The notes beneath the pieces are model-generated. The model did no database searches and was not told the origin of the DNA. It saw only the letters and a list, made by a program, of their open reading frames with translations. A DNA stretch of 64,000 nucleotides, taken from a virus (Duplodnaviria > Caudoviricetes). Of the stretch, positions 1 to 64,000 are shown one piece after another; positions within the stretch are counted from its first letter, which is position 1, and each line of letters starts with the position of its first letter. The stretch lies in the IMG/VR virus record IMGVR_UViG_3300037400_003374, positions 9,664 through 73,663 of that record. The stretch is one strand, 5' to 3'. Made by a program: the position numbers and the translations under genes.

Positions 1-3000
1 TCTTGTACAGTTCCTTCTCCAGAGAGCCCTTCAGTAGCTTCTTCTAAAGCCTCAGGAACACTACTAGCATCACCTGTTATTGTCTATGTTATAGGCGTCT
101 GCTAACCAGCTTCTGCGTTTTCGTCTAGAGTTTCAGGTACGGTGTTTTCGCCAGCCTGAACTGTCTACTTCACCGTGTAGCCAATTTTTTCCTTCTACTA
201 ATGAATATCGGATAATAAATGCATCGTATCGGCATCAGGCTTGCTTGTGAAAAAGTTCTCTGGTTTATAATTTACTTTCCCAGTTTCAACATCAACTTCC
301 ATATCTACAACTGCAGAAGCTTTATATTTCATTGTATAAGTTAGCGTATTATTTTCATCTTCTGCATTTGTTGCAGTATCTGTCCATTCTTTTCCAGAAA
401 GCATAGAAGCAGTCTTAATAGCTGCCGCGATACCTTCTTTTGTAGTGGAAGTTACAGTGTAGTCTTCAACATGAGCTGTATATGTTACTTGGTCTTCTGT
501 TATATCTACTTCAACTGTAGCGTCTATAGCTCCATGATATGTGACCGCTCCAGTATCTAGGTTTATATCTTTTTTATCTCCAAGTAAGCCATCTAGCGTA
601 ATAGCAGCTTGTGCTTTTAAGGCCGTATCTTCATCTTCAAATTTTTTACCGTCAACTATAAATTTACCTTCAGAGTCGCGCTCTAGTACATAGCCATGTT
701 TAAGAGTAAGATGCCAATCGCCAACATCAATTTCACCCTCATATCCAGTACCGCTTAGCACTTCTTTCATCGAAGCTGCGATTTCTTCCTCGTTATAATC
801 TCCAGAAAGCATTGCTTTATATAAAGCTGCTAAGCTGGCATGATATAATTTAGCTTCTTTTTCAGTTAGCTTAGCTCCTTCTTTAGCATCTGTAAGCATT
901 TTTCGTAGTGATATGCCATTAATATTTACATTATCTAAAGCTTTATATAAATCTGAATCCTCACCGAGATCATTAGCCATAGATAGGATCTCTTCTGCTG
1001 CTGTTTGCATGCCGGCTTTCCATATTACATATCCTTCACTATCTACAATGAAATCCCCTTTATCATTAATTTCAAACATTTCGCCTAGATCAATACCATT
1101 GCCTTCTACATCAATATCTTTCAATTTTTCCATAGCTACAATGACTTCTAGCAACTGAATCATACTATCAAGGATTTCAATCTAAGTATCTGCGATTGCG
1201 TCAATGCCTTTATCAACTTTACTCTTCATAGAATTAGCTCCAGAAGCTAGGCTAATTCCAAATTTACTTAAATCAACTTTAATGCTTCCATCAGCAGTAA
1301 CTTTTAATGAGGCCGCACCTTTCTATATAGCCGCCGCGGCGGATTCCATACTACCATCTAATGAAATACCGGCCAACTCAATCGTCTATCCAGATACGCC
1401 TGCAATATGATTCATTTCATTAACAATATTGTACCAATCTTGATAAGCAATTGAACCTTTTTTAACACCAGTCTGTAATGCTTTCCAAGCCTTACCCCAA
1501 TTCTCAAAATAATTAAGAGGATTGTTCTAACCACTAGGAATAGCATTTTCCATAAACTTAAAAGATGAATCTTCCGTGGTTGCACGTTCTGCCTAAATTT
1601 CACGTAACAGATTTAATTCTTCTTGATACTATTTAATTTTAGTATCATCATAGGTTTCGCCTTTTTTGATTGCTTCGTATACTGCACTGATTTCATGCAA
1701 TATTTCTGCACGATCGCTCAAGCTATTAGCAAGAGCATCCTAATCTTTTCCGGCTGCATCTGCTAACTCAATAATTAATCCTAAATCTTTAGCATCTGCT
1801 TTTAGGATTGCATCTAAACTGCCATCTGTGCCGTCTATTAATTTTTGAATATATTTTGTGAGAGCACCATCATCTAATTTTTGACCATCTTTCGTGATAG
1901 GTGTAATATTCATTACCCAAGGTATATTAGTTTTATAATTACGAGAATCTTCTGTTGCTGTAATTAATGTAGAATAACTTCCATCTTCATTATTCAAAAT
2001 GGGACGGTTGTATAAATCTACATTTCCATTCATAGATTCAAAGAAGTTTTTATATTGACCATAACCAGCAGCGTCGGTCGCTTTTGTAGCTAACTCTTTC
2101 TATAATTCCGTGGTTCTTGCCGCTGATGCAGTTACTGATTTAAAATTCTCATTCGTTTCAATGAGTGATTCTTTTAAATCTTTAAATATTATCTAGCCCT
2201 AAATGCTATCAATATTTTTCATAGTATTATATAGCTACAACGCTGAATCATTAGCTAACTTTAAACCATCAGTTGTCTCAGTAAAATCTAATTTTCCAAG
2301 CCCATGCTATGTTGCCCATTCCTATAATTTAAAAGCATCTGTATTCTTTAAACTTCCAGAAATACCACCAGTGATTAAAGAAGTAATTTGAGATAGCGTA
2401 TCTGCAATCGCGTCAGCTAATTCAGCAAGCTATTCTGGTATAACCGCACCAGCTTTCGCAGCAACATTGGCTACTTCAGTAATTATCTATGTAATATCTG
2501 CACCGAATTTTGCCATTTTATTCGCATCAAAAGCTACAACGCCATCTTGAATTATTTGACCATATTTGCTTATTATAGCGTTAAAGGCCGGACCAAGTGT
2601 TTTCTATAAATAAGAAACATTAATAGCTTTACCAGGCTTAGCATCTGCCAACCCTTTAATCTAATTAGCAACATTTTCAATAATATTATTACTGCTATTA
2701 TAGAATTCAACCATAGAATCGGCATACTTATTAAATGCTTCCTAATATTCTGGTGTACCTTTAAGTATTCCAAGGTCTCCCGCAAAAGTGTCAAAGTCAA
2801 AAATACGAATGCCGCCGAGGCCTGTTAAGCCAACAGTACCTTCCTTAACAAGCTTAGGCAGTTCCTCTTCTAAATTACGGCCAAGTTTATTAAATAACTA
2901 CGCTAATGTATCAAACGACATGTTCGCAGCATTCTCTAATGCATTCATTATATTCGTATTTTTCTAATCACGGGCCGTTAACATTTTAGCATAAGCATTG

Positions 3001-6000
3001 TTTAGATCGGTAGTAGTCCTAGCGGCATCTTCTTTCATCCTATTATAAATAGCAGCATAAGCCTTAACCATATCAAATGCCGAATTTACCACGCCTGCTT
3101 GGTCAGCCATACCTAAAGAAACTAAAGCTTGTTTTAATTGCCCAGTAACAGTTTGCATTGGAGTAACATCACTAAGCGCATTAAAGGCATCATTCCAACT
3201 TTTAAATGCATGTGAATAAATTTCTGTTAACTAATCTTCGGACAAATCCGGTTTTATTTCTTTTGCCAGTTTAAAGGCTCTTCCGCCACCTTCTAAAAGT
3301 ACTGTTATAGCATTTTGTGCGGATTGCTATGCCTTAGCTACCGATTGCCCCATTAACTCATAATAAGCTTGAAGCTACCGTCCAAATTTATCAACATCTT
3401 TTTCTGTTTTTTCGCCTGATAAGAATCCATTAATGTCAAGATTTTTACTCGTCAAGTCGATAGTATTAGCTTTAATCCACTATTCTACTTCAGTTTCTTG
3501 AAGTACACCATAAGCTTGTAAATTTTCAGCCTATAATCGTACATACTCGTTAATAATATCTGGTGAAATAGTAAAAGCTTCTAATGCTTCATCATAATAT
3601 GAAATCTATTTTGTTGTAAGATTTTTACCACTAAGCTAATTATAAGAATCTACAAATGTTCCAATTTCTGCAAAATTATTAGTTCCAGTAGACAATAAAG
3701 ATACGCCTTTAGAAATATTCTATAGATAAGAATCGGCAATTTCACTAATTTCTTTCTAAAATAATTCATTAACATCATAGCCTATTGCGGCTAATCTCTA
3801 ATTAAGAGCGGCTAAATTAACTTTATTTCTACCCCACTCATCAGGAGTAATATAATCACGAATATTAATCCCTAGGCTCTCAAATGCTGTTGAGAAAGTA
3901 GCAATAGACTCTTCACTAAGATTTTCGTAATTTTCAACTACACCTTGAATGGCATTATACTTTTTATTATTAATAGAAGTTTTTAGATTATTTACTCTAG
4001 CCAATAGCTACTAATATTCTTCTGAATGCTTATCAATGTTTGGTAAAGCATTTACAAATAATAAAATACTATCAATATCTTTTTGGCTATTTACAACAAA
4101 TTCTTCCGTCCATTCGTTATATTCAATGCCTAAGCCTCGTAAGTCTTGAATAATATTATCTGGATTAGCCCCCCAAGCGGCAGCAAAGCTTTCTGCATCA
4201 GCTAAACTAAATCTTTCTGAAATTATCTTGGAAATACCGGTATATTGATTGCGTTTTGAAGCAGTAGATTTTTTTATCTAATTATAAACACTCTATAAAA
4301 CATCCTTTCCTTCGCCTTCATATGCCTTAATAGATTCTTCTAACAATAATAATAAAGCATCTCTTCTAGCTTCATTTTCAATTACCATTGTAGCGTCAGT
4401 AGCTTTAGCTCCTAGTGCTGTTTTCATAGAATCAGGCAGAGAATCAATTCTAACTTCCGTGCCGATACTTGCCTCAGAGAGAGCCTTTAACTATTGAGCA
4501 ATCTATTTTCCTTTATTTTTTTGCTCTCTATCACTAATTCCCTTATCAATATCATCAGAGACAATTTTTCTAAATTGCTCAGTTTCATCTAATGCAGTTA
4601 ATCCTAGCTTTTCAGCCAAGAATTTTAATGCTGCTTGTGCACTGACGCCGGCTTTTAATGCCCATACTTCTCCATTAAATTTAAAATAGTCATCTAAGCC
4701 TGTTACTTCGCCATTCGCATTTACGAATGCTTTGTTACCTGTAGCATCTACAAAACTATTTAGTTCTTCCGCAGTAAAACCATTCTCAAATTTATTTAAT
4801 AAATCACGCTATTTTCCAGCATCAGTTGTTTTATAGCTTTCTTCCGCTCGTTTTTGTATGTCTTCAGCAACTTCATCTAACGTTCCCGCTCCAGCTTTAA
4901 TTAAAGTAAGAATCGCCTTCCATACACCATCTGCTGCGCCAGCTATATCAGCAGTTGAGGCTCCTTCTTGAAGATTGAATGATTCAGTTAATAGAAGCTA
5001 TTCCTATTCTGTTAATGCTTCCCAAACTAAATCGCCTGAAGTAATTTTATCATAAAGACTAGTTAAACTTTCAAAACGAGCGCGTTCGCCTTTAGATTTA
5101 GAAACCTAGTATTCTTCTCCAAGGCCCCAATACTTTAGCTAAGCATTATATTCATCTATTTTTCCTTGAATTAATAAAGGATATACTGTATCAAAATATT
5201 GATCAATCTATTCCGCAGGAGATAATTTTTCACCCGCCTTTCTTTCACTTCTAGCAACTTTCTATAAATATGCCTTTAATTGTTCTTTCTATTGTGATGT
5301 TCCTTTCCCAGCAACAATAGAAGTATAATCAAACGACTACAAAGCCATTTTAATCATATCTTCTGACATGCTTTCAAGTGCATCTATTTGTTCTTGTAAT
5401 TCTGTAGTATGCGTTTTTAAATACTCGGTTATAAATTCATTCCAAGACTTCCAAGTTTCTTCATCCTAGGCATTAAAAGCATCAACCAGCTACGTATATT
5501 CAAGCCAATAACGATCAAGCTATGCTTTATCTTTGGAATCATTTGGATTTAAATTGAATGTTTTAGCAAATTGATTCTTTAATTCAGCCTATGCATTCTC
5601 TATCTCTTTCGGCGTACCTAATTCTTTATTTCCATTATAACTAATTGCCATATCCTCCAATTGGTTAGAGGAATCTAATAAAGCAGGCCCTAAAATGAGT
5701 GAATAATCTTCAATAGACTTGTTAATATTACTTATTTGATCTTTATTTTGCTATTCTAATGCCGCCATCTCAAGCTAAAAAGCCTAAGAAGTCTTAATAT
5801 ATCCTTTAGCTTCTTTATCATATGTATATAAATCTTTAAATTGTAATTTTTTATCTCTATTAGCATCAATTAATGCTCTAGCTTTCTTTAACGCTTCATG
5901 ATATTTAAAGACCTTCGTCATATCGTCAATAGAATTGCCGATAGAAGTAGCTGTTTCTTCTGCTTCAGTAGTAAGCTATTCTAGCTAAGTTGCAGCGCTA

Positions 6001-9000
6001 ATAGCCCAATGAGAAGCCGATTCAGTAAGAATATTAGAAACTCCTTCAAATTCTGTACCCATCTCACTAAGCTAAGTTGCTGCAGATTGTAAAGCTACTG
6101 GATCAGATAAGTCCAAATCCTTTAAAACAGAAAAAACTTTAAGCTATTTATCCCACGATAGTCTTCCAATTCCTTCCTAACCATATAACTATTCTAATAC
6201 ATGGCGATAAACGTCCGCTTGTGCATACTACTAATTATCTATTAGTGACTAATACTAAGCCATATCTGAACGGAAAGTAGGAATCAACGCGCCAATTAAT
6301 TCATTCTAGTCACCGGCACCATTATACAAGGCTTTAAATGTATCATTATCTAAACCTGCGGCCTTGAGCTGCTTATCTAGTCCTTCAATTTCTGCATCTC
6401 TTATTTCCTATAAGTGTTTTTCTAAACTTATACCATATGTTGTAAAAAATTTACCTGTCTTCTCTTCTCCTAAATAAGAAGCTATATCATCAACACTCCG
6501 GAACTAAGAATAATCTAAATTTAAAAGTTTATTTGCACGATCTTCATTCTTTAATAACCAGTCCTCAAATTCTTTCATAATCTCTTCATCTGGTAAACTA
6601 GTTCCCATTCCAGAATAAATAAAGGACATTAAAGAAAGATATTTCTATAATTTCTCAGCATTCTCTTTTGATTGCTCGTCCTATTCCGCTAAATCATGTA
6701 AGCGAACTTCTATTCCTTCAGAAATTTGCGCATGCTGCAAAGCAGTATTTGCAGCCGTAATTGCAGTCTCGGTTTGATCATATAAACTCTCGGCATAAAT
6801 TTTGACTTTCTTAGCTAAATCTACTAAATCTAAAAATGATTTGCCCAGAAGGTCTTTTTCAGAAGAAATTCCAACAGCACTTAAAATATTATCATTAGGC
6901 ATATTGGTATTATATGTACTAATTGCGTTCCATAACATACTTGCTATTTCATCTTTCCACTGCTCATCTATTAAATTAGATTTACCAGATTCAAGGTACC
7001 CTTTCTCATCAATCCATTTTAATATTTTATTTTCATTATCTTGATAATATTCTTCTACAGCTCCCTCTCTTAAAAGTGGACCTAGCTCATCTAATTCTTC
7101 TATTCCCTTGTGATCTTCTAGAAACTTCATATACTCTCGTACTAAAATTTCCTTATATGGCATAGTATTGTCATACTATTTCTAATAGTCATTTGTAGTA
7201 GTAAAAAGGCGAATCTAAGCTGCTGCAGCCTAAGCTACCATATCATTAATTGCTTCAGAAGTAATACTGTCTTTAAACAAACGACGAGCGTCTCTATATG
7301 AATCTAACTCTTTCGTCTCTGATTCCAATGCTGCAACTGTGCTTCGAGCTGTTTTTAAACGAACTTCCGCGAGTGCTTCCTCTAATGTAGTCGTTTCTAT
7401 AATAGCATTATTTGCCGCATCAATAGTACTCACATATTCAGGATAAGAGCTCTTTAGCTAATTCATATAATCGACATATTCTTGTTCAGCTTCTACAGAA
7501 TCATAACGTGCATCTTTTAGCTATTGTAATTTAGTTAGAGACTATTCTAATGATTTTTGCTCTGCCTGATCCTTCGCCAACTTCTCCTAAGACTACTTGA
7601 GAGCTTTTTCTCTTAATTCAATTTCTCTCGCTAGATTTCCATGATACTACTGAAAGGCTGTAATAAGTGACGGCAGCGCTGTAGCAATTCCAGAAATTAA
7701 TCCTGATAGTGCACCTACCCCGGTGCCTAAACCTGGTACAACGCTACCTAAAGCGGCTCCAGAAGCCATACTGCCCAATATCTAAAGTTCGGCACCGAAT
7801 TTAGTCTTTCTTGCCGCACTACGATCCTAATCAATTGACGTGCTTTTTCCATAATCATTCGCTCCACCTATAACTAAGCCTGCACCAGCCAATGACATGA
7901 GCTATCCTACCATTTGACCTACTCGCGACATAAGCATTTTAAAACCGCCGTTCTAAGTGAAATTATTCCAAAAGCCCGTTCCAGCTTCTTGTCCTTTATT
8001 CCTGATGGCTAAAGCCAGTCTGTCAATCATACTTAAAGTATACTGTTCCGCACTTGCTCCAGCCGTCTGCAATGAAGTCTAAATATTAATAATAATATTC
8101 TATAACGCTGCTTTTATAATAGAGATTAAACTAGCCGCAACTGCAATTGCCTAAGCAGGAATTTTTCCAAACAATTTAGGCATACTATTTGCAGCACTAA
8201 TAACATTGGTAATAGTATCAAGTATTCCACGATATAAAGTCTCTATTCCAGAACTAGTATAAAATTCTTGGATTGTCACTTTCATTTTTTCAATCTTAGC
8301 ATCAATTGAATCTAGTGTTTTTAATGTCTATATTTCACCTGTTCCTTCAGAGTTCAGCGCAGTCTAAAGTGCTTTTTTGTATTCATCAACATTACTAACC
8401 AACGCTAAGAAACGAGATTGCTATCTATTACCAGCCATCAAAGTAGCAATATAACGCTAAGATAATGAATCCAATGAATCCCATTTTTCCATTAATTCAA
8501 GTATTACATCATCAAAATTACGGAACTAGCCCGTAGTATCGTGAATGGTAATGCCAACAGTTTGCAAAGCTTTATCAACTCTATTAAGGCTCATTTCTTC
8601 GCCTTCAGAGTCAACTGTTTTACTAGGATCACTTGTCATTTCACCATAACGAGAAATAACAGATTTTAAAGCAGTACCAATATTGGTAGCGGATTCACGA
8701 GTAGTAGCAATCATAGTTGACATCATTGCACTAGTTGCTTCGAAACTCGCGCCTACAGCTTGAGCCGATGCAGCGGTCTTACTAATAGCAACAGCAATTT
8801 CTTCAGTACTGGAAGCTGTTGTTGCTGCTAATGCGCTAAATACGTCTGTAACATGAGCAGCATCTGTCATTTCAAGTTTAAAACCACGAATAGCAGTCGT
8901 CATATAGTCTGCAGCAGTAGCATAATCCAAACCAGCGATACGAGCCATTTTTAAAGTTTCAGTAGTCAATTCCATTACATCACTTTGCTATAGGCCCTAT

Positions 9001-10880
9001 TGATAATAAATCTATGATACTTCGTAAACACCCTTAATAGCAACACCATACTGACGAGCAATTTCACTATATTGACTAATCTATCTCCATAAATCTTCTT
9101 GAGAAAACTAAGTAACGACGGAAATGGAGGTCATAACAGTATCTAGTTCTTGAATATGCTTTTTCATATCATTAATTGCTTTCTTTGTCATATTCAATAC
9201 TTGCCAGAAGCCCATCCAACGATTAACCGCCATTGATACATTACTAAGAGCATTCTATTTTTGCTGCAATTTGTTTAACGACTAAATATAGCTTTCAATT
9301 CTATTTTTCGCTTCATCTACTTCAGGCTTTGGAATAGGTGTTTTACTAGCTGCGACATCATTATATGCTTTTGCTAATTTTTCTATAACTGCTAATAGCG
9401 CCTAAACTGCATCTTCTGTCGTTCTTAATGTATTAGGAGACGAGCCTTCAACTTTTAAAAAAGTAGAAATTGCATTCGTTAAATTCTGCCATGCTACTGT
9501 AGCATTGGGGAGGTCAGTGCTAATCATACTAGCTTTTGCAGTTTCCTATGCAGAAGCATAGCTTGTTAACGCAGTCTCTAAATTTTTATATATATCTGTC
9601 AATTTCTATCCAGCAGTAATATCATCAACGCTAAATCCAGCTGTTTTCAATTGAACAGTGTCAATATTCATAGACTTAAGTGCACTGCTAATTTTATTCT
9701 AAAGATCTTTAACTCCAGTTTTGGAAACAACTTGTTCGCCAAGCCCGGTAAAGACATTTGTTAATTCAGTAGAAATATTAGCTCTCAATCTAGAAAATTT
9801 TATTTTTTCACCACCAAGTTTACTTAGTGCATCAGTTAACTTGGAATTTAATCTTTCAACACGAGCATCTATATCAGTTTCACTAATCCCATCAAAAAGA
9901 GTTTTGGGATCAATTTCTGCTGCAGCTAACGCTTTTTTAATTGCATCAGTACCCATTAAACTTTTAAAATCCGCATCTGTGTATTTTGTCCCTGAAGGGC
10001 CTATACTTGTTAATGCTTTCTAAACTTCTGCCTCTTTACCTGTAATAAGGTTAATCTATGTTTGATATTCCTCTTCAATCTTCTCCGTCTTTGTTCTAAT
10101 ATATTCACTAATATCAGTTGTATCAGTTACTACAAAACTCTTCGTTTTATCCGAAATCCCTTCTAATGTTGTAGACAACACTGCCAATTTCGCATTTGCG
10201 TCGGCTAATTCTTTAGGATCAACTATATTTGTAGTAATTCCCTTTGTATTCGCACCAACAGCGGCCTAAACATTTGCTAGACCAGAACCACGAATTGTAG
10301 CAATAGAAGTATCTAGCTATGCAATATTCTACTTAATATCATTAACTTGCTATTTAGCTTCTCTTGCTGCTTCTATTAATCTATCTTTCAACTCACTAAA
10401 AGTAAGCTTAGAAACATCACCTTTTAATGAAGAAATCTAGTCTCTTAAATTCTGTATACCATTAATAGATGATTGATCTACAAAAGCAACAGCAGAACCA
10501 TTTTTCATTTGCTCCAAACTTGCTTGTAATCTATTAATCTGTTCAATTGCTTTATCAACAGTATCTTGGTCTGATACTGAGAATTTGATATCTTCAAATC
10601 CAACATTCCCCATCTTAGTCTTTACGGTAGCCAATGTATCCAACATTGTCTAATATTCACGTAAAAAACTCTAAGAGCTAGAAGACGTCTAAAAAGCGCC
10701 TTTTAATTTACTACTCAATTTATCAACCGAGTCTGTAGCCTTTGATAGCATTCGGTCCATGCCTTTGAAACTATCAGAATCCAATTTTACGCTATTCTAT
10801 AATAAGGTACGTAATTCTTGAATCTATTGTCTAGCGGCATCCAAACCTAGTCGTACTGGAAATTCAATACTCTAACTCAT
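1..10880 (-). CDS. Tail tape measure protein (>3,626 aa, runs off the window end; TAG read as Gln)
   Basis: Eight ORF-track fragments (10437-10646, 9699-9956, 8526-8975, 7230-7433, 6681-7163, 3798-4004, 2964-3158, 1740-2033) plus 198-1163 share one frame; the fragment ends and intervening stretches I checked contain only TAG stops. ATG at 10880 has an AGGAG RBS. Fragment 8526-8975 resembles the TP901-family TMP core (DYATAADYMTTAIRGFKLE...DVFSALAATTASSTEEIAVA...NIGTALKSVISR). The whole frame was spot-checked only. Confidence 0.9.
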
Positions 10881-10910
10881 ATAAATTCACTCTCCTTTTA
10901 TCCCATAAAA

Positions 10911-10950
10911 TAAAAAAAGAGCCACTTTCTTATCCAAGAAAGTGGCTTAT
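10911..10950 (-). terminator. Intrinsic terminator upstream of the TMP gene
   Basis: GCCACTTTCT/AGAAAGTGGC inverted repeat followed by a T-run on the minus strand. Confidence 0.75.
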
Positions 10951-11816
10951 ATATCAGCATCTAGATCCTCACCCAAATGCTAAATTTCAACTATTAAATC
11001 TTTATCATCGCCGACAGTCTCCGGCAATCCTATTATATCAAACGCGGACACTGTTGGATCAGCCCTTTCTCCCAATCGTAAGTTAATATCGCTTACAATC
11101 CTCACCTTGGGCATATACAAAATATTCGTATAATTTTTGCCCTCATTTTCGTCTTTGGAATAAAATTTCCCTTCCAAAGTGAACAATCCATTGAAGCGTT
11201 CTTTCTACAATGTATAAGAAATTGCTTCATTCCCATACTCATAGTAGTAATCTACTACATATTTTTTATCAGTGTCTGCGAGAGTTTTCAAATTTTTATC
11301 TTCATACAATTCTAAGCAAGGTCTTTCGCCGCCAAACCCATCAGATTTGCCAGTGATTCTTTTGCCATAAATTTTATGTTGAACAGCGTCTCGCGCATAA
11401 TCAAAAATAAATGTTTTCTTGCGTTCATTCCCGACAGGCCAATGTTCTAAAAATAACTAATGCTAATCATTTAATTCCATTGGGCCTTCTGTCTTATGTA
11501 TCAAAATAGGCTTATTTCCACCTTTCAATGCTACTTTTGCGCCCAAAAGTATACCGAAACCAAACTAAGATACAACGCCTTCAGACATTTGGAAACGAAT
11601 CTCGGAACGATCTTGCCATATTACTTTAGGCTAATTCAGCCAGCCTCCACGCGCATAGACTTCTTTGCTTTGCTCTGAAAGCATTGACATAGCAATGTTC
11701 TAGAAATATAACACTGGTTCGTCAGCTTCAATATACCGGTCGCCAAATTGCATAGCGGTTTTTGCGCGAAGAGTAACTTCATATAGTTCTTTAATACCAA
11801 AATATTGTTCAATCAA
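10947..11816 (-). CDS. Tail-tube-protein paralog (289 aa, TAG read-through)
   Basis: TTG start with a GGTAGGTG RBS. The N-terminus (EQYFGIKELYEV...VLYF.NIAMS....VYARGGWLN.PKVIWQD) parallels the adjacent major tail protein (DKYGIKEVANV...VLFLDTLKVS....VAAQGGWGNPKLVQWD). Confidence 0.75.
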
Positions 11817-11832
11817 AGGTATCACCTACCTT

Positions 11833-11870
11833 AAAAGGAAAAGCCCTAGAAGCTTACACTTCTAGGGCTT
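11833..11870 (-). terminator. Intrinsic terminator after the major tail gene
   Basis: AAGCCCTAGAAG/CTTCTAGGGCTT hairpin with a T-rich tail on the minus strand. Confidence 0.75.
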
Positions 11871-11876
11871 GAATTA

Positions 11877-12929
11877 TTAAGGATTATCAGAATTACTTAC
11901 CGCAAGAGAACCAACGTCATTTCCGACAGACTGATCAGTGCCACTAGTAACATTATAACGAACAAGCTTCATCATTTCATCGCCATCACGGAGTACGTTA
12001 AGAGTCATTTCAAATGTGGAAGGATCACCTTCAGCCTGTAGAGTTAGAGTTACATTGCTCTGAACCTTAGCCTTATTAATAATGAACTGGAAGGGTTCAT
12101 CACGGCCAGTCTTTTCAGAACGAATCAAAGTATCACCAATAACTTTATAGGTACCAGGGAAAGTATCAGGAGAAATTGTGACTTCAACAGCATCTTCTTT
12201 CTCAGAGCTGGCGCCAGCTAATTCAGTTTCCCAGAAAATACGAATTTTATCGCCAGGAGCGGGATCAACTTGACTAACACCAGCTTCTGGATTAGTAAAT
12301 TTAACTTTATTACCTGTCGCAGCGATAGTACCGGATGTTAGCTGAGTACGAGTACCCGCAGCAAGACTAGGCTTACCTACATTATTTTCGCTTCCGCCAT
12401 TAGTAGTTGTTGTATAAAGGCCGCCACCTAAGTTAATCAACTTAACAGGATGAGCAGTAGAAGCCACAATAGCAGGTCCATGCTTAGAAGTATCGCTAGA
12501 AGTTGGTGTTACGCCATCAAATGGGATACCAGTAATATGATCTACAGGAGCATCAAAGCTACCATCAGCTTTAACTGTCACTTCTTCTGTATGCCGTACA
12601 ATTACAGTATTATGCTTAGCAGAATCTGGACGTTTAATAGAACCACCCATCATGAAACGAAGAGATTCAAGAGACATGAGAGCATCTTCAAGGGTAATAT
12701 TAATTTCCTTGCCATAATCCCACTGCACTAGTTTAGGATTGCCCCAACCACCCTGTGCAGCTACGTTTTCTGCTGTTGTTTCAATAGTAGAAACCTTTAA
12801 AGTATCAAGGAAGAGCACGATGTCGCCCTTGTACACGCCGGTCTTAAGATCGTCGTCTAGAGCCTCAAAATATACGTTAGCAACTTCCTTAATGCCATAC
12901 TTATCAAAAATATTAACATTATTAGCCAT
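11877..12929 (-). CDS. Major tail (tube) protein
   Basis: 350-aa uninterrupted ORF between the neck genes and the TMP, with a tail-tube-like beta-rich sequence and a GGAGG RBS. No TAG codons. Confidence 0.8.
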   Translation of the reverse strand: MANNVNIFDKYGIKEVANVYFEALDDDLKTGVYKGDIVLFLDTLKVSTIETTAENVAAQGGWGNPKLVQWDYGKEINITLEDALMSLESLRFMMGGSIKRPDSAKHNTVIVRHTEEVTVKADGSFDAPVDHITGIPFDGVTPTSSDTSKHGPAIVASTAHPVKLINLGGGLYTTTTNGGSENNVGKPSLAAGTRTQLTSGTIAATGNKVKFTNPEAGVSQVDPAPGDKIRIFWETELAGASSEKEDAVEVTISPDTFPGTYKVIGDTLIRSEKTGRDEPFQFIINKAKVQSNVTLTLQAEGDPSTFEMTLNVLRDGDEMMKLVRYNVTSGTDQSVGNDVGSLAVSNSDNP

Positions 12930-12946
12930 AAAAGTTACCTCCTAAA

Positions 12947-13726
12947 TTATGACTCGTCGCCATCAGCAATAGAGCGCATCCAATGCTTGAGTTGCGACTT
13001 TTCAATTTTTGCGCCAGCTAATGCCGCACGCTAATTTATATTAAACTAATCACGCCACCCCATCCGCTTGAGTTGATCATGAAAAGCGTAATAACTAATA
13101 TCCCAAATATTTATAATATTTAGGCCACAATCATTTAATGTTGCGCTTGCAACTAAATCTGAAAATTTTAAATCAGTTCCGTCTTGCTTTGCTTTCTTCG
13201 CTTTCGCACGACGGAGCTTCTCGCGTCGATCCCGCTACTGCCGCTTAAGACGTTTAGTAATTTCTGGGTCATCATCATAAATGATGATTTCGTCCTCTTC
13301 AGATTCTAGGAAACACATTCTACGTATTATATGCTAAAAATCATAGTATTTGCTTTCAGATAATATGTGTTTTTCAGCAATTGGACCTATAACAATTTGT
13401 GCTGGGTCTAAAGAAAATATTGCATCTTCATGTGTAAAAAACTTAAATCCTTTTTTTAATAAAGTATGAATTTGAGGGTCTAAATTCGCCATTAGTAAAA
13501 TATACTAAAAGTCACTTAATTTAGACATTAGTTCTTTTAATTCCGCATCTTTGTCATACTATGTTGTAGGTTTAGTTGCGGTTAAAACACTTACATATTT
13601 CTAAAAATTCTCATATCCCTCGTCAACAATTGCACCAATTGTTGGTGGGTAAATAGCGCAAATATCTTCAACGAAAATGGGGGATCCTTTTAAAAATTTT
13701 AAAACCTCATCGTCAGTTAAATTCAT
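12947..13726 (-). CDS. Hypothetical tail-assembly protein (259 aa, TAG read-through)
   Basis: MNLTDDEVLKFLKG...KHWMRSIADGDES*; continuous when TAG=Gln; lies in the tail module. Confidence 0.65.
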
Positions 13727-14219
13727 TAATTTTATATACCATTGAATAACCCCCAATCCAAGGACTGAGAGTTAATGCGTCTGCACGATAAAATTGTAAT
13801 GTACCAATGCCTGCCATTTTTGCTTCATTGAACATTTGGTCAATTTCTTGCATAATAAGGTATGGCCGCAAAGACTGTTCATCTAACAACCATTCCTCAT
13901 ATGGGCAGGCAATATCAAAACGAATTGTTGAGATTTTAAATTCAGGATTTAGCTAATTAACTACGAAATTACTGAATAGCGCCGTTACGTAAGACATTTT
14001 TTCAGTACTCTCATCAAATATCTTAGGCACAATCAATATCTACTTATTAATTAAATCCGCCCCATCCACATCAGGATATTTTTCTTTATTAAAAGGATCA
14101 CGCACTTGATATTTCAATAAACGACATAGTCGCTAGCTAGACATTAATTTATTTGCTATTTTAAAAGTATTTGTACCCATCACGGCAAAGCGGCGCTAGC
14201 CATATTCAGTTTCTGCCAT
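13713..14219 (-). CDS. Putative tail terminator/completion protein (168 aa, TAG read-through)
   Basis: MAETEYG(Q)RRFAVMG...RPYLIMQEIDQMFNE...GIGTLQF; continuous with TAG=Gln; position just upstream of the tail genes. Confidence 0.6.
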
Positions 14220-14229
14220 TTAACTCACC

Positions 14230-15525
14230 TCACCATAATGGAATAATCTTTATTGTCTTAGTATATGTTTTACCATTGTATTCCGCGGTCAGAAGTATTT
14301 CTCCAAGCTTATTGCTATTATTGGCATGAATTGTAGTAGCATAAGTAATCTTATTTGTTTCATTATCATATGCGTCCTTAAGTTCACCAAGAGGTTTATC
14401 CTCTGCCGTAATATTTGTTAAGGTAAATTTAATATCTCCCTTTATAATATCCTTATCAGGAACCTCAACAGTAGGAATAATATCTTCATCCGCCAATTTA
14501 TAAGTTTCATATCTATCCAGCCTAATAGTATCTGCACCTTTAATATATAGTGATGCTTCGTTATCTACAACAGTAATTTCAAATTCTTTTGTTACCGCTG
14601 TACGAGGATCATCAATATTATAATTCTTTAAGCGCATTTTTACCCTTACTTGCCCAGGAGCATTCGCTTTTAAGTGCCCATTGTCTAACAAAGTCACTAC
14701 GTTCTATTCTTCTGGAGGCGGAGGAATTAATACAATTTGCCATTCATTTAAAGTCTATTCGGTAAAATCAGGAATTATTTCTTCATCTACAGTATAAACT
14801 TTTTGTAGTGTAGGAAATAACAGCTTATCTGTATCCGCAATATCCACAACTAAATCATCATACTAAAAATTAACCTTATTTTCAGTAAGAGACATATAAA
14901 TAATACCTTTTACACTAGTAAAGTCTGCTTCAACCATCTTCCAACTTTCATCTTCAATAATAAAGTTGGTACCACGGTCTACGGTATCTTTTACCTATGA
15001 ATTCGCATCAATAGGCCGCGGCATTATAATTTCTGCATATTTATTAGGCTGCGGTGTAATTAAGTTATGCCAAGTTCTAAAATTACCTTTAACTTTTTCA
15101 TCTGTAGAACTTAAAACATAAGCCCAGGATTGCCGCAAGTATCCTTTATCGTTAATCCACTTAATTAAATAATTACATCTTATTATATCAAAAGTACGAT
15201 AAGTACCATTAGTTTTTCTTTCCTCAGATAGCAACAGCCACTTTTCTAAAGTACCATCTTCTACCTGCCAGTTCATAATATCCCCAACTCTTATAGGAAT
15301 ATCATTCGCAACATTTAAATGCATAATCTTCTAATAGGTCTTATCTTTACTTTGTAAAATAATGCCATCAAAATACAATCCACGTTCTACTGAAAGAGAC
15401 AAAACCGTATGTGGTGATTCAGCTTTCCACCGCTGAAAAGTCCGAATGCCGCCATTTGTAATACGTTCTCCAGTTGTTCTTCCAAAATGATTTAGGCGCG
15501 AAAAATAAACTTCAAGATAGTCCAT
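14230..15525 (-). CDS. Head-closure/neck protein with C-terminal Ig-like region (431 aa, TAG read-through)
   Basis: ORF pieces 15331-15525, 14995-15324 and 14230-14697 are in one frame, joined by TAG; ends in TGA. Confidence 0.65.
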
Positions 15526-15845
15526 TAATCAGATTCCAACTAGCCCACTAAATTCATGCATTCAAATATTGTCTTTCTGAAATACTCATAAGACAAATAT
15601 TTCAGCATGGACAGCTTCCCAATCAATGGCCACCAATTAATACCGTTCGCGCCAAGTCCTAATAATTCTATAATAATAGAATCTAGGAATTTTTCCCATT
15701 CTCCACCTTTTTCGCGCTCACAGAGTAATCCATATAAACGGCCCTTTAACTTGCTCTTATAGCTATTAAAGGTTTCAGCCGCGATTTCGTTTTCCTGCTA
15801 ATCGCTTAAAGGTGACCGCAGGACTGTGGTTACGCGATCTATCAT
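15525..15845 (-). CDS. Hypothetical protein (106 aa, TAG read-through)
   Basis: MIDRVTTVLRSPLSD(Q)QENE...FRKTIFECMNLVG(Q)LESD*; fills the gap in the neck module. Confidence 0.55.
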
Positions 15846-16248
15846 AACGTCCCTCCGCTTTATGAATCTCTAGCGCGATAGACGATTCAAGTTTAATTAA
15901 TTTATCAAGGTGGTTTGCTTGGGAATAATCACTGTCTACGTATAACTAACGTATATTTTCCCAACTAGATATACAACGTTTCACCCACTCATGCTTCATA
16001 TATAGCGCCAAAAGCTAAATTTCAGCATTAGTTAAAGTTTCCTTAAACTAAACAACAGTGGTATCATCGGCATTTTTTACCTCTTCCATTTCTAGTCCAA
16101 TGCGTGGATATTTAAACCGTTCAACAGCCATTTTTAACATTTCTTGCCAGTCTCGCTCTACAAGAGCAAGCTCTTCCTCTAACATCCATTCATCGGCTGT
16201 TATTCGCGCCAAAAAGGCGTCATAAACTTTTAAGAAAGGGGTCGCCAT
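15775..16248 (-). CDS. Putative head-tail adaptor (157 aa, TAG read-through)
   Basis: ORF 16048-16248 extends through TAGs to a TGA at 15775; downstream of the capsid gene. Confidence 0.6.
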
Positions 16249-16253
16249 TTAAA

Positions 16254-16697
16254 TCACTTCTCTTCAGCTTGATATTTCATATTAATAGCATTAATAATGT
16301 CAACGTCACAATATTTTTTAATGAGGGTTACAATTGCAGGTGTAGTAATGCCCTTATCTGTTGCCAGCTTGACTGCAGTTTCTTTTTCCGCGCTTGTCGC
16401 ATGTGGAATAAATTTTGCAAAAGCGGTAATATCACGTTGGTCAAGCATTGCATTAATCTTAGCCACGTCAAACACTGGAGAGGTTTCCTCTTCCACGCGT
16501 TCATCATCTTTAATTCCCTCAATTGTAATATAATGTCCACGAATTAAAGCCTGGACACCTGTATCGTTACATAGTTCATCATAAACTTCCTGATTAATTG
16601 TAACACTACGCCCCGGTGTAAAAATACGATTAAAATTAACGCCCGGTAGCCAAATAGATATATCAGATGAACTCACATTTTTAATAGTAATAGCCAT
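16254..16697 (-). CDS. Hypothetical virion/assembly protein
   Basis: 147-aa ORF with a GGAGG RBS directly after the capsid gene. Confidence 0.7.
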   Translation of the reverse strand: MAITIKNVSSSDISIWLPGVNFNRIFTPGRSVTINQEVYDELCNDTGVQALIRGHYITIEGIKDDERVEEETSPVFDVAKINAMLDQRDITAFAKFIPHATSAEKETAVKLATDKGITTPAIVTLIKKYCDVDIINAINMKYQAEEK

Positions 16698-16773
16698 AAT
16701 TTTTCCTCCTTTTAACTCCTTGTATATAAACGAATTACGGGGCGGGCGTGAAGCACCCGCCCCATTATATTAA

Positions 16774-17871
16774 TTAGTGATTAGCAGTACCGTCATCTAG
16801 AGTTGGAATTAGACCCTGGTTGTATGCAGCCCAGCCGCTTCCATCATCTAGAGCACTATTGTAATAAATACCCCAATAGTTAGGAGTAGTGAACATACCA
16901 ATACCAACTTTTACATAGCCCTGAAGAGTGAAAGAATTGTCGCCCTCGTGGTCATCCCATTCACGGAAATATGGAGAACCTTCAAATGCCATCTTAATGA
17001 GCTTTTCTTTACCAGCGGGTAAGACATAAGCAAAGGATGGATTCATAACAGTCTTAGAGTTAGTTTCATCGGTGAAAGACTGAGGCATAACAATAACAGA
17101 TACGCCCTGGAATTTACCAACATAGCCACGTTCACGGACTTCCACCATATCCTGATCGGAAATCTTTGTTGTAGAATTGTACACAATGGCGTTTACCATT
17201 TCAGCGGCAAACTCAGGTGTGCAATAGATAATTGGAGTACCATAAGCAGCAACAGTGTTGCAAAGTTTCTTCATAGCTACTGGATTGAAAGAGTTTGCAG
17301 CAACCTTATTGCGAGCAGGGCGTCCAGCAGCATTCCAAGAAGCAAGTAGTACTTCCTGAACCATCTCAAATAGACGATCAACAATACCTTCCTGGATAAC
17401 TTCATAAATATCAGTCATAGATTCAAGGCCATCAAGATAACGCTCGAAGTCCACATATCCAGCGCCACCAATGGCCTGAATGTAGACGTCAAAACGATCG
17501 CGATCGAGACGGAATGTTTCATAGTTACCAGACTCGGTAGCGCGAGTAACGAACTGCTTACCCCTCTGCTTGCCACGAGTTACGCGGAACTCAGGACGAG
17601 TGCCCTGTGCAAAATGAAGGGTTTCAACGAACATATCAAGAGCAGACTGTACACTCTGTGGTAGTACTTCTTCAAGATTCTGTTCAAGTAATTCAAAAAT
17701 GTCTTCCTTGTTACGATTGAAGACGTGACGGTTGAAATGTTTGCCGTCCTTAGTCATTAATTTAGCAAGCTCATCACGAAGAGCAGCTTCATAATCATAA
17801 TCGGCGGCTGCGAACTCAGCAGGAACTTTACGTCCGAACACGCCATTCATCAAAATCTGTAGATTATTCAT
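16774..17871 (-). CDS. Major capsid protein
   Basis: 365 aa, GGAGG RBS, downstream of protease/scaffold and decoration genes, followed by a GC-rich hairpin (16738-16763). No TAG. Confidence 0.85.
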   Translation of the reverse strand: MNNLQILMNGVFGRKVPAEFAAADYDYEAALRDELAKLMTKDGKHFNRHVFNRNKEDIFELLEQNLEEVLPQSVQSALDMFVETLHFAQGTRPEFRVTRGKQRGKQFVTRATESGNYETFRLDRDRFDVYIQAIGGAGYVDFERYLDGLESMTDIYEVIQEGIVDRLFEMVQEVLLASWNAAGRPARNKVAANSFNPVAMKKLCNTVAAYGTPIIYCTPEFAAEMVNAIVYNSTTKISDQDMVEVRERGYVGKFQGVSVIVMPQSFTDETNSKTVMNPSFAYVLPAGKEKLIKMAFEGSPYFREWDDHEGDNSFTLQGYVKVGIGMFTTPNYWGIYYNSALDDGSGWAAYNQGLIPTLDDGTANH

Positions 17872-17888
17872 AACGTTCGCACCTCCTA

Positions 17889-18539
17889 TTAAATTCTGAT
17901 GATCTGATACTTAACGCCAAGACCACCATTAGGAATGGTATAGAACTTTACGATCTTGCCATAAATACCGGATTGTGGAATATTCTTAACAATTTCTGGA
18001 ATTGCATTAGCCACGGAAACAGTTTTATTCTGTTCAACAGGATGAATAGCAACATATAGAGGAGTAGTATCAATCGCCTTTAGAGCGTCTAATAACACTT
18101 GCTCTGCGGTCTTGCCATTAGCGGCTGGGAAAGTGGTGTCATCATACTGTAAGCAGTTAGTAGTTACAGTGTCGCCAACGCCTAGTAAGCCTACACGGGG
18201 ATAATCCCCAGCAACCTTGCGGCCAAAGCGTTGTAGACCATAATGCATCATATCATATTCTTTTTCTGTGGTATATACAATACCAATAGGGGCAGAAGTC
18301 GCGGCAGTTGGTGGATTAATAGCACCAGCAGCCTTATCACCTACAACCCACATACCATTTTCACAAGGATTAGCCTTGGTGAATACGGAACCTAGTGGTA
18401 CCTGAGATACTACCATACCAGTCTTTGGGAAAGCCACCTGATTTAATTCTAAGCTGGCATATAGTTTTTCATCAGGATCACGATACTTATCGACCATATC
18501 CCCAACGGGATTGGTGATTGGAAATCTTGTTAAAGCCAT
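17889..18539 (-). CDS. Putative capsid decoration/cement protein
   Basis: 216 aa between the scaffold and capsid genes; GGAGG RBS; no TAG. Confidence 0.6.
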   Translation of the reverse strand: MALTRFPITNPVGDMVDKYRDPDEKLYASLELNQVAFPKTGMVVSQVPLGSVFTKANPCENGMWVVGDKAAGAINPPTAATSAPIGIVYTTEKEYDMMHYGLQRFGRKVAGDYPRVGLLGVGDTVTTNCLQYDDTTFPAANGKTAEQVLLDALKAIDTTPLYVAIHPVEQNKTVSVANAIPEIVKNIPQSGIYGKIVKFYTIPNGGLGVKYQIIRI

Positions 18540-18553
18540 AATCGTTTTCCTCC

Positions 18554-19810
18554 TTAATTTTTGCGATACTTCTCAATTAGAAGTGCAAATTGATTAACAG
18601 CAGGGTCTGGTAGTGGAATAGTCTCAATTGGTTCCTCACTGCCAGCAATCTGTTTATTAGCAAAACTAATAGCGAGTTTGCTTTCTAGTTCGCTATAAGA
18701 AAAGTTAGAAACTTCACTACGAATTTGGGTAATTTCTTCTTCGTCAATGAGTTTTTCATATTTTTTAATGAGCTGATTTTTCTTTTCTTCTTCTATTGCG
18801 GCTTTTTCAGCTTCATACTGAGCAATAGAGTTTTCTAATTCAGTAATGCGATTGTTTGCGGTTTCAGTCGCGGCGGTAGCATCGGCTAATGCCTGCTCCA
18901 ACTCAGCGATCCGACTCTGAGCATTCTCGTAATTAGTAGTTAGCTCAGCATTCTGGTTAGTTAATTCCGTAATAGAATTCTGAAGAGCTTCAAAATCAAC
19001 TGGCTCAGCCGCAGGTTCTGCAGCAAGTTCAGCCTCGGGCTCAGCCGCAGGGGCTGGTTCTTCAACTTCTGGTTCTGCTACAGGTTCTATAACTGGTTCA
19101 GTTACAGGCTCTTCCGCGGGAGTGCCTACGCCTTCGTTCAAATCTTCCATAGGTTGTTCTCCTCCCTTTTGTTTATGTTCCGCCTCTTCAACTTGTTCCT
19201 TTAAGCCGGATAAAAGTGAAGAGAACTTTTCATACTGTGAAGCGTAATTATTGTCTTCCTTAGCAAAGAATGTAGATACAGAAAAACAAGGTTCATGTTC
19301 GCCAATGATACAAAGCCCCATAATGGATGCGCTTGTATAAACAAAATATTCTTGATCGTTAATTTCTCCCCAATCCCCTTGGATTGTTTCCCTATCTAGT
19401 TCCATTGATTGATGTTGACCCACAACTAACTTTGCTTCATCAAAATACTTATTAAATAATACAACAGAAAATACAGCATATTCACGTTCAATGCCATCTG
19501 TATCTGTAAAAGGTTGCCATCCCTCAAATGATTCTACATAACCATAAGCGCTAGCCAGCAATGGGCCAGTATGTCCAGCCCAGCTTTTTGATTCCGGGTC
19601 AAAGAATCCAACTACGGGAGTATTCCCGCGTGTAGCGCTAGAAATTAATTGTTCTGCGACTTCATCCGTAATATAGGAACCATTACGATTCCCATATTTA
19701 GTAAAAACTCCAACCTTTAAACGGCCCAATTCTGGATTGTCGCTAGAGATAGGCATCGTAGGAGAAGCAATAACTACGCTATCGAAATAAATAGGTATTT
19801 GCTTATTCAT
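18554..19810 (-). CDS. Prohead protease / scaffold fusion
   Basis: N-terminal globular domain (…GQHQSMEL…GLCIIG…EPCF), acidic Pro/Ala/Glu linker and C-terminal coiled coil; lies between portal and capsid genes. Confidence 0.7.
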   Translation of the reverse strand: MNKQIPIYFDSVVIASPTMPISSDNPELGRLKVGVFTKYGNRNGSYITDEVAEQLISSATRGNTPVVGFFDPESKSWAGHTGPLLASAYGYVESFEGWQPFTDTDGIEREYAVFSVVLFNKYFDEAKLVVGQHQSMELDRETIQGDWGEINDQEYFVYTSASIMGLCIIGEHEPCFSVSTFFAKEDNNYASQYEKFSSLLSGLKEQVEEAEHKQKGGEQPMEDLNEGVGTPAEEPVTEPVIEPVAEPEVEEPAPAAEPEAELAAEPAAEPVDFEALQNSITELTNQNAELTTNYENAQSRIAELEQALADATAATETANNRITELENSIAQYEAEKAAIEEEKKNQLIKKYEKLIDEEEITQIRSEVSNFSYSELESKLAISFANKQIAGSEEPIETIPLPDPAVNQFALLIEKYRKN

Positions 19811-19821
19811 ACTTATTCTCC

Positions 19822-21351
19822 TTAACCCATGGCCGCTATATTGGCCTGAGTTTTCTCAGATTTTTCCTCATCAGGCAATGCTGGGCGGCCACCCTAGTTC
19901 CCCGCACTTGCTGATGCAGTTTTACTTCCTCCACTACTTCCGCTCTTCTGTTCTCCATTAGAAGAAGTTGTGTAAGACGACATCAGAGGAATCATCTTTT
20001 CTGACATCTTGAGGAAATCATTTTCAAAGTTCATTAAGCTTAATTGTGCCAACTATTTAATGCCGCTAGCTACACCAGCACGCATCTTAGAATAACCATA
20101 CTGAGCACCCTAAAAATACATACTCTAATAATCTTTAATATTGAACATAGTAGTGGGTAAAATTTCAAAATCAAATGTTAATCCAGTACGCGAAAATTTT
20201 AAATTAATCTCATACTTTATCCAAGTACTATACATGTTCAAATAGCTTTTCATTAGACTTTCATCTTTCTTAATACTGTAAGCAAGCGTTGAACTATTTT
20301 CTGCATTAAAGAGGATTGAACCTCTACCCAGGGCATTCCAAGCATTCTTTGCATATTTATCGATACGGTCTGCGGATTGCGAAGCCGCAGAGGAATCCTA
20401 GAGATTTTCAAGAGATGTTTCACCAAAAGTGGTTAGAACATCAACCGTATCTAAGTCCTAAAGCATAGTTGCGACGCCTTCATGAAGATCTTCTACTTCT
20501 GGTAATTCAAATACCAGTTCACCCTCATTATCAATAGGCATACGTTGGATTAATAACTTATGTAATTCATTCTCATCACGCTTTTCTTCGCGTCCAACTG
20601 CGTCTTTAAGCTTATGCAACCGTGGAATTGCTGCGATTAATAATGGCGTTTGATCATCCGAAAAACAGAAGTTAATGCCGCCGTCGGCGGATGAAATCAT
20701 AACCCAAGGATCTGCGGTTCTCTTTTCTTTCCAGTACTTCCAATGTTTTTGGACTATCTCTGGATATGATAGCAGAACTTGCGCTCGTTCTGCATCATCA
20801 TGAAAGACCCGCTCAAAATAGGTTACGTTAAATTCAAGAATATTTAAGTTATTAAAATCCTTGAATCTCGTGCGGCAGTACTCCAGTGGAAGGTCCTGAA
20901 TGGAAACTCTGTCGCCGATTTGGCGCAAAATTCCATTATACATACCATTTATTAACCAAGATTTTGTGATACGCGTGAATGTGTTTTTCGGATCAAGCCT
21001 ATCAACAAAATCGCAAGCACTATAGAATGCTTTAGTAATCTAAGCCTTTGAACCTTTTCCTTCTTCAAAAATAGGGGTGACAATTGTATCGTAAAAAGGT
21101 AAGGTGGCTAAGTAGTCAATATTTTCGCGATATTCACTATTAGTACGATAGTAATAGCGAGATAACTATCGTAATAAGTCTAAATCGCCAGCACGAATTA
21201 TATCTTCAATTTCCTCAATCGTAAAATCATGCCAACTAACAGGATTACTCCTTGCAGAAGAGCTGTAGCGACCAACTCGGCTGCCATCAATCGGCACCTT
21301 AAACGCTCGATTGTTTTTGGCAAATTGAACATATGGCTTAAAATTTTTCAT
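19822..21351 (-). CDS. Portal protein (509 aa, TAG read-through)
   Basis: ORF pieces 21166-21360 and 20458-20943 are in one frame, joined by TAGs; size and position between TerL and the protease fit a portal. Confidence 0.75.
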
Positions 21352-21356
21352 AAACC

Positions 21357-23147
21357 TCACCCCCTATTTTTAGGACTGAAGAAAGCATATTGTTTTAACT
21401 TTTTCCTCCGCTTTTTAAAAATTTCTTTATCTTCATAGTATTTAATTCTATATAAAGAATATTCTAATGCACTAAAGCGGTCTTTTTCAATAGAGCGAGA
21501 AATTCGTTCTACTTTATATTTATTTTCTACTCCCGTGGGCTTCAGCCGCAAATTGTTAAGTTCGTCCATAAGGCGAGAAGTCATTTCATATGGGAGTAAG
21601 AAAACACGCCTATCGTAGGCAGACATTTTCTGTCCTTTCTTTGTTTTCATCAATTTATCCTTGACAATGCGCTCATGCGCCAAAAATGACACAGAGCCAG
21701 TGTTTACAGCAGTAAGGAATGCCGCATGGATAGCATCTTCATTTGATGCGCCAGCCTTAATATCATATAATATAGCATTATATGCGGGGTTTGGCTCTTC
21801 CTATTCAACTTTTAATTCTGGCGGCAAATGGTTTTCGTTATTAAAGGTATAATAGGCCGGAAAAGATTCGCCTGTCTTCTAATCATAGGAAGGAACTGCC
21901 ATAGCATCCATTAAACCAATGCCCGGGCCGTTACCGTCAATTACAACCTCACGCGGATTGTATAATTGAATTAGTTTTTTAATGCGCGGAGCCTAGTCTG
22001 TAATATAGTTGGCGCCATTAATAACTTCGGTATAAACTACGCTTTTTCTATAGCGCTAATCATTTGGATAAACTTTAATAACCATGATGGCAGTATTCGC
22101 GCTATAGCGGCCAACGTCAACACCAATCTCATACCAAGCATTCGGACATGTATCACTATAGTAAGCATGGCGTTCGCATTTAAGTAAAGAGCGATGCTTA
22201 TTTAAGCGGCGTGAGTCAAGCCATGCATCGGAGCTATTGCCGCTCCAAATTGATAACGATTCTCGCGCAAATGATTCCTCGCTTACAGTATTGGAATAGC
22301 GCTGGTCCATTAGGGTTGCTTTATCTAGAAGCCCGTAATGTAGGGGGACCTCATAAGACAAGCCCCAAGAAAAGTATTCCTTTGGCCGCAATACTGCGTT
22401 TACTGTTATCTCTATTAATTTCTAATACATGAATACAGTGCGTTCGGCGGCAGTAGTGATGAAAATCTGGGAGGCAGATGGTTCTTCTGGATTGAGAGTA
22501 CCATCAACTTCACGGCGAGCAATGTTCATTTGCGGCCATAGGACTTCGTTAAATGCAACTTCTTCAATAAGCGCAGCTTCTTCCAATATAGCGGAAGTTG
22601 CACGCAAACCACGAGAAGTATCTTTAGAGACTACCGTAATGACGGATTTGTTCTTTAGCCGAATTTCATAGTAATTGCCGCTAGACTTAATGCCGGTTTT
22701 ACCGTCTTCTGTGCGGGTTGCCAACTCCTTTTCTAGGAGAGGCCAATGCCTAAATATTTCCGCAAATTTCGCTTCTGCAATTTTAATAACCGTGCCTTTT
22801 ACGTCAGAAGCAATCATAATCGTGGAGCCGGGCAGCAAAACCGCTTTAACAATTGCGCCGAGATATGCTGTAAAGGACTTGGATGTAGCGCGTGTAGCAG
22901 TCCAAAACGTGTAACGGTATCGCATTGCTGCGCGAAGTTCTATGCGCTAAAAGGGCAGCAAATGAAAGTGTTGTGCATCTGTCCTATCCTATATCATATC
23001 TAGCCAAAGGTCAGGATACAGAATCCATAGGTTAAGATATTTTGTAAACAATTCTTGATTATCGTCTAAAAAATCTTTAGTGAGGATGACGCCTTTTTCA
23101 ATCGGGATGCCGTCGCGCATTAGGGTCTCCTGTTGAAATTCACTCAT
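21357..23147 (-). CDS. terL: Terminase large subunit (596 aa, TAG read-through)
   Basis: Pieces 22422-22925, 22056-22391 and 21357-21692 are in frame. Walker-A-like TATRATSKS, Walker-B ILEEAA, nuclease-domain GVDVGRY and C-terminal KDRFSALEY. Confidence 0.85.
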
Positions 23148-24093
23148 CCTACTCCCCTCCCATTAGCTCTTTCTCTAAACTGTCTTCGCCTTCATACTCG
23201 ATGTCGGCGGTTTCATCAAACTCAACCTTTTCATTTTCAATTTCTTCAAGGCGCTCAGTCATATTGTAGCGTGCCTTGCGGTCTTCTACCTACTCGGCAA
23301 AGTTGCCTTCATTGCGGACTAGCCGCTACAAATAATTTTGAATATTCTCCATCATAAAGTCAATGGAATCTTGCGGCTCAGTATGATAATTTGGGTGCCA
23401 CCCTTTCTTTCCATAGTATACCATGAGTTCACCAACTGACTCAAAGTCTGCTGCGGACTTGGCATTGGAGGCCTCGAAGTGGTAGGTCTTTACGATGTCG
23501 TCGGCCTACTTCATCATCTTAGAAACATCAACGTTTTCGCGCAGCCCCTACTTAATATGCCATTGAAGCTCACAAAAGTCACGGGCCTTTTCCTAAAGAA
23601 TAGGAGTGGAAACGTTTTGCGTTGCCACGATTTTGTTGTAGAAGTCCTCAAGCCAAAGAAGTTCATCGGCCTTATAGGTTGGGCCCCATACCTTCTTGAG
23701 GCGTTTCATTTTGGCCTCTGAGATTGCCTTAATCTCATCATCAATGGTACCCTCTTTTCGCGCCAATTCCCACCGCGCATTCTCATCTTGCCATGTTAAT
23801 GTCGAATAGTGGTCATCATACAGGAGATTGAAGTACGCGGTAAAGGTATGGTCCTTGTATTGCGCATAAAGTTGGGTCCATTTGTTAAGGTCCAGCGGCA
23901 AGTCCAACCAGCGCATTACACGATCAACTTCACCAAGATTGTCTTGTGGAGTAGTTGCCTCAAGGCAAGAGGTACAGAGATAGGACCTATGGCCGGGAAA
24001 GAAGCGCGATGGCGTATATTGAAATTGTTCTATGGGTTTTTCTTGCTTACATCTATAGCATCGTTTCGTCTTTTTTTCTTCCGTCATATTCAT
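23140..24093 (-). CDS. Zn-finger protein, possible terminase small subunit (TAG read-through)
   Basis: N-terminal CxxC...CxxC; immediately upstream of TerL, with its stop overlapping the TerL start; the function is positional inference. Confidence 0.5.
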
Positions 24094-25354
24094 TCTACTC
24101 ACCTCTTCTTATGCGGCGTTCGCGCTCACAATCGCGGCAGCAGGATTGGAAGCCATCCTTGCGCCCGGAGTTCTTGGTATAGAATAAGGGGTGCCGCGGC
24201 AAGGCCCGTTTGCATTGTTTGCATACTTTAAGTTCCGATGGCGGCGTTTCGCAAAGAATGCGATGCTTTTTCGCGCAACGTGCAATTTCTTTTGGGATGT
24301 CGTTGGCAATAAGGGTACTTAAATAGTAGGCATTGTAGGTGAAGCCAAATTCCTCCTGCAGTTCTTGGCATATTTGCTCGCGCGGCATTGCCTCCATTAC
24401 CTTATGGACAATGGCGCGGCGCACGGGCGTTAAAGGTGTCATATCCACATAGCGCTCTAGGTCCCAGAGAAGGGTGCGCCCATACGTATTCAGCTTTTCC
24501 TTTAATTGTTCATAAAGGGCACTATAATTATTCATTAAGGCGTACACATGTTTGTAGTTTTCCCAGTCAAAGTCGTGGCGGCAAACTATCCATTTTACTT
24601 CTAGGTTGGGCGCTTCGCCGCGTGTTTCATAGTCCTCTAGGCGCTAGGAAACAGTATGCGTATAGGAGTGAGAAACGCGGTATTCCCATTCTTCATAGGG
24701 TATCCAGTAGGCGCAGGCGCCGTCCCATTCGTAGAATTGGGGCTTGGGGCGGTCTAGTGCCAAAAAGTGCAACTAGGGCTTGTACACGTCCTTCAAATAG
24801 TATTGGGTCCTCTTCATATCCACGAGGTTATGCTTGAGACGGTATAATCGGTAGTCGTCCTCAAACATAAGAAAGCCCTCTTCTGGAGGGAGCTTGCCCG
24901 ATAGCATATGAACCCACTTGTCTAGGTGGTCAAGGCGTTCCCAAAGTTCTACCATGCCGGGGATGTCGGCATCTCCGATATCAATTAGTTCGCCAGTTTT
25001 TTTGTCGTACTTGGGACGCTAGATAGTGGGGACCGATTTCTTATAAATGTCGCGCTTGTATGCACTGCGGAATTCTTGCTCGTCGGTAGCGGGATTTTCA
25101 AGTATTTCATCCAAAGAGAGAACATAATCGTCGGAGGTTTTGAATGTATTATAGCGTTTTGAATTATTATAAATTTCTCCACGCTTTAGAGAGGATAGGC
25201 CGTTTTCATCCTTGCCGTATAGTATGTAGGTGGCCATTTGTTCTAAATCTTGCGGCGAAGGGTCCTTGTTTAGGGTATCTAGAATACCCTTGACTAATTC
25301 AAGGCGGTCGGTGTCTCTTTCTATAGTGTAATCTAATGAATATGGTTTTTTCAT
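24047..25354 (-). CDS. Putative transcription regulator (HTH-like region plus C-terminal CxxC Zn finger; 435 aa, TAG read-through)
   Basis: Pieces 25019-25354, 24773-24955 and 24095-24547 are in one frame, joined by TAG; first gene of the minus-strand morphogenesis cluster. Confidence 0.55.
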
Positions 25355-25380
25355 TTGATTGCAACACCTCCTTTATTTTA

Positions 25381-25410
25381 ATTGTATCATATTTGGTGAT
25401 GGGCTGTCAA
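25381..25410 (-). promoter_or_regulatory. sigma-A-type promoter at the head of the morphogenesis cluster
   Basis: TTGACA-N18-TACAAT with an extended TG on the minus strand. Confidence 0.6.
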
Positions 25411-25767
25411 GTGTTTGGGTTCAAAAATAAAAAAGTTGGTGGAATTTGGCTTCATTTTTGAAAAAGTTGGTGGAATTTGGGGACGGCCCCTTCGGGTCAA
25501 GCGTGTCAAGCTCAAATTTTCCTGAAAGCTAGGCCCCGGACCGCTGGGAGCGCTGGACGCTGGGGCGCTGGGGCGCTGAGGTCCGTATCCGTAACCCTCC
25601 GCGCAGCTTTGCGCGACCACAATTTGAAAAAGAAAGCAAGTCTAATTTCATTTTGGTAAACCCTCCGACCCCGCTGCCCGCTGTTTTCAAATATGGTAAA
25701 TTTTTTACGTAGGGCGCTGTTTGCGCTTCGCGACATCATTGGTTATTATATTCCAACGGGGCTTACG

Positions 25768-26446
25768 AGTTAGTTATGACTAACTAACTATTATAACAAG
25801 GGAAACGGGACGGCCCGGTTAGTTATGACTAACTAACTAATAGTACTAAGGACAAGTAGACCTCCGGTTAGTTACGACTAACTAACTAAGCGTACAAAAC
25901 TAGTTAGTTATGACTAACTAACTTATGTCGGGCACTGCGGGACCGGTCCCGTTGTCGCGAGTACGACACTAGTTAGTTACGACTAACTAACTACTCGAAC
26001 GGCGCTGTGGCAAAGCAAGAGTTAGTTATAACTAACTAACTATTATAGCGGAGGCGCAGACCTCCGGTTAGTTATGACTAACTAACTAGTACGTTACTAG
26101 TTAGTTATGACTAACTAACTATAGGTAGGGCTCCGCGGGACCGCACCAGTTAGTTATGACTAACTAACTATTTATAAGTGAAGTGTACGTCACTAGTTAG
26201 TTATGACTAACTAACCATTTTGTAATTAAAGCGCACGACACGAGTTAGTTATGACTAACTAACTATTATAAGGATAAAAGAGTAGCGTACAGGTTAGTTA
26301 TGACTAACTAACTATTATGAGAGCAGTGACGGAACGGACCAATTAGTTATGACTAACTAACTATCAGGTGGCGCGCAGGTTAGTTATGACTAAGTCACCA
26401 TTTTATGGTTTAACGTTAAACCGCAGTTAGTTATGACTAAGTCACT
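25768..26446. repeat. Array of 15 palindromic repeats AGTTAGTTA-TGAC-TAACTAACT
   Basis: Counted directly; start-to-start spacing mostly 46-50 bp (range 32-69). Confidence 0.95.
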
Positions 26447-26498
26447 ATTATGCAAATATAAAAGCATAGGCTTTTCGCCTATGCTCTCTTTGTCGTTC

Positions 26499-26684
26499 TT
26501 ACTCTCCGCATGCCATGTATCTGAATGCTTTTCCTTCCCATACTTCGATGCTTTCTTCATCGGTGAACTTGTCTCCGCCCTCTTCGGTGTAAAGCTTTTC
26601 AGCCGTTGCAATTGCACTCTCTAATGTGGTTGCGGTTGCGATGGTCTCTACTCCGGTCCAGTCTCTCATGATGATTGTAAACAT
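26499..26684 (-). CDS. Small acidic protein, family A copy 1
   Basis: Own promoter, RBS and terminator; paralog of 27263-27448 and 30012-30197. Confidence 0.8.
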   Translation of the reverse strand: MFTIIMRDWTGVETIATATTLESAIATAEKLYTEEGGDKFTDEESIEVWEGKAFRYMACGE

Positions 26685-26817
26685 TGTTTTGTCCTTCTTT
26701 CTTTTTTTTTGTTCCCTCTCAGGAACTGTCTATATTATAGCGCCGATTTGATTTTTTGTCAAGCACTTTTTTTAAAAAAGGGAAGGAAATTTTTTTCCTT
26801 CCCTTTTTCCTTCTTTC

Positions 26818-27132
26818 TTATAAGTCTTCACCCATTTCAGATTCATAGCAATCAGAGCAGATATATTTGCCTTTTTCAAAGTCACAGCACCAAGTTTCAA
26901 GAGAGAAATAATCAACCTTTTCCTTACATGCTTCACAGCAGAATACCTTTTCACCGCGGATTGCAGAGCCATGGAACAGTTCCTTGTAACGTTCAGTCTT
27001 TACTTCATCGTCATAGGACCGACGTACCATTTTTCCGTTGCGCTTGTAGTAGTGCGGGACACGTACAGTTTTCTTTTCTTCTTCATGCATCTCAGCAACC
27101 AGACCCAAAACCTTTTTTACTTCAGCTTTCAT
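26818..27132 (-). CDS. Zn-finger protein, family Z copy 1
   Basis: CCEAC...CSDC; start corrected to MKAEVKK after the promoter and RBS; paralog of 28978-29292. Confidence 0.8.
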   Translation of the reverse strand: MKAEVKKVLGLVAEMHEEEKKTVRVPHYYKRNGKMVRRSYDDEVKTERYKELFHGSAIRGEKVFCCEACKEKVDYFSLETWCCDFEKGKYICSDCYESEMGEDL

Positions 27133-27262
27133 TTTCTTGTCCTTCTTTCTTTTATTTAGTTCCCTCAGGAACTGTCTAGAGTATATCATATGTTGTCCGG
27201 CTTGTCAAGCACTTTTTTTCATTAGAGAGGGAAATTTTTTTCCCTCTCTTTTTACCTATCTT

Positions 27263-27448
27263 TCACTCTCCGCAAGCCATGTATCTGAATACTGTCCCTT
27301 CCCATACTTCGATGCTTTCTTCATCCGTGAATTCGTCGCCGTTCATCTCTTTGTAAAGTCTCTCAGCAATCTCAATGGCCTTCTCTAAGGTATCAGCGGT
27401 CTCCATGGTGTCAAATTCTTCCCAAGTGTTGAATCCAATCTCAAACAT
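27263..27448 (-). CDS. Small acidic protein, family A copy 2
   Basis: Shares TLEKAI.IAE.LY....GD.FT.EESIEVW....Y.ACGE with the other copies. Confidence 0.8.
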   Translation of the reverse strand: MFEIGFNTWEEFDTMETADTLEKAIEIAERLYKEMNGDEFTDEESIEVWEGTVFRYMACGE

Positions 27449-27582
27449 TTTCTTGTCCCTCTTTCTATTTATTGTTCCCTCAGGAACTGTCTATATTATA
27501 ATACCAAGTGTTATTCTTGTCAAGCACTTTTTTCAATTTTTTAAAAAAAGTTTTCAGCTTTACCGGAACGGCGTAAGTAACG

Positions 27583-27816
27583 AGTTAGTTATGACTAACT
27601 AACTATTATGTCATTATAATGGTAGTGCACGGGTTAGTTATGACTATATCACTATTATTAAAGTATCACTGTAGCGCACAAGTTAGTTATGACTATATCA
27701 CTATTATAGTTTAACGTTAAACCACAAGTTAGTTATAACTATATCACTATTCTAGTTTAACGTTACACTATAGCGGTTAGTTATGACTATATCACTAATG
27801 CGGTTTAACGTTAAAC
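27583..27816. repeat. Second repeat cluster: GTTAGTTATGACTA(TATCAC) variants interleaved with GTTTAACGTTAAAC palindromes
   Basis: Five GTTAGTTAT(G/A)ACTA units and three (near-)perfect 14-bp palindromes. Confidence 0.9.
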
Positions 27817-27895
27817 TTGTCTATGCCGTTCCGGAGAGACAGAGATAAAAGTATAACTATTATACAGGACAAAAGAAAAGGCATAGCCTTTTGGG

Positions 27896-28345
27896 CTATG
27901 CTCTTGCAAGTTTCTGCAGGAATTTCTCATTTGTTATCTCGCAGTTATCAAACTTGATTTGTACGTTTTCTCCGTTTATCTGTATGTCTCCAGTGACGTT
28001 AAACGGTTCACTATTCTTTTTCCATGTCCCTTGTGTAAACCGTTCAACTATGATTCGTTCAAAGTTATCACCTTTGTTATAAGTGCTATCTGCTTTCAAG
28101 TCTTGTTCGTGTCCGCACATTGTAGCCAGCTTTAACAGTTCTGCTTTCTGAGCTTTGTTCAACTTAATGCGAACCTTTGCAAATCCTCCGCGCTTGCTTG
28201 ATGCATGGTCAAGACTTGTATACTGCTTTAATTCTTCAAAGGTGAGCGTTACGTAATACAGAATACCTTTTACTGCAAACCCAAGTATGTAAAGATGGGA
28301 AGCACTAAGGAGATTGTAAAGAGTCAGCATAGTTTCAAGTGTCAT
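27896..28345 (-). CDS. PD-(D/E)XK-like nuclease-fold protein, copy 1 (ends in TAG)
   Basis: Paralog of 32756-33199; FE...GD.....VQIK motif; the fold assignment is tentative. Confidence 0.75.
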   Translation of the reverse strand: MTLETMLTLYNLLSASHLYILGFAVKGILYYVTLTFEELKQYTSLDHASSKRGGFAKVRIKLNKAQKAELLKLATMCGHEQDLKADSTYNKGDNFERIIVERFTQGTWKKNSEPFNVTGDIQINGENVQIKFDNCEITNEKFLQKLARA

Positions 28346-28977
28346 ATTGCAATCCTTCTTTCTTAATGTTTGTCAGTTCCATCTGACAGTTACTATTATA
28401 CTCATGCCGGCAGAAATGTCAAGCACTTTTTTTAGAAAAAATGTAAAAAGTTTTCGGGAAGAATCCGCCACCATTTATATACATATATATAACTATTCAG
28501 AAAGATATATACATATACATAACTATTCAGATATGTATAAGTATATAATCATTATGACGTTATACATATTCCGGTACATACCAGTTAGTTATGACTAACT
28601 AACTCATAGTTCTCTCCCATTGTGTATATAGTAGCATATAATTATCATTGTGTCAAGCACTTTTTTCAAAGTCAACGGAACGGAAAAACGATAAGTTGCC
28701 ATAGAGATAAAATAGTTATATATGTATATATAACTATTTTGGCAATGACGAGTTTATAATAGTTAGGCGCGCCTAACTGGCGCGCCTTTTCCACCATGCA
28801 CATTATAGCAAAGTATTCGCAACTTGTCAAGTAAAATTTTTAAAAATGGCGATCCGGGAAAACGTTATAACATTATAACAATAGAGTATAACAGAAAAGG
28901 CATGGAATCAATTTCCATGCCTTTTCTCTTGTTCTTGTCCGGCCTTTTGGCAGGAAGGAAAGGATTATTTCCTTTCC

Positions 28978-29292
28978 TTATAAATCCTCACCCATGTCCG
29001 ATTCATAGCAATCAGCACACAAGTACTTTCCATGTTCAAAGTCACAGCACCATGATTCCAAGGAGAAATAATCAACCTTTTCCTTGCACTCAGCACAGCA
29101 GAATACTTTCTGAGACCGGATAGCAGAACCGAAGAACAATTCCTTGTAGCGGTCAGTATAAACAGTATCATCATAGGAACGGCGTACCATTTTTCCACCG
29201 CGTTTGAAGTAATGAGGAACATGTACAGTTTTCTTTTCTTCTTCTTTCATCTCATCAACCAAACCCATTACCATTTTTACTTCAGTAGTCAT
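28978..29292 (-). CDS. Zn-finger protein, family Z copy 2
   Basis: Close paralog of 26818-27132. Confidence 0.8.
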   Translation of the reverse strand: MTTEVKMVMGLVDEMKEEEKKTVHVPHYFKRGGKMVRRSYDDTVYTDRYKELFFGSAIRSQKVFCCAECKEKVDYFSLESWCCDFEHGKYLCADCYESDMGEDL

Positions 29293-29364
29293 TTTCAAAT
29301 CCTTCTTTCTTTTAATTCGTTCCCTCAGGAACTGTCTGTATTGTATCATGTTTCTCCGGCATTG

Positions 29365-29664
29365 TCAAGCATTTTTTTCAAGAAATTTTTTATATCTTTC
29401 CGTGTCCTTCCAAACATCCATAGTTCTATAAGTACGCGGTTCGATACTGAAGTTTTTTAAGCCGCCGTCCCATGCAAGAGCAAACACATTAAGAATGCAG
29501 ATAGGAACAATCAGAAGGACATAAACAGGTACTTTCATTTTAGAAATAACATTTACGCTATATTCTTTTTCTTCAATATAGTGATTGCATGCCAGCTTTT
29601 CAAGCATATGCATTTTCTTAAAACCAAGCAAGATAGCAAGTTCGGAATAACTAATCTTTTTCAT
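29365..29664 (-). CDS. Hypothetical protein with one hydrophobic segment
   Basis: 99-aa ORF with promoter and GAAAGG RBS. Confidence 0.65.
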   Translation of the reverse strand: MKKISYSELAILLGFKKMHMLEKLACNHYIEEKEYSVNVISKMKVPVYVLLIVPICILNVFALAWDGGLKNFSIEPRTYRTMDVWKDTERYKKFLEKNA

Positions 29665-30011
29665 AACAATTACCTTTCTGGTTTTTTAGGACTTTTCCTT
29701 GTCCTTTTGACGGTTAGAGTATAGCATAGTTTTCTGAGCGTGTCAAGCACTTTTTTTAAAAATCTTTTTTCTCACATATGTATATAGCCATAACTAACCG
29801 CTTGCCGGCGAACTAGTTAGTTTTAGCTAACCGGTGGGCCTTTTCCACCATGCATATTATAGCAAAGTCTTTTCAAACTGTCAATAGGTTTTTTTCGCAA
29901 GAGTGCCGGATCAGCATTGACACCTATTGAAATATAATGATGATACTTTTATAACTATTATGCAAAAGAAAAAGCATGAACTTTTGTTCATGCTTTCTTT
30001 ATCCGATTTAG

Positions 30012-30197
30012 TTACTCTCCGCAAGCGGTATATACTCTTTCACTCTTGCACCATACTTCAATACTTTCTTCACTTGTGAACTTGTCCCCGTCTTCTTCTT
30101 TGTAAAGCTTTTCAGCAATTGCAATGGCCTTTTCAAGTGTCTCAGCGGTCTCCCAAGCATCGAATCCTTCCCAAGTCTGTAAACCGATTGTAAACAT
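30012..30197 (-). CDS. Small acidic protein, family A copy 3
   Basis: Paralogy; own promoter and terminator. Confidence 0.8.
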   Translation of the reverse strand: MFTIGLQTWEGFDAWETAETLEKAIAIAEKLYKEEDGDKFTSEESIEVWCKSERVYTACGE

Positions 30198-30348
30198 TTT
30201 TCATACTTCCTTTCTTTTAATGTTCCCTCAGGAACTGTCTATATTATACAGCCGGCTATAAATTTTGTCAAGCACTTTTTTTATTTTTTTAAAAAACTTT
30301 TTTCCGGCATGGAAGGGAAAGGATTGTTTCCTTTCCCTTCCATATCTG

Positions 30349-30543
30349 TTACTGCTTTCCATATTCCTTGATGAGATACTCCAGATTGTAAGTCATGTCA
30401 TGCAGTTTAGTGTTAGCGTAATAATCATCAAGTATGGAAGTGTCAGGATATGCTTTGTCAGCGAGAGAATGAATAACTTCAATGGCCTTCTGAAGGATAG
30501 CAATCTCATTTTCTGAGAGAGTGTAGCTAAAACGGTTAGTCAT
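30349..30543 (-). CDS. Hypothetical protein, paralog of 36700-36897
   Basis: Shared EIA.L..AI.VIH.LADK.YPD.S.LD..YAN.K.HDMTYNL.YL. Confidence 0.8.
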   Translation of the reverse strand: MTNRFSYTLSENEIAILQKAIEVIHSLADKAYPDTSILDDYYANTKLHDMTYNLEYLIKEYGKQ

Positions 30544-30762
30544 GGTGTAAACCCCTTTCCTTTAGTTGATGATTGAAGTATAATGCATTTTGATGTTTTT
30601 GTCAAGCACTTTTTTTAACTTTTTTCAAAAATTTTTTCTTTCATCAATTGTTATAACGTTATAACTTTTTTCCGGCATGCCGGCATGGTATACATGGCGA
30701 TCCGTTAACAGAGATATAAAAAAGGGCTTTACGCCCTTTAATAGTGCCGTTTTCATTATAGT

Positions 30763-30924
30763 TTAAATTGAGTCACACAATGGCCAACCAAACATTTCCG
30801 ACTCTTTGCACCATTCTTCAAAGGAAAGATAATGTGCATAATCTCCATGCTCATAAATGATATCACTCACATAAGACTCATAACAATCACGTTTTTGTTC
30901 GTCGGTTAATTCTTTCCAAGTCAT
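30763..30924 (-). CDS. Small hypothetical protein
   Basis: MTWKELTDEQ... after promoter and RBS; terminator at about 30717-30740. Confidence 0.65.
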   Translation of the reverse strand: MTWKELTDEQKRDCYESYVSDIIYEHGDYAHYLSFEEWCKESEMFGWPLCDSI

Positions 30925-30992
30925 TTTTTTCTTTCCCCTTTCTTTTGGGCTTTTCGTCCACAACTATATGATAATGCTTTTTTCTGTATTTG

Positions 30993-31217
30993 TCAAGTGA
31001 CTTTTTCAATCACAAGCCAGCTATCATCAATCTCATATGCATTTTCTGTTTTTGCTTGTATAGCTTTTCCCCATCCCATTCTAATACAATGATCTGCAGA
31101 TGAGTATGTATCAAACGTTCCATTCCATTCACCAAACTTAGTTGAAATATCGGGAGTGTCACAAAAGGCAATTTTGTAAAGTTCTGCATCCTTGTGTTTC
31201 TTGCTAAAAAGTTTCAT
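30993..31217 (-). CDS. Small hypothetical protein
   Basis: 74-aa ORF with own promoter and AGGA RBS. Confidence 0.65.
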   Translation of the reverse strand: MKLFSKKHKDAELYKIAFCDTPDISTKFGEWNGTFDTYSSADHCIRMGWGKAIQAKTENAYEIDDSWLVIEKVT

Positions 31218-31440
31218 AATACTTCAGTCCTTTCTTTGAAGTATCTATATGATAGCATAGGCGCGCGAAAATGTCAAGCGAAAATTTTTAAAAAATTTTT
31301 TTAAAAAAACTCTTGACAACTTGTATCAGATGAGTATAATATACATGACGGAACCGGAGAGAGGAGGGAGGAAACCGCCCAGTAGTTAGTTATGACTAAC
31401 TAACTAGCAACTATAAGAAAAAAGGCCTTCCGGCCTTTTT

Positions 31441-31611
31441 TCAATCCATCATGATAACTTTTCCGCTTTCATAAACAATGTATGATTCCTCATCCGTTGC
31501 AGTCTCATCAAAAGCTTCGCACCATGCAATCACTTCGCTAAGTGTCTCAAAAGTTACTTCTAAGTCAGTGGGTTTCATTCCTTCATAGTTGGTGTAAATC
31601 TCGTACTTCAT
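31441..31611 (-). CDS. Small acidic protein, distant family A member (56 aa; not in the ORF track)
   Basis: MKYEIYTNYEG...FETLSEVIAWCEAFDETATDEESYIVYE...; promoter, leader hairpin and bidirectional terminator 31418-31441. Confidence 0.7.
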   Translation of the reverse strand: MKYEIYTNYEGMKPTDLEVTFETLSEVIAWCEAFDETATDEESYIVYESGKVIMMD

Positions 31612-31804
31612 AATTCGTTGCCTTCTTTCTTTTAATCTGTTCCCTCAGGAACTGTCTATAGTATAATGCATAATAACCTTTTTGTCAAGTACTTTTTTTA
31701 AAAAAAAATAAAAAAAATTTTTTTCAAAAACCCCTTGACAAATATAAATAAATGACTATAATATAATTGACAGGCCGGAGAGGGGAGGGGGAGGTGGACC
31801 ATCG

Positions 31805-32620
31805 GTTAGTTATGACTAACTAACTAAAATTAGACACGACTAACTTTAGTTAGATAAAACTAACTAGAGTTAGTTATGACTAACTCAATAATAGTTAGTT
31901 GTAACTAACTGCCTCATCCACCGGTCCCGATCCGGTCCGTAAAGTCAAAGAAAGTCAAAGTCAAAGAAAGTCAAAATCAGGCGCGAGTTAGTTATGTCTA
32001 ACTATAGTTAGTCATGCCTAACTCAGGTGCCTTATCCGAACCGATCCGAAAAGTCAAAGAAAGTCAAAGTCAAAGACGAGTTAGTTATGACTAACTCAAT
32101 ATTAGTTAGTTATAGCTAATTATAGTTAGTTGCAACTAACTAGAGTTAGTTATGACTAAGTCACTATTAGTTAGTTGGCACTAACTAGAGTTAGTTATGA
32201 CTAACTAACGTTAGTTGTACCTAACTACAGTTAGTTGTGACTAACTATAGTTAGTCATGTCTAACACGAGTTAGTTATGACTAAGTCACTATTGGTTAGG
32301 TATAACTAACTAGAGTTAGCCGTGACTAACTGTAGTTAGTGGTGTCTAACTAAAGTTAGACAAGCCTAACTTTAGTTAGCTGAGACTAACAGAAGTTAGC
32401 TGGGACTAACGCTAGTTAGTCAAGACTAACTAAAGTTAGCTGCGTCTAACTGAAGTTAGATATAACTAACTAAAGTTAGCTGGGACTAACTGGAGTTAGC
32501 TGAGACTAACTCCGGTTAGCTGTAACTAACTAAAGTGAGCTGAATCTAACTGTAGTTAGTTGTAACTAACTTTAGTCAGCTGAACCTAACTCCGCCGGCG
32601 CTGGTTAGTTATGCCTAACT
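31805..32620. repeat. Central lattice of ~33 GTTAG-N6-CTAAC palindromes (20-bp period over about 32.29-32.59 kb) with two AAAGTCAAAG blocks
   Basis: Counted directly; sits where transcription switches from the minus to the plus strand. Confidence 0.95.
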
Positions 32621-32642
32621 ACCTGGGCCGATCGCCGGCGCC

Positions 32643-32687
32643 TGTGGATAACTCTGTGGATAATTTTGTGGATAAAATTGTGGATAA
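32643..32687 (-). promoter_or_regulatory. Four tandem perfect DnaA boxes (TTATCCACA), 12-bp period
   Basis: TGTGGATAA at 32643, 32655, 32667 and 32679. Confidence 0.85.
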
Positions 32688-32692
32688 GTGGG

Positions 32693-32721
32693 TTGACACA
32701 TTAGCGCCCCGGGTGTATACT
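32693..32721 (+). promoter_or_regulatory. sigma-A promoter (first of more than 25 similar early promoters in 26-49 kb)
   Basis: TTGACA-N17-TATACT. Confidence 0.85.
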
Positions 32722-32755
32722 TGACTCATCAAATGAAGGAAAGGAAGTCACGAAC

Positions 32756-33199
32756 ATGACCAAGGAAATGATGCAGGAACTTTACAACAAGGTATCGGGG
32801 GCTCACAAGTATGCTCTGGGCTTTATCTTCCAGCACAAGCTGTATGCCGTCAAGCTGAGCTTTGAGGGAATCAGTAAGTATTTCAAGCTGGACCATGCAA
32901 GCTCTAAGAGGGGCGGATATGCAAAAATCCGTATTCGCCTGACCGCCGCGGACCGTGCTAAGCTGAGTGAAGTGGCGGAGCTGCTGGGAGCTGAAGAGCT
33001 GCTGACCAAGGACACCAAGTACAACAAGGGTGAGAACTTCGAACGGGAGCTGACAGAACGCTGGACCGGAGAAACCTGGGTAAAGGATAGTGTCCCCTTC
33101 TGGGTATGCGGTGATATCCGGGTAGACGGTGAAGAGATTCAGATCAAGCTGGACGGTGCGGAGCTGACCAACGAGAAGGTACTGGCAGGGCTGGCCTGA
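32756..33199 (+). CDS. PD-(D/E)XK-like nuclease-fold protein, copy 2
   Basis: LDHASSKRGG.AK.RI.L and NKGENFER...GDI...GEEIQIK.D are shared with 27896-28345. Confidence 0.8.
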   Translation: MTKEMMQELYNKVSGAHKYALGFIFQHKLYAVKLSFEGISKYFKLDHASSKRGGYAKIRIRLTAADRAKLSEVAELLGAEELLTKDTKYNKGENFERELTERWTGETWVKDSVPFWVCGDIRVDGEEIQIKLDGAELTNEKVLAGLA

Positions 33200-33370
33200 G
33201 GCCCTGCCGGATCGGCCCCGGCCGATCCTTTTCTATGCCGGCAAGCTGGGGCTGGAAAACGCGCCGGCGAGCTGGGCTTGCCGGCAAAAAATTTTTCGCT
33301 GGGGCGAAAAACCCCTTGACAAGCTGGCTGTAATACGCTATAATGTGTACATGAAAGAGAGGTGCTAAGT

Positions 33371-33565
33371 ATGGAGATTGTAAAGTTTGGACGGACTTGG
33401 GTAATAAATACTGTTGCTGACTATGAGCACGCCATGGAGGTACTGGACGGGAATGAGTTCTGCGCGGACATGTCGGACGACTGGGCACGCGCTGATAGGG
33501 AGAAAGCTGAGATAAGGCGGCAAAGGCGCGATGTCATAGCACAAGCTGGCAAGCTGAAGGCTTGA
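33371..33565 (+). CDS. Small hypothetical protein
   Basis: Promoter and GAGG RBS. Confidence 0.65.
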   Translation: MEIVKFGRTWVINTVADYEHAMEVLDGNEFCADMSDDWARADREKAEIRRQRRDVIAQAGKLKA

Positions 33566-33612
33566 CAAGCTCCAAAATTATGATATAATTAATAGTGAAA
33601 GGAGCTGATAGC

Positions 33613-34125
33613 ATGGGCATAAAACGAGATTTTGCCCCAGTGACAAAAGCGCTGAATGCTTTTGTACGCAAGTTTGATGAAGAATATTCTTGTACACTTG
33701 GCCCCGCTTTTGAGGCCATTAATGATGAAATTATTATCTATACTGTAATGGTATGTGATAATACTGCTCTTTCCTTCCGTAATGATTTTATAAAGCGTTT
33801 TCCCGCTTGTGCTGACTTCAATCTGTTTACATTATCATTCATGCATGAACTGGGACACTTAGAAACGGCGCTGGATACAGTTAATGATATAGAAGAAAGA
33901 AATGAAATAAATGCTATGAGCAACCGCGAACTAGCATTGACCAAATATTATCAACTGTATAATGAATGCCTCGCTACTAATTGGGCGGGACAGTATCTGA
34001 CTAAACATCATAAGGATATGAAAGTCTGGGAAAATAAAATTACAAAACTTTTTAAAAAAGTACTTGACAAACATTCCACTAAGTCGTATAATGATGATGT
34101 TGAAAGGAGCGATTGTAATGAATAA
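33613..34125 (+). CDS. HEXXH zinc-metallopeptidase-like protein
   Basis: SFMHELGHL plus downstream NE.LA..WA; paralog of 46703-47143. Confidence 0.7.
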   Translation: MGIKRDFAPVTKALNAFVRKFDEEYSCTLGPAFEAINDEIIIYTVMVCDNTALSFRNDFIKRFPACADFNLFTLSFMHELGHLETALDTVNDIEERNEINAMSNRELALTKYYQLYNECLATNWAGQYLTKHHKDMKVWENKITKLFKKVLDKHSTKSYNDDVERSDCNE

Positions 34126-34336
34126 ATTCTACATGGGTATCGAGTGCCAGTGCCCGCTGTGCGGAGCAACCGCAAACGTGTATGTTAAGACTATTGATTA
34201 TCGTGCTTGGCGTGCAGGCGCTTTAGCACAGACTGTTTTCCCCTACTTGAAACCGCAGGTACGGGAAATGTTAATTAGCGGTTTGTGCCCGACTTGCTAT
34301 GATAGCTTGATGGGCGAGGATGAGGAGGGCGAGTAA
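34118..34336 (+). CDS. Small Zn-ribbon protein
   Basis: CPLC...CPTC. Confidence 0.7.
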   Translation: MNKFYMGIECQCPLCGATANVYVKTIDYRAWRAGALAQTVFPYLKPQVREMLISGLCPTCYDSLMGEDEEGE

Positions 34337-34484
34337 TCGCCCTACCCTCCGCCCGCCGGCGGGGCCTTGAATTGGCGCGAGAACTGTGCTAAACTAATGA
34401 TACGATATAAAAATTTATTTTAAAAAGTACTTGACAAAGAAATGAAAATGTCGTATAATCTAGCCATAGAAAGGAAGGATAGCA

Positions 34485-34937
34485 ATGATGAAACAGATTT
34501 GGTTTGACATGGATGGCACGATTGCAAACCTTTATGCAGTGGATGGATGGCTTGAAGATATTAGAGCAGAAAATACAAGGCCGTATAGCGAAGCAAAGCC
34601 TATGCTTAACTTCTCTCTGCTTGCTCGTTTACTGAATCAGGTACAGCGTGCAGGATGGGAAATCGGAATTGTAAGTTGGGGAGCAAAGAATAGCACAGAA
34701 GAATTTTTGAAAATGACTGGTTGCGCTAAGTTCTATTGGCTTCAGAATCATCTCCCCTCTGTAAATTGGAATCACATTTATATTGATTATTACGGTACAA
34801 ATAAATTTCAGCGTTGTGGCGGTGAAGGCATTCTGTTTGATGATGAAGCGCAGAATCGTGAAGCGTGGGAAAATGGCATGGCATACGAACCGATGGAAAT
34901 TATCAATGTCTTGAAGCGGTTAGCAAAAGGGGCTTGA
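34485..34937 (+). CDS. HAD-superfamily phosphatase (5'(3')-nucleotidase-like)
   Basis: WFDMDGT motif I and LFDD motif IV. Confidence 0.8.
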   Translation: MMKQIWFDMDGTIANLYAVDGWLEDIRAENTRPYSEAKPMLNFSLLARLLNQVQRAGWEIGIVSWGAKNSTEEFLKMTGCAKFYWLQNHLPSVNWNHIYIDYYGTNKFQRCGGEGILFDDEAQNREAWENGMAYEPMEIINVLKRLAKGA

Positions 34938-34973
34938 CAAGCCCCTTGCAATCAAAGAAAGGAGCATTGAAGT

Positions 34974-35165
34974 ATGAGGGTTGAAGATTTGGCAAAGGCA
35001 CTGTGGGTATTAGATAACGATAGCGCAAAACGGCATTGGACAGTAGAGAAAATTCAAGGCGGTTATATTCTTATGTCCGATCATACTCGCTTTACTGTAA
35101 AAGAATTAGCAAATAAATATGATGATAAGCATGAAACAGATAGTATAATTCCTGGCTTTAATTGA
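34974..35165 (+). CDS. Small hypothetical protein
   Basis: AGGAG RBS. Confidence 0.6.
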   Translation: MRVEDLAKALWVLDNDSAKRHWTVEKIQGGYILMSDHTRFTVKELANKYDDKHETDSIIPGFN

Positions 35166-35319
35166 CCAGATACGACAATGTCAAATCTGGTCGCCGGCAA
35201 ATTTTTCCTAAACAATTTTGTTTTATATATCCCATAACCTAATTTCATTCTGAATCGTTGAACAAAAATTTTTTTAAAAAGTGCTTGACATTTTCCTAAA
35301 ATGGATTATAATAGTAACT

Positions 35320-35420
35320 GTCAGAAGGGAAAGGGCTCCTTCTGATAGAACTTGGAACGGTAGGCAGAGTTTCCTCCCAACGTCGCCGCAAGCGTTGCCT
35401 TCCAAGTTCGCTCTACCTAA
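35320..35420 (+). ncRNA. Candidate structured RNA/leader
   Basis: Directly after a consensus promoter; stems TCAGAAGG/CCTTCTGA and GAACTTGGAA/TTCCAAGTTC with an internal GCAA-loop hairpin. Confidence 0.45.
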
Positions 35421-35439
35421 TTAAGAAGGAGAAAAGTAT

Positions 35440-35679
35440 ATGGAAAAGTATGTTTATGTTGTCACAATTGAAGATGAAGAAGGAATAACAATCTTTGGTG
35501 CTTATACTGATGCAGTATCTGCTACCAATACTGTATGGGCGCTTGCCTTTAATAGTCTGATTCAGGATATTGAAGAAGATTGTATAGGTACGCGATACAT
35601 TGTTATCAATGCTTTGGGTAATAAGGAATCATATTATGTCCAGAAAATTCCGCTAGATGACCAGTTCTGGACCCGATAA
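35440..35679 (+). CDS. Small acidic hypothetical protein
   Basis: AGGAG RBS. Confidence 0.65.
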   Translation: MEKYVYVVTIEDEEGITIFGAYTDAVSATNTVWALAFNSLIQDIEEDCIGTRYIVINALGNKESYYVQKIPLDDQFWTR

Positions 35680-35771
35680 CCCACCCCTTGCCGGCGGATT
35701 GTTAAAAATTTAACAAACTTTTTTTGAAAAAAGCGCTTGACAAAAACCCGAAAAGGAGTATAATCATACTT

Positions 35772-35865
35772 GTCAGAGGGACAAAGGATCACCTCTGGAA
35801 GTGCAAAGGGTAAGGGAATGATCCCCCAATTACACCGCAAGTGTCTTACCCTTTGGGCGACTCCC
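35772..35865 (+). ncRNA. Candidate gene-less structured RNA
   Basis: Between two promoters, no ORF; perfect 11-bp stem CAAAGGGTAAG/CTTACCCTTTG enclosing hairpins. Confidence 0.5.
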
Positions 35866-35966
35866 AAAAAAAATTTCAAAAACCTCTTGACATTCTAGTA
35901 CAAAAGTACTATAATGAATACACAACAGAGGAAGGAAAACCTCATCAAACCAGAAAGGCAACCCCT

Positions 35967-36287
35967 ATGAAAAAGTCCACTCTTCAGTCTCTCGTTTCCT
36001 ACCTGACCGAAAAGGGCGATGAGTCCATGCAGGAAGTCCTCGCAGAACTGACCGCAGAACTTGCAAAGGGACAGACCAAGGTTGATGCAACTCGGAAGGA
36101 ATATGATGAAATGCGTGAGCAGGTCATGGAAGTCCTCCGCTCTGCTACCCTTCCTGTTTCTGCGCAGGAGATCGCCGATGAGACTGGCCTTTCAAAGGGC
36201 AAGATCGTCTATGGTCTGACTCGGCTGTGGGCCGCAGATGTCGCAAAGACTGAGGGAAAGGTTAGCACCTACGCCCTCAAGGCCTAA
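35967..36287 (+). CDS. Coiled-coil + winged-HTH protein, family W copy 1
   Basis: SAQEIADETGLSKGKIVYGLTRLW...KTEGKVSTY; paralogs at 38121, 40019 and 41367. Confidence 0.8.
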   Translation: MKKSTLQSLVSYLTEKGDESMQEVLAELTAELAKGQTKVDATRKEYDEMREQVMEVLRSATLPVSAQEIADETGLSKGKIVYGLTRLWAADVAKTEGKVSTYALKA

Positions 36288-36296
36288 TTTCAAAAA

Positions 36297-36324
36297 GGAA
36301 CTCGCTTCGGCGAGTTCTTTTTTT
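36297..36324 (+). terminator. Intrinsic terminator
   Basis: GAACTCGC-TTCG-GCGAGTTC plus T7. Confidence 0.85.
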
Positions 36325-36439
36325 ATACAAGAGTTAGTTTCCTCTAACTCCGCCGGCGCAAAAAATTTTTTTAAAAACCCCTTGACAAGATAAGCATACT
36401 AGTGTATAATCTAACCATCAACTGAAGGAGGTCACCATT

Positions 36440-36589
36440 ATGGTAGACGTTTATCTGGTCTGGTATTACAACCTTAAACTCAGCGAAGAAGCACTTCTGT
36501 GGGGCATTTACACTACCAAGGAAAAGGCAGCCAAGGCGCTTGCTGATAGCGGCTTTACTGGTTGGATTAACCATGAAGTCGCGGAGTAA
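36440..36589 (+). CDS. 49-aa hypothetical protein (not in the ORF track)
   Basis: Promoter and GGAGG RBS; MVDVYLVWYY...HEVAE*. Confidence 0.65.
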   Translation: MVDVYLVWYYNLKLSEEALLWGIYTTKEKAAKALADSGFTGWINHEVAE

Positions 36590-36699
36590 TCTCCGCGGCT
36601 TCGGCCCCGCGCCGGCAAAAATTTTTTAAAAAAGTGCTTGACAACCATGTGAAAACATGCTATACTCTAGTCATCAACCAAAGAAAGGAAGTTATCAAG

Positions 36700-36897
36700 A
36701 TGACGAACTACACCATGACTGAAAAGGAAATTGCTACCCTTAAGGACGCTATCAAAGTCATCCATGAACTTGCAGATAAAGTTTATCCCGACTACTCTAA
36801 TCTTGATGAGCACTACGCCAACATCAAGATGCACGACATGACCTACAACCTCAAGTATCTTCTGGCCCAGTTCGGACAGGAAGGGGAGGCGGATTGA
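36700..36897 (+). CDS. Hypothetical protein, paralog of 30349-30543
   Basis: Paralogy; promoter and RBS. Confidence 0.8.
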   Translation: MTNYTMTEKEIATLKDAIKVIHELADKVYPDYSNLDEHYANIKMHDMTYNLKYLLAQFGQEGEAD

Positions 36898-37037
36898 GGG
36901 GCCTCCCTCCGTCCTTGCCGGCGGCCTGCCGGCGCCCCGCCAATTTCATTTTACCACAGAAAAAATATAAAAAAAGTGCTTGACAAAAGACGACAAAGGC
37001 ATTATAATGTACCTATCAAATGAAGGAGGCCACCGCT

Positions 37038-37550
37038 ATGAAGTCCAGTTACGAAGCACGCGCCATCAAGTTCGCACATGTACTTGCCAACATGTTTGAA
37101 GACTGCATTGACCTGTATGATTTTGAAAACGTGATTTATAACTACAATCTCACGCACTCCCGCAAGATCAAGTATGCTCATGGTGTGTCCCGTATTGCTA
37201 TCATCCGCGCTGACTATGTTATCAAGTTCAACATGTACCCCGAAGAAGACTTCGAAGATGGGCGCGCAGGAAACAACATGAGTGAAAGCGCAGTGTATGA
37301 AAGGGCAGTAAAGGCAGGAATGGCCCACCTTCTGGCAAAACCCACCATTATCAAGATTAACAATCAGGTTATTTCCATCATGCCCCGCATCAATGGTATT
37401 GATAACTGGGAGCGTGAATGGTATAACTATTGCACCGAAGAAGAAGCGGACTGGCTTGATGAAAATGTTTGCGACTTACATGAGGGCAACGTAGGATACC
37501 GCCACGGAAAAGTATGTGTGGTAGACTATGCTTGGGACAGGGACATGTAG
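37038..37550 (+). CDS. Minimal protein-kinase-like fold protein (ends TAG TAG)
   Basis: HGVSR loop, YVIK lysine, alphaC Glu (SESAVY), DLHEGN catalytic loop, DYA. Confidence 0.75.
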   Translation: MKSSYEARAIKFAHVLANMFEDCIDLYDFENVIYNYNLTHSRKIKYAHGVSRIAIIRADYVIKFNMYPEEDFEDGRAGNNMSESAVYERAVKAGMAHLLAKPTIIKINNQVISIMPRINGIDNWEREWYNYCTEEEADWLDENVCDLHEGNVGYRHGKVCVVDYAWDRDM

Positions 37551-37697
37551 TAGATAGGGGGAAACATTCCCCTATCTTACCAGATTGTACATGCCCGCAT
37601 GCCGGCACGTCTGCCGGCGCGAGATTGACAGAAATTTAACAATCTTTTTTCAAAAAAGTACTTGACAAAAAATCCATTATCCCTTATAATACTCAAT

Positions 37698-37811
37698 GTC
37701 AGGTGAGGGGAATAGCGCCTCCCTCACAAGAACCAGTGATTGAGGTGTGGCGACCCCAAGTAGACGAGGGTAACTCCTTGGAGAGGTAGAGTAGTCTTTC
37801 AGTCACTGGGA
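37698..37811 (+). ncRNA. Candidate gene-less multibranched RNA
   Basis: Between two promoters; GTGAGGGG/CTCCCTCAC hairpin, then an 11-bp CCAGTGATTGA/TCAGTCACTGG stem closing a junction. Confidence 0.5.
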
Positions 37812-37881
37812 CGAAAAAAATGCTTGACAAGCTGAGGAAATTATGCTATAATACTCACGTAATCAAGAGGAGGTGCAAGCT

Positions 37882-38019
37882 GTGAAATTCCTGAGCTGTG
37901 CATTAACCATGTGGGGTATTCTGTGGGGCATGTTCATCCCGCCCTTCCTGTGGTTGTCCGCTGTCGGTATCGTGCTCATGATGGTGACTTGTTTGTTTAT
38001 GGACGAGCAAACAAATTAA
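37882..38019 (+). CDS. 45-aa membrane peptide (two hydrophobic segments)
   Basis: GTG start, GGAGGTG RBS, own promoter. Confidence 0.6.
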   Translation: MKFLSCALTMWGILWGMFIPPFLWLSAVGIVLMMVTCLFMDEQTN

Positions 38020-38120
38020 AAAAATTTTCAAAAAACTCTTGACAAATCACAAAACATCATGTATAATACTTAATGTAAACAGGGGAAGGAAAACCCCACA
38101 AACCAGAAAGGAATTGCCCT

Positions 38121-38450
38121 ATGAAAACTTCTTCTTACGAAACTGTGTACGCTTTCCTGACCGCTAACGGATTTGAAGACGCCGAGATTCTCGCTGAGTT
38201 TGAGAAGGAAATTAACCGTAAGGCCGAAGTAAAGCAGGCCAAGGACACTCTGTACTCCGAAGCAAAAGCAATCGTGATGTCCGCTATTGAAGGCGCTTCC
38301 GCTACCATCGGTGAGATTTATGAAGCGGTTGAATCTGAACTCCCTGAGGGCTTCACCAAGGGCATGTTGCAGTACGCCATTACTCGCCTGTGGAAGGACG
38401 AACTTGTCAAGACTGAGGGCAAGGTCAATCGGTACTCTCGCAAGGTCTAA
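38121..38450 (+). CDS. Coiled-coil + winged-HTH protein, family W copy 2
   Basis: Paralogy; terminator at 38457-38480. Confidence 0.8.
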   Translation: MKTSSYETVYAFLTANGFEDAEILAEFEKEINRKAEVKQAKDTLYSEAKAIVMSAIEGASATIGEIYEAVESELPEGFTKGMLQYAITRLWKDELVKTEGKVNRYSRKV

Positions 38451-38601
38451 TCTCTAAGGCTCGCCTAGCGAGCCTTTTTTATGGCTATGAGTTAGTTGTG
38501 TCTAACTGCGCCGGCAAATTTTTTTTGAAAAAACTCTTGACATTTGTTTGAAAATCGATTATAATACCATTGTCACGAAGAGAAAGAAAGGTTGTGTAAA
38601 C

Positions 38602-38787
38602 ATGAAAGTTAAATTTACCGTTGCTGATTTGGATGCGCTTGAAGAAGTATACTATGAACTCGAAGGAACTATTCCCGCAAATACTACTCATGTTCCCAAA
38701 GAAGTAACATCCCGTATTATTGGCGAATTATGGCGCCGTATGGCAGAGCGTATTCAGAAGGAAGAAAAGAAAAAAGCGAGAGATTAA
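38602..38787 (+). CDS. Small hypothetical protein
   Basis: Promoter and RBS. Confidence 0.6.
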   Translation: MKVKFTVADLDALEEVYYELEGTIPANTTHVPKEVTSRIIGELWRRMAERIQKEEKKKARD

Positions 38788-38863
38788 AAAAACTCTTGAC
38801 AACTTCTACAAGATCGGTTATAATAGCATTGTTCCCAAGAGGAACAGAAAGGGAGTAAATAAA

Positions 38864-39037
38864 ATGGAAAAAACCTATACAGAGCAGGAAATCAAAGACT
38901 GGTTCAAAAGCATGATGAAAGAATACCCGAATAGCCAGATGAGTCAGCATCTGCAGTCGGTGTATGATGAAATGTTTGATCCCTTTTGGAAAAGAAATAA
39001 TTTGAAAACTTTTGTTGAAAAAAGGGTTGACAAGTAA
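38864..39037 (+). CDS. Small hypothetical protein
   Basis: Promoter, leader hairpin, GGGAG RBS. Confidence 0.6.
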   Translation: MEKTYTEQEIKDWFKSMMKEYPNSQMSQHLQSVYDEMFDPFWKRNNLKTFVEKRVDK

Positions 39038-39093
39038 ACAGACTGGTGCTATAATACAACTGTCCCAAAGGGAACAGAAAGGATGGATTGAAA

Positions 39094-39294
39094 ATGATTA
39101 CTAATTGGTATGAAATGGACGAATGGTCAGAAAATGAAATTATTAATACTGTTGCTAAGTATGTAAGAGGGATGGATGGAACGAAGTTAGACCAAAAAGA
39201 TAAACAGCAGATTAAGGAGCTTTATAAAAAGAATCCTCTCATGTTGCAGATTATTTGTTCCGCATTTCACTCTGAAGGCTATGATTCGTTTTAA
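39094..39294 (+). CDS. Small hypothetical protein
   Basis: Promoter, leader hairpin, RBS. Confidence 0.6.
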   Translation: MITNWYEMDEWSENEIINTVAKYVRGMDGTKLDQKDKQQIKELYKKNPLMLQIICSAFHSEGYDSF

Positions 39295-39312
39295 GGAAAG
39301 GATGAATATAAA

Positions 39313-39483
39313 ATGTGTACGCCACAGCAAAAAGAAAAACACGTTGAAATGATTAAGAAACTTAGCGATATTATTGCTAACTGCGATAATGATACCGAAT
39401 TTTTCATTCGTTTAATCTGGGCTAATGAATGGATTAGTGAGCAGTTAAAAAAATCTCTTGACAACTTCTATAAAATCAGCTAA
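39313..39483 (+). CDS. 56-aa hypothetical protein (not in the ORF track)
   Basis: AAAGGA RBS; MCTPQQKEKH... Confidence 0.5.
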   Translation: MCTPQQKEKHVEMIKKLSDIIANCDNDTEFFIRLIWANEWISEQLKKSLDNFYKIS

Positions 39484-39524
39484 AATGGTATTGTTCTCAA
39501 GAAGAACAGAAAGGATGAATTAAA

Positions 39525-39749
39525 ATGTTTTATGGTAACCATTTCCGCGGATTATGGAAATATGTTTGGTTTCGTTGCCTGATTACCTCTTTCGTTAATA
39601 CGGTTGCAAACTGGGCAACTCGCCACGGTATCCCTTTTTATGTTTCTACTTGGTATAATATTAACAATGGTTTTACTGCAGACAAGATTGAAACTATGAG
39701 TAAACAGTATCTTGAATGGGCAAGGCAGAATGAGAAAGAAGATGATTAA
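39525..39749 (+). CDS. Small hypothetical protein
   Basis: Promoter, leader hairpin, RBS. Confidence 0.6.
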   Translation: MFYGNHFRGLWKYVWFRCLITSFVNTVANWATRHGIPFYVSTWYNINNGFTADKIETMSKQYLEWARQNEKEDD

Positions 39750-40018
39750 AGTTGGTTAGTCGGCGCTAACCGCGCCGGCAAGGCGATCCGCCGGCAGGGT
39801 TAGTTATGACTAACTAACCCGAAAAAATTTTTTTATAAAATGCTTGACAACTTTTCAAAAATATACTATAATAAACATGTTCCAAGGGACGAGGTCAAGA
39901 AAATTCCAAACTGAAAAAAAAGTTTGAAAAAACTCTTGACAGACTTCCAAAACTATGCTATAATAAGCACGTAATCAAGGGAAGGAAAACCCTAACAAAC
40001 CAGAAAGGACACTAAATT

Positions 40019-40345
40019 ATGAAGAAGTCTACTTTTGAAGCTATCCGCACCGCTCTTACCAAACTGGGTTATGACAATGCCGAAGTCCTTGCCGAGCTGG
40101 ACAAGGAAATCAACAAAGGCGCTGATGTCAAGGCTAAGAATTCTGAGGTCTACGAGTCCTTCCACGACATTCTGATTGACAACCTCGCCACCTCTCCCGC
40201 AACTTGTGGCGAGATCTACGAGGCCATCAAGGACAACCTCCCTGAGGGTATCACCAAGGGCAAGGTTCAGTATGCTCTGACTCATCTGTGGCAGGATGAG
40301 ATTGTAAAGATTGAGGGCAAGCCTAATACCTACCGCAAGGCATAA
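40019..40345 (+). CDS. Coiled-coil + winged-HTH protein, family W copy 3
   Basis: Paralogy. Confidence 0.8.
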   Translation: MKKSTFEAIRTALTKLGYDNAEVLAELDKEINKGADVKAKNSEVYESFHDILIDNLATSPATCGEIYEAIKDNLPEGITKGKVQYALTHLWQDEIVKIEGKPNTYRKA

Positions 40346-40470
40346 GCCTTTCCTTCTTGGTGGCGAAAACTGACTCGCCTTAATTGATGCGTAAGCGCTC
40401 CGTATAGCCAAGAACCACGAGAGTTTCTGAAGGGCTTTCAGTGTGGCTAAACAACACAAGCCCTTTATAC

Positions 40471-40556
40471 GGGAATGAGGACGATCAGATAATTGTCAGG
40501 CCCCTCGTGGGTAAGCGCAAGGCGCCAAGTGGGTGCGACTCCCACCATTTCCACCA
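40471..40556 (+). ncRNA. tRNA-like RNA with Ala identity elements (G3.U70, A73, encoded CCA) and a degenerate anticodon arm
   Basis: 7-bp acceptor GGGAATG/CATTTCC; T-arm GTGGG-TGCGACT-CCCAC; 6-bp D-stem GACGAT/ATTGTC; variable stem GCGC/GCGC; followed by a terminator at 40557-40580. Confidence 0.7.
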
Positions 40557-40580
40557 ACCGCCTTCGGGCGGTTTTATTTT
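40557..40580 (+). terminator. Intrinsic terminator
   Basis: ACCGCC-TTCG-GGCGGT plus T-run. Confidence 0.85.
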
Positions 40581-40839
40581 CAAGGCGAGTTAGTCTCAAC
40601 TAACTCCGCCGGCGATGTTAGGCGTGACTAACTAAAAATTTTTTTCTCCAAACTATTGACAAAATTTCAAAACTATACTATAATACAATTGTTCCAAGGA
40701 ACGGGGACGGACTTAGGAAGGTGAGATGTTAAAGGTTGCCATGAAGTTTCTGTAGTCCCAGGAAATGGAGTGGCCAGGTTTCTGCGTGGCTTTCCCTGTT
40801 ACGGAAAAAGTCACGCCCATTATGAAAGGGGTAAAAATT

Positions 40840-41097
40840 ATGAGTAAAATTCTGGATGTAGAATGGCAGTCTTGGCATGAATTATCAGTGAATGTAGATG
40901 AAATTGTTGATGATTGTAAATATAGAATGGAAAAGTGGCATGTCCCTCTTGAAGAAGTAGTAGATATTGCAATTGAAGGTTATGTTTCTGGATTCGATGA
41001 TGCACTGTATTACAGTTGGAACGAGGATGCGCAGAAACAGGTAAGAGACGCCGTATTGCAGGCTTTCGGCGGTGTGCAGCTTAGCATGTTTGACTAA
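40840..41097 (+). CDS. Small acidic hypothetical protein
   Basis: Start corrected to MSKILDV; long structured leader at 40691-40820. Confidence 0.65.
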   Translation: MSKILDVEWQSWHELSVNVDEIVDDCKYRMEKWHVPLEEVVDIAIEGYVSGFDDALYYSWNEDAQKQVRDAVLQAFGGVQLSMFD

Positions 41098-41366
41098 GCT
41101 AACCGCCCGCCGGCATATTTCTGCCGGCGGGAGTTAGTTATAACTAAGTAATTAAAAAAAATTTTTTCCAAGTAGTTGACATTCAGTGAAAATTGAGTAT
41201 AATAGATACTGTCAGGAGGGAACAAGAGTCCCAATAAAAAAACTTTGAAAAAAAGTTTAAAAAAACTCTTGACAGACTTTCCAAAACCTGATATAATACA
41301 GATGTTCCCAAGGGAACGAACGAATGAGAAGGAAAACTCAGCTAAACCAGAAAGGAAGATACCTCT

Positions 41367-41699
41367 ATGAAAAAGTCTACTATGAATGCTATCCTGTCCC
41401 TCATCTCCACCATGGATTCTCCCGAAGCTGAAACTGTACGCAATGAGCTGACCGCTGAGCTGAACAGGGGAGCTGAAAAAGCTCAGGCAAATCGGGAGCT
41501 GTATGAGACCGCTTGGGATGCGGTTTATGGCGTGCTGGATGTCGAATATCCTGCTACTGTCGCTGAGATCTATGAAGCTGTAAAAGACTCTCTGCCCGCT
41601 GGTTTCACTAAGGCCAAGGTACAGTATGCGCTGGGACACTACTGGAACAAAGATGTCGTAAAGCATGAGGGCAAGGTTAACACCTACACTCGGGCTTAA
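41367..41699 (+). CDS. Coiled-coil + winged-HTH protein, family W copy 4
   Basis: Paralogy; terminator at about 41711-41733. Confidence 0.8.
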   Translation: MKKSTMNAILSLISTMDSPEAETVRNELTAELNRGAEKAQANRELYETAWDAVYGVLDVEYPATVAEIYEAVKDSLPAGFTKAKVQYALGHYWNKDVVKHEGKVNTYTRA

Positions 41700-41935
41700 T
41701 TTCAACCTCTTGCGCCCTTCGGGGCGCCTTTTTATGCGCGGAGTTAGCCACAACTAACTCTGCCGGCCCGCGGTTAGGCAAGTCTAACTTCAAAAATTTT
41801 TAAAAAAAAATGCTTGACAATTTCCAAAATTATGCTATAATAGACTCAAGAAGTTGAGGAACAGAAAAAAATTCCTCTTGACAACTTCTTAAAAACATGA
41901 TACAATTAGTTGAACTTAAGGAAAGGATTGATTTT

Positions 41936-42274
41936 ATGAATAAGTCTCAGCTTGAAACCATGTTGCGCAACGACTACCTCGACACCCTTCAGAAACTTCT
42001 TTCCGAAAAATATGACACCGATGTGTTGCCTGTTAGCGCCAACGAACTTGCTCTCCCTTGTGTTGACGCGGAGGGCAACGAAAAATGGATTGTGGTAAAG
42101 GTTTCTACCCCTCGTGGGACTCGTGATGGCAAGGGCGGTTATATCCCTTATGATGGGTATGCTCTTGCGGAAGAATACCAGATGGAGTGCGAAGACAAGG
42201 CACAGGAAAAGGCCGAAAAACAGGCCATGAAGGAAAAGGAAAAGGAAAGCAAGAAAAAGAAAAAGGCCGAATAA
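41936..42274 (+). CDS. Hypothetical protein with Lys/Glu-rich coiled-coil tail
   Basis: Resembles 45909-46307 and the N-terminal half of 49016-49507. Confidence 0.7.
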   Translation: MNKSQLETMLRNDYLDTLQKLLSEKYDTDVLPVSANELALPCVDAEGNEKWIVVKVSTPRGTRDGKGGYIPYDGYALAEEYQMECEDKAQEKAEKQAMKEKEKESKKKKKAE

Positions 42275-42338
42275 TTCGGCCTTGACTTTCTCTTCATTCT
42301 ATGCTATAATGGTCCACGTTGAAAGGAGCAATTTGATT

Positions 42339-43025
42339 ATGAAAGATTTGTACATGGTATTTGATACGGAAACTTGCAACACTCCCAAAATTGATGGGCA
42401 GCTTGATACCAGCGCGGGCCAGGTTTATGACTTTGGTTTTCAGATTGTAGACAATGAAGGGAATGTTTATGAGGAACATTCATACGTCAATGAAGATGTA
42501 TTCTTTGATCTTCCCGAAGCTATGCAAGAATCATTCTTTGCTGACAAAATCCCGCAGTACTTGGAAGGACTGCGCAACGGTTCCCATCAAATGGTTAACA
42601 CTTGGGATTTATACAGGATTGTCAGGAAAATGGTCGAGAAGTACGACATTAAAGCCTTCATTGCGCACAATGCGCGCTTTGACGTTGCAGTATTAAATGC
42701 AACACTGCGTTATCAAACTAAAAGCGTTCGGCGGTACTTCTTCCCTTATGGTATCCCCATTTGGGACACAATGAAGATGGCTAACGATACAATTTGTAAA
42801 CTGTCGTCATATAAACAGTTTTGTGAAGTCAATGGATATATGACCAAGCATAAAATTCCACAGGTGCGCAAAACAGCGGAAATTTTATGGCGCTTCCTTC
42901 AGAAAGATAATGACTTTGAAGAAAAGCATACGGGCCTTGAAGACGTAAAAATTGAGGCGCAGATTTTCGCGGAGTGCGTGCGGAGACATAAGAAAATGGA
43001 ACGCCTCGCAGACCTTGACAAATAA
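42339..43025 (+). CDS. DEDDh 3'-5' exonuclease, copy 1
   Basis: ExoI FDTET, ExoII AHNARFD, ExoIII HTGLED. Confidence 0.85.
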   Translation: MKDLYMVFDTETCNTPKIDGQLDTSAGQVYDFGFQIVDNEGNVYEEHSYVNEDVFFDLPEAMQESFFADKIPQYLEGLRNGSHQMVNTWDLYRIVRKMVEKYDIKAFIAHNARFDVAVLNATLRYQTKSVRRYFFPYGIPIWDTMKMANDTICKLSSYKQFCEVNGYMTKHKIPQVRKTAEILWRFLQKDNDFEEKHTGLEDVKIEAQIFAECVRRHKKMERLADLDK

Positions 43026-43116
43026 GGCCCCGCGGGGCCGGCAAAAATTTTTTTCAAAAACCTATTGACATTTTTTCCAAGTTATACTATAATTAACAAT
43101 GTCAGGAGGGATATGA

Positions 43117-43275
43117 ATGAAACGAGCACTGTATAAGCGTTATGATGAACTCTCTGCTTGGGATTTAAACAAAGGTTGCAGACATATTGTAAATCAGCAT
43201 ACTCCCGCAAGGCGCAGACTGAAAAAGGTATTGCGCAAGCAGGCACGTGCACGACTGAAAGGAGCGATATTATGA
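43117..43275 (+). CDS. 52-aa basic peptide (not in the ORF track)
   Basis: GGAGG RBS; stop overlaps the next start. Confidence 0.5.
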   Translation: MKRALYKRYDELSAWDLNKGCRHIVNQHTPARRRLKKVLRKQARARLKGAIL

Positions 43276-43577
43276 GGGATGCTATCATGGGAACTTATGA
43301 CAGGGAGTATACTTACTGCCCTGTAAACGCTTACGGTAATTGCCCTTATTGTGATAAAAAGTGTATCTGTCACGTTGAAGACCCTTTGAAAGATTGCGAT
43401 GATTGGGGCATGTTCTGGGGCAGTTGGGATGAATGGAAAAGGATTGACTGGGTAACCGAGGACAATTCCGCACAGGACGAGATTGAATGGGCCGAAGAAA
43501 ACTACGGCTATGAAGAACCCGATAATATAGAAATGGGTTTTGACCCCTACGCAGGTTGTTATACAGATGACTGTTGA
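43272..43577 (+). CDS. Acidic Cys-rich hypothetical protein
   Basis: Start corrected to MRDAIMG (AGGAG RBS); CPYCDKKCIC cluster; ends MGFDPYAGCYTDDC. Confidence 0.7.
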   Translation: MRDAIMGTYDREYTYCPVNAYGNCPYCDKKCICHVEDPLKDCDDWGMFWGSWDEWKRIDWVTEDNSAQDEIEWAEENYGYEEPDNIEMGFDPYAGCYTDDC

Positions 43578-43706
43578 GCGGGTTAGCTTCGGCTAACCCT
43601 GCCGGCCAAAAATTTTTTTCGGAAACCTCTTGACAAGGCCGAAAAGTATGATATAATATACAGGAAAGTTGAAGGAAAACAACTCAAACCAGAAAGGTAT
43701 TTAAAA

Positions 43707-44372
43707 ATGAATTTCCTTGTACTTGATGGTGAGACTTGCAACACTCCCAAAATTGATGGCCAGTTAGATGTCAAAAATGGTCAGGTTTATGACCTTGGTG
43801 GAATGGTCATTGATGAGTATGGACAGGAAAAGATGCGGTTTAGCGTAGTAAATGAAGATGTATTCTTCAGAATGCCCTATCAGATGAAAGAAGCGTATTA
43901 CAGCGAAAAAATCCCGCAGTACATTAAAGACATTAACAGCGGGAAACGCAAGGTAGTAAATACTTGGCAGATGTGGAAAATGGTACAGAACATTTGCAAA
44001 GAATACAAAGTGCAGGCAATTGTTGCACATAATGCATACTTTGATATTCAGACATTAAATGCTACTATGCGCTATCAGACTAAATCAGCAAAGCGTTATT
44101 TCCTTCCCTATAAAATGAACGTCATTGACAGCTTAAAAGTTGCACGTAAAGTATTTAGCAATGATATTGATTACATTCAGTTCTGTAAGGAAAATGGCTA
44201 TATGACCAATACCAAAACCCCTCGCCCTAGACTTACCGCCGAAGTATTATGGCGCTATATCAGCAATGACAATGATTTCATTGAAAGTCATACAGGATTT
44301 GAAGATGTGGAAATTGAAAGCAAAATTTTTTCAAAATGTCTTGACAAAATCCGCAAACATGATATAATGTAA
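43707..44372 (+). CDS. DEDDh 3'-5' exonuclease, copy 2
   Basis: LDGET / AHNAYFD / HTGFED; shares ETCNTPKIDGQLD with copy 1. Confidence 0.85.
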   Translation: MNFLVLDGETCNTPKIDGQLDVKNGQVYDLGGMVIDEYGQEKMRFSVVNEDVFFRMPYQMKEAYYSEKIPQYIKDINSGKRKVVNTWQMWKMVQNICKEYKVQAIVAHNAYFDIQTLNATMRYQTKSAKRYFLPYKMNVIDSLKVARKVFSNDIDYIQFCKENGYMTNTKTPRPRLTAEVLWRYISNDNDFIESHTGFEDVEIESKIFSKCLDKIRKHDIM

Positions 44373-44398
44373 TCATCAACCAGAAAGGAATTGATAAT

Positions 44399-44536
44399 AT
44401 GAAAGTGTACATCAAGAATGTTGCTCAGGAACAGACAGTACGTGAACTTCCCTTTACTCATGCCCTTTGGCTTCGGTGGAAAGTCTTCACCATGTACGCC
44501 AAAAAGGGTAGGCCCATTGTCAGATTTTTAATCTGA
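44399..44536 (+). CDS. 45-aa peptide (not in the ORF track)
   Basis: Promoter and GAAAGGA RBS. Confidence 0.5.
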   Translation: MKVYIKNVAQEQTVRELPFTHALWLRWKVFTMYAKKGRPIVRFLI

Positions 44537-44583
44537 CCTTGGGCGGCCCTTCCATCAGAATTTAATAAAAGGAGAAATGAAAT

Positions 44584-44826
44584 ATGGATACTAACATGAC
44601 TATCGCCAATATGCTTTATGAAGCTAACAAGATGCCCTACGATGACGTGACATTACTGATTAAAAAGTTGCGGGCAGTCCAAGCACGAAAGGCATTACAG
44701 CGCCAGTTTCATGAGCGCATGAATGACTTGATTCAGGAAGCACGGGAACAGGGTTTTGAGTTTGTAGATCATACTTGCGGATACCTTTGGCGCGAAGACG
44801 AATTCACGGTATTTGATAACGAATGA
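44584..44826 (+). CDS. Small hypothetical protein
   Basis: AGGAG RBS. Confidence 0.65.
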   Translation: MDTNMTIANMLYEANKMPYDDVTLLIKKLRAVQARKALQRQFHERMNDLIQEAREQGFEFVDHTCGYLWREDEFTVFDNE

Positions 44827-44877
44827 TGGGAGAAATCCCATCATTCGGGAGCCCGCCGGCACGCTAGGCCCACTTTG

Positions 44878-45383
44878 TCAAGAGTGGGCGTTGCAAGCGT
44901 AGTCAATAATTACGGGATGCCCTTCTTTCCAGCCATAATTCTGATTGTGTACGTCATAAATATGTTCCATAACCCAATCGCATTCATCGCCTACCAAATA
45001 CTCATAAACGTCATACTGATATTTACCAATTCCAGGAATTCTAGGCATGATGCAGAAGGAATGGCCCATATATTCAACCATGGTGGGTTTTGCTAACAGA
45101 TGAGCAAAACCCTCTTTTTCTGCCAAAGCATACAACTTAACTTCATCAGCACAGGAACCAAAGTCATGCACATTACGATAAGAACCAAAATCATATTTGA
45201 TAACATAGTCAGAAGTAATAAAGCACACACGAGTCAGGCATGTGTAAACACAACATGACGCTGATGGTCATAGTTAAAATGACGCACTGCCTTTTCAAAC
45301 TGATGCCAGCTATCACAATTGGCGATATAGTCATAGAACTGATGCAGGAACTTCTCAGCGCGAACTTCATAACTAGTCTTCAT
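44878..45383 (-). pseudogene. Frameshifted paralog of the 37038 kinase-like gene
   Basis: MKTSYEVRAEKF... reads into TGA near 45235. One base is missing at CAT-GCC-TGA (expected CAT-GGC-CTG, H-G-L-T-R). The downstream frame carries YVIK, DVHNQN and DYA. Confidence 0.75.
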
Positions 45384-45649
45384 ACTTCATTCCTCCCTTT
45401 CATGAGTAGAGTATAGCATACTATTAAAATCCTGTCAAGCACTTTTTGAAAAAAATTTTCGGCGCGCCGGCGCGGTTAGATGCGTCTAACTGTTTGACAA
45501 TTTTTAAATTTTAGAGTATAATATATATGAAAGTTGAGGGAAGAAATTCAAAAAAATGAAAATTTCCTCTTGACAAACTTTCAGACCCATGCTATAATAG
45601 ACCCATCAAGTGAAGGAAAACACTTAAAAACCAGAAAGGAAAATACCTC

Positions 45650-45820
45650 ATGCGTTACTATGTTACATTCATCCTTTGCAAGAATGGTGAAATTCTCAGA
45701 CTTTGGAACAGTTCAGACCGCTTTGCAGAACGAGTAAAAGCAATGGAGATGGCACAGACTCTTGTGAGGAATATCCAAGATAGTGGATATAGCATTTATT
45801 ATAAAATTAAGGAAATATAA
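45650..45820 (+). CDS. 56-aa hypothetical protein (not in the ORF track)
   Basis: Promoter and shared leader motif. Confidence 0.55.
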   Translation: MRYYVTFILCKNGEILRLWNSSDRFAERVKAMEMAQTLVRNIQDSGYSIYYKIKEI

Positions 45821-45908
45821 AAATTCTTCTTGACAAGCTTCCCGATTCATGCTATAATCAATACATCAAGTGAAGGAAAACACTTCAAACCAGAAAGGAT
45901 ATACCCTT

Positions 45909-46307
45909 ATGGCAAAAATTTCTAAGCCTGTTGTCGATGCTACTCTTCGTCTCGATGCATTTCAGTTCGCTTTTCCCGAATATTTTGACATTGACAATGC
46001 GGATGTTTCCGCAGACAAGGTAATTCGTTTCGATAAGGTAAATGATCGTCAGTTCGGCCTTATCATGAAGGACTTAAACGGAAACGAGCGTTACATCCGT
46101 ATCGGGGCGATTGTTGCAGAAGAACGTGAGGACATGACTGCACAGGAATTGATGCAGAAGGAAATTGATGACTATAACGCAAAAAAGGCCGATAAGGCCG
46201 AAAAGGCCAAAGCCAAGGCAGTGAAAATTGCCAAGGACAAGGCAAAGCGTGAACAGGCCAAAGCAGAGGACAAGGACGATGAAAATCAGTCCTTGCCCAT
46301 GAAGTGA
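45909..46307 (+). CDS. Hypothetical protein with Lys/Ala-rich tail
   Basis: Promoter and shared leader motif. Confidence 0.7.
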   Translation: MAKISKPVVDATLRLDAFQFAFPEYFDIDNADVSADKVIRFDKVNDRQFGLIMKDLNGNERYIRIGAIVAEEREDMTAQELMQKEIDDYNAKKADKAEKAKAKAVKIAKDKAKREQAKAEDKDDENQSLPMK

Positions 46308-46332
46308 CTATGTAAGGAAGGGGATATCAAAT

Positions 46333-46590
46333 ATGAGTAAAGTCGTGTATGTCTTATCCTATCAGGGTGAACCTGACCATGTTTATACCTCTCTTGAACC
46401 TTTGATTAAAATGTGCTACAAGTACATGAATGAACACCGCAGTGCCGAAGAAAAAATGTTCAACTACTGGTTAGAGGATAGATTCTATACAGAAGACACA
46501 GCAGAACAGGCTTGGAATGACTACATTGATTGGATTTTTGACTATGGTAAATGGGGCGATTACAGTTATCTTGAAGTACTGTTAGATTAA
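46333..46590 (+). CDS. Small hypothetical protein
   Basis: RBS and ORF. Confidence 0.65.
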   Translation: MSKVVYVLSYQGEPDHVYTSLEPLIKMCYKYMNEHRSAEEKMFNYWLEDRFYTEDTAEQAWNDYIDWIFDYGKWGDYSYLEVLLD

Positions 46591-46702
46591 TGCCAAGGGA
46601 GTTAGTTTAGGCTAACTCCCGCCGGCGCGAAAAAATTTTTGAAAACCGCTTGACATTTCCTTCAAAGTATACTATAATACTCTTGTCGAAAGGAAAGGAG
46701 CG

Positions 46703-47143
46703 ATGTTCATGACACAGGTTCAAGCAATTCGTCAGTTTGCTTCTTACGTTGCAAACACTAAAGCAGTAATTGCACGCACTCGGGAAGAATGGAGTATCAC
46801 CCTTGACTATCCTTATCCCTACTTGACTTTACCTAAAGACTTGATGGAAAATTCAGAAGGCGATAAAGCCTTTAGAAAAGACTTTGTTGCAAGGTGTCCC
46901 ATGGGTAGAGGTTTTGCAAACGTTACTTTATCTGTTTTACATGAAATCGGCCACTTCTTTACTAAAGAAATTTTCGACTCACAGGACATGGACGAATATG
47001 CAAAAGTAACCGAATATGAAGAATATTTTGCACTCCCTTGTGAAAAGGTAGCAACAGATTGGGCTATCAATTGGCTTCAGAACAAAGAACACCGTAAAGT
47101 AGCAAAAGCATTTGAAAAATCATTCTTTATTGGGAGGAACTAA
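46703..47143 (+). CDS. HEXXH zinc-metallopeptidase-like protein, copy 2
   Basis: VLHEIGHF plus CEKVATDWA. Confidence 0.7.
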   Translation: MFMTQVQAIRQFASYVANTKAVIARTREEWSITLDYPYPYLTLPKDLMENSEGDKAFRKDFVARCPMGRGFANVTLSVLHEIGHFFTKEIFDSQDMDEYAKVTEYEEYFALPCEKVATDWAINWLQNKEHRKVAKAFEKSFFIGRN

Positions 47144-47144
47144 T

Positions 47145-47360
47145 ATGTGCCAAATCAAAGAAACAGCGCTTTGCAAGTTTTGTCCGAACATTGATAAATG
47201 CCGAGAAGAACGTGACCAAATGTTATTCAAACTGGCATTTGATTGGTGGAATTTTGATAGAGTGCCTCCCGAATATTTAAGGACCGAAGAAGTAATACAG
47301 GCCCTTTTGGATTATATCCATGATAATCCCGAACGTTTTCGCGGCCAGCGCCCACAATGA
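47145..47360 (+). CDS. Small hypothetical protein
   Basis: GGAGG RBS; CxxC...C. Confidence 0.6.
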   Translation: MCQIKETALCKFCPNIDKCREERDQMLFKLAFDWWNFDRVPPEYLRTEEVIQALLDYIHDNPERFRGQRPQ

Positions 47361-47471
47361 TCGGGCGCGCCGGCAGGGTTAGATTTAACTAACTTGAAAA
47401 AATTTTCCCAAACCTCTTGACAGCTTTCCTGACTTATAGTATAATCAAGATGTTGAAAGGAGATGGACACC

Positions 47472-47615
47472 ATGAAAAAGACCAAAACCAAAGCGAAAAC
47501 TTGGACTGAAGTATTCCAGTCCGAAAGGAAAACTTGGGGCAACGTAAACCCAGTGACCAAGGTTATTCCAGACAAGAGATTTAAGAAGCCGAAGTACAAG
47601 AACTATGATGATTAA
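47472..47615 (+). CDS. 47-aa basic peptide (not in the ORF track)
   Basis: Promoter and AGGAG RBS. Confidence 0.55.
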   Translation: MKKTKTKAKTWTEVFQSERKTWGNVNPVTKVIPDKRFKKPKYKNYDD

Positions 47616-47628
47616 AGGAGAGATATGT

Positions 47629-47832
47629 ATGGTAACTCGTAGCTATTATGTTCCCCGCAATCAGATTGGGCGCTATGTAATGAATTTGGTAGTAGATAAT
47701 GTCGGTTGCAGTGTCGCAGATATTACCCCTAACGTCTCAGTTGAAGTTATCCGCTTTACTATCACTTGTCGTGATAGGGATATTCCCACTGTTGAACAGA
47801 TTTTAAAAAGTTACAATATGTTAGGAGATTGA
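47629..47832 (+). CDS. Small hypothetical protein
   Basis: AGGAG RBS. Confidence 0.6.
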   Translation: MVTRSYYVPRNQIGRYVMNLVVDNVGCSVADITPNVSVEVIRFTITCRDRDIPTVEQILKSYNMLGD

Positions 47833-47917
47833 CAATATGCATTTAACACCGCAAGATATCCAATACATTCAGGCCTTCCAGGCCTTTACGTAGGAAACAC
47901 TGGCAGCGGTCCGCCGC

Positions 47918-48067
47918 GCCGGCAAGTGTCACAACTTTACAGAAGGATTTTTTATTCGGTTACTGGACCTATTGGACAAGTTTAAAACAGAGTTCTGGAA
48001 CGTGCCGGCATAATTTGCCGGCACGCTTTTTCTGCCGGCAGGCTTGCCGGCGACTTTTTCTGCCGGC
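47918..48067. repeat. Cluster of six GCCGGC hexamers
   Basis: At 47918, 48004, 48017, 48034, 48046 and 48062. Confidence 0.85.
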
Positions 48068-48189
48068 GCGGTTAGTTATAACTAACTCACTATTATACTT
48101 TTGTAACTATTATGTCCTCGTCACTGTTACATGTTCATCACTGTCCCCTATATATTGGGGCGCGGCCACTATATCTTGTACCCCGCCGC

Positions 48190-48430
48190 GAGCTGGAAGC
48201 TGGGCCAGCTGCAAGCTGGCCCACAAGCTGGACAAGCTGGAAGCTGGAAATTCAAATAAGCTGGAAGCTGGAAAGTCAGTATAGACATAGCTGAGAAGCT
48301 GGAAAAAAATTGGCTTCACCAATTTTCGGCTTCGGACAAGCTGCAATATTCGGCTTGCAAGCTGGAAAGCTGGAACCCGTCACAAGCTGGAAATTCGTCG
48401 GAGCCTCTACGCGAGGCGCCGACAAGCTGA
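48190..48430 (+). repeat. Cluster of AAGCTGG-type repeats
   Basis: 16 AGCTG cores, about 11 of them exact AAGCTGG, all in one orientation. Confidence 0.85.
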
Positions 48431-48503
48431 AAAAGTCAAACATTTGACTTTTACAGAAAATCTGCTATAATATAATTGTAAGAATGAAAGGAGCTGGAAA
48501 ATA

Positions 48504-48671
48504 ATGTACCTGATAATTGGGCGCACGCAGGACGAGGACCCGCGCAACGATGTAATCTATGGTGTCTGCCGCAGCATGCAAAAAGCTGAAGAAGTTTGCT
48601 GCATAGCTGAAGCACAAGACGACGAGCAGCGCTATTACTTCTGGTTTCCTGTGCCAGAAATTAAAGGTTAA
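48504..48671 (+). CDS. 55-aa hypothetical protein (not in the ORF track)
   Basis: Promoter and AGGAG RBS. Confidence 0.55.
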   Translation: MYLIIGRTQDEDPRNDVIYGVCRSMQKAEEVCCIAEAQDDEQRYYFWFPVPEIKG

Positions 48672-48709
48672 ACATTTGACTTTTTCCTAAACTTCTGCTA
48701 TAATATATA

Positions 48710-48905
48710 TACAAAAGGAAATGAGGATGCACCCAATAAGTTCCTTTGTCGAGGAATTGGCATAAGCTGAGATCAGTAGCCTCGTTAAAAAATTGAGCTT
48801 AGCTTGACTTCAATAATCGGCCACAGGAAATCCGTTCAAGAGCAATGGATAAAAGCTGTGGTGGCGGTTTTAGTAAAATGTGCATGTTGTTACTAAAATT
48901 AGCCT
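48710..48905 (+). ncRNA. Candidate ~190-nt gene-less structured RNA
   Basis: Between two promoters; four consecutive predicted hairpins; no plausible plus-strand ORF. Confidence 0.5.
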
Positions 48906-49015
48906 CCCTAATATTTGACTTCTAGAGGAAAATCTGATATAATATAGATGTTCTGAGAGGATAATTTGTGCAGGGTGGACTGCCGTATACTAAACCACAG
49001 GAAAAGGAGTAAACT

Positions 49016-49507
49016 ATGACTATTAATGAACTGAACAAGGTACTTATGGGTGTTGACGGTGCCGTTATGGGCCGTGTTAAGAACAGCAACTTTGTGATTG
49101 TGCCCCTTGAAGATGGCGGCTACGCCAAGGTTAGTGTAAGCAAGGCCCTTATGGAAGGCACAAAGACTCATGCCGCATTTGACTATGAAACCGCTGTGGC
49201 CGATTACCAGACTTGGGAAGCTGCCGCTGCAATGCGTGAAGCTGAAAGGGCCAGCAAGCCCAAGACCGTAAAGGGTCCTTCCCCTGAAGCTCAGGCACGT
49301 AGAGATGAGCTGGACGCTATGATTGCTGGCCTCCCTGCTTTCACTGAGTATACCGCTACCGACATTCGCGCCGCTCTTGCAGACAAGCTTCCTGACAATG
49401 TGCTTGTGATGCAGGTAGGCCAGAGCGCACGCAGACTGGTTGAAAAGGGTGTACTTACTGTAACCTCGCACGAAGGCGACAAGAAGCCCTATTACACCAA
49501 GGCTTAA
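49016..49507 (+). CDS. Two-domain protein with a C-terminal winged HTH
   Basis: C-terminal TATDI...QVGQSARRLVEKGVL...KPYY; terminator at 49510-49535. Confidence 0.75.
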   Translation: MTINELNKVLMGVDGAVMGRVKNSNFVIVPLEDGGYAKVSVSKALMEGTKTHAAFDYETAVADYQTWEAAAAMREAERASKPKTVKGPSPEAQARRDELDAMIAGLPAFTEYTATDIRAALADKLPDNVLVMQVGQSARRLVEKGVLTVTSHEGDKKPYYTKA

Positions 49508-49602
49508 TAAAAGAAGGCGCAAACCTTCTTTTTTTGTACGCACTGTCAAACATTTGACTTTTATTAAAAATATGGTATAATAAAATGGGATAAGCTTTCA
49601 GC

Positions 49603-50949
49603 TTATCCCTCTTTTGCTTCTACGAGCGCAAGGAAGTCATTGTCCTTTATTTCCGCATCATGCCACTCGCCAGTAATATAGCACATCTATTGCTGCTTAC
49701 CTTTGATGGTCTTCTTCTTCTACTCTACCGTATACCCCAACATAGGCAAACAATCCTTTAAACTATTCCATGTCATTATCTTGGAATTATTCTTATTTGA
49801 CTTGTCCAAGCTGGGAACTGCCAATAGCTCCGCAAGCTGGCGGCATTCAGGAATAGTAAGCCAGCGGTTCATGTATTCCTCTGGTATCTCAGAGCAAAAG
49901 GTCTTCAAATGGCGCTGGTACTAGAATGTCTGCCGCGGCACCTATATTCTATCCTCCGCGTCATAGGAATCAATGATGACGTTGTCAAAGCGCCGATCCT
50001 TAATATTGATGCCACGCGCCAGCGCCTTATTGACTATGACAAAGTCATACTCCTGCGGCACCATACCAGTAGAAACGATAATGCCGTAAACGCGCTGCTA
50101 TTCCTCACTCATAGGTTTGTCATTATTGTTAATAGAATGCAACTCGATTGGATTAAAGCCCTGTTGGCGCGCCACATTCAAAATACTCTAATTAGGCTCT
50201 ATGAAAGGAGAGTAACACCAATAGCCCTTGCCAGGCTCTGGCCGCAGCTTCTTCACATGCGTTAGCACATTAGTAAAGTAAATGTCTGCGGCGATCCGAT
50301 ATCCAGCTTCTAGCTTACCAGTATTACTTGCGCTAATTAAGCTGGAATAATAGGCTTTTGCGCGCTCGGGCGTAGCGGATAGCCCAATGCATAAGATGCG
50401 TGCCTCGTTTACAATCTCTTCCCACTTGCCCAATAGAATAAGCGGCATGTACTCTTTCGTGCTGGAGTACGTCTGTATTACAGAAAGGATTTCGGCATTT
50501 GAAATTTCCTTATCCTTCCTGTTATAGTCGCGAGTGCGCGCGGTCCGAAAAGCTGCAACTGCGAAGTCGAAGATTGAATCGCACTCGTCCCAACATATTA
50601 CGTCTATGTTCTACAGAAACTCCGTGCCGCCTTTGAGCAGCTTAGCGCCCAACCCTTGATAGCACATCACCCCTATCTTATTGGTGGTTTCGCCCCATAA
50701 GGATGGCACCTCCCAAAGTATATCAGCATCGGCGCATGTGTCCCCGTAGGACTCCAGAATCTAGTCCTTCAGAGAGTTGGTGTCTACCAAATACAGCACT
50801 CGATTAAGCTGATCATCGCGCGTATACTCCTTTAGATGGTTAACTGCCCAATATGTTTTCCCAGTGCGCGTGCCGCAGTCTATTATGTTATAAACGCCGC
50901 GGCGAAAAACTAACTAATTTTGATTCGCTAGGTCTGTAACTGTTGTCAT
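49603..50949 (-). CDS. Superfamily-2 helicase (448 aa, TAG read-through)
   Basis: Motif I GTRTGKT, motif II WDECD, motif III SAT; the pieces are in frame only through TAG. Confidence 0.8.
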
Positions 50950-51075
50950 ACCTTTCACCTCTCATTATATTATAGCAGAATTTCATTTTCAAGTCAAGTA
51001 TTTTTTTCTGCCATAAAAAAGTAAAAATGTAATCCCGAAACTGGTACAATTTCATTTTCTAATTAGATTTTTTTG

Positions 51076-51156
51076 TAATAAAAAAATGTAGTAGATTTTT
51101 TACTACCCCCCTCCCCCCTATATAGGTAGTAAAAAAAATACTACATTTTTTTATTA
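51076..51156. repeat. Long imperfect inverted repeat (~31-bp arms, C-rich loop)
   Basis: TAATAAAAAAATGTAGTAGATTTTTTACTACC ... GGTAGTAAAAAAAATACTACATTTTTTTATTA. Confidence 0.8.
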
Positions 51157-51561
51157 CTTTTAATTTGTAATGATTCTCCTATATATATAATAAAATTTTA
51201 ATCGGAACGAGGCGCGAAGCGCCGAGTGGAGATTAAAATTTTATTATACGCGCCGCAGGCGCGAAGTCAAACATTAAACTTTGTCAAATACTTGACTTTT
51301 TTCAATTTATATGATATAATAAAAGAAAAAGAGATTTTTTGGACAAATACTTGACAAAAGCCGAAATTTTGGCACATCCATCTAATCTAATGCTATACTT
51401 AACAAATGCGCCCGACACCCTCTCCATACCAATGGAGGCTGCTTAGTCTGGAAGGCGCCATATTTCATTTTCTTTTCTCCTTCTTTTTATCAGTTCACGA
51501 TGTACGTATTGTTTTCCCAAATCTATATCCCATGATACTACATTATTTCCGAGGTGGTTAT

Positions 51562-51771
51562 ATGACATTAGAACAAAAGATACTAGAACTTACCGCGGAA
51601 GATGGCCCCAACGTTCCATTGAGAACGTTAGCTATCTATTGCGGCACGTCACATACGACACTAAGCCGCTTTGCACATGGGAAACTTGCAATTAGTGAGA
51701 AAATGCGCGAGCAAATTGAGTAGGGAATGGAGGAGATGGCGCAGCAAATTTGGTAGATTGCCAATTCTTGA
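51562..51771 (+). CDS. XRE-type HTH protein (69 aa, TAG read-through)
   Basis: LRTLAIYCGTSHTTLSRF; the read-through C-terminus parallels 54046-54246. Confidence 0.65.
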
Positions 51772-51823
51772 CATTTTTCTAATTTATATTATAATATAAG
51801 TATAAAAAGAAAGGAGCATTGGT

Positions 51824-52174
51824 ATGGAGTATAGAACTAAGGAATATACACCTAGGGTGGACGGAGTGCAGGTACGTGATTGCGTATGGTTTGGTACTCC
51901 CTCGAAGCGCATTATGTACGAGATTGTGAAGTGGGAGAAGCGTTCGGAACCAATCATTGTGGTGAATGGGTTTACTGGGCGGCTTGAGTACTCGTTTGAG
52001 AGTTGCTACTCACTTGCGCATCTAGTTTGGAATCCCGATGAGCAAGAGTTTGAGTTTGAAGGAGTAGGAACTAGATGGTTGGAGGAAGCCCCAAGCAAGG
52101 AAGCATGTGACATGATATTGGACTTCTGCGCGAAAACTGCCAAGAAACTTAGAGAAGAGGAAGAAAACGAATGA
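51824..52174 (+). CDS. Hypothetical protein
   Basis: Promoter and AGGAG RBS. Confidence 0.65.
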   Translation: MEYRTKEYTPRVDGVQVRDCVWFGTPSKRIMYEIVKWEKRSEPIIVVNGFTGRLEYSFESCYSLAHLVWNPDEQEFEFEGVGTRWLEEAPSKEACDMILDFCAKTAKKLREEEENE

Positions 52175-52380
52175 TTGCATTGAATAGGGAAATGCCGCAA
52201 TCTTGCCTCCTATGCCCATGTTTACATACAATTAATTTGGCATACGTAGGCTTAAGGTGCTGCAATGCGGCAGGAATGCGCCAGATTATTGAGCCATTGT
52301 TTACTAAAAAGGAGGAAACGGTGCCAAAGTGGTGGACGGACTTTCCGAAGCCAGATTGGTGCCCATGGGTGGAAGTATGA
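52171..52380 (+). CDS. Small Cys-rich hypothetical protein
   Basis: ATGA overlaps; MPQSC..CP...C...KPDWCP. Confidence 0.6.
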   Translation: MIALNREMPQSCLLCPCLHTINLAYVGLRCCNAAGMRQIIEPLFTKKEETVPKWWTDFPKPDWCPWVEV

Positions 52381-52583
52381 AGATAGTAAAGTGTCCGGAT
52401 TGCGGCGAAAGCAAGTATGTCATTATGTTTAGTACCTCAACATGCATGTATTATCCGCCTATTATTAAGGATGGGGTCAATGTGAACCCGGATAGGAATG
52501 TAATTACAAATAGTTGTCAGTGCTTACATTGCGGCAGTAGGTTTGCATATCAGACAACGGCATTTGGAGAGGTTTTGGAGTAA
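52377..52583 (+). CDS. Small Zn-ribbon protein
   Basis: CPDC...CLHC. Confidence 0.6.
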   Translation: MKIVKCPDCGESKYVIMFSTSTCMYYPPIIKDGVNVNPDRNVITNSCQCLHCGSRFAYQTTAFGEVLE

Positions 52584-52605
52584 AGGTTGCGTAGGAGTAT
52601 ATGAA

Positions 52606-52803
52606 ATGATTACGACAATTAAGGAACGAAATGGAATACTATATTGCGCCCATTGCCGCATTCAAGTAAAGGACTTGCACCATTAGTATTGCTAGTTCTG
52701 CGGCTATGAGTTTGCGAATTGGGAGAAATTCGCAATTGAACTTTTTGAACGGGAGCGCGAAGCCTATGAAAGTTTATGTAGTGACGACGGGTCAGTACTC
52801 TGA
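52606..52803 (+). CDS. Small Zn-ribbon protein (TAG read-through inside CxxC)
   Basis: CAHC...YC(TAG)FCG. Confidence 0.55.
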
Positions 52804-53161
52804 TTATACAATTAGAGGGATTTTTAGTACGCCAGAAGCGGCGGAGAAGGCTGTAAGAGCAATGATAGTCTATCCGCCAGCCTGTTGCTGCGACCCTAAC
52901 CCTATTCAGGAAATGGAGCTAGATACTTATCAGCCATTTGATAAGTACTTGACATTGTATTACCATCCCTCTAGTGGGAAAATTAGTCATGTGCGCTATA
53001 ATGATTATAAGAACGAAGAGCGCGTAGTAAGCACTATCAATCCGGATGATATTTACATGGTAATGAGGTATTCGGAACGCTTTACAGACCAGAGTGTGTT
53101 GGAGAAAGCGGCACGCGATAGGTATATGCAATGGAAGGCAGAACAGGAGGACATTGTGTGA
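52766..53161 (+). CDS. Hypothetical protein
   Basis: MKVYVVTTGQYSDYTIRGIFST. Confidence 0.6.
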   Translation: MKVYVVTTGQYSDYTIRGIFSTPEAAEKAVRAMIVYPPACCCDPNPIQEMELDTYQPFDKYLTLYYHPSSGKISHVRYNDYKNEERVVSTINPDDIYMVMRYSERFTDQSVLEKAARDRYMQWKAEQEDIV

Positions 53162-53583
53162 CGGCGGAAGGTTGGTTTGATTGTATCGTACTCGCGCTAA
53201 TTGCTATTGGCTTCGGCATTATTATGTTTACGTACTGCTTTGAAAGATGGCGCTGTATATGGCTTATAGCAGGTATTGTAGTAGCAATGATGGTAGTTAT
53301 AGCGGGATTTTCGCATTGTAAAAATGATAATTGGAGGAATAGTATGGAGTGGATTAGTGTTAAAGAGAGCTTGCCCAAGGAAGATGGCAGATATTTGGTA
53401 GTTAATAAGGCATACGACCGCATGACGGTTGAAGTCACGGAGTTCACTACAAATCTTCATCGTATTGATGACTATACGTTCCGTGATGAGGTGCGGCCAG
53501 GGTGGTATACATTTGACCCTGAGGTTGGGTACTTTGAACGAACACATATCGCGTACTGGATGCCGCTGCCCGAATTGCCATAA
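53158..53583 (+). CDS. Membrane segment fused in frame to a DUF551-like domain (internal start likely at 53344)
   Basis: MEWISVKESLP...WMPLPELP is the typical DUF551 pattern. Confidence 0.6.
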   Translation: MTAEGWFDCIVLALIAIGFGIIMFTYCFERWRCIWLIAGIVVAMMVVIAGFSHCKNDNWRNSMEWISVKESLPKEDGRYLVVNKAYDRMTVEVTEFTTNLHRIDDYTFRDEVRPGWYTFDPEVGYFERTHIAYWMPLPELP

Positions 53584-53594
53584 GGAGTGGGAGA

Positions 53595-53903
53595 ATGAGA
53601 CGAACTAATTGTCCTAATTGCGGCGGTCCCTTACCTGTTAAGGGGTCCAAGTGCGAGTTTTGCGGCACTCGTGTTATTGATCTTACAATGATTGACTTTG
53701 ATAGCAACGAGCCAACCATGTTTTTGTTGAACATGCCCCGGTCCGTAACAGGTGGGCAAAAGGCCACAATAAGTATGTGGGCGCGCCCGGAGTTAAATTC
53801 TATTACTATGGAGACAAGTTCTGAGATTGCCTTTGAGATGTCGTTGCGCCCATTCGCCGATCCGCGTGATTGGAGTTTGTATAAGTTAAAGATTGACAAG
53901 TAA
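53595..53903 (+). CDS. Zn-ribbon hypothetical protein
   Basis: CPNCGG...CEFCG. Confidence 0.65.
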   Translation: MRRTNCPNCGGPLPVKGSKCEFCGTRVIDLTMIDFDSNEPTMFLLNMPRSVTGGQKATISMWARPELNSITMETSSEIAFEMSLRPFADPRDWSLYKLKIDK

Positions 53904-54045
53904 ATAAATTTGTGGTATAATAGGATAGACAAGAGGATAAGTCTATCCTTTTATTAGTTAAAATGCCAGAAAAACTTTTTAATAACCGTAAAAAATGCCA
54001 TAATTTGATTCTAATCTTACTACAATTATATTGGAGGTGAGGACA

Positions 54046-54246
54046 ATGAACGATATCCTAAAACTAAAACAGCTTCTTGATTTAGGCATCCCAATGACAG
54101 TGCTTGCGCGCGAATGCCACTGTTCACCAGCAAGTATTCAAAATTATATAAACGGAAAGAGCATTCCTAGCGGCACCAAAGCATTGGGAATCAAAGAAGG
54201 ATTAAGGCATTTTACTGACAAAATAAATTCAATTACTAGGGAGTGA
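54046..54246 (+). CDS. XRE-type HTH protein
   Basis: MTVLARECHCSPASIQNYINGK. Confidence 0.7.
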   Translation: MNDILKLKQLLDLGIPMTVLARECHCSPASIQNYINGKSIPSGTKALGIKEGLRHFTDKINSITRE

Positions 54247-54251
54247 ATCTA

Positions 54252-54416
54252 ATGACACTATATCCTGTTTTTTCACGGCGAATTGTTCGTGAACTCGAAA
54301 AACGCGGTTTTAATGTAGTCAAAATGGCGCCTAATAAAAAGTATACCAATCTTATAGTATACTATTTTGAAGAAACACCTGAATTGCGCAAAACCGTAGC
54401 AGAACTCACTAAATAA
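54252..54416 (+). CDS. DUF5659-like small protein (not in the ORF track)
   Basis: VFSRRIVRELEKRGF...PN......VYYFEETPEL. Confidence 0.55.
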   Translation: MTLYPVFSRRIVRELEKRGFNVVKMAPNKKYTNLIVYYFEETPELRKTVAELTK

Positions 54417-54455
54417 TTTTACACTATTACACTAATTGACACGGAGTTGATAAGT

Positions 54456-54803
54456 ATGAAATACCCAAACCAAAAGAAAATAACGTTGGGTCATCTTAGT
54501 GATATAACCCATCGTAAAGAAGTAGAAGAAGCATGGTTACAGCCATTAAAATGGGAACCTATAAAAGAAGCTATGCGTGTACTAAATGGCAACGCCTTTA
54601 AACTATGGCTTTATCTTATGTCATGGGAAGGAAAAGGAGAATATGAATTTTCTCCAGCGCATTTAGCTAAAGAACTAAAAATAAGTGATGAGGGCGCACG
54701 TAATGCGCGAAAAGAATTAATAGATAAGGGGTATATTGTTGAAGTATCAGAAAATAAATTGGAATTTTTCCCAATTTCAAGAACCACTATCGCCGCCAAA
54801 TAA
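54456..54803 (+). CDS. Winged-HTH protein resembling the N-terminus of a replication initiator
   Basis: LNGNAFKLWLYL...SPAHLAKELKISDEGARNARKELIDKGYI. Confidence 0.65.
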   Translation: MKYPNQKKITLGHLSDITHRKEVEEAWLQPLKWEPIKEAMRVLNGNAFKLWLYLMSWEGKGEYEFSPAHLAKELKISDEGARNARKELIDKGYIVEVSENKLEFFPISRTTIAAK

Positions 54804-54966
54804 TTTGGCGTATTTTTCACTAAAAAATCTGACACAACTGTCAAATTACTTGGCGAAATTCAGCCAAATTTTCTGACATCTGATTCACTAAAAAATCTGA
54901 CACTGAACGCCAAAAAATCTGACACCGGATATCAAAAAATCTGACACAGCGCCAAATAATTTGGCG
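54794..54966. repeat. Iteron-like cluster
   Basis: Four AAAAAATCTGACAC copies bracketed by two CGCCAAATAATTTGGCG palindromes; an AT-rich tract follows. Confidence 0.85.
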
Positions 54967-55265
54967 AGGGTGTCAAAAAATTACTAAAGTAATATAAATA
55001 TATATAAATAATAAAAATATAAGATAACAATATAAGATAAAAATATGGCGCAAGCGCATAATCATAAAATCAAAATAGCAAAAGAAAGGTGGCACTTCAC
55101 CCTCTAAAAGGTGGCACTCCGCCTACCATAATAGATATAATAGATAATAATAATAAAAAATTTTAATAGAGCTTTTCGCGCCTACGGCGCGAGGGGATGC
55201 AAAATTTGCAACCCATCAATGTCCCAAAAATTATATGGCGGCCTCCGCCGCAAAGGAGAATTAAA

Positions 55266-55793
55266 ATGACAAACAGCGTATGGACTTTCCCTTACTCTAA
55301 ACTCTACTACCTAACCCACCCTTGGAGATGGTTCCGGCAACTATGGCAGAATTGCCACGATGCCTACCGGCGCGCCCGCTACGGATGGACTTATACCGAT
55401 GTCTGGAACTGGGATGATTGGTTCTTGCGGACCGCCGTCCCGATGCTACGTTACTTGGCCGACCATAACCAGGCCTACCCGCTCTATGAAGAATTTGATA
55501 CGCCTGAAAAGTGGCAACAGTGGCTTCGTCGCATGGCGGACCTATTGGAGAGCGGCGACGAATATTGGCAGGACGCCCATAATGAATATTACAAGGACTA
55601 CATGGACTCCTTCAATATCAATTGGCGCCATCCTGTACAAGAAAAGGATAGCAATGTAATAATTACCGCAACTAGCGAGGAACTCCAACGCAAGTACCTT
55701 GCTCGCGCAAAAGAATTATCACTCGCAGGTGAAAAAAATGTCATAGAAGCATTCAACGAAATAGGTAAAAAATTCCATGCCATATGGGATTAA
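55266..55793 (+). CDS. Hypothetical protein
   Basis: Start corrected to MTNSVW (AGGAG RBS). Confidence 0.65.
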   Translation: MTNSVWTFPYSKLYYLTHPWRWFRQLWQNCHDAYRRARYGWTYTDVWNWDDWFLRTAVPMLRYLADHNQAYPLYEEFDTPEKWQQWLRRMADLLESGDEYWQDAHNEYYKDYMDSFNINWRHPVQEKDSNVIITATSEELQRKYLARAKELSLAGEKNVIEAFNEIGKKFHAIWD

Positions 55794-55863
55794 AATACTA
55801 AGTTTTTTTATAATCATATTACTTATTTTAATAAAGGGGATAACCCCAAAAAGAGGTGATACA

Positions 55864-58800
55864 ATGAATATTTTAACAAAACGAGGCAACTTGGATAATG
55901 TATTGACATATGAACATATATGCGATACTACCGCAGACCGAGACAATATTGAAAGCAAGTACATTACATTGGGCACCGTCTGTATTGTCCTCTAGGGACA
56001 AAATGGCGCAATGGAAGTTTACATGGCTGACTCTAGTAAGAATTGGCATGATATACTCATGATTAGCGGCAGCGGTTCCTCTTCTGCGCCCGCAGGACTC
56101 TCCATTCATGTTTGTACAGCGGATGAAGTGGCAAACGGCAAGCCAAACATTGAGGCTCCTTTGAGCACGGAATTGTATCTAGTGCCATCTTCTAACTCTA
56201 GTGAAGATAACTTATACGACAAGTATATATGGGTTAATGGCGCATGGGAGGTCTTTGGCGGCGGAGAGACAGTTGACCTAACACCTTATGCTACTAAAGC
56301 ATGGGTATAGGAGCAGAACTATTTAACCGAGCATCAGAACCTTGCCGCATGGGCAAAAGCGGCCACGAAACCTACCTATACTGCCGCAGAAGTTGGCGCT
56401 GCGACACAGGCCGATATTGCTACGGCTATTGGAGACATTCATTCATTTGATGTTGAGGTTGTACAGAGTTTGCCTGCAACAGGAGTGACACATACTATTT
56501 ACTTTGTGCCGAAAGCAGGAAGTACGAATGACGTGTATGATGAGTATTTGTATATTAATAATGCGTGGGAAATGATAGGGAATACACAAGTAGATTTGAG
56601 TAACTATGTTACCACTACTACTCTCGCCGCAATTCCAGTGCGGGCAGGCGTGGGTAATAAGGCATTATGTGAGGGCGGAGACGATCCGAATCCTTCCACG
56701 AAAGAAGGAGAAGGACCAATATAGGGAGTAACTATCACTATCCCACCCACATTGACGCAGGCAACCGGAGATTATGCTCATGCTGAAGGTATAGGTACCA
56801 ATGCAAGTGGTGTGGCATCTCATGCAGAAGGCGCCCGTACCACTGCTAGTGGGAATCCATCTCACGCAGAAGGCGGAGAAACTATTGCTAGTGGACTTAC
56901 TTCACATGCAGAAGGCGATAACACTACAGCTAGTGGCGCGAGTTCGCACGCTGAAGGTACTTACGCCACCGCTAGCGGAGATAATTCACACGCCGAAGGC
57001 GGTGGTACTGCTGCTAGCGGAATGGATTCTCACGCCGAAGGCGATGGTACTATTGCTAGTGGATATGCTTCACATGCCGAAGGCGGTGGTACTACTGCTA
57101 GTGGTAATCAATCTCACGCCGAAGGTGAAGGCTCAACTGAGGCCCTTACAGTAACTATAGACGACGAGGAAAAAACATTGCAAGCCGGGGCCTATGGTGT
57201 CGCAGACCACGTTGAAGGTAAGAATACTATAGCTAACAGTAACTACGCAGGCGAAGAGGACACGCAATATGCCGCTCATGCCGAAGGATTTGAAACATTG
57301 GCCCTCGCGCAAGGAGCTCATGCTGAAGGCGATAGTTCACAAGCACTCGGACTTAATTCACATGCTGAAGGCGAATACACCATTGCAAGCGGCATAGGTG
57401 CCCACGCCGAAGGGTCTGAAACGCAAGCTCTTAGAGATGGCGCTCACGCTGAAGGCGCCGGAACAACGGCAAGTGGTTCTTACTCACATGCCGAAGGTGT
57501 AGATACTACAGCATCTGGCCCATACGCGCATGCTGAAGGTAACACCACAACAGCAAGCGCAGTAAATACTCATGCAGAAGGTGATACTACTACTGCTAGT
57601 AAAGCGGGTGCTCATGCAGAAGGCGACAATACTACTGCTAGTGGAGAATCTTCTCACGCAGAGGGTCATAACACTAACGCGACTGGCGATAAGTCCCATG
57701 CAGAGGGCAGCGGCACTACTGCTGGTGGAGAAGATTCACATGCTGAAGGATATTAGTCAACTGCATCTGGTGACTATTCTCATGCCGAAGGGCAAAATAC
57801 GAATGCAAGTGCTGCAGCCGCCCATGCCGAAGGCACGACAACGAGAGCAAGTGGTCAGTATTCACATGCAGAAGGCGGCGGTACTAAAGCGATTGGCGGT
57901 CAATCACATGCTGAAGGTGCAGGCACTACTGCTAGCGGACAGAGTTCACATGCTGAAGGTACCACTACAACAGCATCTGGTATGAATTCACATGCCGAAG
58001 GAACTTATACAACTGCATCCGAACAGCAATGTCATGCTGAAGGTGCGAATACCACTGCAAGCGGTCCATGCTCTCATGCTGAAGGTGTGAGTACTACTGC
58101 TAGTGGACAGAATTCACATGCAGAAGGTAACGGAACCGTTGCAGCGGGTGATTATTCTCATACTTCTGGCCATGGCACAACCGCAAATGGTAGCGGACAG
58201 TTTGTTTTTGGAGCGTACAATATTGCTGAAACAGTATCTCGTAGTGCAGATCGCGGTACGTATATTGAAATCGTTGGTAATGGAGCAAGTAGCAGTTCAC
58301 GCTCCAACGCTCGCACTCTCGATTGGTCAGGCAATGAAGCACTTCAAGGTAGTCTTACGCTCGCTAAAGGCACGGCCAACGAAGCCATTCTCACAGGCGC
58401 TAAACTCAACACTCTTACTGAAGCAGCGGACGTCGAAACATTACTGGCAACTAAAGATGACTTGGCAACCGGAAAAGTAGTTAATGATGCTGTCAAAGCA
58501 GGCGATGTCTGGTCAGAAAATTTCCTCACACAAAGCGGCATGTATGCTACTACGGCCTTGGATGTAAGTGATTATCTAGATGGAAAGATAATAATTAAAA
58601 TTGGACCAAATGATGCTCACTCCGGCACTCGTCTCTGCGGCTTCTGTGATAGTAATGGTGTAATGTCGGATATGTATAAAGAAAAATTCTTAACATATTA
58701 CGATGCGGGCGACTATCAATTTGCGGAATTGCCTATCACGAACACGCATTTCTTCTTCTCTTGCTCCACAAAATCTTTCCTAGAGATTAGTGCTAAGAAA

Positions 58801-60762
58801 GTTGGCAAGTCCGCGTTTAATCTTACTAAGATTATAGATTCAATTCCCGAGAGATTCCCAAAGAATCAGGTACTCACGCAGAAGAGTTCGTTAGCAAAGA
58901 ACTACTATATCTCTGAGAATGCTACCGTAGGCGACAAATGGACAGACTTTAAGGTAAGCAACTCCGGCTCCATTTATACTAGCTATGCAATTAATGTACG
59001 TAGCTTTGCAGGCGAAATACTTGTTATTAAGATTGGCGGCAGAGACGCCCATACAGGTGTTAGGACTTGCGGCTTCTGCACTGCAACAAGTGTCATTACT
59101 TCAATATATAAGGAAAAGGAATTACCCTATGTTGAAGAGAATGGATATCTAGTAGCGGAAATACCAATTACAGACCAGTTCTTCTTCTTCTCTTGCTCAG
59201 CGAAAGATTACTTGTTAATCTATGCAAAAGACTCAGGCTCATTAGTAGAAAAGACTGTGGCCTATGTGTCTCCTAGCGGCGACGATGGGGATAACAATGG
59301 TTCTGTGGTATATCCATATGCTACCATTAACAAGGCTATCTCTGAGGGCGCGAAAACTATCTATCTTGCTAGTGGAGTATATTCTTAGACAATAAACCTT
59401 GACCTCTTAAAGGGCAGAGAACTAAATCTTATCAATACGTCCATGGTAAATAAAGTAGTATTTAAAGCGCCAAATAGTACCATAGCAACATCAGAAACCC
59501 AGGTTAGCGGCTATACTAAAGTATATTCTGCTACCGTAAGTACTACTTTCTCCGAAGGCAATATATGGTTATTCCAAGACGGAGTAGCGGACACCAGCAC
59601 ATTGATTCCTGCCGCAGAGATACTACCAGAACAACGCGGCCAAACCTATAGATGTTCCGATACTAAGATAGAACGGTGCACGGCCACTACTGAAAGTGAA
59701 GCATTAACCGAAATTGAAAATGCAACTGAATATAAGTGGTTCCAAAACGGCACTACACTATACTTCAGCAGACCAGCCGCCGTATCTTCTACCAACCCGA
59801 TTTGCGGAAGCACTGGATACACATTATTTAACCATAAGCCCGTTAAGTGCACTATCAATATGACTGGTATTGACGTTAAGTACATGACATTAAATCTAAA
59901 CAATACCGCCTTAAGCACAATCACTGATTGCTCTGTGTCCAACGTGTTTGGCGCTGGCGCGTATATCTTTGATGGCGCAACTGGCTTACAGCTTATCCAT
60001 TGTGAAGCAGCTCGCGCCTTTACAGGCACCATGGGTGATGGTTTTAACGCGCATAGTATTACTACTAGCGGCGACCCGTTCGCGCATCAAACCATTGCTA
60101 CCCTAACAGATTGCTGGTCACATGATAATAAAGACGATGGCATTTCGGCGCATGAGCGCAGTGAATTCTTCGTCAATGGCGGCCTATATGAATACAATGC
60201 CACTGGCGGCGGTGTTACTCCTTCCTATGGCTCACACTGCACCTGCATAGGCGTTGTGGCCCGCAAGAATGGCGAAGGCGGATTTATCTACACCGGCAGC
60301 TCTACTGCGGCTGAAGGTGGCATTAATGGCCAGCTTAAGTGCATTGACTGCTTATCAGAAAGCAACAACCTTGATACATCAGTAGTAAGCGCAGGCTATA
60401 AACTAACTGAACCCAACATTATGACACTTATTAATTGTAAAGCACTTAATGAGGACTATGGATTTTACGTTGATAATGCGCAAGCGAAAATGTATATCTA
60501 TGATTCTCATGCTATCAATTGTACTTCAGAGAAGGGCGGAGTATTAAATAACATAAATGTAACAACCTCAAATCCAATTCCAGCCCCACCAGCCGCTGCT
60601 GGAGTATATTTACTTAGAGCAACAGTTGCAGATGGAGCAACACATTACTCTTGGGTAATGGAATCAGCAATTGTTGAACCGGACACAGGCACCGAAGGTG
60701 ATAACACCGAAGGTGGAAGCACAACTCCCACCGATGGAAGTGGAGAAACCTTAGACCCATAA
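55864..60762 (+). CDS. Large adhesin/receptor-binding or depolymerase-like protein (1,632 aa, TAG read-through)
   Basis: Six ORF-track pieces lie in one frame, joined by TAG. About 31 14-aa HAEG repeats (YadA-head-like), a duplicated ~85-aa domain and a C-terminal pectate-lyase-like beta-helix (YVSPSGDD.NNG...PYATINKA). Confidence 0.8.
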
Positions 60763-60767
60763 TAATC

Positions 60768-60800
60768 AAAAAAGAGAGGCATTAAATTGCCTCTCTTTTT
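60768..60800. terminator. Bidirectional intrinsic terminator
   Basis: AAAAAGAGAGGCA/TGCCTCTCTTTTT. Confidence 0.85.
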
Positions 60801-60863
60801 ATTTGACTTTTTTTAAATTTCTGGTATAATTTAAATATAAAGAAAAGGAAAGGAAATGAGATA

Positions 60864-61061
60864 ATGCCGACGAATTTGAATGAACTTGCTCGTATGATTG
60901 CCCGCCGCGATGGTATTTCCCTTAATGAAGCTTATGCCGCAATAAACGAAACCGCGGACCTTCTCAATGACGCTATTGCCGCAGGAAGTATAACAATGGC
61001 AGAAGAAATTCTGCTTGGAGAATTGGGTATTGAACTTGATTATCTTGACCTGTTTCTGTGA
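60864..61061 (+). CDS. Small hypothetical protein, paralog of 62169-62363
   Basis: Shared ELA..IA.RD..S...A...I..A...A.G....A.....EL.LE..YL..F. Confidence 0.7.
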   Translation: MPTNLNELARMIARRDGISLNEAYAAINETADLLNDAIAAGSITMAEEILLGELGIELDYLDLFL

Positions 61062-61070
61062 GGTGGCAGT

Positions 61071-61403
61071 ATGACTGATAGGTCTTTAGGTGTAATATAC
61101 ACCATTAAGCAAAAAGGTACTAGTGATGTTACGCTTGCCGCATTCTTGCAAAAATTTTATAGTACCGCTTACATATACAATCGAGATGAGATAGATAAAA
61201 TTCTGCGCGAGACCTGTGTTGACTTTATCCAAAGCGCAGATGACCCAATACGTGAACTGCGGCGTTACTTTCTCAGCGTAAATATTTATTCACTTGTAGA
61301 AATAACTGAGCATACTAGAATGATAAACTTTTTGCAGCAAATTCAAATATCAAAAGATGGCAACTATATTAATGATTTTAGGGATATGAAAGGAGAATTA
61401 TAA
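61071..61403 (+). CDS. Hypothetical protein
   Basis: GAGGTGG RBS. Confidence 0.6.
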   Translation: MTDRSLGVIYTIKQKGTSDVTLAAFLQKFYSTAYIYNRDEIDKILRETCVDFIQSADDPIRELRRYFLSVNIYSLVEITEHTRMINFLQQIQISKDGNYINDFRDMKGEL

Positions 61404-62182
61404 TGGATAACACCAGTCTTGGCGACCGCATAAAAATGTATGAAAACGTAGAACGGAAGTACTTAACGAGGCGGCTTCCGACTATTATCAGAGTAGATGG
61501 CGAGCATTTTCATAGCTATACGCGTGGCTTTGACCGCCCTTTTGACCTTGGTTTCATTGCCGCAATGCAACAAACCGCAAAGCAGCTATGTGAGAACATC
61601 ATGGGCGCGAAAATAGCATATACGCAGTCGGATGAAATCACCATTCTCTTGCGCGACGATGATACCCTTGTTACGCAGGCTTGGTTCGATAAGAACTTGC
61701 AGAAAATTGTGAGTACCGCGTCCTCAATGGCTACCTATTTCTTCAACAAAAACATTGCGCGCCTTTACACCCAAGGCTTGCCATCTCCGGTACCTTATGA
61801 TTGGTTTCATGCTTCTGCGGGCGTTAAGAAGGCATATTCCGAAGGCCGCTTAGCCATCTTTGATGCCCGTGCATTCATCGTTCCTCCAGAAGAGGTTATG
61901 AACGTATTTGAATGGCGCCAGCAAGACTGCATCCGCAACTCCATACAAATGATTGCACGCGCCCACTTCTCCCACTCAGAATTAATTGGCGTCTCATGTG
62001 CCGACATGCAGACGAGACTTCTCGATGAGAAAAATGTTGATGTAGAAAACTACGATGTCTACTTGCGGCGTGGTTCTTGTGTCGTTAAAGATGCAACCGG
62101 CCATTGGACGATTGACACCCATATTCCTATCTTCCATGAAGACCCAACGTATGTGGTGGTGGAAAGACATGAATCAGTTTGA
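61403..62182 (+). CDS. thg1: tRNA(His) guanylyltransferase Thg1-like protein
   Basis: LGDRIKMYE...IIRVDG.HFH, YTQSDEI, FD.R.F...P, YF/FEWRQ.DC.RN motifs. Confidence 0.9.
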   Translation: MDNTSLGDRIKMYENVERKYLTRRLPTIIRVDGEHFHSYTRGFDRPFDLGFIAAMQQTAKQLCENIMGAKIAYTQSDEITILLRDDDTLVTQAWFDKNLQKIVSTASSMATYFFNKNIARLYTQGLPSPVPYDWFHASAGVKKAYSEGRLAIFDARAFIVPPEEVMNVFEWRQQDCIRNSIQMIARAHFSHSELIGVSCADMQTRLLDEKNVDVENYDVYLRRGSCVVKDATGHWTIDTHIPIFHEDPTYVVVERHESV

Positions 62183-62363
62183 TGAATTGGCTAGCTTGAT
62201 TGCTTGGCGCGATGATGTTTCCTTTTCTGCGGCTTTGTCTGTTATTGAAAAGGCCGCAATATGTATACGAGAAGCGCTGGCGTATGGTGACTATACATCC
62301 GCTAGCGACTTCGTGGCCCATGAGTTAAAATTAGAACCGGCTTATTTAAGATTTTTTGCGTAA
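62169..62363 (+). CDS. Small hypothetical protein, paralog of 60864-61061
   Basis: Paralogy. Confidence 0.65.
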   Translation: MNQFDELASLIAWRDDVSFSAALSVIEKAAICIREALAYGDYTSASDFVAHELKLEPAYLRFFA

Positions 62364-62378
62364 AAGGAGTACTTGGTA

Positions 62379-62546
62379 ATGGTTGAAAATTTGTATACAA
62401 TTTTAGTAGGTGGAAGGACTGCGGCAGAGCATATGAATTTGGAAGATGCTTGCCTATTCATACAGGCTTTTATGGAAAAATATTTTGCTGAACCCGACTT
62501 AAGTATTGAATTAAAGAGGGAATCAAATACTGAAGATATGAAGTAA
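62379..62546 (+). CDS. 55-aa hypothetical protein (not in the ORF track)
   Basis: AGGAG RBS. Confidence 0.5.
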   Translation: MVENLYTILVGGRTAAEHMNLEDACLFIQAFMEKYFAEPDLSIELKRESNTEDMK

Positions 62547-62577
62547 GATTGCGTATTGTAAGGGAGGAGGTGAAAAT

Positions 62578-63192
62578 ATGAAGGTCAAAATCACTACCAA
62601 AGAGAATATGAATTTCTACTCTTGCCCGAAAAACGCTAAAATTGATATAGATTTGGAAGATTATATTGCATGTGTAGTTGCTTCAGAGATAGGTAATGCA
62701 CCATTAGAGGCATGTAAAGCACAGGCCATCGCCGCGCGTACCTTTGCGATTTCACGCGGGGTGCTAAGCGGAAAACCTATTTCTGATAGCGCAAGTGTCG
62801 CTTAGGCATTCCGAGCGACAAGAAATAATTACACGAACTGTATTCAGGCCGCTAAAGAGACTATGGCGGAAATCTTAACCTTTAATGACAAACCAATAAG
62901 CGCGGTTTATAGCGACTGTAATGGCGGTAGGACATATTCCAGTGAAGAAGTGTGGGGCAGCAGCAAACCGTATCTTGTTGTACAGAAGGACATGTGGGAT
63001 GATAGCTCTAAAAGAAATGGCCATGGCGTAGGTTTAAGTCAACGCGGAGCTATTAATGCCGCAAAGCAAGGAAAAACTTATAAGGAGATACTTAGTTTTT
63101 ATTATCCAGGCGCAAAGATTAAGCCATATCGTAGCGCAGTGCTTTCACGATTGCGCTCTGTTGTTAATAGGATACTAGAAAGGATAAAATGA
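62578..63192 (+). CDS. SpoIID/LytB-domain lytic transglycosylase-like protein (204 aa, one TAG read-through)
   Basis: VVASEIG, EACKAQAIAARTFA, DSASVA(Q)AF, GHGVGLSQ.GA...A..G..Y.EIL.FYYPG. Confidence 0.85.
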
Positions 63193-63617
63193 ATTATAAA
63201 CATTATTTGGAAATTGCAAGTGAATGCGCGAAAAATGCATCCTATAGTGGCGCGAATAAGGTAAAGTTGGGGTGCATAGCAGTGTACCATGGGGCAGTTC
63301 TTGCGAAAGGATGTAACATGGATAAAACGCATACCCAACAGGAGAAGTATCGGCACTTGCGCTATGACCCAAAGAAATTGAAAACATACTGCCCTTCTAA
63401 GTGTCATGCGGAAATCTCTACGCTTAATAAAATTAAGTATTTAGATATAGATTTTTCCAAGGTAGTCCTGGTAATTGCGCGAGAGCATCGCAATGGAGAT
63501 AGCGCGCTGGCGCGGCCTTGTCCTGCATGTCTTGCGGCGATCCGGGAACTAAAGATTAAAACAATTGTGTATTCTACGGAAGAAGGATATGCAGTTGAAT
63601 ACTTAAATAATTTTTGA
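63189..63617 (+). CDS. Zn-dependent cytidine/deoxycytidylate-deaminase-family protein
   Basis: HAE and PCPAC motifs. Confidence 0.85.
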   Translation: MNYKHYLEIASECAKNASYSGANKVKLGCIAVYHGAVLAKGCNMDKTHTQQEKYRHLRYDPKKLKTYCPSKCHAEISTLNKIKYLDIDFSKVVLVIAREHRNGDSALARPCPACLAAIRELKIKTIVYSTEEGYAVEYLNNF

Positions 63618-63727
63618 TTGATGAAAATGAAACCCCAAAAACCAATATAAAGTTTTCTTCTTTTATTTGAGGAAAAATGTCCAACGCCGCATGAGGCGTT
63701 ATTTTTTAATTTGGGAAAAAGGAGGTA

Positions 63728-64000
63728 ATGAGAATGGCTTTAGGATTGGATGATTATAAAAAGACCCCATGGGAAGCGGAAATGCCAATTACGCAAGATC
63801 GTATGAACAATCTAGAGGGAGGCGTGTATGTAAATAGGGAAGCGCTTAAACAACTAGATAGTGCCATTACTGAACAAGGTAATAATATAACTACATTAAG
63901 TACTAATGTTGATACAAAACTAAATTAGGACTAGGTAGATAATAGAATTACTCTTCAGCTTAGTAGTATTAGTTCAGATAGTAGAATGGGTAGAGATGCC
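63728..64000 (+). CDS. N-terminus of a probable fiber/virion protein (TAG read-through; runs off the window)
   Basis: YKKTPW...IT.DRMNNLEGG; GGAGG RBS; open to the window end if TAG=Gln. Confidence 0.55.

Follow-up and report, generated by a model that had tools for sequence, protein, structure and literature searches.

The element AGTTAG-N6-CTAACT, repeated throughout the early region of this gut phage, is a putative site for a dimeric winged-helix metal repressor of the DtxR type, most probably the host's own, an assignment to which we give somewhat better than even chances. The phage copies most likely dock or soak up this metal-sensing host repressor rather than serve as recombination sites, because the same DNA site precedes iron and zinc uptake genes in gut bacteria.

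Distribution of the palindrome, the arrays and the junctions

A motif scan of the window (the whole stretch of 64,000 nucleotides analyzed) gave 57 exact matches to GTTAG-N6-CTAAC, where 0.05 were expected, and approximately 67 copies when near-copies are included. Allowing one mismatch yields 89 matches (1.9 expected), of which 10 are genuine near-copies and approximately 22 arise when the extended unit CTAACTAAC is read in a register shifted by +4. The palindrome first noticed in a sequence-only reading of this DNA is real and has more copies than were given there; all sites listed in that reading were placed correctly within 1-2 bp, the copy at 41133 having one mismatch. The copies occupy positions 25769-48086, and outside this span the window contains just one chance-level one-mismatch match (5664). 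Scanning the 73.6-kb contig, which represents about 41% of the genome according to CheckV, we found no GTTAG-N6-CTAAC outside the span and none in the initial 9.6 kb that precede the window; extended to the whole contig, the motif scan proposed in the sequence-only reading confines the palindrome to the early region of roughly 22 kb. The fixed arms of 5-6 bp stand one helical turn apart, and their sequence is invariant, with no compensatory changes, in the 57 copies and in unrelated genomes. The N6 spacer is presumably uncontacted by a binding protein. It does not vary freely as had been claimed: TTATGA is the core in 17 of the 57 copies, and most cores begin with T or C.

The cassette picture drawn previously was incomplete, as it left out one array (A) and did not mention the other (B). 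Array A (25769-26441) comprises 15 copies of the extended unit AGTTAGTTATGACTAACTAACTA, 12 exact and three near, separated by unique G+C-rich spacers with a period of mostly ~49 bp; on one side of it the leftward early arm ends, and on the other is a promoter-like site (25410-25381, minus strand). The latter precedes TAG-recoded structural genes. Array B (31805-32619) comprises 27 exact and six near copies (n = 33) and sits where the two early arms part, a point of divergence for both GC skew and transcription, with a perfect plus-strand promoter (31735-31762) directed into it. From 32170 to 32590 its period is strictly 20 bp, with fixed arms and variable N6. Inside array B there are three exact matches (31943, 31959 and 32052; 31943-32068, plus strand; none expected) to RGTCAAANANRGTCAAA, which we take to be the CtsR-operator consensus. 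Four perfect DnaA boxes TGTGGATAA with a 12-bp period (32643-32687, plus strand) end 5 bp short of the -35 element of the first rightward promoter (32693). Both CtsR-type and DnaA boxes were found again in relatives.

The right arm carries 29 perfect (12/12) TTGACA-N16/17-TATAAT promoters on the plus strand and the left arm approximately 16 promoters, perfect or 11/12, on the minus strand; no cassette shares its consensus promoter or its terminator with another. GCCGGC occurs 39 times in the window (7.4 expected), with 37 copies inside 28406-48067. Reading through 35600-41950 upheld the junction order proposed previously, namely terminator, AGTTAG-N6-CTAACT, C(C/G)GCCGGC, A/T tract, promoter, leader hairpin and small gene. 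The order is not general, as the palindrome is present at only ~10 of ~37 right-arm promoters and accompanies only about a quarter of the promoters. It lies either upstream of the UP element (centre at -47 to -78) or at +25, and not over the core promoter.

In the simplest junctions a site is followed by GCCGGC, as at 36333-36357 (between terminator 36298-36317 and promoter 36382), 38491-38515 (terminator 38456-38476, promoter 38537), 43582-43606 (promoter 43630) and 46601-46626 (promoter 46650). GCCGGC comes first at 45466-45490, with only 19 bp to the -35 element at 45494, and at 47369-47393, before promoter 47417. Composite junctions consist of site, GCCGGC and site at 40589-40632 (terminator 40556-40573, promoter 40656) and 41743-41788 (terminator 41712-41727, promoter 41814), and of site, two GCCGGC copies and site at 39755-39814, followed by promoter 39844. 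At 41106-41148, a GCCGGC-stem terminator precedes the one-mismatch site (41133) and promoter 41176; at 48001-48086, a cluster of GCCGGC-stem hairpins precedes the last site (48071), and here the motif-bearing region ends on the right. The left-arm sites reported previously are present. Two sites on this arm are not upstream of a promoter but inside small transcription units, at about +25: 28762-28777 (core GCGCGC; minus-strand promoter 28830-28802) and 29816-29831 (minus-strand promoter 29884-29856), the latter followed by GCCGGC (29804-29809). The remaining left-arm copies are an exact site (27584-27599) with five degenerate units TGATATAGTCATAACTAAC that keep one arm only (27584-27860 together), a lone site at 28584-28599 and another (31385-31400) within a short plus-strand unit (promoter 31313-31340, terminator ~31417-31442).

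The site in other phages and in bacteria

The tandem pattern (20 specified bases) was found in 52 stretches of unrelated viral contigs, the phages ranging from 11 to 169 kb. A complete 15-kb phi29-like podovirus carries three sites within its inverted terminal repeat, at bp 41-96, and in other motif-bearing phages sites are found in non-coding hubs together with other repeats. In a complete 169-kb relative (G013), all 22 sites fall in one 22-kb early region as single sites, without a large array, and keep the order of terminator, site and promoter; in another relative (G027), all 21 lie within 20 kb. Gene order and arm assignment of cassettes vary among relatives, in agreement with the cassette shuffling suggested previously. 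It probably proceeds via recombination between the junction modules, since these repeats of ~100 bp provide homology for ordinary recombination.

Bacteria of many phyla share the pattern, with at least 120 stretches that contain it, of which approximately 10-12 were annotated as loci. At most annotated loci the site is immediately upstream of metal-uptake genes, for example feoAB or zinT-znuA; these promoters, from bacteria of several phyla, have the dyad in the 20-bp tandem form that is seen on the phage. It stands next to feoA-feoB in Faecalitalea, Christensenellales and Collinsella; in Christensenellales also at zinT-znuA-znuC and at a zinT adjoining sufBD; and in Ruminobacter at an NRPS. 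One Christensenellales genome contains 17 sites (one in the control), 15 of them in a 48-kb island with ABC transporters and a family-5 solute-binding protein. Collinsella has seven sites (none in the control), three of which (two exact, one with one mismatch) separate a gene of the DtxR family (PF01325 plus PF02742) from a feoA-feoA-feoB operon that diverges from it. Judged by this placement, the dyad in bacteria is a candidate promoter-proximal operator.

Candidate binders and functions of the sites

Of the two functions offered in the sequence-only reading, an operator for one phage regulator that switches off the early promoters and an integron-like recombination site, the first stands in kind: fixed arms, helical-turn spacing, the 20-bp phase and the apparent operator use in bacteria all point to a protein operator. 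That its protein is one phage regulator fits poorly with a site common to unrelated phages and bacterial metal-uptake promoters, and switching off promoters fits less well too, with sites at about a quarter of them. As the phage sites are clear of core promoters, simple repression is unlikely.

If the binder is the host repressor, its metal-loaded dimers would, at infection, occupy the single sites just past the terminators of ~10 early cassettes and fill arrays A and B at the borders of the early arms. Phasing by 20 bp would place successive dimers on one helix face, as in bacterial two-site operators, and thus permit cooperative, high-capacity binding. The palindrome is also one part of a repeated junction module of terminator, site, GCCGGC, UP tract and consensus promoter. 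We consider two outcomes likely, and they are compatible with each other. One is titration: with ~67 sites on each genome, and more of them as the genome replicates, the phage would deplete the repressor and release iron and zinc uptake in the host from repression. The CtsR-type and DnaA boxes of the hub would likewise deplete or recruit the host proteins that bind them. The other is insulation or read-out, in which bound dimers would act as roadblocks between strong early units and, at array A, against late genes. Confinement to the early region and one site per cassette look more like regulation than like a sponge alone.

The main rival to the host repressor is a winged-helix dimer encoded by the phage itself, either family W or a MarR/DtxR-like protein of ~120 aa encoded outside the contig, which we regard as a serious but distinctly less probable binder. 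Made early or in the middle period and sharing the half-site preference of the host repressor, it would sit on junction sites and arrays and jointly silence, insulate or compact the whole early region. In three related genomes the sites are restricted to the early region, which agrees with such a protein, as does the spacing of about one site per cassette at a conserved distance past the terminator. The four family W paralogs (35967-36287, 38121-38450, 40019-40345 and 41367-41699, plus strand, spanning 35967-41699) are the only recognizable DNA-binding candidates in the early region, and their predicted fold is a confident winged helix (pLDDT 93). Yet this fold matches only generically (best E 0.04), its recognition helix is unlike that of DtxR or MepR, and the family occurs in just 10 of 49 motif-bearing viral records, which makes family W, named as a candidate in the sequence-only reading, less fitting as the binder. 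Small winged-helix proteins, their helices of MarR_2 or Fe_dep_repress-like type, are encoded by relatives: a 119-aa MarR_2-type protein in the 169-kb relative and proteins of ~120 aa beside a 317-aa gene in six other motif-bearing phages. The contig yielded no homolog of the DtxR-like or MarR-like kind; because it covers ~41% of the genome, a phage-encoded binder may sit in the remaining part. Against it, a PF01325-like HTH is found in just seven of the 49 records and is absent (at E<=0.01) from seven of nine viral records at least 90% complete, and complete phages, including the 15-kb phi29-like one, have sites with neither protein. Moreover, unrelated phages would have had to gain independently the specificity of a bacterial metal repressor.

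It is rather improbable that the arrays are an iteron- or centromere-like platform for a replication origin or for partition, with which the scattered sites pair as dispersed centromere sites of the KorB/ParB or N15 type do. The strict phase of array B, its position beside the DnaA boxes at the divergence point, the sites at the replication terminus of the phi29-like phage and the non-coding hubs of other phages would all suit such a platform. On the other hand, no initiator, ParA/ParM/TubZ or adaptor gene was recognized adjoining the arrays, ORF 32756 matches no family and has a homolog in only one of five records, the 169-kb relative lacks a large array, and bacteria appear to use the same site as an operator at metal-gene promoters. 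A platform can be reconciled with host-repressor docking if the repressor acts as an architectural protein.

We give very little credence to an integron-like cassette system, even though inverted arms flank a 6-bp spacer, sites mark cassette borders and relatives differ in cassette order and arm. Neither the contig nor three complete motif-bearing phages (G013, G039 and G025) yielded a tyrosine recombinase, which extends the absence of an integrase noted earlier for the window; every cassette has its own promoter and terminator; the element is a 16-bp perfect dyad and not an attC-type structure; arrays of 15 and 33 recombination sites would be self-destructive; ordinary homologous recombination accounts for the shuffling; and the same site is a likely operator at bacterial metal genes. 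Equally hard to credit are RNA hairpins, such as a multi-hairpin decoy RNA transcribed from promoter 31735 through array B: the perfect plus-strand promoters 31313 and 31735 are directed at sites and each unit could fold into a stem of 6 bp closed by a loop of 6 nt, but these stems are weak and A/U-rich, the arms show no compensatory changes, the bacterial copies resemble promoter operators, and most junction sites are untranscribed DNA because they are located after terminators and before promoters.

Comparison with known systems

Phased dyad or iteron arrays that load many copies of one protein are known as decoys, such as datA for DnaA, and as centromeres, such as the 20-bp repeats of pSK41 parC and the KorB sites of RK2; the latter are also dispersed near promoters over the replicon, as here. 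In contrast to these systems, no partner gene was found beside the phage arrays and the site is common to chromosomal metal regulons. In T4-type PeSL cassettes, small early genes are likewise flanked by repeated promoter/stem-loop modules, and their order is shuffled by recombination between modules. To our knowledge, no factor-binding dyad is known from PeSL modules, whereas the module described here adds the palindrome and GCCGGC. Host repressors control phage-borne promoters in corynephage beta, where DtxR binds the tox operator, and in GIL01 and CTXphi, where the repressor is host LexA; beta uses exactly the DtxR family. These temperate phages have one or few operators at one promoter, unlike the region-wide set and arrays of this large, virulent-type phage.

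The virulent Bacillus phages phi29 and Nf carry boxes for host Spo0A near early promoters and terminal replication origins; in phi29 the boxes overlap promoters and origins, and the lytic cycle is suppressed at the onset of sporulation (PMC2731898). Similarly, the phi29-like contig found here has its sites at the terminus. In our phage, the factor would be a metal repressor and the sites are far more numerous and clear of promoters. As a metal-loaded repressor binds in replete cells, the starvation-sensing logic of phi29 and Spo0A is not directly transferable.

MepR of the MarR family recognizes GTTAG-N4-CTAAC, with two abutting sites in the mepA operator, and its regulon in Staphylococcus serves multidrug efflux and has no metal-gene context (PMC3936728). 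MepR reads the identical GTTAG half-site as a winged-helix dimer, though the spacer is 4 bp instead of 6 bp; the half-site alone therefore cannot name the protein family. In the 19-bp DtxR/IdeR consensus TTAGGTTAGCCTAACCTAA (PMC7762939), the TTAG-N6-CTAA dyad occurs twice with an offset of 5 bp, and in the commonest phage unit TTAGTTATGACTAACTAA it occurs twice with an offset of 4 bp. The phage dyads differ from the iron box in being single or in 20-bp tandem instead of two overlapped by 5 bp, and in lying outside core promoters in ~67 copies, with arrays of up to 33. In keeping with DtxR and short DtxR-family metal repressors, the bacterial copies precede feoAB, zinT-znuA and metallophore-type transporters, and those of Collinsella adjoin a gene of this very family.

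Palindrome arrays and junction sites in the early region

The window forms the final 64 kb of a single 73,663-bp viral contig with a completeness of ~41% (CheckV). It contains 57 exact matches to GTTAG-N6-CTAAC versus 0.05 expected, and 89 matches versus 1.9 expected when one mismatch is allowed; about 22 of the latter are shadows of the extended unit in the +4 register and 10 are true near-copies, giving ~67 sites per genome (exact copies plus true near-copies). All motif counts are those of pattern tools. Palindrome copies are confined to 25769-48086, the sole exception being a chance-level near-match at 5664, and the pattern scan found none in the first 9.6 kb of the genome; the structural genes are not equally rich. 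The enrichment in early DNA described in the sequence-only reading is thereby confirmed and extended. That reading had placed its single junction sites correctly to within 1-2 bp in every case, but it had missed two large arrays.

Array A (25769-26441) is made of 15 copies of a 22-bp extended unit with unique spacers between them, and it is flanked by the end of the left arm on one side and by a promoter-like site ahead of the structural genes on the other. Array B (31805-32619) holds 27 exact and 6 near copies, runs in a strict 20-bp register from 32170, and sits exactly between the two divergent early arms. Within array B we found three exact matches (0 expected), at 31943-31975 and 32052-32068, to the operator consensus of CtsR, the heat-shock/Clp repressor of Firmicutes. 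Boxes of this type are present again in the related loci L004, L015, L018 and L027. The hexamer GCCGGC occurs 39 times versus 7.4 expected, and 37 of the 39 copies lie in the early region (28406-48067), where the enrichment is ~15-fold. It is frequently part of a terminator stem (41106-41131, 48001-48052) or is found on its own, as CGCCGGCG, adjoining the palindrome, a pairing seen solely in this phage lineage (loci L015 and L027).

The early region is a divergent gene block. Leftward transcription would start from about 16 sigma-A-type promoters, perfect or 11/12, between 31688 and 26762 (- strand), and rightward transcription from 29 perfect TTGACA-N16/17-TATAAT promoters between 33316 and 47445 (+ strand). 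On the right arm, read over 35600-41950, an intrinsic terminator is followed by AGTTAG-N6-CTAACT, C(C/G)GCCGGC, an A/T tract, a consensus promoter, a leader hairpin and a small gene. This order had been proposed as the grammar of the cassette junctions; it holds on the right arm, but not as a general rule, since the palindrome is present at ~10 junctions only. The centre of the right-arm palindromes lies at -47 to -78 from inferred start sites, upstream of the UP tract, whereas on the left arm two palindromes lie at about +25 of small transcription units. Two + strand promoters are aimed into palindromes, one of them into array B. The phage sites do not overlap the -35/-10 elements or the start site in the way that would occlude RNA polymerase. 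Promoter-driven stretches free of ORFs (35737-35880, 37662-37815 and 40346-40580) had no ARAGORN or Rfam match and look like small structured RNAs.

Two related phages, the complete genome G013 (169,459 bp, with terminal repeats) and the 65-kb fragment G027, encode proteins with 59% and 61% identity, respectively, to a 418-aa protein of the window (the G027 match has 4 in-frame TAG codons) and belong to the lineage of the window phage. The 22 sites of G013 all fall in one 22-kb region, and the 21 sites of G027 all fall within 20 kb. The junction place of the site is conserved: G013 shares the divergent arms, has ~30 perfect promoters and keeps the order terminator-site-promoter, with 13-23 bp from hairpin to site start (~15 bp at window junctions with a visible terminator) and 62-73 bp from site to -35 (39-49 bp in the window). 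No large array was found in G013; therefore, the arrays are an expansion in the window phage.

The structural (late) genes at 3-25354 (- strand) are TAG-recoded. With TAG read as sense, one frame (3-10880) of 3626 aa with 118 TAG codons extends past the window, and several other late ORFs have 5-8 TAG codons each. No suppressor tRNA was found in the window, where both ARAGORN and Rfam were without matches, and the capsid-region homolog of G013 has no TAG codons. A gene for a Thg1-like tRNA-His guanylyltransferase is located at 61403-62182 (+ strand; PF04446, E 6e-29).

The dyad in other phages and in bacterial metal-uptake loci

Public collections were scanned with the tandem query GTTAG-N6-CTAAC-N4-GTTAG-N6-CTAAC, which has 20 specified bases. 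The tandem form was found in 52 IMG/VR stretches, on contigs of 11 to 169 kb, many with spacings that are multiples of 20 bp. Among the carriers is a phi29-like podovirus, complete at 15 kb, which encodes a type-B polymerase, a gp16 ATPase and a phi29 capsid protein. Three sites lie in its inverted terminal repeat, at bp 41-96, and its first protein (227 aa) has no homolog in the genome of the window phage. When 46 kb of the window was compared by megablast with 50,697 phage records, nothing matched. At least 120 stretches of the GTDB genome collection contain the tandem form, and carriers among the matches listed include Oscillospiraceae, Lachnospiraceae, Christensenellales, Erysipelotrichia, Coriobacteriia, Gastranaerophilales, Treponema, Succinivibrionaceae, Fibrobacter and freshwater Actinomycetota, among others. 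These stretches are mixed: some are phage-like contigs binned into MAGs (e.g. locus L102), others are true chromosomal promoters. Further operator-like palindromes occur near the arrays of other motif-bearing phage contigs (L009 3100-3200 and 4320-4620; L102 3620-3650), among them a CIRCE-like element (TTAGCACTT-N9/10-AAGTGTTA) and a TGTGCAA-TTGCACA repeat.

In annotated bacterial loci, feoA-feoB begins immediately at a two-site operator in Faecalitalea cylindroides, in Collinsella aerofaciens and in a Christensenellales genome, as do zinT-znuA-znuC, and zinT adjoining sufBD, in two Christensenellales genomes. Other two-site operators are found at an NRPS gene in Ruminobacter, a pyruvate formate-lyase gene in Roseburia, a radical-SAM gene in Succinivibrio and an ABC binding-protein operon in a Clostridium. 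The context is that of metal-uptake promoters (feoAB three times, zinT-znuA twice, suf, NRPS and ABC/SBP genes), and the phage dyad is identical with the operator found there. A 3.4-Mb Christensenellales genome has 17 sites versus 1 for a reversed-pattern control, and 15 of the 17 lie in one 48-kb island (G052:C1:1803534-1851081) that runs from feoAB through zinT-znuA, where sites precede feoAB, fused ABC transporters, a family-5 solute-binding protein, a TetR gene and zinT-znuA. Collinsella has 7 sites versus 0 in the control. Judged by these gene neighbourhoods, the bacterial sites appear to constitute a metal-uptake regulon, a compact one in the case of the Christensenellales island.

Short DtxR-family proteins are encoded in all five bacteria sampled. 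In Collinsella, the gene for a 134-aa protein that combines the two DtxR-family domains (PF01325 and PF02742) diverges from a second feoA-feoA-feoB operon, and the interval contains three sites (two exact, one with one mismatch); such linkage was seen in one of the five DtxR-gene neighbourhoods checked. The DtxR/IdeR consensus TTAGGTTAGCCTAACCTAA contains TTAG-N6-CTAA twice, offset by 5 bp (PMC7762939). All 57 phage sites fit this dyad of the 19-bp iron box, and the commonest phage unit, TTAGTTATGACTAACTAA, contains it twice, offset by 4 bp. The GTTAG half-site alone cannot fix the protein family, because MepR, a member of the MarR family, recognises it too, with a spacer of 4 bp (PMC3936728); what points to the DtxR family as the candidate regulator is the N6 spacing together with the neighbouring metal genes and the linked DtxR-family gene. 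Crp/Fnr, considered for the bacterial operator because of its 5-N6-5 architecture and a neighbouring gene in locus L112, was set aside on the feoA/DtxR linkage in Collinsella.

The sequence-only reading had suggested, as one option, an operator for a single phage regulator. A protein operator it appears to be, but not one private to such a regulator, as the same dyad occurs in unrelated phages and at bacterial metal promoters; what these comparisons support is the operator reading redirected to a putative host-type metal-repressor site. A binder encoded by the phage itself seems unlikely, although not strikingly so: 59% of the genome is missing from the contig, and the complete relative G013 has a 119-aa MarR_2-type gene. 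In the 73.6 kb available, there was no match to the DtxR HTH profile, the Collinsella repressor or the ~120-aa winged-helix proteins of other motif-bearing phages, and Pfam and PHROGs searches with 30 early ORFs detected no DNA-binding domain beyond weak HTH hints in family W. This family, proposed earlier as a candidate binder, has four clear paralogs in the window and more than 700 metagenome homologs, and is predicted with confidence to fold as a winged helix (pLDDT 93), with generic structural matches only (best E 0.04). Co-occurrence rules it out as the universal binder, as it is present in only 10 of 49 motif-bearing viral records. The other earlier candidate, ORF 32756 adjoining array B, was rejected as a general partner, having no family match and a homolog in one of five motif-bearing records. 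DtxR-HTH-like small proteins, which score equally as MarR_2, TrmB or HTH_27, are encoded in only 7 of the 49 records. Given that several complete phages have sites with neither family W nor a DtxR-HTH-like protein, and that no binder was matched in our contig, a host protein is the more economical prediction.

Five large phages (loci L174, L175, L176, L178 and L179, of viral records G021, G029, G024, G023 and G022) keep a two-gene module of a ~120-aa winged-helix protein and a ~317-aa protein ending in GGFNF, which may be a DNA-binding/replication pair; the corresponding G013 locus (L177) is without the 317-aa partner.

Other readings of the arrays and cassette shuffling

Array B could alternatively, though with low probability, be an iteron origin or a plasmid-type centromere. 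Its 20-bp period is indeed followed by four perfect DnaA boxes with a 12-bp period (32643-32687), which immediately precede the first promoter of the right arm; the relative L027 has a cluster of DnaA boxes as well (6504-6556). In this incomplete contig, the flanking ORFs have no family match in Pfam or PHROGs.

Cassette shuffling, suspected earlier from paralogs recurring on both arms, is borne out by the relatives. The early genes 37020 and 42282 are 5 kb apart in the window; their homologs lie side by side in G027, and G013 carries one on each arm. Gene order differs among relatives, and the shuffling is therefore real. The genes at 42282-43025 and 43707-44372 (+ strand) are paralogs; both match phrog_20187 and have weak matches to DNA polymerase exonuclease-subunit families. 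In G027, the 42282 query has a second, weaker match that lies ahead of both homologs and may be the counterpart of 43707, the paralog downstream of 42282.

An integron-like recombination site, the second option of the sequence-only reading, is not supported. The integrase not seen in the window is not found beyond it either: no tyrosine recombinase (PF00589) was detected in the contig or in the complete motif-bearing phages G013, G039 and G025, while the control genomes all matched. Every cassette has its own consensus promoter and terminator, unlike promoterless cassettes under a common Pc. The site is a 16-18 bp perfect dyad, found in tandem arrays that would be unstable for a recombination site, rather than a long imperfect attC palindrome with extrahelical bases, and it is shared with a bacterial operator. 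Homologous recombination between the repeated ~100-bp junction modules is sufficient to explain the shuffling. Such recombination has been proposed for the PeSL cassettes of T4, and the likeness extends to repeated promoter/stem-loop modules with variable gene order among relatives. A CRISPR-like reading of array A fails, since its repeat is the 22-bp operator unit, which is too short, with no cas genes and no Rfam match.

Proposed action of the sites and known analogues

With a host repressor as binder, metal-loaded DtxR-type dimers would occupy the phage sites. Direct repression is unlikely because the sites avoid core promoters, and we consider two other effects most likely. One is titration of the repressor: with about 67 sites on every genome copy, replication would release host iron and zinc uptake from repression, and boxes of the CtsR type and for DnaA would have a like effect on their own proteins. 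The other is that the sites would serve as roadblocks or insulators, both between very strong transcription units and at the late-gene border. Taken further, and tentatively, the non-coding DNA of the early region might itself be a host-takeover device: operator arrays, junction copies, CtsR-type and DnaA boxes would soak up host regulators during replication, switching on iron and zinc uptake and stress chaperones and perturbing replication control without any phage protein, a strategy that many unrelated phages of gut and rumen would have evolved by convergence. We see this as possible rather than probable.

If the binder is a host repressor, infection is linked directly to the iron and zinc homeostasis of gut and rumen anaerobes, and the phage provides a simple case in which the action of DNA as a regulator sponge or docking panel can be tested. 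The operator could also help to predict hosts, because phage and host must share repressor specificity. In Clostridia, Coriobacteriia, Erysipelotrichia and Succinivibrionaceae, the comparison further defines a putative metal regulon that had not been charted before, marked by tandem GTTAG-N6-CTAAC with a 20-bp period.

A search of the literature on decoy operator arrays in phages gave nothing pertinent; we found no paper on a host-type metal-repressor operator present in dozens of copies and in phased arrays throughout an early region, nor on one operator recurring in a 15-kb phi29-like podovirus and in myovirus-sized genomes of 120-170 kb. The use of host repressor sites by phages at single promoters is a known kind of regulation. 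The tox gene of corynephage beta is under host DtxR, an analogue for the protein family, and GIL01 has a single promoter under host LexA. The best documented analogue of host-factor sites on a virulent phage is phi29, with host Spo0A boxes near its early promoters and terminal origins (PMC2731898). What is unusual in the present case is the scale and the recurrence of one operator across unrelated phages.

Follow-up and report, generated by a model that had tools for sequence, protein, structure and literature searches.

A phased palindrome lattice among the early genes of a TAG-recoded phage is most likely a dock, and possibly also a sink, for the host iron sensor

A host metalloregulator site on a phage genome is known from the tox promoter of corynephage beta, which carries a single DtxR operator. 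Clustered operators can sequester their regulator instead of governing a neighboring gene, as at datA of Escherichia coli and the DnaA-box clusters of Bacillus subtilis, and in the laboratory Fur titration assay multicopy operators derepress the regulon. Tandem protein-binding repeats with a period of about two helical turns are found in plasmid centromeres (parC–ParR of pSK41 and R1, sopC–SopB of F, tubC–TubR) and in the iterons of the lambda origin. How a DtxR-family protein reads its operator is seen in the crystal structure of IdeR: each subunit reads one CCTAA repeat, a dimer touches the first and the third repeat, and the site of a single dimer reads TTAGG-N4-CCTAA, equivalent to TTAG-N6-CTAA (PMC8464063). 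MepR of Staphylococcus aureus, a member of the MarR family, binds GTTAG-N4-CTAAC, with two abutting sites at mepA, and regulates an efflux-pump regulon (PMC3936728). The lytic Bacillus phages phi29 and Nf carry host Spo0A boxes (and parS sites) near early promoters and origins, and their development depends on the state of the host (PMC2731898). In the literature that we searched we found no description of a natural phage-borne metalloregulator sink, of a phage operator sponge or of a GTTAG-N6-CTAAC motif in phages.

Here we analyze a stretch of 64,000 nucleotides (the window), which comprises bases 9664–73663 of one viral contig; this contig measures 73.7 kb and lacks terminal repeats. The contig is about 41% complete according to CheckV, and complete relatives have about 179 kb. 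Comparison at the DNA level with sequenced phages gave no informative match. With the standard code the outer arms contain almost no long open reading frames. When TAG is read as an amino acid, a frame of 3626 amino acids with 118 in-frame TAGs appears and the leftward late operon is restored; its products include a protein with a sigma-factor-like PHROG match, the large terminase, the portal and a virion structural protein. This reading is needed for the late genes at 3–25354 (minus strand) and at about 55,700–64,000 (plus strand) of the window. The source is a gut or rumen phage with TAG recoding. The middle of the window, from about 25.4 to 55 kb, uses the standard code and holds small genes, most of which are preceded by a near-perfect TTGACA-17-TATAAT promoter of their own; between 25.4 and 49 kb we count 53 promoters that deviate by one mismatch or none. 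We therefore regard the middle as the early region of a TAG-recoded phage with a Firmicutes-type host. Two paralogous DnaQ-like exonucleases (phrog_20187/phrog_192) are encoded there at 42282–43025 and 43707–44372; homologs of these flag phage contigs which have been binned into bacterial metagenome-assembled genomes (L097, L139).

The exact palindrome GTTAG-N6-CTAAC, which itself holds TAG on both strands, occurs 57 times in the window where 0.05 occurrences are expected, and none of 100 shuffles reached this number. All 57 sites lie between 25.8 and 48.1 kb and the rest of the contig has none. The preliminary description of this DNA had reported about 33 units in 815 bp at a point of divergent transcription, about 15 of them consecutive at exactly 20 bp, and these observations hold. 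Between 31805 and 32619 we count 27 exact and six one-mismatch units of the form (A)GTTAG-N6-CTAAC(T), thus 33 units once two overlapping offset artefacts are removed. They are arranged in three blocks: block A (31805–31909) with five units, block B (31987–32022) with two units spaced by 20 bp, which corresponds to the host-type pair described below, and block C (32080–32619) with 26 units. Block C includes the run of 15 units at exactly 20 bp (32295–32590), which is preceded by a run of six (32170–32270). Where the phase slips in the lattice, it does so by 25-bp steps. To the left a leftward early promoter (31660–31688, minus strand, TTGACA-17-TATACT) drives an open reading frame of 56 amino acids (31611–31441); in the opposite direction a perfect sigma-70 promoter, P1 (31735–31762, plus strand, TTGACA-16-TATAAT), fires into the lattice, the first unit of which starts 42 bp past its −10 element.

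The arms of the units carry 1.5–2.0 bits of information per position, the N6 and N4 positions 0.2–1.1 bits. We compared 77 phase-defined units from the window and from further arrays. Their arms show 37 changes, each confined to one side; 22 of these disrupt a base pair, and not one is compensated. In the runs of 15 units in the window and of 18 units in the related contig L001, the free positions are nearly all diverged and yet there is not a single indel. We take this as the mark of half-sites which are read independently and kept in helical register, to which a selected hairpin would be a misfit; the earlier proposal that fixed arms with free spacers reflect protein contacts is thereby borne out. 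Against an assembly artefact speaks that the lattice units differ among themselves and that comparable arrays are present in independent contigs.

The same palindrome is scattered over about 24 further intergenic places in the window. A single invariant long form of 22 bp accounts for about 25 of the 57 sites, so that the spread may be due to module duplication and not to site-by-site selection, and this counts against the explanation that we favor below. Two more arrays, at 25769–26440 and 27580–27816, are built from a 22–27-bp long form, AGTTAGTTATGACTAACTAACTA or ...CTATATCACTATTAT, with a period of about 49 bp and unique GC-rich spacers; they look CRISPR-like and have no cas gene. Many scattered palindromes between 36333 and 47393 are followed within 2–4 bp by GCCGGC (e.g., 36349–36357, 38507–38515, and 43598–43606) and then by an A/T tract and a consensus promoter, an order which recurs as a kind of junction grammar between early gene cassettes. 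Several leftward early promoters share a 5′ leader with a conserved small hairpin, GTTCCCTCAGGAAC, directly past the −10 element (26711–26726, 27474–27487, 29319–29332, and 30222–30235).

We scanned bacteria, with one genome per species, for two phased units and retrieved at least 120 bacterial contigs. The carriers among the matches listed come from Oscillospiraceae, Lachnospiraceae, Christensenellales, Erysipelotrichaceae, Melainabacteria, Treponema, Actinomycetota, Fibrobacter, Proteobacteria and others, with GC contents from 31% to 74%. Exactly two units are present in 114 of the 120 listed loci. The bacterial pairs follow the same grammar as the lattice, that is, invariant arms, a free N6 with a faint central TA, and a free N4. 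The genes directly downstream (110 listed) code for FeoA in 19 cases, for a DtxR-family protein with both Pfam domains (PF01325 and PF02742) in nine, for an Fe-type solute-binding protein in eight, and for FeoB and FTR1 in two each. Feo, ABC or DtxR clusters lie within 2.5 kb in 75 of the 120 listed loci, and in 23 listed loci a gene for a compact DtxR/MntR-type regulator of 120–158 amino acids is found beside the pair. Relative to the DtxR-like gene the pair is located 63–127 bp upstream, heading its operon, or just past its stop codon. At feoA the pair overlaps the −10 element of a TTGACA-17 promoter or starts 7–10 bp past it, which is the classic geometry of repression. Among the matches listed, runs of ten or more units are confined to phage contigs. 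Long or multiple arrays turned up in three seemingly bacterial loci; these code for homologs of the early proteins of this phage lineage, and we therefore consider them to be binned phage.

The arms, the N6 spacer, the iron-regulon context and the agreement with the IdeR geometry suggest that the unit is a DtxR-family operator for a single dimer. The dyad of the lattice fits TTAG-N6-CTAA and varies at the inner G/C of TTAGG/CCTAA. Like the known iron boxes of DtxR, IdeR and MntR, it would offer one TTAG-N6-CTAA dyad per dimer (PMC8464063), and in bacteria it stands in an iron-uptake regulon. It differs from these boxes in that the dimer sites follow in tandem at 20 bp on the same face of the helix and are not interleaved at 5 bp on opposite faces, in that there are 33 copies rather than one or two, and in that none lies on a promoter and no cargo gene under their control is apparent. 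MepR shares the identical 5-bp half-site and is a winged-helix dimer, but its spacer is 4 bp instead of 6 bp and its regulon is unrelated (PMC3936728). Judged by sequence, the lattice is thus probably a 33-fold repeat of a host-type iron-repressor operator at the bacterial 20-bp tandem spacing. Four functions had been considered in the preliminary description: a replication-origin filament, a centromere-like partition site, a repressor sink and an attI-like acceptor site. As the unit is found on bacterial feoAB and DtxR-family promoters, the repressor sink fits best of the four. The acceptor site lacks a partner, since neither the contig nor two complete relatives gave a tyrosine integrase (PF00589) above the cut-off.

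The lattice is embedded in a hub of further sites. Between P1 and the first unit lies a purine- and GGA-rich leader, CCGGAGAGGGGAGGGGGAGG (31769–31804, plus strand), and upstream of P1 there is an A/T tract (31689–31734). The two gaps of the lattice contain operators of CtsR, whose site is a direct heptad repeat, A/GGTCAAA-NAN-A/GGTCAAA (PMC12634643). Two overlapping exact operators (31943–31975, plus strand, AGTCAAA-GAA-AGTCAAA) are found in the first gap, and a third exact operator with one extra heptad (32052–32075, plus strand; consensus from PMC12634643) in the second. These three are the only exact matches, where about zero are expected. In the same operator search of the window the boxes of Rex, CIRCE, LexA, cre, CodY and Fur were not enriched. 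To the right of the lattice follow four perfect DnaA boxes, TGTGGATAA (32643–32687, plus strand), with a period of 12 bp; the window has no other perfect TTATCCACA 9-mer. They end 5 bp before the −35 element of P2 (32693–32721, plus strand, TTGACA-17-TATACT), the promoter of the first rightward early gene. This gene (32756–33199, plus strand) codes for an orphan protein of 147 amino acids and is for the lattice only a matter of context. A paralog of the protein with 53% identity is encoded at 27896–28345, and metagenomes yielded 829 or more homologs, about 70% identical; E96, D120, Q129 and K131 are invariant. No match was obtained in Pfam, PHROG, PDB profiles, Foldseek, VIA or Atlas. From the invariant residues a PD-(D/E)xK fold had been guessed; no support was found and the idea was dropped. 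On the leftward arm, at 31313–31442, lies a paralog of the P1 module, in which a perfect promoter facing right is followed by a leader rich in GGA, CCGGAGAGAGGAGGGAGGA, by a single palindrome and by a bidirectional terminator; this module could give rise to a small RNA of about 95 nucleotides. The leader downstream of P1 is conserved in this paralogous module and in the closest relative, L008.

We then compared the locus with related phages. Seven contigs of IMG/VR have at least three phased units, with GC contents from 30% to 49%. The contig L001 is syntenic: late genes are followed by the array, with runs of 18 and about ten units, and then by an early HAD-like gene. In 23 further viral loci the 147-aa gene is the first rightward early gene, as in all relatives, and each of the 23 has between two and 16 exact palindromes. 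L008 shares P1 and the G-rich leader, its two units there start likewise 42 bp past the −10 element, and a single CtsR operator follows; one CtsR operator is also kept upstream of the 147-aa gene in L010 and L013. At the homologous P1 site there are two units in L008, four in L025 and about 28 in L001, compared with 33 in the window. Thus, the type of site and its position are conserved, and the copy number ranges from two to 33. Two complete 179-kb relatives have 18–19 sites each, against none for a control with the reversed pattern, and only in the promoter-dense early region. The extended preferences of the arms vary by lineage, e.g., GTTAGA...TCTAAC in the complete relative G006. Where the window has DnaA boxes, L008 (5865–5885), L025 (5838–5860) and L001 (4575–4592) share a further conserved palindrome, (C)TTTAGCG(Y)GCTAAAG, together with GTGTGAAAG-type repeats. 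This KorB-like TTTAGC-N2-GCTAAA of the relatives is absent from the window, and the hub appears to exchange operator modules between relatives. In L025, a relative with 54% GC, four perfect DnaA boxes in mixed orientation are located at 205–285 beside two palindromes, 5.7 kb upstream of the 147-aa gene. Phased units are also found in two small, near-complete unrelated phages, with three to five units next to a genome end (L033 of G004 at 41–96; L034 of G005 at 11685–11780 and 13228–13283). One of these two phages has inverted terminal repeats of 29 bp.

Which protein reads the lattice? A DtxR-family domain was not found in the contig, and five relatives, of which two are complete, gave none above the cut-off; nor did we find one in the two complete unrelated small phages with phased units beside their termini. 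As no phage-encoded DtxR protein was found and as sites for the host proteins CtsR and DnaA lie in the same place, a host repressor is the simplest reader. We infer this from sequence identity and context, and it is in this sense that the lattice most likely docks the host iron sensor.

The positions of the sites give a hint at the function. Core promoters are free of all 57 sites, where by chance 5.4 of the 18 scattered ones would be expected to overlap one (P about 0.002). It appears that the phage places the operators where its own promoters stay on, which is the opposite of the layout in the host. The scattered sites of the right arm are located 31–42 bp upstream of the −35 element with no fixed helical phase. 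This is an unusual place for the action of a repressor and counts against the explanation that we favor. A class I-type activator site was considered for them and rejected, since the distances to the −35 element range over one helical turn.

We suggest that the lattice works in the following way. In an iron-replete host the metal-loaded host repressor would coat the lattice, with adjacent dimers placed almost on one face of the helix. The coated lattice would block read-through from P1. As each genome brings 57 exact sites and phage replication multiplies this number, repressor would be drawn off the host operators and iron uptake would be derepressed. As a whole, this explanation, a DtxR/IdeR/MntR-type operator lattice which serves as a roadblock for P1 and as a sink for the host repressor, has in our view an even chance of being correct. 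For the function taken separately, a platform close behind P1 on which the host repressor docks and which is both roadblock and high-capacity sink, we would go somewhat less far and call it possible. The lattice may soak up the host iron sensor; whether the sink or the gate is the selected function is a matter of speculation, and what the phage would gain from derepressed iron uptake of the host is conjecture. The lattice would differ from the known titration loci, which are chromosomal or artificial, in being borne by a phage. A wider version is more tentative still: the lattice, the CtsR operators and the DnaA boxes could together form a non-coding DNA sponge which sequesters the iron repressor, the repressor of class III stress genes and DnaA, with the dosage set by repeat expansion multiplied by genome replication.

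The main rival is a sensory role, in which nothing is titrated. The host DtxR-type repressor would read operators which gate P1 (with CtsR and DnaA, the whole hub) according to the iron and stress state of the host, and the 33 copies would be a largely neutral expansion by slippage. This fits the relatives with two to four units better, as these keep the order of promoter, leader and operator, in L008 even at the same offset. The host operators are likewise placed at or just past the −10 element, and the Spo0A boxes of phi29 and Nf are a precedent (PMC2731898). These phages are, like the one described here, of virulent type with operators of a host global regulator near early promoters, but they have a handful of sites which overlap and repress promoters or origins, instead of a phased, promoter-avoiding lattice of 33 sites for another regulator family. 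Some findings count against this role. All 33 units retain their arms while the free positions have diverged, and so each unit appears to be under selection and the number appears to matter. Long arrays arose repeatedly in phages and, among the matches listed, never in bacteria. Moreover, the first gene is driven anyway by the downstream P2, an 11/12 promoter. We therefore consider a purely sensory role somewhat unlikely.

The reader could also be encoded by the phage itself. A phage winged-helix protein would then assemble the lattice into a nucleoprotein platform for global control of the early genes or for genome organization, at a site which resembles the host operator or was copied from it. 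The phage has genes for no fewer than five small winged-helix proteins. Four paralogous 109-aa proteins (38121–38450, 40019–40345, 41367–41699, and 35841–36287) have a predicted fold in which a long helix at the N-terminus is followed by a winged helix at the C-terminus (pLDDT 90.6; Z 8–10), and an HTH_36 protein is encoded at 54447–54803, 22 kb from the lattice. Three relatives encode winged-helix proteins of 122–124 amino acids (L221 1760–2128 in G003, L156 1435–1803 in G006, and L157 1432–1806 in G007). The recognition helix of these, ISxxxVxGS (S-x-P/R-x-V-S/T), aligns with that of DtxR-family host regulators, and the metal-binding domain is lacking. They could be metal-blind readers of the GTTAG-N6-CTAAC sites or competitors for them, and a homolog could sit in the missing part of our contig, which covers about 41% of the genome. 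A 109-aa paralog, the HTH_36 protein or such a homolog would thus be the candidates. MepR sets an example of a MarR-type winged helix which reads GTTAG half-sites (PMC3936728), and the differences in extended arm preference among lineages are also in favor of a phage reader. Yet the Pfam matches of the 122–124-aa proteins are to the generic MarR clan and not specifically to DtxR, neither family is present in all array-bearing phages, and both are absent from the two complete unrelated phages with phased units. The 109-aa family was rejected as a general reader, as it was found, weakly, in one of the five array-bearing records which had been retrieved by pattern. The 147-aa protein, which co-occurs with the sites in all 23 relatives, was rejected as well; it is absent from the same five records and its co-occurrence is a lineage effect. 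Finally, a phage-encoded reader leaves unexplained why the arms, the N6 and the 20-bp tandem period match the feo operators of the host exactly. In our view it is an improbable alternative to the host repressor.

In the preliminary description the leading candidates had been a replication origin and a partition site, with the lattice as their iteron or centromere core, and part of the evidence does point in this direction. Four DnaA boxes are adjacent to the lattice, an A/T tract is present as well, and the cumulative GC skew of the 73.7-kb contig, which had been proposed as a check, indeed has its minimum at the array. In two complete relatives the minimum is at or near the homologous locus (18 kb with the gene at 17.9 kb in G007; 47 kb with the gene at 41.3 kb in G006). 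The period of about 20 bp recalls the parC repeats of pSK41 and R1 and the iterons of the lambda origin, and phased repeats of this kind would build a continuous nucleoprotein filament as in these systems. The skew is, however, confounded by the switch of the transcribed strand. In close relatives which keep the architecture the array falls to two to four units, which, by the yardstick set in the preliminary description, argues against an essential core of an origin or centromere. A partition site lacks its partners: ParB_N and ParA-like AAA_31 domains did not score above the cut-off in the contig or in the two complete relatives, and no Rep-like neighbor was found. The lattice further differs from the centromeres in that its copy number is not conserved and its repeat equals a host transcriptional operator in sequence; for an origin or centromere, the identity with the feo operators would have to be coincidence. 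Also, the palindrome is scattered over the other intergenic places. The lattice is thus probably neither a replication origin nor a partition site, and we rate such a core as very unlikely; an origin close to the hub and apart from the non-conserved array is possible.

That the array acts as RNA, the P1 transcript forming 33 small hairpins as an RNA sponge or a processed RNA, is extremely improbable: a consensus promoter fires into the array, the predicted fold is far more stable than that of shuffles (z = −10) and the module at 31313–31442 resembles a small transcription unit with a terminator, but palindromes give such stability trivially, the stem is fixed and not co-varying as judged by the arm changes, no Rfam family reached the threshold for the array, and the match to DNA operators is left unexplained.

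In summary, what was known before are isolated operators of host regulators on phages which switch a gene or the lytic cycle, as for DtxR at tox and Spo0A in phi29. New here are 33 operators at cooperative spacing, which avoid the phage promoters, vary from two to 33 copies among relatives, and lie beside operators of two other host regulators. For bacteria, two TTAG-N6-CTAA dyads at a distance of 20 bp emerge as a widespread operator of a compact DtxR/MntR-type regulator of feoAB in many phyla. The pair is carried by the cultured Faecalitalea cylindroides ATCC 27803 and Clostridium sp. OM02-18AC, which makes direct testing feasible. If the lattice and its neighboring sites do form a DNA sponge, it would reprogram iron uptake and stress proteolysis of the host without any phage protein. 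If the array titrates the repressor, this would be a mechanism of takeover by DNA only, invisible to protein-based annotation, and infection would be tied to host iron uptake in the Firmicutes of gut and rumen.

Follow-up and report, generated by a model that had tools for sequence, protein, structure and literature searches.

The transcription unit downstream of gene W

The DNA analyzed here, referred to as the window, is a 64,000-nt stretch corresponding to bases 9664-73663 of a 73.6-kb IMG/VR phage contig that was judged ~41% complete and derives from a bovine gut sample, with partial matches also present in sheep and goat gut runs. In the left 33 kb of the window, on the minus strand, TAG has to be read as sense: read-through extends the longest open frame from 543 to 1699 codons, and many of the large frames in this part contain in-frame TAGs, 3-9 each. 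When TAG is taken as sense, one minus-strand frame at 6-10880 is open for 3625 codons with 118 in-frame TAGs and represents a giant late protein or else a series of genes that share the frame. The right part of the window holds early genes, which are small, lie on the plus strand, and are each preceded by a perfect TTGACA-17-TATAAT promoter; 10 kb of this region (about 36-46 kb) contain 20 perfect promoter sites. Pfam returned no family for most of the window proteins scanned. The features of the unit that ends at 40580 are as follows.

39936-39964, plus strand: early sigma-70-type promoter, TTGACA-17-TATAAT with a TG extension (12/12 consensus match)
40019-40345, plus strand: family-W open reading frame, 108 aa (ORF list; 710 homologues)
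40337-40350, plus strand: small hairpin whose loop contains the W stop codon TAA, no U-run
40346-40412, plus strand: module A, a closing stem CTTGG/CCAAG around two hairpins (MFE fold)
40411-40470, plus strand: module B, CCACGAG...CAGTGTGG.TAAACAAC..., then a U-rich leader (45 instances)
40471-40556, plus strand: tRNA mimic, short type, 86 nt (fold; CM R1, 110 bits; homologue covariation)
40557-40580, plus strand: intrinsic terminator ACCGCC-TTCG-GGCGGT with U-run, abutting the CCA of the mimic

The promoter at 39936-39964 is predicted to drive both the W gene and the tRNA mimic. The window W protein matches no Pfam or PHROG family; some W homologues have a weak match to DUF6958, and W itself has no informative family. 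From the W stop codon (40345) to 40556, the sequence contains no terminator-like site followed by a U-run; the only element listed there is the stop-codon hairpin at 40337-40350, the stem of which covaries with the last W codons in relatives (GGAAGGC/GCCTTCC versus GGAGGGC/GCCCTCC). The terminator itself starts at the base following the CCA, an abutment that recurs in L005, L008, L011, and L110. Both points accord with a preliminary description of this DNA, which had seen no terminator between the W gene and the mimic and one immediately 3′ of it. RNA-library contigs from four runs, which comprise assembled contigs of relatives only, cover W, modules A and B, and one long-type mimic, and the mimic of the window itself is absent from them. 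In one 493-nt contig from a relative, modules A and B are continuous with the start of a long-type mimic; this is weakly compatible with co-transcription, as DNA carry-over is possible and the contig is silent on processing, RNA ends, and level.

In terms of the 125 nt upstream of the mimic, the preliminary description had proposed base pairing through AAGGGCTT/AAGCCCTT and CGTATA/TATACG, with the mimic forming the end of one longer structured RNA. The first pairing holds: AAGGGCTT/AAGCCCTT (40430-40437 / 40458-40465) is the outer stem of module B, a conserved element at 45 loci, and covaries from GGGT/GCCC to GGAT/GTCC. The second (40401-40406 / 40466-40471) lies outside the MFE fold and is not conserved in relatives. 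Module B is ~55 nt long, contains the long invariant stretches CCACGAG, CAGTGTGG, and TAAACAAC, and is found elsewhere, for example, at L004:3393-3447; it has no match in Rfam and possibly contains a CCAC/GTGG pseudoknot. It sits a few nucleotides 5′ of tRNA or mimic cargo, and where this slot is empty a U-run or other sequence follows it. Module A was detected by nhmmer in 12 W-downstream regions, with or without a mimic, as an independent 3′-UTR module, and the mimic occurs without module A or B in L005 and L008. Since the modules assort independently, and the upstream parts are seen both alongside the mimic and where it is absent, the idea that 40346-40580 forms one long structured RNA was rejected; by its sequence, this segment is a string of independent modules on one transcript.

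Several further elements recur around these units. A 3′-UTR hairpin with a CCGAGCCGTAGGGCAATTCGG-like loop is found ~150-300 nt downstream of W in L006, L013, L014, L016, and L017; it occurs in loci that lack the mimic and together with the mimic in L016. Between terminator and next promoter, GTTAG-N6-CTAAC palindromes followed by GCCGGC are present at 40588-40625, 41133-41150, and 41743-41790, and the same junction lies 3′ of the mimic in L008, L011, and L110. Directly downstream of the -10 box, early transcripts open with a hairpin of the GTTCC-AAG-GAAC type (40690-40710 and 41298-41320), which is small and conserved and may act as a 5′ stabilizer.

Fold, homologues, and alanine identity of the tRNA mimic

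The MFE structure of 40471-40556 is of the cloverleaf type (-32.4 kcal/mol; z = -2.0 versus shuffles) and agrees with the cloverleaf first proposed for this segment, with a 7-bp acceptor stem, G3.U70, discriminator A, encoded CCA, 6-bp D stem, and 5-bp T stem. Its elements are listed below.

40471-40477 / 40546-40552, plus strand: acceptor stem GGGAATG/CATTTCC, 7 bp, with G3.U70
40480-40497, plus strand: D arm with the 6-bp stem GACGAT/ATTGTC
40500-40512, plus strand: remnant of the anticodon arm, hairpin GCCC-CTCGT-GGGT, 4 bp with a 5-nt loop
40515-40525, plus strand: second small hairpin GCGC-AAG-GCGC, 4 bp
40529-40545, plus strand: T arm with the 5-bp stem GTGGG/CCCAC and the loop TGCGACT
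40553, plus strand: A73
40554-40556, plus strand: encoded CCA

The acceptor/D/T-arm cloverleaf of a canonical tRNA is thus present in the MFE fold, and the acceptor, D, and T stems also covary. The top half of the molecule consists of the acceptor stem, the D arm, and a T arm with T54-A58 and C56; the T-loop has G55 in place of U55 and the D-loop lacks a GG pair, such that the elbow of the window copy may be atypical. The central region of the window sequence alone folds into one long irregular arm in the MFE structure, and comparison with the full-length short-type homologues L026, L033, L112, L005, and L067 favors two small hairpins instead. This comparison sustains the anticodon arm of ~4 bp with a 5-nt loop that had been described initially, whereas the long variable stem described along with it is reduced to a 4-bp hairpin. 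A canonical anticodon arm, in which a 5-bp stem carries a 7-nt loop containing U33, the anticodon, and purine 37, is absent from the window copy. A descriptor requiring a perfect acceptor stem, T arm, T-loop, and NCCA matched the contig once and had 0 matches in 60 random copies, which were Markov sequences with the dinucleotide make-up of the contig.

We examined 16 IMG/VR and 80 metagenome loci around W homologues and found ~20 distinct homologues of the mimic at the same position, downstream of W, in related ruminant-gut phage contigs. The short type (7/5, ~86 nt) comprises the window copy, L026, L033, L112, L005, L067, and two copies cut by contig ends; the medium type (8/4, ~83 nt) comprises L011, L033, and L064; and the long type (8/4, ~112 nt) comprises L004, L008, L009, L043, L016, L035, L052, L055, L085, and L110, with the 101-nt copy of L104 as an outlier. 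Each homologue forms the cloverleaf when folded singly, and the W proteins of the mimic-bearing phages are only 50-96% identical. Pattern scans that were independent of W, covering IMG/VR and 185,579 prokaryote genomes (one per species), located the mimic only beside W-like genes; the other matches were ordinary phage tRNA-Ile, phage tmRNA, and two chance matches. Only one match falls in a bacterial MAG (Acutalibacteraceae); its 47-kb contig shows the cassette grammar of these phages and gives a weak hint that Acutalibacteraceae are the host. An exact 28-mer of the T arm and acceptor is absent from IMG/VR outside the lineage of the window phage, and blastn against 50,697 phage records returned only short terminator-like matches.

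The homologues were aligned to two covariance models, one for the long and medium types (14 sequences) and one for the short type (6 sequences). In the long and medium alignment, 97% of cells are paired and 15 of 26 pairs have changed on both sides; 0/500 shuffles reach the observed score, and slid controls all collapse. In the short-type alignment, 98% of cells are paired, with four pairs changed on both sides. The compensatory changes that the preliminary description had called for among homologues are therefore abundant in both alignments, and across homologues they are found in the D, T, and central stems. In the acceptor stem, G1-C72, G2-C71, and G3.U70 are invariant in 20/20 sequences and pairs 4-8 all covary; A73 is present in all homologues and the encoded CCA in all but L033a, which has CTA. 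The window copy contains the AlaRS identity set of G3.U70, A73, G2-C71, and 3′ CCA, together with G1-C72, in keeping with its original designation as a tRNA mimic with alanine identity. A fixed wobble pair amid changing neighbors is the signature of selection for an AlaRS identity element, and because G3.U70 is fixed while the neighboring acceptor pairs turn over, such selection is indicated here. We consider the reality of the mimic RNA, its shape, and its alanine identity to be well supported and hold them with high confidence.

A 7-nt anticodon loop is found in 0/20 mimic sequences. The center of the short type consists of a 4-bp hairpin with a 5-6-nt loop and a second small hairpin; most long-type copies combine a two-part central arm, closed by a GNRA tetraloop, with one or two additional hairpins; and in the medium type a short hairpin forms the end of the central arm. 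Long-type copies have a D stem of 5 bp and a D-loop of 9 nt, whereas in the short type the D stem measures 4-6 bp and its loop 6-10 nt. As the D and T arms of the short type are shared with a CAU-loop tRNA-like RNA that occupies the same position in L086, L077, and L053, the mimic appears to derive from a tRNA scaffold whose acceptor has changed and whose anticodon arm has collapsed.

Low or pseudo scores had been anticipated for standard searches. ARAGORN called no tRNA or tmRNA in the window or the whole 73.6-kb contig, and no Rfam family matched the window copy at its gathering score, the best sub-threshold matches being Tymo_tRNA-like (20.6 bits; cut-off 40) and tmRNA_permuted (18.7 bits; cut-off 47). 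The beta_tmRNA model scored the window RNA at 10.2 bits against a cut-off of 84, the L110 copy matched a tmRNA model at a sub-threshold 14.5 bits, and the long type reached 16.4 bits on the tRNA-Sec model, for which the cut-off is 47. With relaxed thresholds, ARAGORN proposed mutually inconsistent anticodons, a different one for nearly every homologue. This disagreement, together with the lack of any fold with a central 5-bp stem and 7-nt loop, eliminates an ordinary tRNA formed by an alternative fold and confirms the earlier view that the RNA has no usable anticodon. The mimic family is missed by both ARAGORN and Rfam, and a covariance model of its own would improve phage annotation.

Other tRNA-related candidates were also rejected. 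For an intron-bearing tRNA, the intron mode of ARAGORN at a lowered threshold gave only obvious noise across the contig. A permuted, two-piece tmRNA was prompted by the 18.7-bit Rfam match, in which the 3′ strand pairs with GGAAATGG at 40762; this segment lies beyond the terminator and a new promoter, in the leader of the next gene, and covariation links the 3′ strand to its true 5′ partner at 40471. An attP-type fragment of a host tRNA or tmRNA gene is inconsistent with the presence of the whole cloverleaf, the covariation of both strands, and the differences among the 3′ halves of relatives.

The variable cargo slot downstream of W

The position occupied by the mimic was surveyed in 77 distinct W-downstream regions that were long enough to judge, with the following cargo.

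34/77 regions: none
17/77 regions: alanine mimic, directly followed by tRNA-Lys in two
12/77 regions: tRNA-Lys(CUU) without mimic, in one also with tRNA-Pro
7/77 regions: other tRNA-like RNAs (CAU-loop; 8/4 with hairpin anticodon arm; 61-nt mini; 96-nt)
3/77 regions: tRNA-Leu(UAG)
2/77 regions: tRNA-Pro(AGG) alone
1/77 region each: tRNA-Tyr, tRNA-Gly

When mixed regions are included, tRNA-Lys(CUU) is found in 14 regions and tRNA-Pro(AGG) in 3; the mimic stands beside tRNA-Lys in L035 and L052, and L033 carries short and medium mimics in tandem. Close relatives, as judged by W identity, differ in cargo, which indicates fast cargo turnover. A complete 189.6-kb relative has a separate array of 25 tRNAs that includes a CUA suppressor and a normal tRNA-Ala(UGC). 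The slot cargo is thus extra to the decoding set, and the mimic is not the CUA suppressor that recoding requires, as had been stated at the outset. Encoded CCA is absent from the sampled array tRNAs and the sampled Lys(CUU) cargo and present in the mimic. The exchange of the mimic with tRNA-Lys(CUU) or another tRNA at a single locus provides a comparative handle on host pressures, namely those that drive tRNA cargo in uncultured, alternatively coded phages.

Two further anticodon-less RNAs without alanine identity were observed in the slot. The first, at L062:1651-1724 and L080:1553-1626, is of the 8/4 type and has in place of the anticodon arm a 7-bp hairpin with an AAA triloop, which ARAGORN mislabels as tRNA-Phe(AAA); the second, at L012:3512-3572 and L072:1713-1773, is a 61-nt acceptor/T minihelix with one extra hairpin. 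Their occurrence indicates that the anticodon has been lost more than once in the slot. Among the ordinary tRNAs, C replaces U at position 33 in a Lys-CUU (L059:1700-1772) and a Pro-AGG (L050:646-720), and these loops recall those of phage tRNAs for which loop changes have been reported to confer escape from anticodon nucleases.

Proposed role of the mimic and competing explanations

The best explanation overall, and one that we hold with slightly more confidence than doubt, is that the mimic is a phage gene for a tRNA-shaped RNA that undergoes tRNA-like processing and serves as an inert alanine surrogate or competitor. Transcription would start early from the promoter at 39936, with the mimic forming the 3′ part of the W mRNA. 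By analogy with tRNA biology, RNase P would cut at G1, downstream of a hairpin and the U-rich leader (in relatives, G1 is preceded by a hairpin and then YUUUAU), and trimming would bring the 3′ end to the CCA, at the base of the terminator. Because recognition by AlaRS is confined to the acceptor stem, the host enzyme probably alanylates the mimic. Once charged, it would decode no codon and, given the context of the slot, could act as a translation-inert surrogate of the acceptor end of tRNA-Ala or tmRNA, the role that is most likely because sister phages use the position as a variable slot for single early-expressed tRNAs. In this capacity, the mimic would sequester, or compete for, a host factor that recognizes either the alanine acceptor stem or the CCA end, candidates being an acceptor-directed immune toxin, AlaRS, and the trans-translation machinery.

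The decoy or competitor role as such is put forward tentatively, as plausible and short of probable. Precedents exist for its separate components: tRNA-targeting defenses can be defeated by phage tRNAs (PMC11555353), for at least one immune toxin the acceptor stem decides which tRNAs are targeted, the CCA end then being modified and thereby blocked (PMC11559606), and 8/4 tRNAs with G3:U70 are charged with alanine in E. coli in vivo (PMC5389517). A decoy would need a target that reads the alanine acceptor stem, since a decoy for a shape-reading nuclease needs no G3.U70. Neither SmpB nor AlaRS was found to be phage-encoded in five related phage records. A bolder version, which we regard as somewhat unlikely, takes the slot of these TAG-recoded ruminant-gut phages as a counter-defense hot spot and the alanine mimic as its inert decoy; the acceptor-stem and CCA features would have been kept and the anticodon shed, allowing bulk production without corrupting decoding, and the target would be an acceptor-stem-selecting immune toxin or the tmRNA/SmpB rescue pathway. 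If true, the mimic would be the first virus-encoded alanine-accepting tRNA decoy in bacteria.

The mimic is best read as a previously undescribed phage RNA family, and full-text literature searches returned no description of such a phage RNA, although tRNA mimicry as such has precedents in tmRNA, in plant viruses, and in a small number of eukaryotic non-coding RNAs. Its design differs from those of known mimics and phage tRNAs in that alanine acceptor identity and the tRNA elbow are kept and the anticodon is discarded, such that it must act by recognition and not by decoding. Because AlaRS reads the acceptor stem alone, no identity other than that for alanine outlasts loss of the anticodon, and the family amounts to a natural experiment into the possible activities, in bacteria, of a charged tRNA that does not decode.

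Among known systems, the mimic works most like the tRNA-like domain of tmRNA (SsrA), with which it shares the G3.U70, A73, and CCA acceptor, a T arm with T-loop, and the absence of an anticodon. tmRNA is cleaved by RNase P and charged by AlaRS (PMC3985003), and by this analogy the same would be expected of the mimic. However, tmRNA is ~350 nt long (about 300-400) and the mimic 86 nt, and the mimic lacks the tag-encoding reading frame, resume codon, and pseudoknots of tmRNA, has a normal D stem and central arm that are absent from tmRNA, and is phage-encoded in a 3′ UTR. The alanine-identity tRNA-like domain without anticodon is thus the feature of tmRNA that is present, whereas the reading frame, pseudoknots, size, and detection by tmRNA models are not. 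The long and medium relatives also resemble allo-tRNAs and 8/4 tRNAs in their 8-bp acceptor and 4-bp T stem (12 bp), G3:U70, and extra arms. Such 8/4-type tRNAs have been described in rumen Clostridia and in phages, and alanine is attached to those that carry G3:U70 (Mukai et al., PMC5389517). Allo-tRNAs, however, have a working anticodon loop and a long D stem with tetraloop, and they decode (PMC5389517), none of which applies to the mimics; in addition, the window copy divides its acceptor and T stems 7/5 and not 8/4 or 9/3, as in the 12-bp branch of allo-tRNAs.

Phage anti-defense tRNAs, such as the tRNA-Tyr of T5 that acts against retron effectors (PMC11555353), are likewise single accessory tRNA-type genes of lytic phages, but they decode and replace cleaved host tRNAs, whereas the mimic could work only by competition or titration. 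Plant-virus 3′ tRNA-like structures and mascRNA/MALAT1 share with the mimic a tRNA-shaped element that lies at the 3′ end of a transcript and is read by tRNA enzymes. The tymovirus structures combine a pseudoknotted acceptor with an anticodon and are charged with valine, whereas the mimic acceptor is a plain 5′/3′ stem that stays below the threshold of the Tymovirus-type model RF00233 (20.6 bits versus a gathering score of 40); mascRNA is eukaryotic and not aminoacylated, unlike the charging predicted for the mimic. For the ordinary cargo of the slot, its main tRNA, tRNA-Lys(CUU), belongs to the classic target class of anticodon nucleases.

The main rival explanation, to which we assign a low probability, is that the tRNA shape is purely a signal for RNase P and 3′ trimming that sets the 3′ end of the W mRNA; the module-B hairpin would be left as a protective 3′ end in the style of mascRNA/MALAT1, and the mimic would be a by-product. 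Such a processing tag is consistent with the co-transcription of mimic and W without an intervening terminator, with the location of module B and its U-rich leader just 5′ of every kind of cargo, tRNA or mimic, and with the interchangeability of ordinary tRNAs and mimics at the slot. RNase P, though, has no need of G3.U70, A73, or an encoded CCA, and all of these features are fixed, or almost fixed, in the three size classes despite their divergence. In addition, the 34/77 W-downstream regions without cargo imply that W expression is independent of cargo, and tandem copies and mimic/tRNA-Lys pairs are left unexplained. The variable cargo slot favors an accessory, decoy-type role over a pure processing tag.

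Improbable, in our estimate, is a mimic of the tmRNA tRNA-like domain proper, in which the alanylated RNA would engage SmpB and EF-Tu and either enter stalled ribosomes or titrate SmpB, modulating ribosome rescue during the switch to the TAG-recoded late genes. The alanine identity, missing anticodon, and encoded CCA fit such a domain, as do the weak sub-threshold matches to tmRNA models (18.7 bits for the window and 14.5 bits for L110), and the T-loop TTCAATT and acceptor GGGGAATG of the long type resemble the tmRNA (GGGGATG, TTCAATT) of the Acutalibacteraceae MAG that bears a copy. This resemblance is, however, expected of any alanine acceptor stem, and the tRNA-Ala of the same MAG has the same 3′ strand. 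In the mimic, moreover, the position that SmpB would occupy on tmRNA is taken up by a regular D stem and a central arm, an mRNA-like part and pseudoknots are both missing, the ARAGORN tmRNA search was negative, and SmpB is absent from the five related phage records.

The pattern of retained AlaRS identity and lost decoding is also that expected of a non-proteinogenic tRNA, and such isoacceptors exist for glycine in staphylococci. The charged mimic could accordingly be imagined as an alanine donor outside the ribosome that feeds an aminoacyl-tRNA-dependent transferase, for example, a Fem/MurM-type cell-wall enzyme, alanyl-phosphatidylglycerol synthase, or similar. We judge this very unlikely, as no such transferase is found among the window proteins scanned, and an accessory slot that is variable and expressed early gives no indication of a role in cell-wall chemistry. 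Finally, a decaying tRNA pseudogene or functionless chance fold would account for the missing ARAGORN and Rfam calls and for the apparent derivation of the short type from a CAU-loop tRNA-like scaffold, but is strongly disfavored by the compensatory conservation across phages with W only 50-96% identical, the invariant wobble pair G3.U70, the 0 descriptor matches in 60 random genomes, and the division of the homologues into three size classes with many substitutions, which shows that they are not recent copies of one sequence.

A separate observation concerns a Thg1-like protein encoded at 61403-62179 on the plus strand of the window (Pfam E = 6e-29; PHROG 4717 E = 1.6e-79), which is also present in two relatives, including the complete 189.6-kb genome. 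The Thg1 family comprises tRNA-His guanylyltransferases/3′-5′ polymerases that can rebuild tRNA 5′ ends, and the Thg1-like protein is a second sign of phage investment in tRNA acceptor-end biology.
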